This document shows, piece after piece, positions 1 through 64,000 of a DNA stretch of 64,000 nucleotides. The position numbers and the translations under genes are program-made. Origin of the DNA: Malacoraja senta (Eukaryota); assembly GCA_038087875.1 (NCBI GenBank), contig CM075988.1:18416001-18480000 (forward strand). Reading direction: 5' to 3'. The notes under the pieces were generated by a model, which had not been told where the DNA came from, ran no database searches, and saw only the letters and a program-made list of their open reading frames with translations. The stretch's first letter is position 1. Every line of letters begins with the position of its first letter.

Positions 1-70
1 TCACGGGAGAACGTACAAACTCCTTACAGACAGCACCCATAGTCAGGATCGAACCCTGGTCTCTGACGCA
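1..70 (-). mobile_element. HE1-like V-SINE, partial 5' part, runs off the window
   Basis: Reverse complement has the B-box-like GGTTCGATCCTGACT and the central GAGTTTGTACGTTCTCCC shared with the other copies. Confidence 0.8.
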
Positions 71-264
71 GGTCAGGCAGCATCTCTGGTGAACGGTGGA
101 GAGGTGATGTTTAGCTCGAGACCTTGTTCAGACTGATCAAACATATCCATGTTTTCCACAGATGCAGCCTGACCTGCTGCTTGCTCCAGCACTTTGTGAT
201 AATGTTTCAGAATGTTCCAAGGTGAACACTATCTGCTGACTAGGAACCCATTCCTGTACAACAT

Positions 265-577
265 AAGTTCAGAAGTCATAAGAGCAGAATTAGGTCATTT
301 GGCCCATCAAATCTCCTCCGCCATTCAATCATGGCTGATCTAACCCCATTCTCCTGCCTCCTCCCCATAACCCCCGACCCCCTTACTAGTCAAAGAACCT
401 GTCAATCTCCGCCTTGAAAATATCCATTGATGGCCTCCATAGCTGTCTGTTGCAATCAATTCCACAGATTCACCACCCTCTGACTGAAGAAATTCCTCCT
501 CATCTCCTTTCTAAAGGTAGGTCCATTTGTTCTGAGGATGGCCTCTGGTCCGAGACTCTCCCACTAGTGGAAACATC
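265..577 (-). mobile_element. CR1/HER1-type LINE 3' fragment
   Basis: Similar to the better-preserved CR1 3' end at 45090-45565 (CCATTCAATCATGGCTGATC, TTCCACAGATTCACCAC). Confidence 0.8.
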
Positions 578-2573
578 AACAAATCCTCTGCGTGAAAACT
601 TGGGAATCTTCAGAAGGTAGAAAACTACTGAGAAGCGGCACCAAACAGCAAATGGTCAATATAACATCAAAGCAGCACAGTTGGTCGTTGGGGCGGTGAC
701 GAAGGAGATATTCCAAGTAAAGGTTTATTCGTTTAAACCAGCATCTGGCGACCATCGAGAGTGGCTCACACTTCGTGTAGCTCGACACTCTGACCACAAC
801 TTACAACTCCCTTGCCTCCAATGGAAGGACGTCTTTCCCAGTTTCCTGTGGTAGCAAGCTAAACTTCTGCTGTAAATCACTGTGGGCTCTGCATCGAGAT
901 TGAGTGACATTTGGCCGCTACTGCTTTGCTCTTACATTGAACAATACAGCACAGGAACTGACCCATTTGCCCATCATGTTTGAGGCAAACTTGATGCCAA
1001 CTCACATACCACATGCCTTGGATAGAGTGTCTCGGATATATCTGATCAGACCTGGGAGGTTTGTCTACCTTCATATGCATGAGGACCTTCAGCACCTCCT
1101 TGATCGTAATACTCACTGCCCTCAGGACACTTCCACTGACTGCCCCAAGTTCCCCATTGTAAATTCTCGTAATGTGATCTGCCAGAGCCATCTCCTGTCC
1201 TCTTTTTGCTCTCCTGATCCCTGGAATCTCACAATCTCATGGGATTCGTAGCCGGGGGGAAAGGGCACAACTCCTTGGCATAGAGCAGGACCAATCCCTT
1301 CTCCATGACAGTATTGGCAGCACAGATCAGTGTTGTTGTTTCCCCCCCCCCCCCCCCCCCATCAGCGGCCAGTCCAAGTGATCCGCTTTACCCGACCTGG
1401 GACCAAGAGGAACAGCTGGGCTGGTGCATACCGGAGTGTTTACGGATCAATCCCCTGGGCTCTGCCAGGCCAGCAGCAGTTGCTACCACAGCCCCATCCA
1501 TGCACCAGGGACTGCTTTCAAAACCCAAACATCACAAAGCACAGCTGTTCCAACTAGTTCACAGTGAAGTGAAGGACACAGACACAATGAGCCACACTAC
1601 CACACCCCAGCCGCACAGCGCAGGTGGCAACAAGGCCCGTCAGCACTCTGCCAGATACCCACACTCTGTAGCAGCCTTTGCTCACATTCCACTGCCTTCT
1701 CAGCACTGCCCAGCAGCGAATATCTAAGACCCACTACACTCTTACCACACTCTCATCTCGCTGCTACCATCGGGAAAGGCCCAGGAGCCTGAAAACCGTG
1801 ACCTCCAGGTTCAAGAACAGCTTCTTCCCAGCATAAAATCAGGCTTCTGAACATTGACGGCCTCCACAGCCGTCTGTGGCAATGAATTCCGCAGATTCAC
1901 CACCCTCTGACCAAAGAAGTTCCTCCTCTCTCCTTTCTAAAGGTTCGTCCGTTTATTCTGAGGCTGCGGCCTGTGGTCCTCGACTCTCCCACTAGTGGAA
2001 ACATCCTCTCCACGTCTACACTATCCAGGCCTTATGTTTTGTATTATGTTACTTAGCATTACACATTTATTGTGTGATTATTGCATGTTTATTTGTGTTA
2101 ATGGGCCAGTAAAGTAACTGCGGCAAGTAAGAACTTGTCTTGTTGCTGATACAGATGACAATTAAATACTCGTGACACTTTAAAAAGGCAACGTATAAAA
2201 TGGAACCACCACCTGCTGCTGTCGCCGAAGCGAGATGGAATCCCTGGTACCCAAATCATCTGGAAATAATGCTCGGCGTTGAGATGCAACTTGGTGCGAC
2301 CTTCATTTCCAGGTAATTGCTTCACTGTACGATCAGTAATCAGTTGTACGGCCCAATGCAGTGAGCAACCCCCCTCCTGGGCAAATTCAATCTGCAATAG
2401 GACAACTAGTGACCAACTAAAAAGGTTCAATTAGCAAGGTATCCCCGCAGGTAATGGGCGGAGGCGTCACCATTCAGTTGGAAACCAGTGTCAATTATTG
2501 GAGGAACAATTAGTTCAGCTTCATCGAGGGAATGCCAGGCTCTGGCCTGCCCAACACTTGAGGTGGAGGGGAA

Positions 2574-2805
2574 AGGGCCTGTCCCACTTGGGAGTCATTT
2601 GCGCGTCATTTACGCGACATCATTTACGCGTCACGACACACGACGCACACGTGATGCGCGGATGGCGTGCATTGCGCGCGCATGGTGCATGGTGACGTAG
2701 GCAGTGACGCCAGGTCGCGCGCGGCGCCCCGGGATTTTGGGAGTCACGATATCTTCGCGCGCCACCTGCGTGACGCGCAAACGACGCCCAAGTGGGACAG
2801 GCCCT
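2574..2805. mobile_element. PIF/Harbinger-type MITE, family A short copy, CpG-rich
   Basis: TIRs AGGGCCTGTCCCACTTGGG...CCCAAGTGGGACAGGCCCT; interior homologous to 12390-12826; TSD not preserved. Confidence 0.75.
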
Positions 2806-2884
2806 TGTCACCAAATGCTTCAACTAAAAAAGGACCATCTTCCCGTACTGGAACTGCATTTTTTTTTTAGTTTAGCGATGCAGC

Positions 2885-2964
2885 GAGAAAGAGAAAGAGG
2901 GCGAGAGAAAGGGGGAGGAAAGGAGAGAAAGAGAGAGAGAGAGGGGGGGCAAGCGAGAGAGGGC

Positions 2965-3033
<69 letters not shown>
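2885..3033. repeat. Imperfect (GA)n purine-rich microsatellite
   Basis: Directly visible. Confidence 0.95.
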
Positions 3034-3034
<1 letters not shown>

Positions 3035-3128
3035 ACGAACAATCATGTTATCTGAGAAAATAAAAGATTTATTTGAAGTGTTACTAGTGCCAATTTGATA
3101 AGGGAAATAAAATATCACTGTACTACTG

Positions 3129-3290
<162 letters not shown>

Positions 3291-3859
3291 TGCAAAAGAT
3301 TAATTCTTTAAGGCTACTTACAAAAATCCATGGATTTTTAAAGCTAAAAGAAGGATAAACTCGGGTGATTTGAAAGCACTCAGGCTTGTTTCTCTACAAG
3401 AACCTGTTTGTTATTACATCAACCCTGGGCACTTTGCCACCGAAACCATTTGTCAAACTGTGTAACGAACCTTTGAAGTTGATATAATATGACAGGGAGC
3501 ACTGAACACTTTTCCCCCAATTAACGCCAGGAAACCTGCTCAGCAACTCCCTGGAACGGTTAATGGGCTGTGGAGCTTCAGATGCTGAATGTCCAAAGCT
3601 CTGGAATTCCTCCATAACAACTCCATCCCGACTTCTCTCCTCCTCAAAGACCAACCTTTAAATCCAAGGTACACAAAAATGCTGGAGAAACTCAGCGGGT
3701 GCAGCAGCATCTATGGAGCGAAGGAGATAGGCAACGTTTCGGGCCGAAACCCTTCTACAGACAATCTTAACACAAGGAACTGCAGATGCTGGTTTACAAA
3801 ACAAAAAAAGACACAAAATACTGGAGTAACTCAACGGGCCAGGCAGCATCTCTGGAGAA

Positions 3860-3994
3860 GGATTTCAGTCTGAAGAAGGGTTTCGGCCCGAAACGTTGCC
3901 TATTTCCTTCGCTCCATAGATGCTGCTGCACCCGCTGAGTTCCTCCAGCACTTTTGTCTACCTTCAATTTTCCAGCATTTGCAGTTCCTTCTTA
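3860..3994 (+). mobile_element. Penelope-derived short element with hammerhead-like motif, nested in an opposite-strand copy of the same family
   Basis: CTGAAGAAGGGTTTCGGCCCGAAACGTT at 3870-3897; 15-bp TSD AGCATCTCTGGAGAA at 3845-3859 and 3995-4009. Confidence 0.8.
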
Positions 3995-4365
3995 AGCATC
4001 TCTGGAGAACATGGATAGGTGAAGTTTAAGGCCAAGACGTTTCAGACGTCCTAAAGAAAACCTCTGCTGAAACCTCTGCTCACCAGCCTGCGGCCTTTCA
4101 TCACTGACGTTGTATTGTTGTTTTTGCTGCCATAAACATTGCTCTGTCAGAGAGACAGAGCCATGGATCTGTGCAGCACAGAAACGGGCCCTTCAGCCCA
4201 CCTCATCCATGTCGACCAAGTTGGCCTAACCAACTAGTCCCATTTGTCTGCATGAGGCTAATATCCCACTAAACGGTTGCAATGATGTATGGTCTTTCCA
4301 CCGACTGGATAGCACGCAACAAAAGTATTTTACTGTACCTCGGCCCACGTGAAAACAAATTAAAC

Positions 4366-4720
4366 TTCAAAAACCCTTCCTATCCCTATATCTGTCCAAA
4401 TGTCCTATAACATTCATAATTGTATACATTTCAATAGTCTCCACTGGCAGCTCATTACAGATACTGACTATCTTCTGAGTGAAAAAAATGCTCCTGAGGT
4501 CCATCTTAAATCTCTTCCCTCTCACCTTAAGCCTGTGCCCTCTAGTTTTAGAATCCTCTACTCTGGGAAAAAGACTGGGAGCGTTCACTTTATCCATGCC
4601 CCTCATGGTTTTGTATACCACAATAAGGTCATCCTTCAGCCTCCTATGCTCGCTCGCTGGTAAAAAAAAGTCCCAGACTATCCAACATCTCCGGATATCT
4701 CCAGCCTGCAAGCCCAGGTC
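4366..4720 (-). mobile_element. CR1/HER1-type LINE ORF2 C-terminal fragment
   Basis: ORF 4367-4711: RRLKDDLIVVYKTMRGMDKV...SKTRGHRLKV...FFTQKIVSICNELP. Confidence 0.85.
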
Positions 4721-5013
4721 ACATCCCAGGTCAAGTCAAGTCAAGTTTATTCGTCACATACACATACGAGATGTGCAGTGAAATGAAAAGTGGCAATGCT
4801 CGTGGATTGTGCAAAAAACCAAACAAACTACAAAACAGAATGGAACAGAATCACATATTCACATATTACATATTTGTGGGAGGAAAAAAGAAAAAAACTG
4901 CAATTTTAAAAAGATACCACACAACATTAAAATGGTACAGTCAAGTTAACACTTAAAGTTAAAGTGAAACACTTCTACACCCATACTAACTTAATGATAT
5001 TCTTGTAAATGAG

Positions 5014-5179
5014 AAGGAAAATGCTGGTTAACACCGAATGTAGCCACAAAATTCTGGAGTAACTCAGCGGGTCAGGCAGTCTGAAGAAGGGTCTCGACCC
5101 GAAACGTCACCCCTTCCTACTCTCCAGAGACGCTGCCTGTCCACCCGCTGAGTTACTGCAGCATTTTGTGTCTATCTTC
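5014..5179. mobile_element. Penelope-derived fold-back insertion with hammerhead-like motif
   Basis: CTGAAGAAGGGTCTCGACCCGAAACGTC at 5081-5108; 12-bp TSD CTTGTAAATGAG at 5002-5013 and 5180-5191. Confidence 0.8.
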
Positions 5180-5973
5180 CTTGTAAATGAGGTTGAAGCA
5201 AATATTACACACAAAGTAATCATGCGCATGCAGAGGAGATTAGTTGAACTTGGCATCCTGTTCGACATTGGCACTGTGGGCCAAAGGGCCTGTTCCTGCA
5301 CTGTACAGTTCTTGTTCTACCAGTCTCTCATCCTTTGGACAGTTGAATCTTTCTTACCAGCTGGTGGCTAATTTCTACTGAATGTAAAATAAAGACAGAT
5401 TTTCCTGAGCTTCCCTTTTGGTCCAGAAATGCTTGGATCACTGGCCATCACCCAATGCCCCAACGGGTTCACGCACCACTTCCAATCAAACTCCGTCTCA
5501 ACTTCCCTAATCATCGCAGCACTGCTGGGAAAAGACTTTTAACAACACTAATGAGCATTTTTTCTTCTCTCCAACCAATTTTAGCGTTTTAATTAGCAGG
5601 GATGTCAGAGTACTAATGACTTCATCCCTCTGTAGTTGTGCCCGGTCGGTGGAGAAGCCCAGCTGACAATCTCCTCACTGGAGGGCTACCGTCGACACGC
5701 CAACTCGAGGGGAAAGCAGATGCAAGGGTTCCTACTGGCAATAGAAGGCAGGCGGATCTCGGTTCACTTTCATCCAGATCTGACTTGGAACCAACGTGCG
5801 GTTTCTGCGGACCTAGATTCTCCTCACGGACAAGGTTCGCCGTTCGTTCCAACGGCCACTCACCCGAGGACGTTCCTGCAAGTTAACCCGAGACCAACCT
5901 GTCGCAAGTGCATCTCCTGCACGGAGGTTTGTGCATGTAGATTTAGACTTTAAACTGTAGAGATAAAACAGGG

Positions 5974-6266
5974 AGGCACGATGGTAGAGTTGCTGCCTTA
6001 CAGCGCCAGAGACCCCGGTTCGATCCTGGCTATGGGTGCTGTCTGTACAGAGTTTGTACGTTCTCCCCGTGACCGCGTGGGTCTTTGCCAAGATCTTCGG
6101 TTTCCCCCCACACTCCAAAAACGTACAGGTTTGTAGGTTAATTGGCTTGGTAGAAGTGTAAATTGTCCCTGGTGTGTGTAGGATAGTGTTAATGCCGGTG
6201 TGGACTCGGTGGGCCGAAGGGCCTATTTCTGCGCTGTATCTCTAAACTAAACTAAACTAAACTAAA
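5974..6266 (+). mobile_element. HE1-like V-SINE, near full length
   Basis: tRNA-like head with GGTTCGATCC B box, V-domain-like core, CR1-derived tail GGGCCGAAGGGCCT, (CTAAA)n end. Confidence 0.85.
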
Positions 6267-6339
6267 TGCGGAAACAGGCCATTTGGCCCACCGAGTCCCC
6301 AAACTTCAACACATCATATTGCATAAGAAATACAATGTA

Positions 6340-6720
6340 TGTAAACTGTGGTCTGTGGAGCGTCCTGACACGGGCGGCGCTGACTTTAAACACCGCGGAG
6401 CCTGGGATCTCTCGCCGAGATCGCCAGTATGTGGACTTCGGGAGCCGCGGTCTCCGGGGAGGAAGCGGCCGTTCCAGACACTCCAAGCCGCTGAGAGTGT
6501 TCTCCCGGCGCCGGAGCTCCATCACCCGGCGAGAGGGCCTGAAACATCGGGCCGCCGTCGCGGCGACTGCGGAGGCTTCAATAGGCCCGACCATGGGTCG
6601 AACAAGAGGAAGAGGACTGGACTTTGTTGCCTTCCCTCACAGTGGGAACCATTGTGGGGGGATGTTTTTATGTTCAATGTTAAATTCTTTGTTGTGTTGT
6701 GTTTTGTTTTTGTTGGTGTG
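6340..6720 (+). repeat. GC/CpG-rich unclassified repeat-like segment
   Basis: Abrupt CpG-rich block between repeats followed by T-rich sequence; no recognisable protein. Confidence 0.35.
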
Positions 6721-6726
6721 CTGCAG

Positions 6727-6912
6727 ATGGCTCGGAAAAGATGGCTGCCGGAGGTGAGAGTGAACTCTGGTGCGATTGGCTGCCGCTGCTCTCTCTCCGA
6801 ATTGTGTATTGTTGCTGTATATGTTGTTTTTGTTTCATGCTTGTTTTAACTGTAAGGTGTCCTTGAGAGTCCTGAAAGGCGCCCATAAATAAAATGCATT
6901 ATTACGATTATT
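6727..6912 (+). mobile_element. Short element with an L2-type 3' tail
   Basis: Ends TGTAAGGTGTCCTTGAG...TGAAAGGCGCCCATAAATAAAATGCATTATTA, the L2-type terminal motif. Confidence 0.55.
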
Positions 6913-8504
6913 AAACTCATCGCTAATAATAATAATTTAATAGATTGTTCAGCTATTTTTGCTCATCTTATTTGTGAATAAGTATAATTTATTTATTCTG
7001 GCTTGAAAATAAGATTGCATTCTTTTTCGTAAAAACTTTATAAAACAGATATCCCAATGGAAATATTTTTGAAGGTTATGGCTGATTGCAAGATATCCCC
7101 CCATTCGCAATAGAACCAGTTTTGTATTAAATGGTCTTGTGAAATGTACTGTGTTGTCAAAGGTCAAGATTCATATTCCAGGTGTGTTCACACCGTAAAA
7201 AATACCCCACCATCTTAAGGGACGTGGATAAAGTGAACTCTCAGAGTCTTTACCCAGCGTAGAGGATTCTAAAACTAGAGGGTACAGGCTTAAGATGAGA
7301 AGGGACCACAGCAGCAACTTTTTCACTGAGGTCAATTATGACTTTTAAAAGACATTTGAAATGATATAAGTAGAAAGGGTTTCGAAGGATTTGGGCTTAT
7401 AGCGTGCCTTTAATTTAAGAAAACAATTTCGGATGGGCACATCAAAGCAAAGACTGTATATAGTAAGGAGATATTTAGATAGATGATCGGATGCTTGATT
7501 GAAGAGATAGCATTTAAGAAAAATCTTCCCCTTCCCTCCAAAAATGCACAAAATTGAATAATCAAAATAAATATACTTAGTTCACAACTCTGCAATAAAC
7601 ATGTAGTAGGAAGCTCGATTGTAGGGAAGGAATGTCAGCGATTCCAACCTTGGCTGCCAATAGTGGAGCAGTTAAAGGTGGGGAGCTCCGGTGATGAGGA
7701 ATCTTATCGTTCACAATTAGCTCTAATTTAGCATATTTAGTTCAAAGATACAGCATGGAAACAGACCCTTCGGCTCACCGAGCCCACGCCGACCAGCGAT
7801 CTGAAGTTTGAAGAAGGGTCTCGACCCAAGATGTCAAACGTTCCTTTTCTCCAGAGATGCTACCTGACCCGCTGAGGCACTCCAGCATTTTGTGTCCATC
7901 ACCCACACACACTTGTTCTCTGTCATCCCACTTTCTCATCCACTCCCGACACACAAGGGGAAGTTTACAGAGGGCAATCAACCTACAAACCCACGCGTCT
8001 TTGGGATGTGGGAGGAAACTGGAGCACCCCGAGGAAAACCACGGGAAGAACATGCAAACTCCACACAGACAGCACCCGTGGTCGGTTTCAAACCCGGGAC
8101 TCTGGCTTTATCAGGAGAGTAATCTGCTTTTCTGAGGAGAAACGTCTTAGGAGGTTCTCTTGTTTTCTGTGTTAACTCCAAAATGCAGTCTTTGAAACAG
8201 CATTTCTGAAACATGCAAATTAAAAAAAATTGATAAATTTGCATCCTTTATCCAAATGAAATTTAATCGCTTTCAACCGAATGCATTAGAAAGCAGCAAC
8301 ATGCAAGAATCTCCTCAGTGTGAGTGTCTTTGCCACCTGCTCTCTTTAAGCAATCAGTCAAAGGATATAAAGGAAATGCACAATTTCAAAATGCAGCCAA
8401 AAGCAAAGGAGAAAATAATTTATTTAACCTCGAGCTAATCAATGTATCCTTGCCGACAGATAGGCTTCTCTGCAACATTTTTTGTTCTGGTAATTAATTA
8501 AATA

Positions 8505-8574
8505 AACTGACCTGATTACTAATGTTGTGGGTACTTTTAACTGACCTGATTACTAATGTTGTGGGTACTTTTAA
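8505..8574. repeat. Perfect 34-bp tandem duplication
   Basis: AACTGACCTGATTACTAATGTTGTGGGTACTTTT x2. Confidence 0.95.
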
Positions 8575-9110
8575 GTCTTTTACCCAGGGTGAGGGAATCA
8601 AACGCAAGAAGACATACTTGAAGGTGAGAGGGAAAGATTCAATAGAAACCCGAGGGGCGACCTTTTCATTCAGAGGGTGGTGGGTAAATGGGTAAACGAG
8701 CTGCCAGAGGAGGTAGTTGAGGCAGGTGCTATAACAGCATTAAAAAATACACTTGGACAGGTGCATGGATAGGAAAGGTTTAGAGAGATGTGTAGGAAGG
8801 AAATACAGATGCTGGTTTACACCAAGGACAGACAGACATAAAACTCAGCGGGACAGGCAACATCTCTGGATAGAAGGAATGGGTGATGTTTCGGATTGAG
8901 AGCTTTCTTCAGACTTTAGTCCTTCCATCCTTCTACCCAGAGATGCTGCCTGTCCCGCTAAGTTACTCCAGCATTTTGTGTCTATCCAAGGTTTAGAGGG
9001 ATATGGACCAAATGCAGGCAAATGGGACTAGCTTAGATGGGGGCATTTTGGTCAGCATGGACAAGTTGGGCTGAAGGGACGGTTTCCATGCCGTATGACA
9101 TTGTGACTCT
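8574..9110 (+). mobile_element. CR1-type LINE 3' end interrupted by a Penelope-derived fold-back insertion (8790-8987)
   Basis: CR1 tail motifs; insert bounded by AAGGTTTAGAG(A/G)GAT at 8775-8789 and 8988-9002. Confidence 0.75.
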
Positions 9111-9141
9111 ACTAGGCTGAGGCAACATGGAAACAGCCTCA

Positions 9142-9449
9142 TGAGCCTGTCCCACTTGGTGATTTTTTAGGCAACTGCCGGCGACTGTCATAGTCGTAGC
9201 AGGTCGCCGAAAAACCGGCAACAACCTACGACAGCACCTACATCAGGAGAAGTCAAGCTACGCTCATTGGCGTCAAGCCCACTGTTGCCAAAAAATGTTC
9301 AACGTGTTGAAAATTTAGCGGCGACCAGAAAGATGCCACGGCTTTTTGCGCGATTGAGGAGACGACTCCCGGCGACCACCGGCGAACACGTGGCGACAAA
9401 CTTGTCGCCTGTAGTTTCCTTAAAAAAATGCCTAAGTGGGACAGGCCCG
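9142..9449. mobile_element. PIF/Harbinger-type MITE, family B
   Basis: TIR core GCCTGTCCCACTT / AAGTGGGACAGGC; 3-bp TSD TCA on both sides; interior related to 15547-15854. Confidence 0.75.
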
Positions 9450-10883
9450 TCAATATTACATTCCTCTCTAAAATCTAAACACACTCTTATTTCCCTCAGT
9501 TGGAAACGAGAAGCAGAGCTACTTGCCTTGCATCATTACTTGAATAATTAGAGCTGAATCATGTTTTCATCTGCAGAGAACGTGGGTGAGAGTTAGCGAG
9601 GACACGGGTCAGTGAAAGGGCACAAGGAGGGAGAAATTTAAAGAATAACTGGTTGTAGGAGCCACCAGAAACATTATTTTCACGAGGCTCTATCAATGAA
9701 CCCACGAATGTTTGATCCAGAGGGAGGAACAGAAGGCCACTTTCACCTCCGGAGCAACTCAGAGTTATAAAGCTGTACACCATGGAGATGTGCCCTTTGG
9801 CTCGCCTTACCCAGGCCAACCAAGGCATACCGCACTATCTCATTTGCCCTCATTTGGCCCATATCCTTCCAAACCCTTCCAATCCATATATCTGTCCAAA
9901 TGTATTTAAAAAGTCATGATTACTGCATTGTGGAGGCATAAGGGAGAGCAGATGCTGGAATCTTGAGCAAGATATAATGCTCAGGAGATCGGGCAGCAGC
10001 TGTGGAGGGAATGGACAGATTTCTTTTTTCGGGTCGGGACCCTCCTTGAGACACATACCAGCACAAGGTCAACCCAGAGCAGATAGAGGGTCCCAATGCT
10101 TTGGCAGCCTCTTGAAAGGTGGACACAAAGTGCTGGAGTAACCAGAGGGTCAGGCAGCATCTGTGGAGAAAATTGGTAAGTGATGTTTTGGTTTGGACTC
10201 TTGCTTGATACTTGATTGATCCTTCTTCAGACCCGACCCGAAACGTCACCTGCCCATGTTCCCCAAGGATGCTGCCTGACCTGCTGAGTTACTTCAACAT
10301 TTTGTGTCTATCTTTGGTATAAACCAACAACTGCGGTTCCTTTTTTAAATTACATTTGTCTACAAAGGTGGTGTTGGCAGACAGGAGAACTAACCCGTGA
10401 ACACACTCCTGGAAGTGCTGCCATTGATTTTAGCCATTATTTAATTGGTAACTATCCTGCAGTCACCACAGTTTTGTGGACAAGTCACCTTGCTTTGACT
10501 CCACTGCCTCCTTAAGATGCAATCACAACAAGCGTTCAACGCAAATAACAGGGGACAAATCCCTAACCCACGACCGTAGTTCCTCGCCTCCAGTTCTGTG
10601 GGCCCCCCCCCCCCCCCATTACCACAACAGCTCCTCATTGCTGCCTCACGGAGAGGCTCAAGATAAAGGAATCTGACAACCGGGGTGCACAGCAGATTGT
10701 GCCTTTGAATGAGTCAACCTCTGGAGATCCCTCCTCCCACCCCCACCCCTCTCGCCCAGGTACAATTACACAACAAACTGCAATAATTTCCCTCCACAAA
10801 ACAGCTAGAGACCGGCAGGAGGCAGCGTCAGGAGGAGCTGGATGCAAGAAAGAGGAGAAACCAAAAGAACCTGGGTCTCTGGC

Positions 10884-11152
10884 CTGACAGCACCGGGTTC
10901 GATCCCGACCACGGGTGCTTGTCTGTACGGAGTTCGTACGTTCTCCCCGTGACCTGCGAGGGTTTTCTCCGAGATCTTCGGTTTCTTCCCACACTCCAAA
11001 GACGTACGTAGATATGTAGGTTAATTGGCTTGGCATTACTGTAAATTGTCCCTAGTGTATGGAGGATAGTGTTAGTGTGCGGGGATCGCTGGTTGGTGCG
11101 GAGTCGGTGGGCCAAAGGGCCTGTTTCCGCGCTGTATCTCCAAACTAAACTA
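10884..11152 (+). mobile_element. HE1-like V-SINE
   Basis: B box GGTTCGATCCC, conserved core, (CTAAA)n tail. Confidence 0.85.
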
Positions 11153-12389
11153 AGATAGAATCAGAGAGAGGGAGTAGAGTTTGTTCCACCTTTGTTTTCA
11201 CGCCCATGGGGGAGAGTAAGGCACCATTTCCCCACTAATAACCCACTCCTTAAGCCCAGTCATCGAGTCAAAGAGTCATACAGCGTGGAAACAGGTCTTT
11301 CGGCCCAACTTGCCAACAACGACCAACATGTCCCATCTACACTAGTCCCACCTGCCTGCGTTTGGCCCATATCCCTCTAAACCTATCATATCCATGTACC
11401 TGCCTAAATGTTTGTTAAATATTGCAATAATCTCAGCCTCAACTACCTCCTCCAGCAGCTTGTTCTAAACGCCCACCACCCTTGGTGTGAAAATGTCACC
11501 CCTCAAATTCCTATTAAATCTTTCCCCCTTCACTTTCAACAGCAAGGGTTTAACAATCCTAACTTAGCCAAACAGCACATGAATAGAGGTCTTTTTTTTC
11601 TGAATGAGCCATAACTTTAAATCTTAATCAGAAAGAGTTTCTAATCCAAATTTTTAATAGGATCATGAGGATTTTAGTTCGCAGTTGGTTTCAGTAAAGC
11701 TGCCCTTGAGCAGAAGTGAAGTGAGTGGTGGTGAGGAGGGGGGGATGGGACAAGAGGCAGGAGCAGAAATTACTGGTGTAATTTTCCCCATGCTGCCTAG
11801 GCAGCAACCTGACAGATAATCGTTTCCCAGCACACAACCTGCACAGTTAATGTTCTTCTCCGGTGTAAAGGGCCTGAGAAAAATAAATTGGATGGATTCT
11901 ACAATCTGCAGGTGATGCGCTCCATCAGTTACACACAGCGGCAGCGGGGATGAAAATTGGCCTCTTCTACGCGCTTCCAGTTCCCCTGGCACATCCAGTG
12001 TCCTGAAGCACCAAACATGGAGCAGTACAGCACAGGAACAGGCCCTTCGGCCCACAATGTCCATACCCAACATGATGCCAAGGTAATCTAAATAACTAAA
12101 TAAAACCTGCAGGGTCTGTGGGAGGGTCCCGACCGGAAACGTCACCTATTCTGTTTCTCCAGGGATGCTGCCTGACCCGCTGAGTTACTCCAGCTTTTTG
12201 TGTCTGTCTTCAGTTTAGACTAGCACTTGCAGTTCCTTCCTACACATAAACTAATCTCCTCTGCTTGAACGCGATCCATATCCCTCCATTCCCTGTCTAT
12301 CCATTTGCCTAACCACAAGCCTCTTGAACACTGCGGCCGGCACCTGCTTCCACCAGGTGAACAGAGAAGATTACGAAAGGGTAGCCTAA

Positions 12390-12826
12390 AGGGCCTGTCC
12401 CACTTGGCCGTCATTTGCGCGCCATTTACGCAACCTCCAAAAATGTGGTCGTCGCGTTGTGACGCACGGGTAGCGTGTGGGTAGCGCGGGACGGGCGCAT
12501 GGAGAGGCGTGGAGGAGTGTGGAGTTGCTCGCGGTATCGCGCGGCGCTCCAGGATTTTGTGCTTCACGAATTCCTCGCGCGCCACCTGCGTGACGTGTCG
12601 CGTACGAACGCTGACGCATTGGCGTTGCACGCTGGTGTCCCGACGTCTCATGTATGATTACGTCACCGTGCGTAACCATGTGTCGCAGCGCGTCGCAGGG
12701 TATTCTAATGACGTCACGCGCACCAGGCGGCATGATGACGCGTGATTTGCACGTGACGTCGCCTCGACCTATTTGACATATGACGCGTAAATGAGGCGCA
12801 AATGACGGCCAAGTGGGACAGGTCCT
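12390..12826. mobile_element. PIF/Harbinger-type MITE, family A long copy
   Basis: ~42-bp TIRs AGGGCCTGTCCCACTTGGCCGTCATTTGCGC...; TAA TSD at 12387-12389 and 12827-12829; very CpG-rich interior. Confidence 0.85.
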
Positions 12827-12834
12827 TAAGAATC

Positions 12835-13262
12835 ACAGTCAGAGCTGTACAGCACAAAAACAGGTCCTTCAGCCCATCTTGTCAATGCCAAACAAGTTGA
12901 CACACTGGGCAAGTCCCATCTCCCTCTAAACCCTTCTTATTCATATATCTGCCCAAATGTCTTTTAAAAGTCCAATTGTATCCACTTCTGCAGCTTCGTC
13001 TGGCAGCTCATTCCAGATACGACTAACCTTTGAATGACAAAGTTACCCCAAGGTCCCTCTTGAACCTCTTCCCTCTCACCTTAAGCCTATGCCCTCTTAT
13101 TTCGGAATCCTCTACCCTGTGGAAAAGACAGTGAGCGTTCACTTTATCCATGAGGGTGAACACATCAATAACATCACCCCTCAGCCACCTACGCTCCAAA
13201 GAGAAATGTCCTCGCCTATCCAAACTCTCCCTATAACTCAAGCCCAGGCAACATGCTGGTGA
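12835..13262 (-). mobile_element. CR1-type LINE 3' fragment
   Basis: ORF 13023-13241: SYRESLDRRGHFSLERRWLRGDVIDVF...RGHRLKVRGKRF. Confidence 0.8.
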
Positions 13263-13501
13263 TAACGCGATGTCATTAAACTAGTAAAGCTGCTGCAGGA
13301 CTTCACACTACCCACTGCCTCAGTTGCACTAAGGCCTTCAGCTTCTATTTTTTTTCACACTACATTTTTATTTATTTATTTAACTTTTGTTATGTTAACT
13401 TTTATTATATTATCTATTGGGCACTGTGATTGCAAACCTATTGTGAGTGAGAATCTCATTCTTCCGTTTCAGGACTTGGGACAATTGAACGCTCTTGACT
13501 C

Positions 13502-13637
13502 CTCTGAAGAAGGGTTCCGACCCAAAACGACCCGACCTGCTTTTTTTCTCCAGAGATGCTGCCTGACCCGTTGAGTTACTGTGTCATTTTGTGTCTATCT
13601 TCGGTGTCAACCAGCATCCGCGGTCCCTTGCTACACA
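13502..13637 (+). mobile_element. Penelope-derived short element with degenerate hammerhead core
   Basis: CTGAAGAAGGGTTCCGACCCAAAACG; 10-bp TSD CTCTTGACTC at 13492-13501 and 13638-13647. Confidence 0.75.
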
Positions 13638-14204
13638 CTCTTGACTCTTCCCCCTGTTGTCCCCATCCTCATCCATCCCATGAAATAATGGTAGTTATTA
13701 TATAACGAGGAGTCAAGAGCGTTCAATTGTCCCAAGTCCTGAAACGGAAGAATGAGATTCTCACTCACAAACAGAGACAGCAGCAGCACCGCGGCCTGGC
13801 GCCAACCCGGAGCATGCGCCCTTTTTAGGGCGGGCACCTACGGATGTCGAACCGGATGGCATCACCCCTGCTGTCGAATTGAGAGTAGGTGGAGATAAAC
13901 TGTGAGCCGTGTATCTATAGACAAGCAACGTCTACAGTCTATCCCGAAGATAGACACAACTTGCTGGAGTAACTCAGCAGGACAGGCAGCATCTCTGGAG
14001 AGGAAGGAATGGGTGATGTTTCTGGTCGAGGCCCATCTTCCATCTTATCTACCGACTGCACTAGCTGTCAACACCGCGATTCACAATGCCCAGAATGTGC
14101 AGTGCATTATAAGGCCTCACAACTCATAAAGTTTACTACAAAAGAAAGTGTCCTTGGTAAACAACGATAATGAGGCAGCAAAGAGATCTTTGGTTACTAA
14201 CTTT

Positions 14205-14350
14205 AAAAAAACTTGCATTTCTATTGAGGCTTGTCCAAGAGTGTTTTGCAGCCAATAAAATACCTTTGAAGTGTTGCTGTCATGAAGAATATCAAGCAAT
14301 TTGGACGCAGCAAGCGTCCATACACATCCGTTTGGCAAGGGCCAGATTTT
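14205..14350 (-). mobile_element. Ancient DeuSINE/SacSINE1-like 3' remnant
   Basis: Reverse complement GCTTGCTGCGTCCAAATTG...ACACTTCAAAGGTATTTTATTGGCTGCAAAAC...AAATGCAAGT resembles the Deu-domain SINE 3' part as I recall it. Confidence 0.45.
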
Positions 14351-14374
14351 TTTCATAAAAATCAAAAAATCATC

Positions 14375-14915
14375 TAGAAAGCTTATCAACACCTCTTCCT
14401 CACAGAAAACTGAGGAGATTCAGTACATCAACAATTTATTAAACCTCTACAAGTGTATGGTAGAGGGCATACTGTTTGGTTGCATCACAGCCTGGTTTGG
14501 CAACTCGAAAACAGCCAGGTACAATGGACACTACAGAGAGTGGTGGACACTGCCTGGTCCATCACCTACTGACCTCCCCACCATTGAAGGGATCTACAGA
14601 GAGTGGTGGACAATGCCCGGTCCATCAAGTACTGACCTCCCCACCAGTGAAGGGATCTACAGAGAGTGGTGGACACTGCCCAGTCCATCATTTACTGACC
14701 TCCCCACCATTGAAGGGATCCATAGGAGGTGCTGCCACAACAAAGCAGCCAATATCATTAACCAATATCATCAAGGGCCCACACCACCCACTCCATCTCG
14801 CTGCTACCATCGGGAAGAAGGTACAGGAGCCTGAAAACCATGAGCACCAGGTTCAAGAGCATCTTCTTCCCAACAACTATCTTTCAAGGCTCTTGAACAC
14901 TGCACGACACTAACC
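14375..14915 (+). mobile_element. Rex1/Babar-type LINE C-terminal fragment with internal 63-bp triplication
   Basis: Translates in mixed frames as NLYKCMVEGILFGCITAWFGN...DLPTIEGI...KAANII...LLPSGRRYRSLK. Confidence 0.7.
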
Positions 14916-15199
14916 TCAGCTCCTCTGGACTGGGTCTTTGGTTGTACTGAGAATTTTTCACTATCATGTATTTTTGTCTCGTATTAATGATGACTATTTT
15001 ATTGCATTATTGATTTATATTTATTTCTGTTGTTGCATTTAATATGCCTGAAAAGCTACAGCAAGGAAGAATTTTATTGTTCCACATGACAACTACATAC
15101 GACAATTTCATTGTTCTATTATCGGTACATATGACAATTGAACGCTCTTTGACTTTCTTGCAATCAATATTGACCCGAGTTGGAAGGAAATAACAGCCG

Positions 15200-15892
15200 A
15201 GCTTTAGACTTTAGAGACACCATGTGGGAACAGGCTCCTCAGTCTACCGAGACCACGCTGAACAGTGATAACCCCGTACACTATCACTATCCTACACGCT
15301 AGGAACAATTTATTATTTTACTGAAGCCAATTAAGCTACAAATCTGTAGGTTGTTGAAGTTTGGGAGGAAACCAGAGCACCCGGAGAAAACCCACGTGGT
15401 CACCTATTCCTTTTTTCCAGAGATGCTGCCTGACCCATGGAGTTACTCCAGCACATAGTGTCTATCTTTGATTACAGGGAGAACATGCAAACTCCGTACA
15501 GGCAGCACCTGTAGTCAGGATCGAACCTGGGTCTCCAGTGCTGTTAAGGGCCTGTCCCACTTACGCAATTATTTCGGCGACTTGCCGGCACCGTCATAGT
15601 CGCAGCAGGTTGCCGAAAATTTTGAACATGTTGAAAGTCTAGCGTCGACCCAGAAAAATGTACGCCTCTTTGGGCGACTGCTCATGACCATACAGGCGTC
15701 ACGTGTCGACATGGTCATGAGTAGTCGCCCAAAGAGTCGTACCTTTTTCTGGTCGCCGCGGGATTTCCAACATGCTCAAAATTTCGACGATCTTCCACGA
15801 CACTGATGGGTGCCGGAAGGTCGCCGAAAAAATCGCCTAAGTGGGACAGGCCCTTAAGGGAGCAACTCTACGACTGCGCCACCATGCCGCCA
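15200..15892 (-). mobile_element. HE1-like V-SINE interrupted by a Penelope-derived fragment and a MITE
   Basis: SINE segments resume in register on both sides of the inserts at ~15400-15470 and 15547-15854. Confidence 0.75.
15547..15854. mobile_element. PIF/Harbinger-type MITE, family B, nested in a SINE
   Basis: TIR AGGGCCTGTCCCACTTA / TAAGTGGGACAGGCCCT; flanks TTA and TAA at the SINE's CTG-TAA-GG site. Confidence 0.85.
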
Positions 15893-17082
15893 TTGAGCTT
15901 TTCCTTTGAGATCCTCGAGAGGACAGATGGAGTGTTAGTGTCACACCTCGTGTGAAAGAGGCACCGCCAACATTACAGTGCTGGACAGAACTCACCGCCT
16001 CTGTTTCCAGCACTGGAATCCGATATCAACACAGACTTTCCAACCCTGAGGAGCCATTGACACCACAAGCCCACGGGACATTGGTCTGGTTTCCTGCCAA
16101 GTAGTTTGCCTGAAGGATAACAGATTCACAATGTATTCAGAGAGGCAGCTGGTCACCAGATACGCAAAATGAAAATTAACAGCTTTTCAAATTCATGAAA
16201 TTCCGTTTGTGGTTCGAGGGCTTGTTAGCAGGGAGGCTTTCGTGCGACTATTTTGGAATTCTCATTCTCACCCCTCCCCATCACAGGTGACGTGACGGAG
16301 GAAACGGCAGGAGGCAATCTTCCCAAAATGTGATTGCTTCCCCCGCTGGTGGAATGTGTTCAGCTGCCCAGGTCCAATGTCTGGAATCAGCCATCAAAAC
16401 CTCTCTACCCCCTCTCCCAAACTCACCCGCTACCTGCAAGAGGCTACTTTTAAACCGACCCCTTCGCTCTCTCTCAGTATTCAAAGAGAGTCAGAGTCAT
16501 ACAGCATGGAAACAAGCCCTTCGCCCCAACTTGCCCACACCAAAAAAACATGCCCAGTCTGCACGTCCTAATTTGGCCCATATCCCTCCAAACCTGGCTT
16601 ATCCATGTACCTGTCTAATTGTTTCTTAAACATTGCGATAGTTCCTGCCTCAATTACTCCTCCAGCAGCACGTTCCATAGAGCCATCATGCTTGTGTGAA
16701 AAGGTTACCCTTCAGGTTCCTATTAAACCTTTCCCTTTCCACCTTAAACCTGTGTCCTCTGGTTCTCGTTTTCCCCACTCTGGGCAAGAGACTCTGACAG
16801 ATTCACCACCCTCTGGGCTAGAGAAATTGCTCCTCATCTCCATTCTAAAGGTACGTCCTTTCATTTTGAATCTGTGCCCTGGTCTAGATTCTATCAGCAT
16901 CCTCCCAGATTCCACCACTCATTCACGCACACACGAAGCCCAAATTGCAGCCACTGATTAACCTACAAATCATCTTCCCAAAATCTTCCCGATGCTGGTG
17001 GAAACTGGAGCACCCTGTGGAAACCCACACAGTCACAGGCAGAAGGTGCAAACCACAAGATCACAGAGCAGAGCAAGGATAG

Positions 17083-17415
17083 CCCACTCGGCGGAAAAAG
17101 CCGTAGTAGGTCATGGGTAATCTTCAACGCCAGTTTCCGCCATGGCTCGGGTCAGCACGGCTGGGCCGCCAGCGGTAAAGTTGCGGGGAGAGCAGGAGCA
17201 TTGAGAAGGAGGGTTCGGGGATCATGCCAGCAACTCACTCAGTAGCTCGGGTGGCTGTGAGCAGCCGCCAGGACCGGACAGCGGAACTGCAGGTAGACCC
17301 GTGACTCGCAGGCGACCTGGAACTGAAGCTAGACCCAGGGCTCGCAGGTGACCTGGGAACTGCAGCTAGATCCGGAGGGTCCTGGCCCCTATGCAAAAAA
17401 GGTTGCCGACCCTTG
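17083..17415. mobile_element. hAT/Charlie-like DNA transposon remnant, one end only
   Basis: Ends AAAAAGGTTGCCGACCCTTG (Charlie-type TIR) followed by GACTAAAC; GC-rich interior with ~36-bp tandem units at ~17284-17375; left boundary uncertain. Confidence 0.5.
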
Positions 17416-17625
17416 GACTAAACCAAACCCTTGATCCTGTCCCACCAGCCTTTGTGTTCATTGATATTTTATTCACAATATTAGGATTTCATAGAGGGAG
17501 GGAGCAACTCCGCACAGACTTTGGTTGTTATTGTCCTTATTCAGATGATAGATTTAAATAAAATTGCTGCGGGGAGTTGATGATCTCTTCTGCCGATTCT
17601 TGAGAACGGGACCTCACGGAGGCAT

Positions 17626-17715
17626 GACACAAAATGCTGGAGTAACTCTGCGGGACAGGCAGCATCTCTGCCGAGAAGGAATGGGTGACGTTTCGGGTCG
17701 AGACCCTTCTTCAGA
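17626..17715 (-). mobile_element. Penelope-derived short element with intact hammerhead-like core
   Basis: Reverse complement of 17687-17714 = CTGAAGAAGGGTCTCGACCCGAAACGTC; TSD CA(C/T)GGAGGCAT at 17615-17625 and 17716-17726. Confidence 0.8.
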
Positions 17716-18074
17716 CATGGAGGCATAGATGGGGGGAATAGCAAAGAAAATCAAAACCTGGGCCCATTAGGTCAGGTCATGTTTATCTTCCCGCGCATGT
17801 GTACCGTGAGATAAGGGTGCAATGAAAATCTTGCTTTCAGCAGCATTGCAGGCACATAGGCTCACACAGCACACAAATAAAATATAGACATAAAATTCTA
17901 AAGGAAGAAGACATATTGCCAAAAACAAGACATTAGTCCAAACACGATTAGTTAAAAAAAACAATTCTATGACAGGAACTCAGGCAGGTTGACTGTTGTA
18001 GATGGGGCATGTTGGTCGGCGTGGGCCGAAGGGCCTGTATGACTCTATGATAGTGCAAGAGATGGCCCATAGTG

Positions 18075-18420
18075 TTACATTGTAGTGGTAGCATTACGGT
18101 TGTGCAGGTCTATTGAAGAATCTGATGGTTGTTGGAAAGTAGCTGTTCCTGAATTCAGGCGTCTGTACCTCCTGCCCGACATAAGCAGTGAGAAGCTGGC
18201 ACGCCCAGGATAGTGGCATCCTCGATGATAGATGCCACCTTCTTGAGGCAGTGCCTGGTGCAGGTGCTTTCAATGGTGGGAAGGGCTGTGCCCTTGATGG
18301 ACCGGGCTGAGTCCACCACTCTCTGCAGCCTCTCATGTCCTGTGTGCTGGAATTGCCGTCCCAGGCCTTGGTGCGACCAGTCAGGATACTTTCTAAAGTA
18401 GAATCAGTCAAGTTTATTCC
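18075..18420 (-). mobile_element. Rex1/Babar-type LINE fragment
   Basis: ORF 18094-18423: TLESILTGRTKAWDGNSSTQD...FRNSYFPTTIRFFN. Confidence 0.7.
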
Positions 18421-18949
18421 CAAATCTCAGGAGTGCATAAGTACCCGGAGGTGTAGAAAGCAGGAACTGACCCTGCACATTCCCCACTCACTGAAGCTTA
18501 AATAACGAATTGAAGAAATCTCAAAATGATAACACTGGCAACATTTAAGAAAAAAATATTATTTTGCTAATATGTGAGAACGTTTGCCTTTATCATTAGA
18601 GGAGCAGACTTTGCAAATCTTGCGCACCTTTGTAGTACTTGCTTGTCTTCCCTCCCCATCGCTCTAACAGCTGCTAAAGCATCAACCAGAGAGCTGATAA
18701 ACGGCTGCAGAGATGATCTGATCAACTCCGAGCACCGTTTGTAGTTTTCAGGCGCAAGTGTTCAGCACACTCCCACTTACACATCGCCCATTTTGTCTCC
18801 ATACGAGTACATGGAACAGTACATGGTACAGCACAGGAACAGGCCCTTCAGCCCACAATGTCAGTGCTGCACAGGATGTCAAGTTAAACTATCTCGTCAG
18901 TCTGCATATGATCCATATCCCTCCACTCTCTGCATATTCATGTGCAAAT

Positions 18950-18951
18950 AA

Positions 18952-19004
<53 letters not shown>

Positions 19005-19025
19005 TATACATATATATATATATAT
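18950..19025. repeat. (TA)n(CA)n(TA)n compound microsatellite
   Basis: Directly visible. Confidence 0.95.
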
Positions 19026-19029
19026 CCCA

Positions 19030-19252
19030 TTCACAATAGTTCTATGTTATCCCACTTTTGCATCCAGCCCAGAGGCCAATTAACCGTGACGTCTTTGGCA
19101 CGTTAGAGGAAACGGGGCAACTGGAGGAAACCCACGCGGTCACAGGGAGAACATGCAAACTCCACACGGACAGCACCCAAGGTCGGGATTGAACCTTTGG
19201 TCTCTGCCGCTGTGAGGCAGCAGCTCCACCAGCTGCGCTACAGTGCCGCCCT
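19030..19252 (-). mobile_element. HE1-like V-SINE
   Basis: Conserved SINE core and tRNA-like head on the minus strand. Confidence 0.75.
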
Positions 19253-19454
19253 AAACTAAGGCTGTGCTTCTCTTCTCGGCTGGCTGTTGAAGGGACAATG
19301 CATGCTTCCCCACGAATGCAAAACAGATCGTGGTGGTAAGACACTGTGCATGGCTTGGCCGTTGACCTTCCTGCAGTGGCTGCATGTCGAAGTCATCCTT
19401 TGGGTGGAAATTGTGAAAGGGACAAGATGGGTGCCTCAGGAATACAAGTTTTTA

Positions 19455-19829
19455 GAAAATAAATTGGTGCAGGAGTAGGCCATTCGGCCTTATCGAGCCA
19501 GCACTGCCATTCATTATGATCATGGCTGATCATCCAAATTCAGTACCCCGTTCCTGCTTTCTCCCCATATTCCTTGAGCCATAAGAGCTAAATCTAACTC
19601 CCTCTTGAAAACATCCAGTGAATTGGCCTCCACTACCTTCTGTGGCAGAGCATTCCACAGATTCAAAACTCTCTGGGTGAAAAACTTTTTCCTCATCTCG
19701 GTCCTAAATGACCTACCGCTTATTCTTAAACTGTGACCCCTGGCTCTGGACTCCCCCAACATTGGGAACATTTTCCCAGCATCTAGCCTGTCCGATGCCT
19801 TAAGAATATTATATGTTTCTATAAGATCC
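19455..19829 (-). mobile_element. CR1/HER1-type LINE 3' end
   Basis: DLIETYNILKASDRLDAGKMFPMLGESRARGHSLRI...FFTQRVLNLWNALP. Confidence 0.9.
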
Positions 19830-22800
19830 ATAGTGTGATTCTCCAGCATTTTATTGTGATTCTCCAGCATCAAACCTTTTGTAAAAAAAAAGCCGTTGCG
19901 AGCGAACGAGAAGAGAGTGGTAAGCAGCAGCTGTAACATGGAGTCATCTCGCCTCCCCCACATCAACACACATCAAAGAGAGAGATACCGAGCAGTTCAA
20001 TGTTGTAAACTGCAGGGTTCTGAAGATAAGCCAGCTGAGCTGGGTGCACACTGCCGAGACCATCTGAACCCCTCAATTAGATTATTTATCTGTGGAGGAG
20101 AAAAATTAAAATCCCTGTGTTCCCATAGTAACCGGAGAGCAGTCGGCAAATGTCAGGCCACATCTTGCCCACCTCTTTTGTATCAGACAGTTAGATTCCC
20201 CCACGTAACATCACTCCTGACAAATCCCCATGCAAGGCTCCCAGCACAGCGTCAACTTCACTGCGATTAATGACTCCCGTCTCCAGGACTGATGCATAGG
20301 AGGGGGGGGGGGGAGAAATCACATCCTAAATTAGAGGAAGGTATTACCTGGAAAATCTATCTGCCAAGGTAGCAGGACTCAGACATAATCCCATCGGATG
20401 TGCACAAAAATGTTGTGGTATAAGCTTTCATATTATGTGTGTGGGGGGGGGGGGGGGGGGGGCAACAAAGAGGTCACTTCTTCTTTTCCCAGAGGCAAGT
20501 GGTCAGATTTTTAATCTTTCCGACCGCACACACCATATCCTGTGCCTCTTTTGATCTGCACCTTTCATGGATAAAAAGCATTTCGGCACAACAGTGGTTG
20601 GGCTGACAGGGCTAAATCCTCCTCAAACTCCAATCAATTCCAATTAACTGCGTGTTCTGAACTCTCAAACACACACATGTTGACCCTCGGAACTCTAAAC
20701 TCTCCTCAATCTCCTTGCATCTTCACGCATTAACACGTACTCCCGTGCCTTTTCAAGTGGAGCAGGGCGCTCTGTTAAATGGCACCCTTAAACCTGTGTG
20801 ATTAGTTACAGATTCAAAGATCTCCCCGGCAAAGTGGTTCTTATGAAGGGGAATGCCGACTAAGCTCATCTATCCTCAGGAGGTGAAGAAGGATCAGGAG
20901 ATGAAAGTGCGCAGGTTGACAATATACACTTGCATGTTCTTCGGGATAAATAATTCAGTTGCTTTCAGAAGTTGAACGTCTACAAACTCTTTGTTTTGTG
21001 ACATCCGTGCACACATGCTTTCCAGGGAATAGTTATCAAAGGGTTTTACGTGCCTTGGTGGCGGCCAGAAGTCGTTCACTGCTCAACCATTGCCACGACT
21101 CAGGAGAAGCCATTCGGCCCATCGAGGCAGTGCTAACCCTCAGAGCTGTCCCATCTCAGTACAGCCACACGTAAATCACACCACTTAAAATGCCACAGAC
21201 GGCTGTGGCGGCCAAGTCAATGAGTATTTTTACAGCAGCGATAGATAGATTCTTGATTAGTACGGGTGTCAGAGGTTATGGGGAGAAGGCAGGAGAATGG
21301 GGTTTAGAGGGAAAGATAGATTAGTCATGATTGAATGGTGGAATAGACCTGATGGGCCGAATGGTCTAAGACTGCTCCAATCACTTATGAACACCGACCA
21401 TGCCCAGTTCCTTCTTAAAGGCCGAACAGAGGCCACACATTTACCACAACAAGTGGTCTTCCACCCGAAACTTTAACTCAGTTTCTGTCTCCACGAATGC
21501 TGAATGGTCTGCTGGGTGTTTCCAGCAACTACTGGTTCATAAGTTCTAGGAGAAGAATTAGACCGTTCGGCCCATCGAGTCCTCTTCACCATTCAATCCT
21601 GGCTGATCTTGGTTGTATTTTGGATTTCCAGAATCAGTCATCCTTTTATTTCCACAAAGGAACTCCGAGTCTGCCTCTGCAGTGTTTACTAAAATAGCTA
21701 ATGCACTTTGCTTAAAGCAGAAGAGCTCGCATCTGAAGTCTTGCTGCTGGGAATTAAAAAAAGACATCAAACGCTGCAATTGAGGGATGGCAGAGTTTTA
21801 TGACAAAATATTGTTTTCTTTTAAAAGAAAGTCAAAATGAAATCAGTTGCTGCTGTACACATTTCAAGTTGCTGCTGAGCATGTACTTCGCTCCACAGGG
21901 AATCCAAAACCACGGTACATCTCCAGCAAACACTTCTGCCAGGCAGTCTTAATTTGGTTTTAACTTGTCAGCCCGCTGTACTGCACCAGCAAGCACAACA
22001 ATCATCCGTTTACTTGTGAAAATCAAAGCACACCCTGCAGACACTAAAACCAAAAAGGAAAACAGATAGCACTGTGAATGTGCCAGGCCAGGGAACAGCC
22101 ATCGAGAAAAGGGGGATAAACCCCCCCCCCCCCCCACAAAAAGTGCTGGAGGAACTCAACGGGTCTGGTGCTGTGTAAGAAAGAACTGAAGATGCTGGTT
22201 GAAACCGGAGAGAGAGACACACAAAAAGCTGGAGTAACTCAGCAGGACAGGCAGCATCTCTGGAGCGAAGGAATGTTGTGACGTTTCGGGTCGACTGTGG
22301 TGACACAACGATCACTTGGAACGCTTCCAATGTTGTCTTGGTCTCATTGTACGAACCGACCCGGACATCTTTGCCGCTGAAAATGTTGTCAAACAAAAGA
22401 ACTGCAGATGCTGGTTAGTGCACAAAAGGACACAAAGTGCTGGAGTAACTCAGCGGGTCAGGCAGCATCTCTTGAGAACATGGATAGGTGACGTTTCGGT
22501 CGAGATCTTACTTCAGAGTGATCACCTATCTATGCTCTCCTGAGATGCAGCCTGACCTGTTTTTACTTCAGCACTTTGTGATAATGTTTCCGAATGGTCC
22601 ACGGTAGCCCATCACTGTACGACTTGGAAGTTCAGAAGTCATAGGAGCAGAATTAAGCCATTCAGTCCATCAAGTCTACTCTGCCATTCAATCATGGCTG
22701 ATCTCTTTCCCTCTCAACCCCATTCTCCTGCCTTCTCGCCCATAACCTTTGCCACTCTTACCAATCAAAAACCTGTCATTCGCTGCTTTAAAAATACCCA

Positions 22801-22918
22801 ATGGCTTGGCCTTCACAGCCATAAGTGGGAATGAATTCCAGATTCACCACCCTCTGACTAATGAAATTCCTCCTCATCTCCTTTCTAAAGGTGCATCCAT
22901 TTATTCAGAGGCTGTACC

Positions 22919-23298
22919 CTATGGCCCCCTCTTCCATTATAGATGAGGCTCTCACTAGGGTCTCCTCGATATTCCGCAGCTCCGCTCTTGCTCCCCCTCT
23001 TCCCATTCGTAACAAGGACAAGAGTCCCCCTTTTCCTCACCTTCCACCCAATCAGCCGTTGCATACAACATATAGTCCTCTAACATTTCCGCCACCTCCA
23101 ACGGGATCCCACTACCGGCCACATCTTCCCATCTCCACCCCTTTCTGCAGGGACCGTTCCCTCCGCAACTCCCCGGTCAACTCGTCCCTTCCCACCCAAA
23201 CCACCCCCTCCCCAGGTAATTTACCCTGCAACCGCAGGAGATGCAACACCTGTCCCTTTACCTCCACTCCATCCAAGGACCCAAACAGTCTTTCCAGC
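22919..23298 (+). mobile_element. Penelope-like element ORF fragment (RT thumb to Cys-rich linker before the GIY-YIG domain), frameshifted
   Basis: PSSIIDEALTRVSSI...FCRDRSLRNS.VNSSLP...PCNRRRCNTCPF (CxxxxCxxC); inserted in a CR1 fragment. Confidence 0.8.
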
Positions 23299-23546
23299 TT
23301 TAAGACAATTATCAGCTTTTGCGGGACAAATGTTCTCTGACTTGCTGGGCCTGTGAGACGGTTTACGGCTAACAACCAGGTTGTGTTGGAAGGAACTGTA
23401 GATGCTTGTTTACACCGAAGATAGGCACAAAATGCTGGAGTCCACTCTACCCAGGCCTTTCACTATTTGGAAGGTTTTAACGAGTGGCATCAAACGCAAT
23501 TGTTGTTCAGTTGATGCCGGAATTGATTGTTGCCAGGGTGGTACTG

Positions 23547-24135
23547 TGGCACAGTGATAGAGTTGCTGCCTTGCAGTGCCAGAGGCCGGATACAGTCTGT
23601 TGGAGTTTGTACTTGCTCCCCAAGACCTGCCTGGGTTTTCTCCGGGGTCTCCGGTTTCCTCCCACATTCCAAAGGTGTACAGGTTTGTGGGCTAAAGGGC
23701 CTGTCCCACTGTACGAGGTAATTCAAGAGTTCTCCCGAGTTTCCCCTGATTCGAACTCGGAGAATTATGGTAATAGCCGTTCGTAGGTACTCGGGGCTCT
23801 CGTGGACATTTTTCACAGGGCTGAAAAACTTCACGAGTTACCGCGTTTCCCGAGTACCTGCCGTTAGCATTACGAGCCGCTAAGAGACGTCCCCGAGCTC
23901 CGACGTACCCGCTACGTACATTCTACGTACTTACCACGAGTTTGATTTTTTTAAAACTCGGGAGAGCTCTTGAATTACCTCACACAGTGGGACAGGCCCT
24001 TAAGTAGCTTGGTAAAAATTGTAAATTGTCCCTAGTGTGTCTCGGATAGTGTTAGTGTGTAGGGATCGCAGGTGGACGCAGACACGGTGGGCCGAAGGCC
24101 CTGCTTCCACGTTGTATCCCAAAACTAAAAACTAA
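23547..24135 (+). mobile_element. HE1-like V-SINE interrupted by a MITE
   Basis: SINE sequence resumes after 24003. Confidence 0.8.
23696..24000. mobile_element. PIF/Harbinger-type MITE, family C
   Basis: TIR AGGGCCTGTCCCACTGT..GAGGTAATTCAAGAG; perfect TAA TSD at 23693-23695 and 24001-24003. Confidence 0.9.
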
Positions 24136-26024
24136 TTTGAAGAGTGCAAAGATTTTGCCACAAAATGGCAGTACAATTTTGCCACAAAATGGCAGTACAA
24201 AGACCACTCCTTGCTCCCGAAAATCAAAACCAGTCAAACTGGTTGTCTGAAGTCTGAAGAAATATCTGAAGAAGGTCTCGACTCAAATCGTCACCCATCT
24301 CTTCTCTCTAGAGATGCTGCCAGTCCAGCTGAGTTACTCCAGCATTTTGTGCCTATCTTTGTTGTAAACTAGCATCTGCAGTTCCTTCCAACACAACCTG
24401 GTTCTTAGCGGTAAACCATCTCACACACCCAGCCAGTCATAGAATATCTGTCCCATTAAAACCTGATAATTGTCCTAATTACTGTATGATCAATGGAGCA
24501 GAGGAGACTGAGGGGTACAAGATCATGAGGGGCATGGATAAAAAGTGAACACACACAGCCTTTCCCCCTTCTCCCCTAAAGGTAGAGCATTCCGAAACTA
24601 GAGGGCATAGGCTTACAGAGAGAGGGGAGAGATTTAAGAGTGGCCTGAGGGGCAACCTTTTCACTCGGAGAGTAGTCTGTATCTGGAATGAGCTGACAGA
24701 GGAAGCTGCAGAAGTGGATACAATTACAAATTTTAGACAATAGACAATTTTATGACATAGTGTTTAAGAAGGAACTGCAGATGCTGGAAAATCGGAACCG
24801 CAGATGCTGGTCAGCATGGACAACGTGGGCCGAAGGGCCTGTTTCCGTACTGTACAGCTCCATAGCAGACAAGGCCTGTTCCGGGCCTGAAGAAAGGTCT
24901 TGACCGGAAACGCCACCTGTTCCTTTTCTCCAGAGATGCTGCCTGTCCCGCTGAGTTACTCCAGCATTTCGGGCCTATCTTCTGTCTCCACACTGTACCG
25001 CTCGATGGCCTGTTTGGGGGCAACATTCTGTTTCCCTGCTCCCTTTAATTGTGTAAGCAATGTTCACCTTGAGGGGGACGAGGCTTGATTAATGATCTTG
25101 ATACAAGGCTGCTTTACGCCACTGGTGAGCCGGCGAGAAAATGAGATTCCAGTTCTGGCATTCGAGGAAGATGCCCACATGATGGGAGGATTGTAGGGAC
25201 AGAGGCACACAGGGGACTGCCAGGGTTCAGTTATGCGCAGTAATTGGAATAGTTACTCCTGCAGACATCCCCAGGGTGCTGAGCAGCAGGGAAACATTAC
25301 GCAGGAGATTGATGAGCAGGGAGGTTGAAGTGGGTAGTGCAACCACAGTCGCTGCCTGCTCTCGAGGTTGTGATATTTGTGTAAAATAGGTCACGTCTTT
25401 AAACCCGTGGAGCATCATCGCAGTGGATTTGTTTTTGTTTTTTTTAAACACTATCGTCCTTTAACAGGTTGAGCTGCTGCCTCACAGCACCAGGGACCCA
25501 GGGACCCAGGTTCGATCCTGACCTTGCATGCTGTCTGTGTGTGGAGCAGGCAGCGATTGTGACCGCGTGGGTTTCCTCCGGGTGCTCCGGTTTCCTCCCA
25601 CATTCCAAAGACGTGCATGTTGGAAGTTTAATTACCTTCTGTAAATTGTCCCTGACGTGCAGGACGGAACTGGGGATTGTTGGTCAGCGTGGACTCAGTG
25701 GGCCGAAGGCCTGTTTCCATGCTGTATATCTGAATGTAAACATACATTCTCCACACAGATTCATGGAGTCATACATCATGGAAACAGGCCCTTCGACCCA
25801 ACTTTCCCACACCACCCAACATGCCCCATCTACACTAGTCCGTCGCACCTGCCTGTGTTTGGCCTATACCACTCTAAATCTGGTTTGAAAGTTAATTGCC
25901 TTCTGTAAAAATTGTAAGATAGAACTAGTGTATGGGAGATTGTGGCCAGCATGGACTCGGTGGGCCGAAGGGCCTGTTTCCTCACTGTATCTCTGAATTA
26001 AAACCAAAAACTAAAACTACAGTC

Positions 26025-26420
26025 CATTCATAAGATCATGTGATAGGAGCAGAATTAGGCCATTCAACCCATCAGGTCTGCTCCACCATTCAATCATGGC
26101 TGATCTATCTATCCCTCCTAACCCCATTCTCCTGCTTTCTCCCCAGAACAATAGACAATAGGTGCAGGAGTAGGCCATTCGGCCCTTCGAGCCAGCACAG
26201 CCATTCAATGTGATCATGGCTGATCATCCCCAATCAGTACCCCGTTCCTGCCTTCTCCCCATATCCCCTGACTCCGCTATTTTTAAGAGCCCTATCTAGC
26301 TCTCTCTTGAAAGCATCCAGAGAACCTGCCTCTGGATGCTTTCAAGATCTCTGCCTTAAATATATCCACTGACTTGGCCTCCACAGACGTCCGTGGCAAA
26401 GAATTCCACAGATTCACTGT
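26025..26420 (-). mobile_element. Nested CR1-type 3' ends of two subfamilies
   Basis: Two tails, (CATAAG)-type and (AATAGAC)-type, each with GGCCATTC...ATCATGGCTGATC. Confidence 0.75.
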
Positions 26421-27181
26421 TCCTTCGCTGGGTCCCTCAGTTGCCAGCCTTTTATAATCTCCCAAGACCTGTTATTTAACTCCAGGTCGGAGCAGTAACG
26501 AGAGTTTAGTATTTCTCAGGCTGACGTAAGTAACCAAGTCAGCACTTTAGGTAGCACCGGGGTTACATGTTAGCAGTGGGAGCATGGAGACATTGCTTGT
26601 AGCACTGTACAGATCCGGCCTGACCCACACCATGTAATTATACGTCTTGAACAGGGCCTCATTTCTCACTGTGACACATTCAATTATCATTCCCATGACC
26701 AGCTGACACCTATTTAAATGCGTTCACGTTTCATTCCACATTTTCTTTAGGGAGAAGAGGCCTGATTGTTCACCTCCGATACTCCAGAAAGTGTTCGGCT
26801 AAACCTGGCCACCTTCCTCTGTGATGCACAGAGGAACCACGGCAGCACGCTCAGTCACAATAATCGCCGTCTGGAATAGGAGTCTATTTCCTTATGTCCA
26901 AAGGAAACAACTCATTAGCTGAGAACTACAAAGTGCTGGAGTGATACAGTGGGGAAACAGGCCCTTCGGCCCAACTTGCCCATACTGGCCAACATGTCCC
27001 AGCTACACTAGTCACACCAGCCTGCGTTTGGTCCATATCCCTTTAAACCTGTCCTATCCATGTACCTGTCTAACTGTTTCTTAAACGTTGGGATAGTCCC
27101 AGCCTCAACTACCTCCTCTGGCAGCTTATTCCATACACCCACCACCCTTTGTGTGAAAAGGTTACCCCTAAGATTCCTATT

Positions 27182-27314
27182 GGGGGTGGGAGATTGCAAC
27201 CTTCACGTGGTCCGCCCTGTTTTGACGAATGCAATCAACCCAGCGTGCACAATCAAATAAGATCAAATAGAACAAGTTGTCCTGCAACTTTAGGCTGTGC
27301 ACGCCATATGCAAG
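27182..27314 (+). mobile_element. 5'-truncated retroelement 3' end, possibly RTE clade, inside a CR1 fragment
   Basis: 12-bp TSD AAGATTCCTATT at 27170-27181 and 27315-27326; ends GCCATATGCAAG(AAG). Confidence 0.55.
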
Positions 27315-28440
27315 AAGATTCCTATTAAATCTTTTCCCCCTTCACCTATGTCCTCAGGTCCTAGATTCACCTACTCTGGGCAAGAGACTCTGTGCATCTA
27401 CCTGATCTATTCCTCTCATGATTATATTCACAGTAGAAACAAAGAACTGCGGATGCTGGTTTACCAAGGAAGGTCAAAATGCTGGAGTAAATCAGCGGGT
27501 CAGGCAACATCGCTGGAGAACATGGATAGGTAATGTTTCAGGCAGAGGGCCTCCTTCAGACTGGGCTGAAGAGTCTGAAGGGTGTCGGTTGGATTGGTTT
27601 CAGTAAATGACCCCCTTGTGTAGTCGAATAGTGGAATATCAGGTTGCCTGGTAAATTAGTTGGGATTACTTTGTGAGCCAGAATAGACTCAAGGGGCCAA
27701 ATAGCCTCTTTACTGTGTGTTGCAATGATCACCCTGATTGGATTCATGCCCAGGGCTACTCAAATTTTAAGCTTTTGCAGATTTACCCACTGCTGACGGA
27801 GCAAGTCTTGCTGCAGATGGTTCCTTATGTGAAGGAATCAAAGTTTAAAACTTCCTCAAAAAAAGGCCATTAAAAAAACATCTCCTCTCTCTCTCTCTCT
27901 CTCTCTCTCAAAAAATCTCTCTCTCTCTCTCACTCACTCTCCCAAAAGCCTCAAAGACTTCAACAAACGCGCCTCTCCCTGGGACGGCTATTGCTTTACG
28001 GAAGTGAGCGCTGGAACGATGGTCCCGAGGGCATGCAGTCCAACGGCTCACCACACACATGTGGCGCGTCGCGGAATGTGAGCAGCACCTCCGAAACACG
28101 GGACGTAGACTAAAGCTTGTTAGTACAGTTGAGGAAACTTTGTTGCATAGCAGAAAAATGCTTTCATGGAGTTTTATGTACGGCAATAACGGCCCCAGAT
28201 GAACTATTAATCCAGAGGCAGCATTTAACTCCCATGGTGCCTGGGGAACCGAAATTCAAGCAATAAATATAGAATTTGAAAAGAATAAACCGGTTTCAAT
28301 AAGAGCGATGGAGTGGAAACACAAACTCCTGTCCAGCGAGGTTGAGTTTGAGTTTAGTTTATTGTCACGTGTACCAACCAGGGTGTGCAGGTTTGTGGGC
28401 TAATTGGCGTCAGTAAAATTGTACATTGTCTGCAGTGTGT

Positions 28441-28681
28441 AATAATAATAATAATAATAATAATAGATTTTATTTATATAGCGCTTTTCAGGACTCAAAG
28501 TCGCTTTACAATTGAGAGTCAGGAATAAACAAAACAAAATAGAGCAGTAAGACAGAGGGGAGGGGAACATGGGACTAAGGGTATGCAGAGGTGAAGAGAT
28601 GGGTCTCGAGGCGAGACTGGAAGATGGTGAGGGACTCAGAATTTCGGACCGGTTGTGGGAGGGAATTCCAGAGCCTGGGAG
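28441..28681 (-). mobile_element. L2-type LINE 3' end with (ATT)n tail, nested in a SINE fragment
   Basis: Reverse complement TGTAAAGCGACTTTGAGTCCTGAAAAGCGCTATATAAATAAA plus (ATT)n; upstream coding remnant APRLWNSLP. Confidence 0.75.
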
Positions 28682-29850
28682 TGATAGTGACGGTGTGCGG
28701 AGCGGTCGCTGGTCGGTGTGGACTCAGTTTCCGCACGCTCTCTCCATTCTAAACACATCCTCGGGTCAGCGAGAGTTATGGCAATGAGAATGTATCGAGT
28801 ATAAAACACACATGCAGGGCAGATAGAGATGAATTGGTAATCTGTGCACAGCGGAGGAGTTCTGAATCAGCACAGGCTCGATGTCAATGAGTCAGAAGCC
28901 ACCAGGTTAACCAGTACCACTCATTCACTCCTTCACAACATTGCCGAGAGAGGGAGAAAGAAAGGAGAGGGGGTCATAGAGTCACACAGCACGGAAACAG
29001 GCCCTTCGGCCCAACACGTCCATGTTAATCAGGATGCCCTATCTGAGGTGATCAAATTCGCCTGCATTCAGCCCCTAAAGAGAAAACGGGGGGGGGGGGG
29101 GGGGGAGGGAGAGAGAAAGGAAAACAGAGAAAGACAGCAAAAGAGAAAGGAAAGGTGAGGAGGGTAAAGATTTAATAGGAATTAGAGTAGTAACTTTTTC
29201 ACACAAAGGGTGGTGGGTGTATGGAACAAGCTGCCGGAGGAGGTAACTGAGGCAGGGACTATCACAATGCTTCTGAAACAATTAGACAGGTACAATGTTA
29301 GGATAAGTTTAGAAGAATATGGGCCAAACGCAGGCAGGTGGGTGTAGTGTAGATGGGACATGTTGGTCAGCTGTGGGCAAGTTAGGCCGAGGGACCTGTT
29401 TCCATGCTGTATGACTCAATGACTATCTCTAAAAGAGAAAGAGGAGGGAAATCAAACAGGGAGAATAAAAGGAGGGGAAAAAATCGACTCAGTCGCAGCC
29501 TAGCTCACATGTCAGTTTATCAAGGAGGCAGAAGATAGATTTTGTGCAAAATTGCAATATATACCAAGGGTCATAGAAGATATATAATGGATGTATTTTG
29601 AGACGGGTTTACTTTTGAAATTCAAGATGCTGAACTAGATTCAGTCTTGGATGTTTGAATGCGTTTTGCTTAGTTTCCATAAGAGTGAATAATACGCAGT
29701 CGCTTGTTTAAGGGAGCATGGATTACAGCGCAGTGCTTTAAGTTTCAATTTTCACTCAGCCCTGACATACAAACTGGGAGAAGGCGCTGTGTGAGACAGG
29801 GAGAAGGGACGATGGGGAGATGCTGCTGACTCTGGCGAGGACTATCTGTG

Positions 29851-30122
29851 TTTAGTTTAGTTTAGAGATACAGCGCGGAAACAGGACCTTTGGCCCACCG
29901 GGTCTGTGCCGACCAGCGATTCCTGTACACTTACACCATCCTACACACACTAGGGACAATTTACAATGATACCAAGCCAAATAACCTACAAAGTTGTACG
30001 TCTTTGGAGTGTGGGAGGAAACTGGAGATCCCGGGGAAAACCCACAGGGGAGAACGTACAAACTCCGTACAGACAGCAGCCGTGGTCAGGATCGAACCTT
30101 GGTCTCTGGCGCTGTAAGGCAG
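29851..30122 (-). mobile_element. HE1-like V-SINE
   Basis: (TTTAG)n tail, core and B box on the minus strand. Confidence 0.85.
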
Positions 30123-30387
30123 AGTGAGGGTCCCAGGCTTTGCAGCCAATTATCTGCAAACACACTGACTGGGAGGCCAGTCACTAACTGCCCCTGCACT
30201 GGCTACAGACTTCTATCATCAGACAGATGGCAGACGAGGTCATTATTTATCTGCCCCAGTTCCAGGAAGTGGTACGAGATAAAGAGCAGTTAAACCACAG
30301 CAATTTCCTCGATTAAACGCAAGTTCTTCTCATTGGGAAATTGGAACAGGAACCATATCAGTGTGTAGTTAGACAATAAACATATTT

Positions 30388-30595
30388 GCATCGAAGGCAA
30401 ACACAAAATGATGGGGTAGCTCAGCGGGCGAGGCAGCTTCTCTGGAGAGAAGGAATGGGCGATGTTTCTTCAGAAGAAGGGTCTCGACCCGAAACGTCGC
30501 CCATTCCTTCTCTCCAGAGATGCTGCCTCACCCGCTCAGTTACTCCAGCATTTTGTGTCTACCTTCAACTTAAACCAGCATCTGCAGTTCTTTCT
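30388..30595. mobile_element. Penelope-derived fold-back insertion
   Basis: Inverted arms around CAGAAGAAGGGTCTCGACCCGAAACGTC; 11-bp TSD TAAACATATTT at 30377-30387 and 30596-30606. Confidence 0.8.
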
Positions 30596-30908
30596 TAAAC
30601 ATATTTACATGATGATTGAAATCTCCAGACGATAACTAGAAGCTGTAAGATGGAAGGCCACATCTCATTGATGGATCCCCAGTGCTTCCTCAGAAGGTGG
30701 AGGAGATTCCAAATATTGAGTTTAAATTTAGTTTATTGTCTTGTGTACCGAGGTACAGAGAAAAGTTTTTGTGTCGTGCTAACCATCAGTGGAATAACAA
30801 TACACGATTACAATCGAGCCATCCACAATGTACAGATACATGATGATGGGAATAATGTGGATAACCTTCAGTGCAAGATAAAGTCCAGTAAAATCTGATC
30901 ATAGTTAA

Positions 30909-31510
30909 AGGCTTGTCTCACGGGTCTGCGGTCATTGGTGGCGAAACGGGAAGAATCTGCCGCCATAGACCGCGCACTCGTGAGAACGTACAATTCCGGG
31001 GCCGTGCGGCGGTGTTCCCAACACCGCACGGTGCTAAAATAAAACCGACAATGTTGAAAACTATAATCTTACCGCACAACCTCCACCAGTGATGCACGAG
31101 TGCGGCACGGCCGTCCGCACGGGCCGCCGCCAGTGTGGCTCGAGCGCCGTGCGTCAAACCTCCACTGCCACAGCCTCCGCCAGTGAGGCACGTGCCTCCG
31201 CCAGTGAGGCACGTGTGCGACACGGCCGCAGGCACAGCCACCGCTACAGCGCCGCGATCAGGACGGCCGCCGCCACAGCCGCCGCTAGTGAGTCACGTGC
31301 GGCGGGCCGACGTCATCGCAGTCGGCCCGCCCTTTTTTTACTTACCGCAAGCACGTGGGACCCGCCGTGTTTGAATTACTCGGCCCCCGCGCAGCATCCG
31401 TGCGGTGCTCCAGTGGATAGACTCGGCGCTCTCGCCGTTGCCGCGCGGTCCCCGCTACCGGCGACGCCGCGCTTCACCGCCGATGACCGCAAACAGGTAA
31501 GACAGAGCCT
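30909..31510. mobile_element. GC-rich Harbinger-like MITE, family D
   Basis: Imperfect ~40-bp TIRs AGGCTTGTCTCACGGGTCTGCGGTCATTGG vs AGGCTCTGTCTTACCTGTTTGCGGTCATCGG; TAA/TTA flanks; splits a LINE 3' UTR-type repeat. Confidence 0.65.
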
Positions 31511-31513
31511 TTA

Positions 31514-31850
31514 GTCTAAGGGTCTCCAATGAGGTAGATAGTAGCTCAGGACTCCTCTCTAGTTGTTGATAGGATGATTCAGTTGCCTGATAACAGTTGG
31601 GAAGAAACTGTCCCTGAATCTGGAGGTGTGTGTTTTCACACTTCTATAGCTTTTGCCCGATGGGAGAGGAAAGAAAAGTGAGTGGCCAGGGTGCGACTCG
31701 TCCTGGATTATGCTGGTGGCCTTGCCAAAGCAGCATGAGGTGTAAATGGAGTCAACGGAAGGGTGGTTGGCTTGTGTGATGGTCTGGGCTGCGTCCACAA
31801 TTCTCTGCAATTTCTTCGCGGTCTTGGATGGAGCTGTTCCCAAACCATGC
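31514..31850 (-). mobile_element. Rex1/Babar-type LINE C-terminal fragment
   Basis: ORF 31559-31843: KKLQRIVDAAQTIT...SIIQDESHPGHSLFFPLPSGKSYRSVKTHTSRFRDSFFP. Confidence 0.8.
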
Positions 31851-33244
31851 CAAACAAATACCCTATTGAATTTCTACAGGTGTACGGTAGAGAGCACATT
31901 AACTGGTTGTATCGTGAACTGGTTCAGCAACTTGTCCACCCAGGAGCACAGGAGATTACACCTTTAAACATTATGATAGTATCTGCCTCAATAACCTCCT
32001 CTGGCAGCTCGTTCCATATACTTACTACCCTTTGTGTAAAAGCATTGTATGTAAATAGTAAATTGCCCCTGGTGTGTAGGATAGTGCTAGTGTACGGGGA
32101 TCGCAGGTCGGCGTGAAAGGCCTATTTCCACATTGTATCTCTACACTAAACTAAACACCCCTGTGTTTAAATGGCACACCATATTCTTAAAGAATTTTCT
32201 TAACGAATCAAGGCGTTAATTTAGCTTTAATCTTGGAATTGAGTTGTCATGTGCTTGATGCCGAGGTCAATCTTTCCCCCCTTACCTTAAACCTTATGGT
32301 CTCTGGTTCTTGATTCCCCGACTCTGGGTAAACTGTGCATTCACACCATCTATTCCCCTCATGGTTTTATACACCTTACGTTCATCTCTAATCCTGTCCA
32401 AGACGTTGGTGAGGCCACGTTTGAGTCCGCACTGCCTTCAGGTTCACATCAAGCTCGGAGAAAGCGGCCAAATCTGCTCAAAGAGGAGGAACAGCCAGGG
32501 ACACAAGGGGGGGGGGGGTCTCAGTTCGAAAGACCAGCGTCAAACCACGAATGAAGTGTGTACAAAGCCCTTCATTGTCCAAGGACACCCTCGGCTGAAA
32601 AGACCATTGGAAAAATATGGCCAGTATTTTCCCCCCCAAAAATCCCCCAAAACGCCGTGTAACAACTTAAGAATGTCACAATAAAACCACAGATACAAGA
32701 CAAGGGAGAATTTCATAAATAACTCAAACTGACCCGGGACTGGTATTCGAACACCCATGATTACAATTTGCAAGCAGCTCCTGCCTAAACTCACAAAGGA
32801 GCGTTTTAATCCTTTCAATACCATTGTGCGTGCAGCTTTAATGCTGCAGCATAGGAAAAGGTAATTACCGCAATACACACTGCACAACTTGGATATCAAA
32901 TACCTTTTCACCAGGGCCTCCACGGAGTCAGTGAACACGGATAAATAAAGACCCTGCATCTGCAGATCACTTAGAGCCTGTACTGCCTGCAGTGCTTTGC
33001 TCTGAAAGGGCTCAGTGGGCCGATTCAAATGCAGATGCCAACCCGAGGTGAAACAAAGCATGCTGGGGCAACAGGACTTGTAAACAACCCAACTGCAGTT
33101 GCTCACGTGTCCCTTTCCACCCAAATCATTCCAAGGATGTACCTCCAGATTCACGGACACTTTCTTCCCAGCTGTTATCAGGCAACTGAACTGTCCTCTC
33201 ACCAACTAGAGAGCGGTCCTGCCCTCCCATCTACCTCATTGGAG

Positions 33245-33427
33245 GTACACAAAAATGCTGGAGAAACTCAGCGGGTGCAGCAGCATCTATGGAGCGAAGG
33301 AAATAGGCAACGTTTCGGGCCGAAACCCTTCTTCAGACTCCGCTCCATAGATGCTGCTGCACCCGCTGAGTTTCTCCAGCATTTTTGTGTACCTTCGATT
33401 TTCCAGCATCTGCAGTTCCTTCTTTAA
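33245..33427. mobile_element. Young Penelope-derived fold-back insertion with hammerhead-like core on the minus strand
   Basis: Core at 33309-33336; near-perfect inverted arms; 13-bp TSD TACCTCATTGGAG at 33232-33244 and 33428-33440. Confidence 0.85.
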
Positions 33428-34194
33428 TACCTCATTGGAGACCCTGGTACTATCTTTTATCAGACTTTAATGGACTTTATCTTGCACTAAACGTTATACC
33501 CATCATCCTGTATCTGTACACTGTGGATGGCGATTGTAATCATGTATAGACTTCTTGCTGACCGGATAGCATGCAGCAAAGCAACATTTCACTGTACCTC
33601 GGTACACTTGACAATAATAGACTAAACCTTAAAACTAACATAGAAACATAGAAAATAGGTGCAGGAATAGACCATTCGGCCCTTCGAGCCTGCACCGCCA
33701 TTCAATATAATGATGGCTGATCATCCAACTCAGTATCCTGTACCTGCCTTCTCTCCATACCCCCTGACCCCTTTAGCCACAAGGGCCACATCTAACTCCC
33801 TCTTAAATATAGCCAATGAACTGGCCTCGACTACCCTCTGTGGCAGAGAATTCCACTGTACCTTGGCAACAGTACACCGCGGATCACATTATCATGGACT
33901 TTTTTTCCAATTGTATATCTTTGCAATGGCTTTTTTTTTTTTTGCTGCAGTATTCATTTTCAATCTGTTAAATGTGCAAGTTAGATATAATTTATGGTTT
34001 TGTATGATGTCCGAGTCCAGATGCCTGTGATGCTGCTGCAAGTGACATTTCCATTGTACCTGTACCTCACCACACAAGCGCATGTGGTAATAAACTTGAC
34101 TTGACCATCCCTCTGTCTCCACAGAAGCTGCCTGATCCGCTGAGTTCCTCCAGCACTTTGTTTTTTTTCCTTGACATTTGCTGACCAACGTTTA

Positions 34195-34562
34195 ACATCG
34201 AAACATAGAAAATAGGTGCAGGAGTAGGCCATTCGGCCCTTCGAACCAGCACCGTTATTCAATGCGATCATGGCTGATCATCTCAAATCAGTACCCCGTT
34301 CCTGCTTGCTCCCCATATCCCCTGATTCCATTAGCCCTAAGAGCTACATCTAACTCTCTGTTGAAAACATCCAATGAATTGGCCTCCACTGCCTTCTGTG
34401 GCAGAGAATTCCTCAGATTCACAACTCTCTGAGTGAAAAAGTTTTTCCTCATCTCAGTCCTAAATGGCCTACCCCTTATTCCTACACTGTGACCCATGGT
34501 TCTGGACTCCTCCAACATCAACAACATTTTTCCTGCTTCTAGCCTGTCCAATCCCTTAAGAA
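34195..34562 (-). mobile_element. CR1/HER1-type LINE 3' end
   Basis: ORF 34288-34551: DRLEAGK...FFTQRVVNLRNSLPQKAVEA...GIRGYGEQAGTGY*; TTTCTATG tail. Confidence 0.9.
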
Positions 34563-36666
34563 ACAGACAGGTACGTGGATAGGACAGGTTTTTGAGGGAT
34601 ATGGGCCAAACGCGGGCAGTTTAAACTAGTGAAGCATGTTGGTCAGTGTGGGCAAGTTGGGCCGAAGGGCTTGTTTCTACACTGTGTCACTCTACGACTC
34701 TACATATGACCCGCCTTGGTGTTGAATATTGCTTGCGGAATCTGTGGAAGACCGTGGGACATTTTACAATGTTAAAGGGTGCAATATAAATACAGGTGGT
34801 TCTGTGGGAAGGATGCAGAGCCTTGCTGAAGCAGAGGGAAGGCCTGGCTTCATCGGCGAAGCTGCTGCCAGGAGAAGCTGGCTGCCACCCAGCCGTGAGC
34901 GAGCCTGTTGACTGATCAGCCCTGCCAGAGTGCCGTCCCCCATGTACTGACCATATGCTGCTGCTTACACCAGGGCCATGTTCAAATGGTTCATACAACC
35001 AAACGGGGGTCATCCCTTAACTCTAACATACTCACTGTGTTGCTTCTGAAACCTCGCACCAATTTCTGCCAAGTGCTAAACACTAAACCCATGAAAAGCG
35101 TCCAGCTCAGTTGCCATGGCGATAAGCAAAGATTTTTGCTTCCCACACCGGACTCTCCAGAGTCTAAATGTTAAAAATCGCGCTGGATAACGGCCCTTGA
35201 TCTTACAATTGGTGCCAATGGCTGAACACCATGTAGTCAACTACCTGGAATCAACTTCGTTATAGAGTCACCGAGCTGTACAGCATGGAAACAGGCCCTT
35301 TGGCCCACCTTGTCCATGCCGACCAAGTTGGCATTCTGGGCTGGATCCATTTGCCTGCATTCGGCCCATATTGGGCTAGTTCAATTTGCCTGCATTTGGC
35401 CCATAGTCATCTAAACCCTTCCTATCTACAAATCTCTCCAAAAAATTGTAATTATGCATCTGCTTCTATATCTTCCCCAGGCAGTTCATTCCCATCACCG
35501 CCGATCCACCAAGTGAAAAAAAATGTTGTCCCCAAGGTCCCTCTTAAATTTCTCCCCTCTCACCTTAACCCGATGTCCTCTCATTTTGGAATTCTCTACC
35601 CGAGGAAAATGACTGAGTATTAACTTTATCCATGGCCCTTTTAAACATTGTAATTGTATCTGCTTCTTGTAGCTTCCTCCAGCATCAGCCAGCTCAGACT
35701 CTCATGCTGAATTCATAGAATCGGTGGTGCCTTTGGCTGCAGTCAGAGAAATATGCCAGTGTATGAATTTAACAAAAGCTCTAAAATTATTCCCAAAATA
35801 TTCAGTGGGATCTCAACCATTGCGAGCCAGCCCAAACTTGCAAACTTGGCATCCAGGTTTCTTCCAACAGCGGTGGGGAACTGGTGGGGATCTTCATGCT
35901 AAGACGTTGGACCATGGGGCAAAAAAGGAAACTTTCAAGTTTGAGATCTAAAGGTTTTTGTTCAGTGGGAATAGAGCGATGCAAGTGAAGAGTAACTCGA
36001 CGGAGATGAGGAACAGTTTACCCATGGTCCAGCAAAGATTAACTCTCCCAAACGGAAGGTGGAACGTGCTAACCATCGTGGCACAGAAGGTTGGCAGTGG
36101 TACAGATCCTCGAACCGCTGGCTCACAACTCGTGGTCCCACCTCAACCCTGACCTCACCTACACCATCTCCCCATGACTACATTCCAACAGCGCTCCAGT
36201 TTCCTCCCACATCCCAATCTGTCGGCTGGAAGATTAATTGGCCACTAGTTGCTGTAGTGGGAGGGGATGGAGGTATAAGGAACCAGGGTGAATAGGTCTC
36301 CCCTATCCCATTAGGCAAGAGGCACAGAAGTTTGAAAAAGCACAGCTCCATATTCAGGGACAGTTTCTTCCCAGCCGTTATCAGGCAACTGAACTATTCT
36401 ATCACCAGCTCGAATGTGGTCCTGATCTCCCATCTACCTCATTGGAGACCTTCAGACTATCTTCAATCAGATGTTACTGGACTTTATCTCACACTTGACG
36501 TTATACCCTTTCTCCTGTAATCTGTACACTGTGGACGGCTTGATTGTAAACATGTCTAGTCTTTTCACTGACTGGATAGCATGCAACAAAAAGCTGCACC
36601 TCAGTACATGTGACAATAATAAACAAACCTAAGCTAATACTCGTCAAAACATTGCAGTCACAGGAA

Positions 36667-36815
36667 GGGTTTCGTCAGGAAGTCTGAAGAAGGGATTCAA
36701 CCCGAAACGTTGCCTATTTCCTTCGCTCCATAGATGCTGCCTCACCCGTGCTTGAGTTTCTCCAGCATTTTTGTGTGCCTATGATTTTCCAGCATCTGCA
36801 GTTCCTTCTTAAAAG
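36667..36815 (+). mobile_element. Penelope-derived short element with hammerhead-like core
   Basis: CTGAAGAAGGGATTCAACCCGAAACGTT at 36684-36711; 14-bp TSD TGCAGTCACAGGAA at 36653-36666 and 36816-36829. Confidence 0.8.
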
Positions 36816-37049
36816 TGCAGTCACAGGAACTCCCCTGACAAGTCCTTCCAGTTACATTTCTTCCTATGGGCCTGTGTAAATCACTGATTCATCACAGGAC
36901 AGTCAAGTGGATTCATTTTATGAATCAGAAACTTTATTTTATGGAATTTTATGGAACCAGCTGCCAGATGAGGTAGTTGAGGCAATGTTCACAAAACATT
37001 TAGACAGGTACATGGATAGGGATAGGCTTGGAGAGACATGGACCAAACG

Positions 37050-38005
37050 TCTTCAGCGTGTGTGTGTGAACGGAAAGAGCTCCAATTGGCATCCAGTGTT
37101 GGGTGGTACACCTCAGGGTACTTGGCCCACATCTGTTTTTGCTTTACATAAACGACATCCATGAAAAAGTCGCAAGCACGACCAGACTATTCGCTGATGA
37201 TTGTTTGCTGTACCGTCCAATTAAGTCAGCTGATGATGAAGGTGCTCTCCAAAAGGACCTCGATACAATGGTTGAGTGGTCACACCAATGGGGCATGCAG
37301 TTCAACCCTTCCAAATGTGAAACCATGCGTGTCACCAGAAAGAGGAATCCAGGCGAAACATCGTACAATGTACTTGGTACCACCCTTGAAGAATCCAAAC
37401 AAACCAAGTATCTTGGCATCAAATTGCAGAATGATCTGCGTTGGAATGGTCAGACTCATCATGCAACGGTGAAAGCAACAGGTGTCCTAAATTTTCTGAG
37501 GCGCAACTTTCATCATTGTTCAACTTCTGTCAAGGAGAAGCTATACTTCACCCTCGTTAGACCTTATTTGGACTACGCAGTTGCAGCATGGGACCCATAC
37601 ACAAATAAAAACATTTCTTCCATCGAACGTGTCCAAAGACAGGCAGCTCGATTTGTTACTAACACCTACGAGAGAGAAGCGAGTGTTACCAAACTTCTGA
37701 ATTCCCTGGGGTGGAACCCTCTCCAAGACAGACGTGAAGCTCACCGTTTGACCTGTTTTTACAAAATGTTAAATGGTCAGCTCGACATAGATTACAAGAC
37801 CTACACCAAACCCAAACCAATTAGGAGCAGACGAGGGCATTCGATCCAATTTGTGATTCCAGCTACCAAGATAGATGTGGACAGCAATTCATTCTTCCCC
37901 CGCACAATTAAAGCATGGAATAATCTCCACCCTACTATAGTTACCCAACCAGATGCAACTAAATTTAAGGTAGCTCTTTCTTCCCAAAAACCCTTTCTGG
38001 CTTAA
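37050..38005 (+). pseudogene. Reverse transcriptase ORF2, C-terminal portion; one frameshift near 37120, then ~295 open codons
   Basis: ORFs 36907-37164 (RLQRVCVNGKSSNWHPVLGGTPQGT) and 37103-38005 join across the frameshift. Confidence 0.9.
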
Positions 38006-38077
38006 GTCCTCCCTCCACCACCTCCAGTTTAAATTCCATTTGGAATATTTTGGAGGACCAAGAAACCAAGAACCAAG
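37050..38077 (+). mobile_element. 5'-truncated young CR1-group non-LTR retrotransposon, distinct from the resident CR1/HER1
   Basis: RT motifs GTPQG/VLGP.LFLLYIND, LFADD and YLGI; C-terminal SFFPRTIKAWNNL; 3' stem-loop and (AACCAAG)n tail; AAACG repeated at both junctions within a CR1 tail. Confidence 0.9.
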
Positions 38078-38738
38078 AAACGCAGGCAGGTGGGACTAGT
38101 GTAGATGGGGCATGTTGGTCGGTGTGGGCAAGTCAGACCGATGGGCCTGTCTCTACACAGTACGACTATCTCATTAATTACATCTCGGCAAAGTTAACAA
38201 CTCAAATCCCTCATTAGAAATCTCATTTATTAAACCACTTTTTAAGTTAAATATCCTTTCTTTTTGAAGTTTGCACCTCCTGTCGACAAATTTTAATAAA
38301 TCAACTCCCAATCGTCAGCCTACAAAAATCCTACTGTACCTAATTAACCATCAGAACAGGTTTCAATAAATATTCCAATGCAACACAGTTTTGCAAATAA
38401 GGCTGCTACATTTTTAGAGGGCCGTGCAACTGGATGTCTGAGACAAAGCGTTGCCAGTTTTTACATAGTGATCATCAGGAGGCACTTTTCAATACAAAAA
38501 TGATGGGAAAGGAATGCTTATCATTTACATGACACCATATACCACCCACTGTTGCTCAAAGCAAAATGGCTTACGTTGCATTTGAAATGGACACACATTG
38601 AGTACTCTAGTACAGAGCGTTTTAGAATTGAGCATCCTGTTTGACCACCTTGAAATGGTATTTTCAAACAGACAAGAAACAATCCTTGGGGACATGTCCC
38701 AGGACAAGGAGGGTGAAATCACAGTCATAGAGCGCGGA

Positions 38739-38899
38739 TCATGACAGAAGGGGGGTCATGACAGAAGCCTCCTCGTGGCGATCCCTGGAAGCGACGACGC
38801 GATGCACTCTGTGACGCGTCGGGCGACAATTCTGTCAACATGTTGGATGACGACAGAAGCCAACAGCGAGCTATAGGTCGTCTGACACACAAGCGAGCG
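38739..38899. mobile_element. Unclassified CpG-rich insertion in a CR1 tail
   Basis: 12-bp TSD ATAGAGC(G/A)CGGA at 38727-38738 and 38900-38911. Confidence 0.55.
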
Positions 38900-39371
38900 A
38901 TAGAGCACGGAAACCGTCCCTTCAGCCCAACTCATCCATGCCGACCAATATGTCAAAGCTAAGCTTTGTTCCATTTCCCACACTTGGCCCAAATTCCTCT
39001 AAATCTTTCCTATCCATGTCCTATTCCTATCCATATACCTGTCCAAATGTCTTTTAAATGCTATTGTACCTGCCTCAACTACTTCCTCTGGCAACTCATT
39101 CTGTATACCCACCACCCTGTGAAAACGTTGCCCTTCAGGTTCCTATTAAAACTTTCGCCTCTCACCTTAAACCGATGCCCACAAGTTTTTGGGTAAAAGA
39201 CTGCATTCAGCTTATCTACTATTCCCCTCAGGATTTTATACACCTCAGCCTTCTGTGCTCCAAGGAATAAAGTGCTAGCCTGTCCAACCTCTCCCTACAG
39301 CTCAGGCCCTCGAGTCCTGGCAACATCCTCGTAAATCTTCTCTGCACTCTTATCAGCTGACTGGCATCTTC

Positions 39372-39667
39372 AGCCCCTGTCCCACGATGCGAGTTTACCC
39401 AAGAGCACTCCGGAGTTTAAAAAAAATCAAACTCGTGGTACTTCGTCACGAGTATTTTTTTAACTCTTGGACATTTTTCACAGTGGTGAAAAAACGTCAC
39501 GAGTTACCGTGTTTCCCGAGTACCTGCCGTTAGCATTACGAGCCGCTACGAGACATCCACGAGCTCCGACGTACCCGCTACGTACATTCTACGTACTTAC
39601 CACGAGTTTGATATTTTTTTTTACTCGGGAGAGCTCTTGGGTAAACTCGCATCGTGGGACAGGGGCT
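39372..39667. mobile_element. PIF/Harbinger-type MITE, family C variant
   Basis: Perfect 35-bp TIR AGCCCCTGTCCCACGATGCGAGTTTACCCAAGAGC; flanks TTC/TTA; interior homologous to 23696-24000. Confidence 0.85.
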
Positions 39668-40090
39668 TTACATGGGGGCAAGGAGACTAAAACTGAGCAC
39701 ATTGTAGCCATATTACTACAAATTGTTCAATGGCACTTTATTGACACGTGCCGAGGTACAGTGAAATTATTTTTTGCATACAGTCAGTACATGTACATGT
39801 ATATATACACAAGTGTACATGTATATACATAAGCTCATCTGAGATACAGCACAAGTGTATAGGAATAGTACACTGAGTCAATATATAGAGTGGCCAGGTT
39901 TGGCACCATTTTAAGGTCCAAATTGTTATAAGTGCAGAGTTATTTAACCTGGCCACGAAGGCCAATTTTCCTGGCGTTGTTGCAGGGTTGGCCTGGCCAA
40001 GCATAGCCACAGGTGTCCTCCAACGCTTATCTCTTGGTGCTCAGTATGTTTGTGGATTAACCTCTCAATTAAAAAATACCCATCCAAGTA

Positions 40091-40355
40091 GTTTAGTTTT
40101 AGTTTAGAGATACAGTGTGGAAACAGGCCAGCGAAGACCCCGTACACTATCACTACCCGACGCACGAGGGACAATTTAAAGAGAGCCAATTAACCTACAA
40201 ACCTGCACGTCTTTGAAGTGTGGGAGGCACCCAGAGAAAACCCATGCGGTCACAGGGAGAATGTGCAAACTCCACACAGACAGCGCCCGTAGTCAGATTG
40301 AACCCAGATCTCTAGCAGTGCAAGGAAGCACTCTACTGCTGCGCCGCTGTGCCCT
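40091..40355 (-). mobile_element. HE1-like V-SINE
   Basis: Tail, core and head on the minus strand. Confidence 0.8.
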
Positions 40356-41449
40356 CCCTAGTGTCCACAGTGTGTAGACAAAGAGATAATAAACTGGCCC
40401 CTTGAAGGGCTTGAGGTATTTAATCCTACATTCCCAACAGAAAGACTCTGTGCCTTAATAGCCAACCCTTTTCTCGATCTGCACATGCCCAACTGACCAA
40501 GCCACGATCCTGCCCTCCTGTCTTTGCCGCCTTCCCTCAGTAGCTCTTAGCTCCAGCCTACATCTCACCGCTTGTGCCTGGGATAAAACCCACAGCTGGT
40601 GATTCAGCTGGGACACCGTCATAGTGAGTCAGAGCAGGGCTCCTCCGTTTGGACCTTTGACCGTTGTTTAACAGAATGATTTCACGATGTTCTCTGATGC
40701 GGTGCGAGGGTGCAGCCCCCTTCCTCCCCTCCCCGCAATCCCTGAGCATAGCAACGCAGGCTGACAACCTGGTTACAGCAGCTCCCTCGCTGGTACACAT
40801 ACATAACAACACACATTTTAAAACACACTCAGGCAATTGAACTGTCCTATCAATACCCAGAGACTATCAATAACCAATAACTATCAATAGCCTAACTATC
40901 TACCTTATTGGAAACCCTCAGACCATCTTAAATTGGACTTTAACTTGCACTAAATGTTAATTCCTTTATCCTGTATCTGTACGCTGTAGACGACTCGATT
41001 GTAATCATGTATAGTCTTTCCACTGACTGGTTAGCAGGCAACGGAAAGTTTTCCACTGTACCTCGGTACACACCACAGTAGACTAATCCATAGTGAATTA
41101 AGATCAACCAAGTTAATGTTGATTGGGTCCACGGATAGGGAAGGGCTGTTGGGGAAGGTGAGCAGCTTTATCCCGCTGTTAAACTACTGAACTGTCCTCT
41201 CATAAGTTAGGTGTTGTCCCGATGCTCCAACCTACCTCATTGTGGACCTTGCACTTTTTCTCTGTAACTGTAATACTGTAATAGGCCCAGTACAACTAAA
41301 CTAAACCAGTTCAGTTTAGTTCATCGTGTACCGAGGTACAGTGAAAAGCTTTCCTTGCGTGCTATCCAGTCAGTGGAAAGACAATAGATGATTACAATCG
41401 AGTCATTACAGCGTATAGATAAGATACATGATAAGGGAATAACGTTTAG

Positions 41450-41735
41450 TGGCACAACAGTAGAGTTGCATCTTTACTGCGCCAGAGACACGAGTTCGAT
41501 TGTGACCACGGGTGCTGTCTGTACGGAGTTTGTATGTTCACCCTGTGACTGCGTGGGTTTCCAGTTTCCTCTCACAATCTAAAGACGTGCGGGTTTGCAG
41601 GTTAATTGGCCCTCTGTAAATTGCCCCTAGTGTGTAGGATGTAAAAGTGGGATAACATAACTAGTGTTTAGGGTGGGGATTGTTGGTTGGTGCGGACCCG
41701 GCGTGCTGAAGGGTCCGTTTCCACACTGTATCTGT
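41450..41735 (+). mobile_element. HE1-like V-SINE
   Basis: Head GTGGCAC..GTAGAGTTGC, GTTCGA B box, core. Confidence 0.75.
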
Positions 41736-44700
41736 GGAAAAAGTAGACAAACTACATTCAGCACTCTGGTATTTTGCTCTTTGCACGACCTGTTGTACCT
41801 GTGTATGGTTTGATTGTACTCGTGTATAGTGTGATTTGGTTGGATAGCACACAACCAAAGCTTTTCAATGAAACTAATGACCAGTATAAACAAATATCAA
41901 CCTGCACTTCAGTTCAGTTTAGTTCATTGTCACGTGTACCGAGGTACAGTGAAAAGCTTTTATTCCGTGCTATCCAGTCAGTGGAAAGACAATAGATGAT
42001 TACAATCGAGTCATTGCAGTGTATAGATAGATACATGATAAGGGAATAACGTTTAGTGCAAGGTAAAGCCAGTAAATGTTGAACAAGGATAGTCCGAGGG
42101 TCACCTATGAGGTAGATAGTAGCTCAGCACTGCTCTCTGGATGTGGTAGAATTCATAGGATATTTTGATCAATACATTGTTAAATCAACTCCCAGGGATA
42201 ACAGTGTAACCAACACAAGTACATACTCATTATATCTTGGATCTCAGTGGATGCAGTTTGTCAAAGCTTCTAACATGGGGATTATAAAAGTTGCATTTGC
42301 TACGTGAAAGTGGCAGATAGTTCTCAGAAATCACACCCACTTGCTCTCTTTGTGGTTTGTGGCATGTGGGATTGAAAACCCCTTCGCTTAAGCACCAGCC
42401 GGTGTTAGCAAGTGCATTATTACTCGAGCCGGTCGAGGTGTGAACAGTAACCACTTGCCAAGATGGAAAGTTGCCGCAGATTGAAAGGCCTTGCTCAAAT
42501 CTGACACTTGCCCAGGATGTCAGTAAGAGTTCGCGGAGGCTGAAGGTCAGAGCATGGGGCTGAGAAACCCCAGGCTGGCTGAGAGCGAGTGGTGTTGAAG
42601 GGAGGTGTGAACCGAAAGCTGCTGAAACAGCAACCAAGGTTACAGGTTTATTATCACACCTACCCAAATGGTGAAAGCCTTGCTTCCGCGCTATCCAGTC
42701 AGTTCATACTATATACGAGTACAATCAAACCAGTGCTGGGTTACGATATTGCAGACTCGGTGGGCTGATGGATTAGTACGGGTATCAGGAGTTATGGGGG
42801 AGAAGGCAGGAGAATGGGGTTGAGAGGGAAAGATAGATCAGCCATGATTGAAAGGCGGAGTAGACTTGATGGGCCGAATGGCTCTTAATTCTGCTCCAAG
42901 GACTTGAGAGGCCTGTTTCAATTCCGCATTTCTCAACCTTGCTAGAATCCGTGTGGTGGCACAAAGGCAGGGATAGGGTTCAGAAACAAAAGACGTGACA
43001 TGGTGGAGGATTGAATGGGCTAATCTTGCCCCTTGCTTCCACGTCCCCTTTCTGCTGCAAATAATCAACCAGAAAAGTATCCCCGATGCCAGGGCCGGAG
43101 GCAGCGTTGGGGAGGACTCGAGGAACCTGCGGCAGGAGTAAAAGCACAAACAGACAAACACACTTCTCCGATTTCAAAACACAAGAGTGTGAACAGCTGG
43201 GCAGATGTGTCTCCCACTCAACTCAATCAGACATGAAATACGAATTAACCTCATCAATATTCATTTATATTTACGCATCTCATCTGCCAGATTCGAGTCC
43301 GAACACAAGTCCCACCCAACCTTTCCATATGGCGCAGACGTACCCATTTGCAAATAAATGGATCGTTTCATTGGAACATAAAATCTTAACTGCGCCCACA
43401 GCTGATTAAGCCGCCGCTTAATCATGTTACCGGGTTATTAAGTTTTTTGCTGGGTTATTTAGTCAATGTTGCTGGGTTATTAATTTTTAGTTCTTTCCTG
43501 TAGATGTTAAAAGTGAGGTGCCGATGAACAAAGTCCATATCTCAGCTCTGGTACGATGACCCTGCAGGTCAAGAGCTTATCACCTTAAAGCAATGCCTTC
43601 CGTGGTGGACATTGCCACTCTGGGAAAACGGTTCAACTCTCTACCCTATCTGCGTCTCTTAATTTTAGATACTTCTATTAGGTCACCCCTCAGCCTCTGC
43701 TCCAGAGAAAACAATCCAATCCTTTCCACTTGTCCATGTAGCTAATATCTTATAACCCAGGCATCCTCCTGGTAAACCTGTAAAGCATCTGCTCAGAAGC
43801 CTCCACATTCTTTCCTGCAATGGGACGACCAGAAACTGGACACAACTCTCTTTTGACCATGTAGTTAACATAGAAACATAGAAAATAGGTGCAGGAGTAG
43901 GCCATTTGGCCCTTCGAGCCAGCACCACTATTCAATATGATCATGGCTGATCATCCAAAATCAGTGCCACGTTCCGGCTTTCTCCTCATATCCCTTGATT
44001 CCCTTAGCCCTAAGAGCTAAATCTAACTCTCTCTTGAAAACATCCAGTGAAGTATCCAATGAAGTGAGTGGTATGGCAAGAAACATTTGGACAGGTACAT
44101 GGACAGAACAGGTTTAGCGGGATAGGGCCAAACGCAGGCTGGTGGGACTATGGGACATGTTGGTCGGTATGGGCAAGTTGGGCCGAAGAGTGAACTGTGT
44201 GACTAAATCAATGGAATGAATTTCCAGCCACTTATGCCTATATGTTGCCAAAACCCCCCATGTTCACTACTCCTGCAAAGGCAACTAATCTCAATACATG
44301 AAAGTATTCCACTTAAAAAATATTAAAGCTGATAGAGGCCTATCTGGATATATGCCACAGGCCGACTGCCTTCAGACTAACAATTACCTGTTCTTACAGA
44401 CTGGGCTACTTCTCATCTGCAGCAAAGTTCTGCTGCCTCACATCACAGCGACCTCTGGCCCTGGGAAATCGATCTCCAATAGAACGTATTGTGGAGATAA
44501 AAGACGAATATTTTTTGTGTGTGCCTTGTGAAGATGCTTTGCATCCAACGTAGTTTGCAAATCTTCATATTTCCAGAAAAATAACAAAATGCTCTGAAAT
44601 AAACTGGGAACATAGGCTGGGAAAACATGAATGTGATTTCAAAAAGTGAACTTCCAGGAATATTCTTTTGAGGGAGGTAAAAAAAAAGAGACTGAATACT

Positions 44701-45089
44701 TAGAGCCAATGATTCAATGATATTTTATTTATCCCACGGCAGAATAGACAGCATCACTGGATTTTTGTGTCCTTCTTCGGTGTAAACCAGCATCTGCAGT
44801 TATCCGGAGATGCTGCCTGTCCCACTGAGTTACTCCGGCATTTTGTGTCTATCTTTGGTGTAAACCAGCATCTGCAGTTCCTTCTTATACACTATGTCAC
44901 ATGTACCTAGCTGGGTACAGTGAAATTCTTAGTTTTTGCATACAATACACGAAGTACGGGGAGACTCGAGAAGTATCAGGCGGCGACAAAGTTACAAAAG
45001 GTACTCATTGCCGCCTCGATGGGGGTCTCTTTTTGTTCCCCCCACCCCCTGCCTCTTTGTTAATGTTGAAGGGAGCAGCACTCCATTGC

Positions 45090-45565
45090 AGATACATAGA
45101 TACATAGAAAATAGGTGCAGGAGTAGGCCATTCGGCCCTTCGAGCCTGCACCGCCATTCAATATGATCATGGCTGATCATCCAACTCAGTATCCCGTACC
45201 TGCCTTCTCTCCATACCCCCTGATCCCCTTAGCCACAAGGGCCACATCTAACTCCCTCTTAAATATAGCCAATGAACTGGCCTCAACTACCCTCTGTGGC
45301 AGAGTGTTCCAGAGATTCACCACTCTCTGTGTGAAAAAGTTTTTCCTCATCTCGGTCTTAAAGGATTTCCCCCTTATCCTTAAGCTGTGACCTCTTGTCC
45401 TGGACTTCCCCAACATCGGGAACAATCTTCCTGCATCTAGCCTGTCCAACCCCATAAGAATTTTGTACGTTTCTATAAGATCCCCTCTCAACCTCCTAAA
45501 TTCTAGCGAGTATAAGCCAAGTCTATCCAGTCTTTCTTCATATGAAAGTCCTGACATCCCAGGCA
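45090..45565 (-). mobile_element. Young CR1/HER1-type LINE 3' end
   Basis: Open frame PGMSGLSYEERLDRLGLYSLEFRRLRGDLIETYKIL...GIRGYGEKAGTGY*; (CTATGTAT)n tail. Confidence 0.92.
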
Positions 45566-46109
45566 AAATCTTCATCAGGCCATGCATCAAAATCTTCCCA
45601 GATGGCGATGGTGGAAGATGGGAAGGGTAGAGTTAGCGGCCATGAATTCCCCTCCTGCCCCCTCAGAACACACCCTAAAGTCCCGTCTCCAGCTCGGGAA
45701 GCGGGGCACGGCAACCTCGGTGCATGGAAGCAGAGGGGCGGCTGCTGGAGGCGACGGACGGTGTGTTTGCGGTGGTCGCGGGCGGTGGTGTTGACGGAGG
45801 CGGCCGCGGGAGGCCCTACAGCAGCCGGGCGAGCGAACGAACGGATCGAACGCAGCCTGCGGCAACTGCACGGAGCGGCGGTGGAAGGAGCCGACGGCAT
45901 CGCGCTGGGCCAGGCCGAACCCTACTTCACTGATCCAGTGCCGCCACAATACCGGGCCTTAAAGCGAGAAAATAAGAAACTACAGATCTCCTTGGGCCAA
46001 GATCGGACTTTTCAAAGACTTGAAGACGCAAGATGGTGACGGAACGTGGCGGCTCTCTCTCTCTCTGTGTGTGTGTTGTTCCAGGGTTTATCGTTCTCAG
46101 TTGTGGTAT

Positions 46110-46423
46110 GATTTAGATTTAAACTTCAGAGCCAAAATAGGCACTTCGGCCGACCAAATCCCCTCCGACCAGCGATCACCTGTACATTAACACTATCCCA
46201 CACACTAGGGACAATTTAAAGAGAGCAAGTTTTTTACAGAGGGCAATTAACCGCTAAACCCGTACGTCTTTGGAGTGTGGGAAGAAACCGGAGCACCCTG
46301 GGAAAACCCACACGGCAACAGTGAGAACATGCGAACTCCGTACAGACAGCACCTGTAGTCAGGATCAAACCCGGGTCTCTGACTGTTCGGCAGCATCTCT
46401 ACTGCTACGCCACTGTGCCAACC
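46110..46423 (-). mobile_element. HE1-like V-SINE
   Basis: Core and head on the minus strand. Confidence 0.75.
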
Positions 46424-46717
46424 CTAAATATAGATGCATGGACATGCAGGGAGTGGAGGGACATGGATCATGTGCAGGTAGATAAAGGTTAGTTGGCATC
46501 AGGTTGAGCACGGACATTGTGGGCTGAAGGGCCTGTTCTTATGCTGTAGTGTTCCATGTTGTGTATAGACCACACTGTGGATTACTGAGCAGTTCTGCAC
46601 TCTCTCAGGACATTTGATTGCATTCTGGCCACACTACGTCTGGGCACGAGTGATCTGCCTGCAGGAGGGACTGACGTACTCAGAATGAGCCTGGGCTTCA
46701 ATGTAGTTGAGTCAAAG

Positions 46718-47000
46718 AGGTGGCACAGTGGCGCAGCGTTAGAGTTGCTGCCTCACAGCGCCAGAGACCCGGGTTCAATCCTGACTACGGGTGCTGTCGG
46801 TACGGAGTCTGTACATTCTCCTCATAACCTGCGTGTGATTTCTCCGGTTTCCTCCCACACTCCAAAGATGTACAGGTTTGTAGGTTAATTGGCTCGGTAT
46901 AATTATAAATTGTCCCAACTGTGTGTGGGATGGTGCTAGTGTGCGGGGATCGCTGGCCGAAAGTCCTGTTTCCGTGCAGTATCTCCAAATTAAACTCAAT
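46718..47000 (+). mobile_element. HE1-like V-SINE, near full length
   Basis: GGCACAGTGGCGCAGCG A-box region, GGTTCAATCC B box, core, tail. Confidence 0.85.
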
Positions 47001-47324
47001 TTAGATTACCCAATGGAGAACAGAGCTTATTTATATTCCTTTATTTAAATATTTAGTGAAATGAAAAGGTGGTTGTTGCTGTGCGAGAGGACCTGCTAAT
47101 GAGACTGGCAATATTCTGACAGTGCGATTGTCAGATTTCCACTAACTCCAACCTACGTAATCTCATTAACACAGTGAGACCAGGAGGATCACACAAGTGT
47201 ACTTTGAATAATAATTGATGCCAGCACGTGTGGGAGCTTGGATGGGTGGGCTAAAACCTGATGGGGGGGGGGGGGAAGGGGAGGTGGAAGGCGGAGCTGA
47301 GCGAGCGCCCTTGAGCTGTTTGAG

Positions 47325-47807
47325 GTTTAGTTTAGTTTTGAGATACAGCACGGAAACAGGCCCTTCGGCCCACTGAGTCCACGCCGACTAGCGATCCCCG
47401 CACACTGACACACACTATCCTACACACACTAGGGATAACTTACAATATTACCAAAGCCAATTACCCTACAAACCTGTACGTCTTTGGAGTGTGGGAGGAA
47501 ACTGGAGATTCCGGAGAAAACCATTCGGCTCACCAAGTTTGCTCTGACTAATGGTCACCTGTGCACTAGTTCTTATCTTATCCCACTTTTACATCCTACA
47601 CACTTGGGGCAATTTACAGAGGCCAATTAACTTACAAACCCACACATCTTTAGAATGTGGGAGGAAACTGGAGTGCCTGGAAAAACCCACGCAGGCTACG
47701 GGGAGAACGTACAAACTCTGTACAGACAGCACCTGCGGTCAGGATCGAACCCCTGGGTCTCTGGCGCTGTAAGGCAGCCACTCTACCGCCGCGTCACCGT
47801 GATGCCC
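47325..47807 (-). mobile_element. Two adjacent or nested HE1-like SINE copies
   Basis: SINE core occurs twice (47450-47520 and 47620-47720). Confidence 0.75.
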
Positions 47808-48129
47808 CAAAGGCCCAGCTGTGGTCTTGAGATTTTTGTGGACTCTTAGCTGAAGGTTTAGAATGCCGTCTATCCTCTGCCCCATAAGAGTGACGGTTTT
47901 TAGTTCATTTATTGTCACATGTACGGGGATAGAGTGAAAAGCTTGTTCTGCACGTCGTGCAGTTATGGGGCGGCACAGTGGCGCAGCAGTAGATCCCCTA
48001 AAGTGAACAAAATATCTGACAGGCACCTCAGCCCATTGATGCTGCTGGAATCGACTGTACTAACTACCTGCTGCATTTGTTATGAGAGCACACGTGCAGA
48101 GATAACCCGAGACACATTGTCACTAAGTA

Positions 48130-48427
48130 AGTTTGTTTAGTTTTGTTTAGAAATACAGCGCGGAAATAGAGTTTCCCACCGAGTCCACGCCGACCAGCGA
48201 TCCCTGTACATTCACGCTAACCGACACACTAGAGACAATTTATAATCTTAACCAAAGTCAATTAACCTGCAAACCTGTACGTCTTTGGAGTGTGGGAGGA
48301 AGCCGGAGCACCCGCGATTACGGGGAGAACGTACAAACTTTGTACAGGCAACACCCATAGTCGTGACCAAGCCCATGTCTCTGCCGCTGTGAGGCAGCAA
48401 CTCTACCGCTACGCCACTGCACCGCCC
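48130..48427 (-). mobile_element. HE1-like V-SINE
   Basis: Tail, core and head on the minus strand. Confidence 0.8.
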
Positions 48428-49852
48428 TGGAGCCCTCAACTTACGGGAGTTGAACTCTCCTGAATCAAAGACTGGGATGCAAAAATCCACGCTAACCTTC
48501 AGGAGAACACTGAGAGGCTCACTGGCTATGATGCTGCATTGTCGATGTGTGTTAAAACGAGGACAGCTTTGACCCCTGCTGTAAAAGCTCATAAGTTCAT
48601 AAGTTATAGGAGCAGAATTAAACCATTCGGCCCAACAAGTCTACTCAGCCATTCAATCATGGCTGATCTATCTATCCCTCTCAACTGCCTTCTCCTCATA
48701 ACTCCTGACAACCTTAAAAAGTCTGTTGCTCTTCTGACTGAGCTATCCGGGCCCCAGCACACTACATTAAAGAATCGCCGATATTTATCCCGCATAAAAA
48801 TAGCAGAACTAGTATGACAGAGATACAAGGAACTGCAGATACTGTAATTTTGTGCAAATTGCCAAATGCTGGAGTAACTCTGCAGGTCAGGCCCCACCTG
48901 GAGAGGGCATGGCCTGACGATGTGTCGGGCCGGGACCCTTCTTCAGACATCTCCAAACACCTCAGGTTCTAGGTTCCTCACCATTCTCTTCACCATTTCA
49001 CTGACTTCTGATATCTAGGCTCCCATCACCTCATCTTGAGTCTGAAGAAGGGTCTCGACACAAAACATCGTCTGTCCATTTCCCCCTACAGAAGCTGTCT
49101 GACCCACTGAATTCAACCAACACTTGTGTTTTTATAATCAGCAGAATGACTACTCCACGGGCTCTAACCATCTTACGGATGTAATCCGATCTTCCCCCAA
49201 CTATGGAAGTACAAGTGAAGCAAGTCACAACAACATTCAAGGCACAAACACACACACATCGGTACATTTCCACTGGCAAGAAATATTTGCACCTTGCAAA
49301 AGATCGCTCTCCAGAGATGCTCCCTGTCCCACTGAGGTCATAAGTGATCAGAGCAGAATTAGGCCATTCGGCCCATCAAGTCTACCCTGCCATTCAATCA
49401 TGGCTGATCTATCTTTCCCTCCAAACCCCATTCCCCTGCCTTCCCGCCATAACCCCTGACATCCGTATTAATCAAGAATCCATCTGTGTCTGCCTTAAAA
49501 ATATCCATTGACTTGGCCTCCACAGCCTTGTGTGGCAATGAATTCCACAGATTCACCGCCCTCAGAGTTGCTCCAGCATTTTGAGTCTATCTTTGGTGTC
49601 AACCAGTATCTGCAGTTCCTTCCTACACAAAGATTGTACCACAGCGCAGATTTAGGATGCATGTTATTTACAAGAGTTTAAATACAGTAACTATTTCTGA
49701 ATCTGATGCTGTTTGTGGAAGCGTTCGAGACAAGTCACAGAGAGTTCTTATCACTGATCGCAGAACGAGTGGGTTGCGTCTGTCGGACAAGAATAGCTCG
49801 GTGCTCCCGGGACACCGAGACTACTGAACATTCCTGCCATTCCTGCACTTCA

Positions 49853-49955
49853 GATAGACACTAAATGCTGGAGTAACTCAGCGGGACAGGCAGCATCTCT
49901 GGAGAGAAGGAATGGGTGACGTTTCGGGTCGGGACCCTTCTTCAGACTGACTTCT
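49853..49955 (-). mobile_element. Penelope-derived short element with intact hammerhead-like core
   Basis: Core at 49918-49945; 13-bp TSD TTCCTGCACTTCA at 49840-49852 and 49956-49968. Confidence 0.85.
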
Positions 49956-51091
49956 TTCCTGCACTTCATACATGAAGACAGGCCAGGGATCTCCAGGCTG
50001 GCTTCAAACGGGATCACAATTCAGTGCCAAAGACAAACCTTCCATTGTGAGACTCCTGTGGCCTTTATCACAGATCTGGGTCACTCGGTGAAAAACCATT
50101 ACCTCAGCCTTCCTATTCTGATCTTTGTCAACAGTAACGTTCTCAGGGATGGGCTCGGTGAGAGAAGGGGGGGGGGGTCGGAGGACGGGGCTATAGGCAG
50201 AACATGGAGGACTAGGTTGCCATGGCTACAGATGGGCTACCTCTTTAGCAGTCTCTTAGTAAAGAGAATGATTTACACCCTCGCCAGTTAGTGGATTAAT
50301 TAAACAACAGGCATTTGGCTGACACAGCAGGCGATAAACTTTCAGCAACAGAGACAGAAGGGTCAAAGTCGTAAATATTCCCCCTTCAGCAAAGCACATT
50401 TCCATTAATAGTGGAGATTTTTTGCTTCGAACCTCTAACCACATCGATTTAAAATATATCGTGCACAAAAAGGAACATCTTCCATCCTGACAACATATAA
50501 CACAGGCAAAGACAAGCTCCCTCCCCCCCCCCCCCCCCACTTCACCCCCGAGAGGAGGTGGGTTGCGGGGATTCGAACCCGCGTCTCTCCCCTCAACGAG
50601 TAATTGCCGGTTGCATACATCGCTACTCTGCCCAGACCGTGTCCAACAGTGACACCGCTGGCCACTCGCGGCACTGCAAGGGCACAGCGTTGTTTAGGAG
50701 TTGCCCAGTGGTGTCACTCTTGTGTAGATTTAGCAACAGAAATCCCAAAGAGACAGGCGAAATGTGTTGGAAAGGAACTGCAGATGCTGGTTTAAACCGA
50801 AGATGGACACTCAGCGGGACAGGCAGCATCACTGGAGAGAAGGAATGGGTGGCCCAGACTGTAGAAGGGCCTGTCTTAATTCTATCCAGAGATGCTGCCT
50901 GACTCACTCCAGCATTTTGTGTCTACCTATGTTAATTGTCACATGTACCAGCAATCGTTATACGTACCACTGTGGCCTGTGGTTTTACACTATTATAGTC
51001 ACCTAATATTTATTATTAACTTATGTATTGCTGATTATATTTATCTATGTGTTATTACATTAATACCAGCAAACGGAAACATGAAAGTCTT

Positions 51092-51271
51092 TAAGAAGGA
51101 ACTGCAGATGCTGGAAAATCGAAGGCAGACAAAAATGCTGGAGAAACTCAGCGGGTGCAGCAGCATCTATGGAGCGAAGGAAATAGGCGACGTTTCGGGC
51201 CGAAACGTTGCCTATTTCCTTCGCTCCATAGATGCTGCTGCACCCGCTGAGTTTCTCCAGCATTTTTGTCC
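51092..51271. mobile_element. Young Penelope-derived fold-back insertion
   Basis: Near-perfect palindrome centred on CGTTTCGG-G-CCGAAACG; 14-bp TSD AACATGAAAGTCTT at 51078-51091 and 51272-51285. Confidence 0.85.
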
Positions 51272-51764
51272 AACATGAAAGTCTTGCTTGCTGTAGCTTG
51301 CAACGATTCAATGATATTTTATTGTCACATGTACGCAAGTGCGGTGAAATGTGTTGTTTTGCATGCAACCCAGTAATCTCATGCAGCCGACCGCATCGAG
51401 GCAGTACACTAGTGTCACTACGTTCTGCTGCCAAAGTTGCAGAAGTCTACCGGACAGTTCTATCTACTGCCTGCTGTTGAACATGGTAGCAGTCTTCCCC
51501 CCCTTCCCTTCCAGCCAGGCCCCCCCACCGCCCATTCTCCCCCACCGCCCATCCCCCCCCCACCCCCCCTCCTCCTCCGCGCCCCCCTTCTTTCTCTGTA
51601 AGGACTCGTTTATAGGCACATTAATGTAATAACACAGATAAATATATACAATAATCAAATACCATAGATAATCTATATTAGTTAACCATAGTGGTGCTAA
51701 ACCAGAGTCTGTGGTGCAACCAAAGGCACAGTCTGTAGAAGATCATAGTTGCTGAGGTAGCTGT

Positions 51765-52055
51765 TTTACAGATACAGCGAGGAAGCAGGCCCTTCGGCCC
51801 ACCGAGTCCGTGCTGACCAGCGATCAGCCGTACACTAGTTCTATCCTACACACCAGGGATAATTTACAGAAGCCAATTAACCTACAAACATGCACGTCTT
51901 TGGAATGTGGGAGGAAACTGGAGCACCCGGAGAAAACCCACGCGGTCACAGGGAGAACGTACAAACTCTGTGCAGATAACAGCCGTAGTTGGGATCGGGA
52001 TCGAATCTGGGTCTTTGGCGCTGTGAGGCAGCAACTCTACCGCTGCACCACAGTG
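51765..52055 (-). mobile_element. HE1-like V-SINE
   Basis: Core and head on the minus strand. Confidence 0.8.
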
Positions 52056-52625
52056 TTCAAGAGCCTGATGGTCACTGGGGAGAAGCTGCTCTTGAACCTG
52101 GACGTCACATTTTTCTCCTGAAACATAACTGAAACAAAGCCCAAAACCTTCCACTGACCCGTGGCTCATTGCAAAAACGGGGAAGTGGAATTACCTTCCT
52201 TTGTGAAAGGGTTTCAGTGCTTGACTAGTTTGCCTTTACTTGCCCGGATCAATCACGAGAGACTAGAACACTGAGTGGGAGACGAGGGGAATGCAGTTCG
52301 ATGAATAGGACAGCTTGTAAAATCTTCAATAAAGAAAAGATTAGAATGATTCACAGTAGGAATTCACTTCCCTCAAACAACACGATTCAACTTACAACTG
52401 AGGAAACTCGGGGCAGGGAGAGACGGGACAGAGAAAAAACAAAACCCAATAATTACTGTAATTCGAGACTGTCCAAAGAGTTATTTTTTGACCAGCAGGG
52501 ACTTCCTCTGGACCTTTGTGCCAAGTCTATGGACTCAGGATGATTATACCTGGGACAGCCACAGCACACCTACACCTTACCTGACCCAGGCTATCAGCTG
52601 GTTAACCTGTGTCACCTGTAGATAG

Positions 52626-52870
52626 GGCAGGCATGGTGATGCAGCGGTAGAGTTGCTGCCTTACAGCGCCAGAGACCCGGATTCGATCCAGAATACTGCG
52701 TGGGTTTTCTCCGGGTGCTCTGGCTTCCTCCTACAATCCAAAGACGTAAAGATTTGCAGGCTAATTGGCTTGGTAAAATTGTAAATTGACCCTAGTGTGT
52801 GTTAGTGTGCGGGGATCGCTGGACTCTGTGGGCAGAAGTGCCCGTTTCTGCGCTGCACCTCTAAACTAAA
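52626..52870 (+). mobile_element. HE1-like V-SINE with internal deletion
   Basis: Head, B box and (CTAAA)n tail. Confidence 0.8.
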
Positions 52871-54272
52871 CATTAATCAAAGTCTAATGCTGCATTAGAT
52901 AGATTTCAGACCAATATTTCCACATTGGTGTTTTTCATCAGTTACACAAATAAGAGGATAAACACTCACACTTCAACAGGCTCTGAAATAATCCCCCCAA
53001 ATCCAAACACTATCCCTACTTGCATTTGGTAGCAGTCAAACTTGGCAAGGCTAAACCAAGAGCAAGCTTGGTCAAGCCCCGAATTTATCAATAATCAGAT
53101 TACACAAAATACTTCAAAAACAACTGGCAACATTATCAAAGCACAGAAGCAAGAAATAATCTCCTGAAATCTCCAAGTAATTTGATGCAAATAAGTGTGA
53201 GTGTTCCACCAACATCAACCAGGACCATTTGTTATTTGTTAATCACCACCCAGCCCAGAGGGGGGGTAGACAAAGCAACCGTTTCACATTCCTTAGTGCA
53301 CAGATCACTGTGGGTCACAGGCAAATGAAGCAATGTAAATGTCCATCTCTTCCACTTCCACTTCCACACACACACACACACCAAATGCTTCTTGGCAGAA
53401 CATGTCCCACAACTAACCCCTCCCTGTCTTTCACAGTTCACTACTCAGGTTTATTCACTTCCAGGAGACATGAAAAACTGCAGATGCTGGAACCGTGAGC
53501 AAAACACAAAAGTGCTTCTGTTTGAAGAAGGGCCCCGACACAAAACGCCGTCTGTCCATTCCCCCGACAGACGCTGCCTGACCTATCGAGTTCCTCGAGT
53601 ACTTTGTTTTAATCAGTAACAGGGCTGGTTCAGTGTAAAACCCAAACCAACCACTGCCAACACGAACCTATGTATCATTTGTGCAAAATAAAAATCACCC
53701 AGTCAAACTTGATATCTCCCACCAATAAAGCCTTCCCAGCTAAAACCCCTCGTTCATCCCCAACATAGGACCGTCACAGCTCCTCGTGACAGGCGAGCAA
53801 CATAGAACACGGATCAGAACAGCACAAGAATAGGCCCACAATTCAGTGCTGAAAACTGTGGTGTTCATTGTTTTTTATACTGAACTTTATGCTTGTTTAT
53901 GACAGTGTTTAAAGAGTATTATGCCAACATGGTTGTTGTGCTGCTGCAAGTAAGAATCCAGGTTCAGGAGCAGCTTCTCCCCTACAACCACTTGGCAATT
54001 AAACACGACAACCTCCAAATAGGCTCTAACGGGTCTCGACCCGAAACGTCACTCATCCCTTCTCTCCAGAGTTGCTGCCTGTCCCGCTGAGTTTCTTCAG
54101 CTTTTTGTGTCTATCTTCGGTCTAAACTACATTATATAGACTTGGGGGCAATGTTTTTGACTGTGCATTACTCTGGTCTATTTATTTGTTTATATCCACA
54201 CATATATACGAAGATTTATATGTGTATATGCACAGGTGTATATGTGGGTTTTACAGATTTCAATGTTTAAAT

Positions 54273-54518
54273 AGGTAGACAAAAGTGCCGGAGAAACTCA
54301 GCGGGTGAGGCAACATCTATGGAGTGAAGGAAATAGGCAACGTTTCGGGCCGAAACCCTTCTTCAGACTAGGTTTACATATCTGTGTTTAAGAAGGAACT
54401 GCAGATGCTGGAAAATCGAAGGTACACAAAAATGCTGGAGAAACTCAGCGGGTGCAGCAGCATCTATGGAGCGAAGGAAATAGGCAACGTTTCAGGCCGA
54501 AACCCTTCTTCACACTAT
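54273..54518 (-). mobile_element. Two tandem Penelope-derived hammerhead-like units
   Basis: Cores at 54339-54366 (intact) and 54486-54513 (mutated); GTTTACATATCTGT repeated at 54372-54385 and 54519-54532. Confidence 0.8.
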
Positions 54519-54992
54519 GTTTACATATCTGTTGTGCTGCCGAAGGAGGTATGACCGGGGTGGGAAAAGTTGTTGATTGTGTTGGCTGTTTTTCGGAGGC
54601 AGCGTGAAGTGTAGATGGAGGCAATGGTGGGAAGTCTAGCCTGGTCTGTGTGGTGGACTGGGCTACATCCACACATCTACGCAATTTCTCGCAGTCTTGG
54701 GCAGAGCTGCTCCCAAACCAAGCTGTGAAGTGCCCTGACAGTAAGGCACGTTTTAAAAGCTGTATCCTGCGGCACAGTCAGCTAACAAATGATCGAGTGC
54801 CCACACCCTCCGCCCCACCCTGTCAGTGTCAGTGTAGCCCTGGGGCCAAACACGGAGATAACACAAACGTCCTTCACATGATCTTCTTCACAGGCTGATA
54901 CAAGACACACTTGGAAGTCCACCGATCACATTTCCACAGGGCCCAGCTTAGAACAGTCACTGGAATGTTCAGGGGAATACCAACAACCGATC

Positions 54993-55254
54993 AGTCTGAA
55001 GAAGGGTCTCGACCCGAAACATCACCCATTTCTTCTCCCCAGAGATGCTGCCTGTCCCGCTGAGTTACTCTAGCATTTTATGTCTATCTTCTCTCCAGAG
55101 ATGCTGCCTGTCCCGCTGAGTTACTCCAGCATTCTGTGTCTATCTTCTCTCCAGAGATGCTGCCTGTCCCGCTGAGTTACTCCAGCATTTTGTGTCTATC
55201 TTCTCTCCAGAGATGCTGCCTGTCCCGCTGAGTTACTCCAGCATTCTGTGTCTG
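54993..55254 (+). mobile_element. Penelope-derived element with hammerhead-like head and a 4x56-bp tandem array
   Basis: Core at 54996-55023; array 55031-55253; 13-bp TSD CCAACAACCGATC at 54980-54992 and 55255-55267. Confidence 0.85.
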
Positions 55255-56575
55255 CCAACAACCGATCCGAGCTTTAAACCGACGTTAATCTCAGGAGCTA
55301 GGAGGCAGTTTGTGTTTTTGCAAATGTCTGGTCGACTGACAATTCACAACCCAGCTGCCGTGTGTTATCTTTTAATTAAACACTGCAGCCATTCACAGGA
55401 ATTCGTTTTTTTTCATATTTTGAAATCAAATTACAAGGGCATTTGCTTTAACAGGTAGGAAAACAAAAGACTCTGCTCGTGTTTAACATTCCTCAGAACC
55501 AAGATGGGGTCATGTTGTTTAATCAGCCTTTTATGTGAACCGTTCGTGTTAGGTTTGAAACAAGCTGGGGTGCGGACCTGCCCGCGCGCTTTCATGTGGT
55601 ATGTTATGTTTAGTTTTGTTTAGAGATACAACATGGAAACAGGCCCTTCCACCCACCGAGTCCACACTGACCAATGATCACCTGTTCACACTAGTTCTAT
55701 GTTGTCCTACAATCTCATCCACTCATCACTCTAGGGCCAATTTATGGGGGGGGGGGGCAATTAACCTCCATGCCCGCACGTCTTTAGGATGTGGGTGGAA
55801 ACCGGAGCACCCGGGGGAGTCCCACACGGTCGCAAGGGGAACATACAAACTCAACATAGACAGCACGGAAGGTCGTGACTGTCACACCAGCGTCACTCAC
55901 TCAGGGTGGGGGTGGGGGGGGAATCAGCATTAACTCACCGGAAAAAGAAATCCAGATAACAAAGTATAAACTAAACAACACAAGCACCAGAGCAAAGCAC
56001 AACCTGCGGGAGAGAATCTGAGGCAGCAAAAGCGAACAAGGCCTTCGCTTGTACCGCACGATCAGAACTCTATGTTAATAACGTTTTGGAGTTGCAGGAT
56101 TAGCAGACTGGATTACATTGCTTACTTGATTAAATTTTACTTAAAACAAGTTCGCAATAATTCTTCCAATTAGGATTTTGAATTTTCTATTCACTCTCAG
56201 CTAAGTGAATGGGCAATAAAAAGCTGCAAAAAAGAATTTCCACCTCAATGGCTACAATTTAATCTGCAAGTTATTACGGAGCAGTAATTAATTTTCCACA
56301 GACTTAAAACAAAACTTATTTATTGTTTTGACGGTTGAAATGTGGCAGCTGGGAGGGATCGGAGCATAGCCTAGGTGTGGAGTGGGCGATCCAGCTGCAG
56401 GTAGTGGTCCAGATGGGCAATGTTGGCTCAGGCAGCCTCCCATTTACAACGTTCGTATAGAACCAGGTAGTTGAGGCAGGTACTATTGCAACGTTTAAGA
56501 AACATTTAAACATCTACATGCTTGGGACAGGTTTAGAGGGACTTGGGCCAAACACAGGTAGGTGGGACAAGTGTA

Positions 56576-58129
56576 CAGTGCCCTCCATAATGGTTGGGAC
56601 AAAGACCCGTCATTTATTTATTTGCCTCTGTACTCCACAATTTGAGATTTGTAATAGAAAAAAAAAATCACATGTGGTTAAAGTGCACATTGTCAGATTT
56701 TAATAAAGGCCATTTTTATACATTTTGGTTTCACCATGTAGAAATTGCAGCAGTGTTTATACACAGTCCCCCCATTTCAGGGCACCATGATGTTTGGGAC
56801 ACACCAATGTCATGTAAATGAGAGTAGTCATGTTTAGTATTTTGTTGCATATCCTTTGCATGCAATGACTGCTTGAAGTCTGCGATTCATGGACATCACC
56901 AGTTGCTGGATGTCTTCTCTGGTTATGCTCTGCCAGGCCTGTATTGCATCTTTAGCTTATGCTTGTTTTGGGGGCTAGTCCCCTTCAGTTTTCTCTTCAG
57001 CATATAAAAGGCATGCTCAATTGGGTTCAGATTGGGTGAATGACTTGGCCACTCAAGAATTGACCATTTTCTAGCTTTGTAAAACTCCTTTGTTGCTTTA
57101 GCAGTATGTTTGGGATCATTGTCTTGCTATAGAATGAACTGCCGGCCAATGAGTTTTGAGGCATTTGTTTGAACTTGAGCAGATAGGATGTGTCTATATA
57201 CTTCAGAATTCATTATGCTACTACCATCAGCAGTTGTATCATCGATGACGATAAGTGAGCCATTACCTTCAGCAGCCATACATGCCCAGGCCATAACAAC
57301 TCCACCACCATTTCACAGATGACGTGGTATGCTTTGGATCTTGGGCAGTTCCTTCTCTTCTCCATACTATGCTCTTGCCATCACTCAGATATAAGTTAAT
57401 CATCGTCTCATCTGTCCACAAGACCTTTTTCCAGAACTGTGGTTGCTCTTTTAAGTACTTCTTGGCAAACTGTAACCCGGCCATCCTATTTTTGCGGCTA
57501 ACCAGTGGTTTGCATCTTGCAGTTTAGCCTCTGTATTTCTGTCCATGAAGTCTTTATTATAGAGAGAATTCTTCTGTCATCAGCTGTAGAGGTTTTCTTT
57601 GGCCTGCCAGCCCCTTTGCGATTAGTAAGCTCACCAGTGCTCTCTTTCTTCTTAATGATGTTCCAAACAGTTGATTTTGGTAAGCCTAAGGTTTGGCTGA
57701 TGTCTCTAACAGTTTTATTCTTGTTTCTCAGTCTCATCATGGCTTCTTTGACTTTCATTGGCACAACTTTGGTCCTCATGTTGATAAACAGCAATAAAAT
57801 GTTCCAAAGATGATGGAAAGACTGGAGGAAAGACTAGGTGCTGAGAGCTCTCTGATACCTGCATTAAAGAGGCAATTAAACACACGGGAGCAATAAAAAA
57901 CACATGTGAAGCCGTGTGTCCCAAACAATATGGTGCCCTGAAATGAGGGTCTATGTATAAACACAGCTGTAATTTCTACATGGTGAAACCAAAATGTATA
58001 GAAATGGCCTTTAATAAAATCTGACAATATGCACTTTAACCATATGTGATTTTTTTTCTATTACGAATCTCAAATTGAGGCTAATAAATAAATGATGGGT
58101 CTTTGTCCCAAACATTATGGCGGGCACTG
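56576..58129 (-). mobile_element. Tc1/mariner DNA transposon, IR/DR type, near full length, defective
   Basis: ~220-230-bp TIRs starting CAGTGCCC; TA TSD at 56574-56575 and 58130-58131; inserted in a CR1 tail. Confidence 0.95.
56834..57779 (-). pseudogene. Tc1 DD34E transposase pseudogene
   Basis: HTH region RDISQTLGLPKSTVWNIIKK, GRPKK, VLWTDET, QDNDPKHT...WPSHSPNLNPIE (34 residues between D and E); in-frame stop, frameshifts and an internal deletion. Confidence 0.93.
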
Positions 58130-58932
58130 TAGATGGGGCATGTTGGTCGGCATGGGTAGGTTGGGCCAAAGGGTATGTTTCCACGCTGTACGACTCAACG
58201 CCCTGGGGGATTTCCGAGACCGCTGAGCACCGTGGGGAGTGGAATGCATCCTTGCCAAGGATTGTAATATAGTTGTTTAATTTTCAGTATATTGATATTC
58301 AAGAATATTTGTTTTACTTTGTGCTATGGTAGTGGGTATTGTTTTGTTTTGTAAATATTACTCTTGTAACTAATTGATTTAAGTTATTTTTCGGTAAATG
58401 ATATATATATTTTTTTAAAGGAGATGCGGACTGTTTCTCTGGTTGGGGCGGGGTGTTCCGTTAATTAAAGTTTGCTGACACCCAGGTCCCAGAAAGGTCA
58501 GCATTCACTGTTCACCCTTTACACCTCATAAGTGCAGAGTCAAGAGTTTAATGGTCAAATGTACCAGTTAACAGCATCATGAAATCTCAGGAGATTTTAA
58601 TAAGAACCCGAGGGGCAACTTTTTCCACACAGGGTGGGTGTATGGAACGAGCTGCCAGAGACGGTAGTTGAGGCAGATATAATAAAAACATTTAAAGAAA
58701 CACTTGGACGGGTACATGGATAGGGAATGTTTAGAGGGATATGGGAATATGCGGGCAGGTGGGACATGGTTGGCCAATGCAAGCTGGGCTGAAAGGCCTA
58801 TTTCTATGCTGTATGACTCAAAATTCTTGTTTGCTGCAGCTTAGCAGGCCCATTAATGCAATAAAACAAATAAATATACAATACAATAACTTAATAATCA
58901 GCTAAATTTATCGCAAAGTTGAGGAGCTGAGT

Positions 58933-59219
58933 AGTTTAGTTTAGAGATACAGTGCGGAAACAGGCCTTTCGGCCCACCGAGTCTGCACCAACGAGCGATC
59001 CCCACACATTAACACCATCCTACACACACTAGGGACAATCTACAGTTATTCCAAGCCAATTAACCTAGTGTGGGAGGAAACCGAAGATCTCGGAGAAAAC
59101 CCACGCGGTCACGGGGAGAACGTACAAACTCCGTACAGACAGCACCCGTAGTCGGGATCGAACCCGGGTCTCCGGCGCTGCAAGTGCTGTAAGGCAGCAA
59201 CTCTACCGCTGTGCCACCC
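58933..59219 (-). mobile_element. HE1-like V-SINE
   Basis: (TTTAG)n tail, core, GGTTCGATCCC B box on the minus strand. Confidence 0.85.
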
Positions 59220-59224
59220 TAAGC

Positions 59225-59650
59225 TGCTAACGGCTTGCTTGAATCGTTGAATTTGTTCTGGTAGGAGTGCTCCCACAGTCCTGTCGAGACAGGAGCTAAC
59301 GGATTTCCACCCAGTGATGATACAGTTCTGACTCAGGATGGTGAGAATTTGGAGGGGAACTGCTGGTGGTGGTGTTCCCATGCGCCTGCTGCCCTGTCCA
59401 TCTTGATGCCAAAGGCTTTGGAGATGTTGACTAGCCTAAGCAAGCAACTGCATCTTATTTCATAGATGGTGTGCACTGGACTGGAAATAGAGGGGGAGGT
59501 TGATTATATACACTCAAGCACACTGCTCTGTGCTGAATGATCCTGAGTTTCTTGAAAGTTGCTAAAGATACTTGTAGCCAGGCAGGTGGCGTGTGCTCCA
59601 TTCTCCTCACCCGTGCCTTATAGATGATGCAATGGTTCTGGACCATGACC
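59225..59650 (-). mobile_element. Ancient degraded CR1/L2-group LINE C-terminal remnant
   Basis: IYKARVRRMEHTPPAW...TFKKLRIIQHRAVCL resembles the YKA.VR..MEY...AW......L..IQ..A.R segment that follows RT domains. Confidence 0.55.
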
Positions 59651-60874
59651 AGGTGAGTCACTGACTACATGTAAGAACTTCATTGTTCCAACCAAGGCAT
59701 ATAACAATAAATCACTCGACTCTTGACAATATCCTGAGTCCTGATCTTGTCGTGACCATGGGGATATGTGTGGCTGTTCCAGTCGAGCTTCTGGAGCCCA
59801 TAAAGAAAGTTCCAAATAGCAGAGGGAGAATGAACACATGATCACATTGAATGGCGGTGCTGGCTCGAAGTGCCGAATGGCCTACTCCTGCACCTATTGT
59901 CTATTGTCTAATAAACCAGATGAGATTAATAAATCTGGAAATTATAACCAAAAGTGTAAATTGGAATGTAACAGTGTCTTCAGTTAAGAATTTTTAAACA
60001 TTGTAGAAACAAGAAAATGTAGATGCTGGATAATACACAAAAGGACACAAAGTAACAGAGTAACTCAACGGGTCAGGCAGCATCTCTGGAGAACATGGAT
60101 AGGTGGTTTTGGTCCAGATCCTTCTTTAGACTGGGATAAAACTGCGTTAAAACATTTGCACTCAATCTCAAACCCATTGGAGTAGAATGGAAAGTGAAGG
60201 GCAGGTAAAAGTAAAAGATTGCAAATGTTGGGTGTGTTCAGAAAATGTGATGCCTGCACCATGAACTGGTTCCTCTCTCCAGAGGCTGTTTAGCCTGCTG
60301 AGTATTTCCAGCATTTTTAAAAAAATTGTTGTGGGAATGTTTGGCTGTTCTACGTCTGCAGAATGTGATGTGGTTCCCTTGTAAGAACTTGTCTAGACAG
60401 GTGCAATCAGTTAATGATTGGGTTCCGTGTCAACATGCAAACGTTTTTGATCGGAAATTATACGGCTCCTCTAAGATTCTTACAGACTGTTAGTCAGTGG
60501 CTGGACTCTTGCGGTTGGTCTGAAACAAAACTAAATCAAAGCACCACGTAGCCAGACCTCACACTGGAGCGGTAGGAGAGTGAACCGGGATAATGCCTCC
60601 AGCGTCTTCAAGTCGGCTGCAGGAGGTGCCCCCGGCGGACAGAGCTGGTCGGGCGAGGAGTGGAGAGGGACGTCGGATCGCGGGAACTGCTCCTGTACAA
60701 CACGCGTGCGGGCCGACCGGTCTTTGGAATGATGGCGCCAAAAATGGCGGCACCCGCATGTGTTATATATGCAAAATTAATTTAATATGAATATATTGCA
60801 ATATGACAAATAAAAAGCGCCATTGAACTATCGACAGAAGCATCAGTCAACAGCACTCCTCCCGATTCAGTAAA

Positions 60875-61000
60875 TTCGGAGTCCCAGGCCAGCACTAAAA
60901 TCCAAGCTGATGTTTCACAGCGTGAGTACTGCACTGCCAGAGGTGCTGTGTTATAGCTGAGTGCTTCTACCAAGGCTGGTCTGTTGGCCTGTTCTCTCAA
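60875..61000 (+). mobile_element. Ancient DeuSINE/SacSINE1-like 5' remnant
   Basis: AAAATCCAAGCTGA...GAGTACTGCACTGCCAGAGGTGCTGT resembles the SacSINE1 head region as I recall it. Confidence 0.4.
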
Positions 61001-61971
61001 AAGAACCAACCTTAATGTGTAGGGATGTTAACCAGCTTCCAATTCACCACTCGTATGACATAGCCCAATAGGTTAAATGCTCATTTTCATCATTTTTGAC
61101 AGATGCATAGATAGTCACAGATGGGAAAGGTTTGGAGATATGGGCCCAATGCAGGTAAACGGGAGAAACCCAACATGCTAATATTTGGTCGACAAGGACA
61201 AGGAGGGCTGAACGGCTTGTTTCCGCACTGTCCAGTGGGAGTTTGCTGAGTGAATTTTTTTAATAACATCACCTCCACTTTATTGACAGTAGAGTGCTTT
61301 GGAATTCCTTTAACAACGTTACCTAGTATTACTCATTATTGATCTAGTATTTCTGATCCTTGTATATTTATCGGCGTGTTATTGCTTTTGCAGACCTGTT
61401 ATGCTGCAGCAAGGCAGAATTTCATTGTTCCATTGCCGGTAACATAGGATAAATACCATAGCCTCTTGGAGAATGTGTCACGTGCTACGGAATGCAAGCC
61501 AGCAAACTAATTCCCCAGGGAATTATTCTAATAGTCCAGGAAGCGGGATTTCCAAGCACCCAAAACAAAAGTTAGACATACCACGCAAACTCAATGATTT
61601 CAAAAATAAAATTCCACTTATATGTTCTGCGCTTGAGAGAATGGAGAATAAAAGAAAGTAATAAACGACTTCATTACTTAAAATCACATTAGTCACAGCC
61701 TATTAATGTAATAACCAATTTAAGCAAAAAAAGTTATGATATTATCAAATTTAGATAAAACTTCTGATTAATTTTACATTTGTAGCTTAATGGCATGTCA
61801 TTGGTTACACATTTCCAAATATACCAAAACATTGGTGGCATTTGAACTGAAATCAGTTCATCTCTGAAATCTGTGCACAACTTTCTATGATAACATTGCC
61901 ATATGATAACAGTCCCCCCTGCTGTCTTGGCTAATGCAAGGACCTCTCACTCATTATTGTTAAACGCGAAA

Positions 61972-62250
61972 CCCTGGAAGAACTCAGCGGGTCAGGCAGG
62001 ATCTGTGGAGGGCAATGCACAGGTGACGTTTCAAGTTAAGACCCTTCTTCAGACTGTTTGGGAGTATTGGAGAGTAAGCTGGAAAAGGAAGAAGTGGGGT
62101 AGAGCTAAGCCTGGCAAGTGATAGGTGGAGGAAGGAACTGCAGTGGCTGGTTTATACTGAAGATAGCCACAAATGCTGGAGTAATTGCTGAAGAATGGTC
62201 TCGACCCGAAAAGTCACCTATTCCTTTTCTCCAGAGTTGCTGGCTGACCA
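61972..62250. mobile_element. Older Penelope 3'/pseudo-LTR remnants in mixed orientation
   Basis: Degenerate hammerhead-like unit joined to a longer pyrimidine-rich upstream segment; the same segment recurs on + at ~62410-62500. Confidence 0.6.
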
Positions 62251-64000
62251 AATGACAGATGGAGGCTGGATTAGAACGGTCAAAGAGCAGGAGGGCAGCA
62301 GAAATCACAGGAGCGGTTTCAATCTCCTCAAAGTATGCCTGCTTTGAATAAGTCCGCCTCTGTGGTCCGACCTCTGTGATTCCAGCTACTCTTCTGTTCT
62401 TTCACCATGTTACCCACCTATCACTTGCCGGACTTTGTCCCGCCCACCACCTCCCTTTTCCAGCTTTCTCCCCCATACTCCAATCGGAACGAAGGGTCGG
62501 AGAAACCCACACGCGCTTTACTGGGGAAGCTCACTGCGGCGTGCGAGATTCCGGCAAAGCTAACAAAATGGGAACTAATTGTCCCCAAAAAGAGTTGGTA
62601 GTTGGGACCTATTGGCCATTGAGGACTATTGACAGGTCTTCCCATAAGATAGGATGTGGACATGATCTTCCAACCTACTTCATTTGCCCTTCTTGCATTT
62701 TTTTCCTCCATAACTATTACGTTATAATGCTGCAACGTTATATTGTGCAGTTATTTTTCTCTTTACTCTACCTGTTATATTTGTGTATGGTATGATTGTA
62801 TGATTTGACTGGGTAGCACACAAGATGTGTTTACTATATCTCGGTAGACATGACTAGTAGTAACCCAATACCAATACATTTTGGAGACCAGCTGACACAG
62901 AGATAGGGTCAGGAGTTAGATGCTTGACTGGCTAATGACAGTACCTTTCATTCCGTTAGGCTATAGCCAACATCATGAGTGGTAGCGAGTGAAGAGAACA
63001 GCAGCCATTGCAACAGGTAGACAGAGCTTCCCTTTATCATTCAGTCCCCAAAAATGCCACAGTTGAATAGTGCATGCCTCAAACCACGGCCCCTCGATGC
63101 AGAAGGGAAATGGCCAAAGCAAAATAGTGTGGTAAAGGAGGTAAATAACATGAAAAATTCTGTCGTCTTTTAGTCAGCAAATTGGGAATGAATTAGTCAA
63201 AATGGGCTTCATATTTTATTCAACATAAATATCGATAGTTTACCAACAAATCTAATTGATGAGACACAGAATCAAAAGCCAACTTAATTGGAAGGCTGCA
63301 GTTAATCAGGTGAGAATGCCTCTGCTTCCCACTTCGCTCAGCCTATTTTTGGCCTCATCTGCCATCCACCTCGATAAGGCTTTACACACCAGTCTGAAAA
63401 TCAAGAACACTCATCACACTGATGTGAAGTGACGGAGCTATGCGGACAATCCAGCCTAAAAGTATTCTCAGTCACTTTATCTGTAGCAACTCAATTCAGT
63501 TTGTAAGCAGTCCAATAAAGCAGGGCCGGGTCTGTTTATCCTGTTGAGAACAGCCTGCTAACACAGTGAGTGCTGCATGCTCAGCAGAGTGAGATTGCTG
63601 GCATATTCCCTGCAACGTATTTTCAATACAGCACCAACCAACTTCAGCTTTACAAAAAGCAACATAAATCGTGCAGTTCCAAAACCCCTCATCTTCTGCA
63701 ATGTTTGGTCTGCTGTTGATCAAACAAAGGACAAGCACAAAACGGTTGACTTTTCTGTAACGCTGTACAGTGTATATTCAGAATGGAAGAAATCCCGGCT
63801 GGGTTACAAGCAGGCAGATCCCGGGCAGAATATTTTGAGCATGATTTGATCAGACGGCAAACAACCGAATGTCTCTCAGGCAGTGCACAATAACAGAGGG
63901 CCCATTGGCCAAACAAGCCGCGGCATGGTCAGGAGCAGGGAGTGGTGCAATACTGGGCACAATCCCCAACAGGCTGGTTGGTCGACACACCAAGTGCAGT

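What the first reader, a model, noticed from the sequence alone, without database searches (positions are those of the whole stretch)
3860..55267. Abundant family of small hammerhead-ribozyme-like retro-insertions with 10-15 bp TSDs (Penelope-derived, retrozyme-like)
Seen: a ~130-bp unit recurs throughout the window, in roughly 30 whole or partial copies. It begins [AGT]CTGAAGA-A-GGGT(CTCG)ACCC-GAAAC-GTC or -GGGT(TTCG)GCCC-GAAAC-GTT. Best cores: 3870-3897(+), 5081-5108(+), 17687-17714(-), 33309-33336(-), 36684-36711(+), 49918-49945(-), 54339-54366(-). At least ten insertions have discrete 10-15 bp TSDs and no coding capacity. Established: CUGANGA...GAAA..UH is the hammerhead catalytic core; Penelope pseudo-LTRs carry minimal type I hammerheads whose palindromic helix III is thought to need dimerisation; an extra A after A9 is a known natural variant. 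Inference: a non-autonomous mini-element mobilised in trans by Penelope, with predicted cleavage after GUC/GUU. Caveat: helix I is only ~2 bp in these copies (GU/AC or GU/GC), so catalysis may be lost or need a partner.
Basis: partly seen in the sequence, partly recalled or inferred. Interest (0 to 1): 0.8.

Follow-up and report, generated by a model that had tools for sequence, protein, structure and literature searches.

The report
Penelope-element tails carrying hammerhead motifs
These short repeats are the tail ends of an extremely abundant Penelope-like jumping gene, each carrying a minimal hammerhead-ribozyme motif that is predicted to cut the element's RNA; the kind of element is already known, and this is a very prolific family of it.

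Summary
The core CTGAAGA-A-GGGTYYCGRCCC-GAAAC occurs 17 times in the window (0 expected). A profile finds 57 fragments covering 8.4% of the window. About ten insertions have 10-15-bp target-site duplications (TSDs).

The motif has the published features of the minimal type-I hammerhead of metazoan Penelope-like elements (PLEs). However, the units are not an independent family. They are the 3' terminal module of a PLE family found in the same genome. That family has a reverse transcriptase (RT), a CX4CX2C linker, a GIY-YIG endonuclease and a ~115-nt 3'UTR, followed by this unit. Copies 94-99% identical have open frames up to 1,032 aa, and one 4.0-kb copy carries the unit at both ends.

The insertions show the PLE signatures:
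- two discrete 3' ends about 36-40 nt apart (the "tail");
- an inverted 5'-truncated partner in 29 of 113 insertions, inside a single TSD;
- partial tandems.

Most 5' ends pile up at the 5' edge of the hammerhead, and I could not explain why. Elsewhere in the genome, ORF-less derivatives form retrozyme-like tandem arrays with 218-384-bp units.

Catalysis is untested. Helix I is 2 bp and no Rfam hammerhead model matches. 5' ends exactly at the predicted cut site are only about 2-4-fold enriched.

The scan holds 415 "hammerhead Penelope" notes on other genomes, none on look-alike sequence.

The parts
3647..4047 (.). Composite of several copies: a subfamily-B copy on the - strand (core 3736-3760), a B copy on the + strand at 3867-4000 with tail (core 3870-3894) preceded by an inverted arm, and a further inverted fragment at 3995-4047
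5017..5200 (+). Hairpin-type insertion: inverted 5'-truncated arm 5017-5083 abutting a direct copy 5078-5200 (core 5081-5105); one TSD, CTTGTAAATGAG
8787..8998 (.). Hairpin-type insertion (- copy with tail plus a + arm) inside one TSD of 15 bp with 1 mismatch
13503..13639 (+). Single copy running from the hammerhead edge to the end of the tail; TSD CTCTTGACTC (13 bp with 1 mismatch)
17620..17717 (-). Short-form copy of 98 bp that ends at the first 3' site (GTGTC); TSD ATGCCTCC(A/G)TG
   Evidence: read directly
30384..30604 (.). Hairpin-type insertion with both arms reaching the tail; the centre is the hammerhead helix II region (core 30471-30495, 1 mismatch)
33232..33428 (.). Hairpin-type insertion of subfamily B (core 33312-33336 on -); one TSD, TACCTCATTGGAG
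36680..36816 (+). Subfamily-B copy with tail; TSD TGCAGTCACAGGAA; 13 extra bases resembling helix II lie between the TSD and AAGT
49851..49953 (-). Short-form subfamily-A copy; TSD TGAAGTGCAGGAA; core 49921-49945
51086..51280 (.). Hairpin insertion joined at GTTTCGGGCCGAAAC, so it lacks CTGAAGA; TSD AACATGAAAGTCTT
54234..54516 (-). Two subfamily-B copies in tandem, 147 bp apart, each preceded by ACAGATATGTAAAC
54993..55261 (+). One insertion (TSD CCAACAACCGATC) that starts at AGTCTGAAGA and holds four 56-bp internal repeats of the 3' body
61951..62249 (.). Older copies; the - copy (core 62028-62052) continues upstream into pyrimidine-rich PLE 3'UTR-like sequence

Best explanation
The ~100-135-bp repeats are the 3' terminal module of a very abundant Penelope-like retrotransposon family (reverse transcriptase plus GIY-YIG endonuclease). 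They carry the minimal hammerhead motif typical of such elements, which is predicted, not shown, to cut the element's RNA after GUC/GUU.

Shown directly:
- Upstream of the unit, on the same strand, lie the end of the endonuclease ORF and a ~100-115-nt pyrimidine-rich 3'UTR.
- One 4.0-kb copy (L100) carries the unit at both ends. Its 5' copy is cut down to about the predicted cleavage site.
- Copies end at one of two discrete 3' sites, about 65 and about 101 nt after the predicted cut.
- About a quarter of insertions carry an inverted 5'-truncated partner inside one TSD.
- About 70% of core-bearing copies stop within a few bases of the 5' edge of the hammerhead.

Inferred:
- Copies arise by target-primed reverse transcription that starts internally at either of the two sites, as shown in vitro for the Anolis PLE (PAc).
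- Synthesis usually breaks off, or snaps back, just after the cDNA has copied the GC-rich helix II hairpin. This would give short dead-on-arrival insertions rather than a self-sustaining mini-element.
- The hammerhead has no helix III loop and a palindromic ACGU. It would therefore act, if at all, as a dimer on tandem or multimeric PLE RNA, probably helped by protein.
For: Motif and abundance.

Same-strand endonuclease ORF, 3'UTR, then the unit:
- L017 4561-5957 was read. It holds one 14-bp TSD around an inverted plus a direct copy.
- The GIY-YIG match there scores 32.1 bits against a cut-off of 22.6.
- An endonuclease-region query gave 150 of 150 scored matches, from 107,298 first-look candidates.
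- The RT and endonuclease regions of L061 align to residues 184-758 of a 759-aa RVT_1+GIY-YIG ORF.
- The linker reads C-NRRR-C-NT-C.

Young copies L095-L100 are 93.9-99.3% identical to one another, and L095 has a 1,032-aa open frame. In L100, the 104 nt at 1675-1778 are 100% identical to 5568-5671, and the TSD is AATAAA(A)TTTG.

Partial tandems: at 10 of 14 non-array loci that hold the junction from tail to internal region, an upstream endonuclease-end/3'UTR/hammerhead copy precedes it.

Two 3' ends: of 138 hits, 58 end at reference positions 880-899 and 61 at 910-924. In 30 subfamily-B copies the split was 15 to 15.

Inverted partners: 29 of 113 composites, each hairpin within a single TSD.

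5' pile-up: 92 of 138 hits start at reference positions 760-799, where AGT lies at 790. By eye, of 59 core-bearing copies about 16 run on into the 3'UTR, about 17 abut an inverted or tandem copy, and about 25 abut unrelated DNA.

Literature read: PMC4209133 (whole text); PMC11167929 (main text: two RT start sites, the tail, a protein-assisted hammerhead); PMC8557442 (passages: pLTRs, inverted copies, a 30-40-bp tail).

Relatives: 1,063 proteins at E<=0.001. The closest named ones are shark proteins at 66-70% identity.
Against: - No Rfam hammerhead model matches, either at gathering score in the window or at E<=10 in L017.
- Helix I is only 2 bp, even in long copies, because the upstream 3'UTR is pyrimidine-rich like the sequence after the cut.
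- Between subfamilies A and B the core is not measurably more conserved than the rest: 14/15 against 59/69 columns.
- Why 5' ends pile up at AGT is not settled. The snap-back idea fits the hairpins. It does not by itself explain the single copies that abut unrelated DNA.
- In the young subfamily B, 17 of 30 sampled copies run on into the 3'UTR. The pile-up is therefore weaker there than in subfamily A.
- Pfam scores of the intact-looking ORF fall below the curated cut-offs: RVT_1 26.4 against 29.6, and GIY-YIG 19.5 against 22.6.
Confidence: 0.85

Rival explanations
1. One reading: the short units are an independent, non-autonomous, retrozyme-like family with its own master copies, mobilised in trans by Penelope enzymes.
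For: Many copies have the same sharp 5' start, which random truncation does not predict. ORF-less derivatives that keep the hammerhead form head-to-tail arrays elsewhere in the genome. Their units are 218, 254, 275, 299, 350 and 384 bp, each with a different internal deletion junction. A 2026 preprint (10.64898/2026.07.22.740005; abstract and Results part 1 of 2 read) reports that vertebrate retrozymes derive from PLE pLTRs.
Against: Each subfamily of short copies (A and B) is also found as the 3' end of RT+endonuclease copies. The window copies are dispersed monomers or hairpins, not arrays; there is only one two-copy tandem, at 54234-54516. About a quarter of core-bearing copies run on into the PLE 3'UTR. 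The unit shows no promoter or head of its own, and Rfam at gathering score finds nothing in the window.
Confidence: 0.12
2. The short copies are run-off cDNAs. On this view the PLE RNA starts at the A of AGT, an initiator-like TCAGTCT inside the pseudo-LTR. RT that starts at the first downstream start site then runs off the capped 5' end, giving a 'solo pLTR'.
For: TCAGTCT fits the YYANWYY initiator consensus (a recalled motif; the sequence is). D. virilis Penelope is transcribed from an internal TATA-less promoter in its pLTR (PMC2377424, passages read). One full-length-type copy starts at AGT (L150). G is over-represented before AGT: 46 of the 100 listed sites, against about 30 expected.
Against: The excess of G is explained by hairpin junctions. 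In 11 of 20 GAGT copies the G comes from the inverted arm. Of 5 copies with a clear TSD, only 1 has an extra G. At 10 of 14 loci the RNA template must have begun upstream of AGT. In D. virilis the start site lies about 120 nt upstream of the hammerhead (PMC2377424; PMC4209133).
Confidence: 0.15
3. The hammerhead-like core no longer cuts RNA in this family. It is kept as a structural or RT-binding module of the PLE 3' end, or as a hitch-hiker.
For: Helix I is 2 bp and there is no Rfam match. The core is no more conserved than the rest. The minimum-free-energy fold of the whole unit pairs CUGAAGAAGG with the tail's CCUUCUU, which would hide the core (z = -2.0). In the Anolis PLE the hammerhead was not needed for insertion in vitro, and no RNA reads ended at its cut site (PMC11167929, main text read).
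Against: Every core nucleotide, the G10.1-C11.1 pair, the extra base and the ACGU palindrome are kept in both subfamilies. The differences between A and B are a loop change, a U-A to U.G change in helix II, and C17 to U17; all are tolerated by hammerheads. 5' ends exactly at the predicted cut are about 2-4 times commoner than at two control positions. Two independent arrays also begin exactly there.
Confidence: 0.3
4. The repeat is really a SINE or LINE 3' tail read on the opposite strand, or a foldback/MITE DNA transposon, and the hammerhead reading is a coincidence.
For: At first sight the CTGAAGA end looks fixed and the other end variable. Many copies are long inverted repeats.
Against: The RT-endonuclease ORF lies upstream on the strand that reads CTGAAGA...GAAAC. 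The 'variable' end is in fact two discrete sites. TSDs vary from 10 to 17 bp, and single arms are commoner than hairpins. The core matches 0 times in shuffled sequence.
Confidence: 0.02

Closest known systems
Minimal hammerheads (min-HHR) in pseudo-LTRs of metazoan Penelope-like elements (Cervera & de la Pena 2014, PMC4209133; Lunse, Weinberg & Breaker 2017, not held, known to me only through the review PMC6765202)
   Same: CUGANGA, one extra base, a helix II closed by G10.1-C11.1, then GAAA and a palindromic ACGU with no loop 3. The motifs are mostly single and scattered through the genome, some occur as close pairs on opposite strands, and they lie in the PLE terminal repeat.
   Different: Helix II here has only 4 bp with a CUCG or UUCG loop, whereas the published examples have 6-8 bp. 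Helix I is 2 bp; the paper gives 4-5 bp for most and 2 bp for D. virilis. The copy number is far higher than the 2,000-9,000 per genome quoted there.
Poseidon PLE of Anolis carolinensis, PAc (Frangieh et al. 2024, PMC11167929)
   Same: The hammerhead lies about 65-100 nt upstream of two alternative cDNA start sites 30-40 nt apart, which define an optional 'tail'. Copies are organised in tandem or as pLTRs.
   Different: In PAc the hammerhead overlaps the ORF start. Here it lies about 115 nt after the ORF stop, and the next unit's internal region follows the tail. Nothing was tested biochemically here.
Neptune/Nematis clades of endonuclease-bearing PLEs (Arkhipova 2006, as described in Craig et al. 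2021, PMC8557442)
   Same: C-terminal GIY-YIG endonuclease, preceded by a cysteine linker that fits CX2-5CxxC (C-NRRR-C-NT-C).
   Different: No phylogeny was made here, so the clade assignment rests on this one motif.
Non-LTR retrozymes of animals (Cervera & de la Pena 2020, PMC7229834, abstract only seen; Li, Clavereau & Pollet 2026 preprint)
   Same: Elsewhere in this genome, ORF-less PLE derivatives with one hammerhead per unit form head-to-tail arrays of 218-384-bp units.
   Different: The window's copies are dispersed monomers and hairpins with TSDs, not arrays. Circular RNA was not tested.
Penelope of Drosophila virilis (Schostak et al. 2008, PMC2377424; Cervera 2014)
   Same: A 2-bp helix I, and a pyrimidine tract plus AG directly upstream of the hammerhead. 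In D. virilis an intron ends at that position.
   Different: No spliced copies were found here. One specific donor-acceptor junction gave 0 genome hits.

Membership tests
Hammerhead ribozyme, minimal type I of PLEs | Core C3-U-G-A-N-G-A9 ... G12-A-A14 ... U16.1-H17 | tested here: met
   17 window sites at <=2 mismatches against 0 expected. The core is followed by GTC or GTT.
Hammerhead ribozyme, minimal type I of PLEs | Helix II closed by G10.1-C11.1, with an unpaired base between A9 and 10.1 | tested here: met
   A-GGGU(CUCG)ACCC in subfamily A and A-GGGU(UUCG)GCCC in B. The fourth pair is U-A against U.G, a change on one side only.
Hammerhead ribozyme, minimal type I of PLEs | No loop 3, with palindromic 15.2-16.2, so that two copies can build helix III | tested here: met
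   GAAAC-GUY gives A-C-G-U. Dimer formation itself was not tested.
Hammerhead ribozyme, minimal type I of PLEs | Helix I of about 4-6 bp | tested here: not met
   Only U-A and G-C can pair (AGU with ACC). The upstream 3'UTR in long copies is pyrimidine-rich and cannot pair. The paper does report a 2-bp helix I for D. virilis.
Hammerhead ribozyme (Rfam models) | Match to an Rfam hammerhead covariance model | tested here: not met
   0 hits at gathering score in the window. No hammerhead among 13 hits at E<=10 in L017.
Hammerhead ribozyme | Site-specific self-cleavage | tested here: inconclusive
   Only genomic footprints are available. 24 of 38 loci read at [not T]+ACC are true 5' junctions. At a control site 3 nt upstream the figure is 8 of 46, and at one 2 nt downstream it is 6 of 30, in a population three times larger. 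Two arrays start exactly at the cut. No raw RNA reads were on offer.
Penelope-like element with C-terminal endonuclease | One ORF with RT followed by a GIY-YIG endonuclease, on the same strand as the repeat | tested here: met
   In the intact-looking copy the Pfam scores are below the curated cut-offs. The A-type copy scores above the cut-off for GIY-YIG.
Penelope-like element with C-terminal endonuclease | Pseudo-LTRs from partial tandems; an inverted 5'-truncated copy at the 5' end | tested here: met
   10 of 14 junction loci have an upstream partial copy. L100 has the unit at both ends. 29 of 113 insertions are inverted pairs, each within one TSD.
Penelope-like element with C-terminal endonuclease | Optional 30-40-bp 'tail', reflecting two RT start sites | tested here: met
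   3' ends are bimodal, 58 against 61 of 138 hits. In subfamily B they fall at ...GTGTACC or 36 nt further on at ...TTTAACA.
Neptune/Nematis clade | CX2-5CxxC motif in the RT-endonuclease linker | tested here: met
   FPCNRRRCNTCPF in L061, L047 and L056. No tree was built.
Non-LTR retrozyme | ORF-less unit with a hammerhead, repeated head to tail | tested here: not met
   Not met by the window copies, which are dispersed. It is met at other loci of the genome: for example, 4 units of the 384-bp array read in L116 out of 13 array hits listed, and 10 listed units of 275 bp.
Non-LTR retrozyme | Circular RNA produced by hammerhead cleavage and ligation | not testable with these tools
   Only assembled contigs of public runs were on offer.
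SINE | tRNA-, 5S- or 7SL-derived head with a pol III promoter | tested here: not met
   No Rfam family reaches gathering score anywhere in the window. The unit starts with the hammerhead core.

The most novel reading that the evidence does not exclude
This genome may hold a fossil record that the PLE hammerhead really cuts in vivo, and that cut RNA is used as template. Dozens of insertions, snap-back hairpins and two independent tandem arrays (138-bp and 165-bp units) begin at exactly the nucleotide after the predicted GUU|ACC cut. The same young PLE lineage is caught shedding its ORF to give at least six different hammerhead-bearing tandem 'retrozymes'. That would make this family a natural system for settling what PLE hammerheads are for.
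Probability: 0.3. Interest if true: 0.6.

Novelty: new member of a known kind. Interest (0 to 1): 0.4.

Why it matters
PLE hammerheads are widespread, but their role is unresolved. In vitro they are weak, and in the one PLE studied biochemically they are not needed for insertion. This family offers tens of thousands of young copies. It includes intact-looking autonomous elements, solo terminal modules, hairpins and retrozyme-like arrays. With that material, 5'-end statistics and simple RNA experiments could show whether cleavage happens and what it feeds into. The family also makes up about 5% of the sampled DNA, so genome annotators should know what it is.

Tried and rejected
- RNA evidence: no RNA holder was listed and only Logan contigs were served. 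Laying four runs showed only that the element, but not its flanks, is present in thousands of contigs from three other coded organisms, and that the flank is present in one run. This says nothing about RNA ends or expression.
- Capped-5'-end test: the excess of G before AGT comes from inverted-arm junctions. Only 1 of 5 TSD-defined cases has an extra G.
- Splicing idea: a donor at +33 of the internal region joined to the acceptor-like CAG|T gave 0 genome hits at <=2 mismatches.
- Rfam at gathering score and at E<=10: no hammerhead.
- Core against flank conservation: only two clusters with >=3 members in 74 copies, and no difference between them. Per-copy column identity is also flat.
- The dominant GIY-YIG family of the genome (a 759-aa ORF in tandem arrays, L013-L015) is not the partner. 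It has no match to the unit's profile and carries a different core.
- Automated TSD calling with strict scores found few cases. A looser score with a control was used instead.
- Literature search for the core as a sequence word: 0 papers. Earlier scan notes by sequence: none.
- PDB sequence search with the ORF: nothing meaningful.
- Lunse et al. 2017 could not be opened.
- One translation request failed on a stop codon and was re-sent with corrected coordinates.

Full report
**1. The observation**

The core CTGAAGA-N-GGGT-NNNN-NCCC-GAAAC occurs 17 times in the window at up to 2 mismatches, where 100 shuffles gave none.

A profile built from 12 window copies finds 57 fragments. They cover 5,398 bases, which is 8.4% of the window, and group into 39 composite insertions. 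In an unselected sample of 264 kb (the window plus 200 kb from two other places), there are 151 fragments covering 5.5%.

The genome (G000) is 1.94 Gb. The exact 31-mer of subfamily A occurs 13,276 times. A 33-mer of subfamily B occurs 29,304 times. Reversed control patterns gave 0 in both cases.

Target-site duplications are real. In 11 of 39 composites the flanks match with a score of 9 or more, against a mean of 1.46 (maximum 5) in 50 controls with mismatched flanks. I discount three of the eleven as artefacts. I add three read by eye: 17620-17717, 49851-49953 and 54382-54516. That gives ten to eleven insertions with TSDs of 10-15 bp.

**2. What the unit belongs to**

Most window copies begin at (N)AGTCTGAAGA. 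Some copies, however, run on upstream into a pyrimidine-rich sequence.

A search of the genome for GIY-YIG domains returned a locus, L017, that I read base by base. Between two copies of the 14-bp TSD AGAGAATTGTCTTG it holds:
- an inverted 5'-truncated copy;
- a direct copy that ends with the C-terminus of a GIY-YIG ORF, about 100 nt of 3'UTR, and then the unit, from AGTCTGAAGAAGGG through to ...CTTACACAG.

The hammerhead reading and the ORF are on the same strand. This settles the orientation and rules out a SINE or LINE tail read on the other strand.

Further evidence for the ORF:
- The endonuclease-region protein finds 150 of 150 scored matches, out of 107,298 first-look candidates.
- Longer copies align to residues 184-758 of an unrelated 759-aa RVT_1+GIY-YIG ORF of the same genome.
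- They show YIDD and a linker C-NRRR-C-NT-C before the endonuclease. This fits the CX2-5CxxC motif that Craig et al. 2021 (PMC8557442, passages read) give for the Neptune and Nematis clades.
- A query from the RT region found copies with open frames up to 1,032 aa.

Six of these copies were fetched. Five are 5'-truncated at different points and match the sixth, L100, at 93.9-99.3% identity. The ORF gives weak RVT_1 and GIY-YIG Pfam matches. It has 1,063 relatives at E<=0.001, the closest named ones being shark proteins at 66-70% identity.

L100 positions 1675-5671 is a full-length copy of 4.0 kb. It is flanked by the TSD AATAAA(A)TTTG. At its 3' end it has the complete unit of 134 nt. At its 5' end it has the last 104 nt of the unit, 100% identical to the 3' copy. 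The unit is therefore the pseudo-LTR module of this PLE.

The dominant GIY-YIG family of the genome (a 759-aa ORF in arrays) is a different PLE and lacks this unit.

**3. Signatures of PLE insertion**

- *Two 3' ends.* Of 138 hits to a 924-nt reference, 58 end at positions 880-899 and 61 at 910-924. In subfamily B the two ends are ...TTTTTGTGTACC, 65 nt after the predicted cut, and ...CCTTCTTTAACA, 36 nt further on. This matches the optional 30-40-bp "tail". Frangieh et al. 2024 (PMC11167929, main text read) traced that tail to two internal RT start sites.
- *Inverted partners.* 29 of 113 composite insertions are inverted pairs. In the window, the hairpins at 5017-5200, 8787-8998, 33232-33428 and 51086-51280 each sit inside a single TSD. 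Each is therefore one insertion event. This is the "inverted 5'-truncated copy" that Craig et al. describe.
- *Partial tandems.* At 10 of 14 non-array loci that hold the junction from tail to internal region, an upstream endonuclease-end/3'UTR/hammerhead copy precedes it.
- *Internal repeats.* The insertion at 54993-55261 begins at AGTCTGAAGA, holds four 56-bp repeats of the 3' body, and is flanked by CCAACAACCGATC.

**4. The 5' pile-up**

Of the 138 hits, 92 start at reference positions 760-799, where AGT lies at 790. Only 15 start further upstream.

Among 59 core-bearing copies I judged by eye that about 16 run on into the 3'UTR, about 17 abut an inverted or tandem copy, and about 25 abut unrelated DNA. 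Truncation is thus far from random. This is the one respect in which the copies look like a unit in their own right.

I tested two explanations.

*A capped RNA 5' end at the A of AGT, which lies in an initiator-like TCAGTCT.* G is over-represented before AGT (46 of the 100 listed sites). But in 11 of 20 such copies the G comes from an inverted arm joined at TCG|AGT. Only 1 of 5 copies with a clear TSD has an extra G.

*A splice acceptor at the pyrimidine tract plus CAG|T.* In D. virilis an intron ends at the hammerhead (PMC4209133). The one donor-acceptor junction I could predict has 0 genome hits.

My preferred reading is that synthesis breaks off or snaps back once the cDNA has copied the GC-rich helix II hairpin. 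This fits the hairpins and the scatter of young 5' ends between AGT and GGG. It is an inference. In the young subfamily B, 17 of 30 sampled copies run on into the 3'UTR, so the pile-up is strongest in the older subfamily A.

**5. Is it a hammerhead, and does it cut?**

The motif has the features that Cervera & de la Pena 2014 list for PLE minimal hammerheads: the core, an extra base after A9, G10.1-C11.1, and a palindromic 15.2-16.2 with no loop 3. The differences between subfamilies A and B are a loop change, U-A to U.G in helix II, and C17 to U17. All are tolerated.

Against this:
- Helix I is 2 bp, even in long copies.
- No Rfam hammerhead model matches.
- Between A and B the core is no more conserved than the rest: 14/15 against 59/69 columns.
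- The minimum-free-energy fold of the whole unit pairs CUGAAGAAGG with the tail's CCUUCUU (z = -2.0; 8 of 200 shuffles fold as well).

No raw RNA reads were available.

As an indirect test I counted 5' ends exactly at the predicted cut, GTT|ACC, in subfamily B.
- *At the cut.* The pattern [not T]+ACC... has 163 hits, against 9,403 with T. Sixteen of the 163 lie in two arrays. Of 38 loci read, 24 are true junctions and 14 are point variants. Twelve of the junctions lie next to unrelated DNA, and in some the TSD abuts ACC directly (L165, L172, L262).
- *Control 3 nt upstream.* There are 213 hits. Of 46 unique loci read, 8 are junctions.
- *Control 2 nt downstream.* There are 483 hits in a population of 29,304. 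Of 30 read, 6 are junctions.

Scaled up, this gives roughly 90 junctions at the cut against about 35 and about 30. The excess is 2-4-fold, on small samples. It is suggestive, not proof.

In addition, two independent tandem arrays have their unit boundary exactly at |ACC and lack the core. One has 138-bp units with junction CAAGGTATG|ACC; the other has 165-bp units with junction CTCCTCCTCT|ACC. The 5' end of L100 lies 3-4 nt upstream of the cut.

**6. Retrozyme-like derivatives**

The junction from tail to internal region occurs 620 times. Many of these lie in head-to-tail arrays whose units are PLEs that have lost the ORF through different internal deletions but keep the hammerhead. The units are 218, 254, 275, 299, 350 and 384 bp. 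For the 384-bp array, 13 hits are listed and 4 units were read; for the 275-bp array, 10 units are listed.

This is the structure of animal non-LTR retrozymes. A 2026 preprint (Li, Clavereau & Pollet; abstract and Results part 1 of 2 read) derives those from PLE pLTRs, and reports them in the one cartilaginous fish it sampled. None of these arrays is in the window.

**7. Other species**

Contigs from three other coded organisms hold the element, but not its flanks, in thousands of pieces: 22,743, 3,867 and 20,697 records laid. One run also covers the unique flank without differences. The family is therefore shared by several species.

**8. Verdict**

The units are truncated 3' modules (pseudo-LTR parts) of a hugely successful Penelope-like element with the usual minimal hammerhead. 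They are not an independent mini-element, although the same lineage does spawn retrozyme-like arrays elsewhere in the genome.

This is a new member of a known kind. Its interest lies in the sheer number of young copies, the non-random 5' ends, and the hint that cleaved RNA is used as template.

A literature search for the core as a sequence word found nothing. I could not consult Dfam or Repbase, so the family may already be catalogued there.

Noticed in passing
G000:C14:18244830-18405869 and many small contigs (loci L013-L015): A second, unrelated PLE family: a 759-aa RVT_1+GIY-YIG ORF in long tandem arrays with periods of about 1.56, 3.75, 5.3 and 7.4 kb. It has its own hammerhead-like core, CTGACGA-A-GCTA(CAGTGA)TAGC-GAAAC, about 350 nt upstream of the ORF in L013. 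The 3.75-kb-period copy shows no such core.
   Followed up: partly
L105 (G000:C1:27815829-27818859) and L133 (G000:C1:381270700-381272400): Tandem arrays of 138-bp and 165-bp units. Each unit is made of the post-cleavage part of the unit plus 37 or 64 nt of the PLE internal 5' region. The hammerhead core is missing, and the unit boundary lies exactly at the predicted cut site.
   Followed up: partly
L098 2178-2744 (oriented so that the PLE reads +): A 39-nt piece of the PLE ORF region is repeated 12 times at 48-bp spacing inside one otherwise 99%-identical copy, an internal minisatellite expansion.
   Followed up: no
window 2854-3342: A low-complexity tandem region with spacings of 8-14 nt (family D1 of the repeat finder).
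   Followed up: no
window, e.g. 30047-30118, 59113-59184, 46274-46391 (families D6, D9, D13, D16): A second abundant repeat with about 10 copies. It has a block ...GGGAGGAAACYGGAGCACCCGGRG... followed by GGGGAGAACGTACAAACTCCGTACAGACAGCACC..GGATCGAACC. It looks SINE-like and was not identified.
   Followed up: no
window, families D12, D14/D17, D15, D18 (e.g. 6197-6255, 26040-26149, 12025-12090, 26350-26417): Four further repeat blocks of 9-12 copies each that often lie near one another. They are probably parts of one larger interspersed element and were not identified. Two PLE copies (L169, L175) are inserted at the same point of the D12-type repeat, with microhomology ACCTAT.
   Followed up: no
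L064 2351-5020 and L018 4217-5968: LINE-type reverse transcriptase ORFs unrelated to the PLE: one of 890 aa with RVT_1 and a weak zf-RVT match, and one of 584 aa with RVT_1.
   Followed up: partly
L100 5540-5671; window 54382-54516: In the predicted fold of the whole unit, the 5' hammerhead half (CUGAAGAAGG) pairs with the end of the tail (CCUUCUU). AGAUGCUG can pair with either of two CAGCAU motifs, one lying before each 3' end site, so the tail looks like a diverged duplicate of the segment before the first site.
   Followed up: partly
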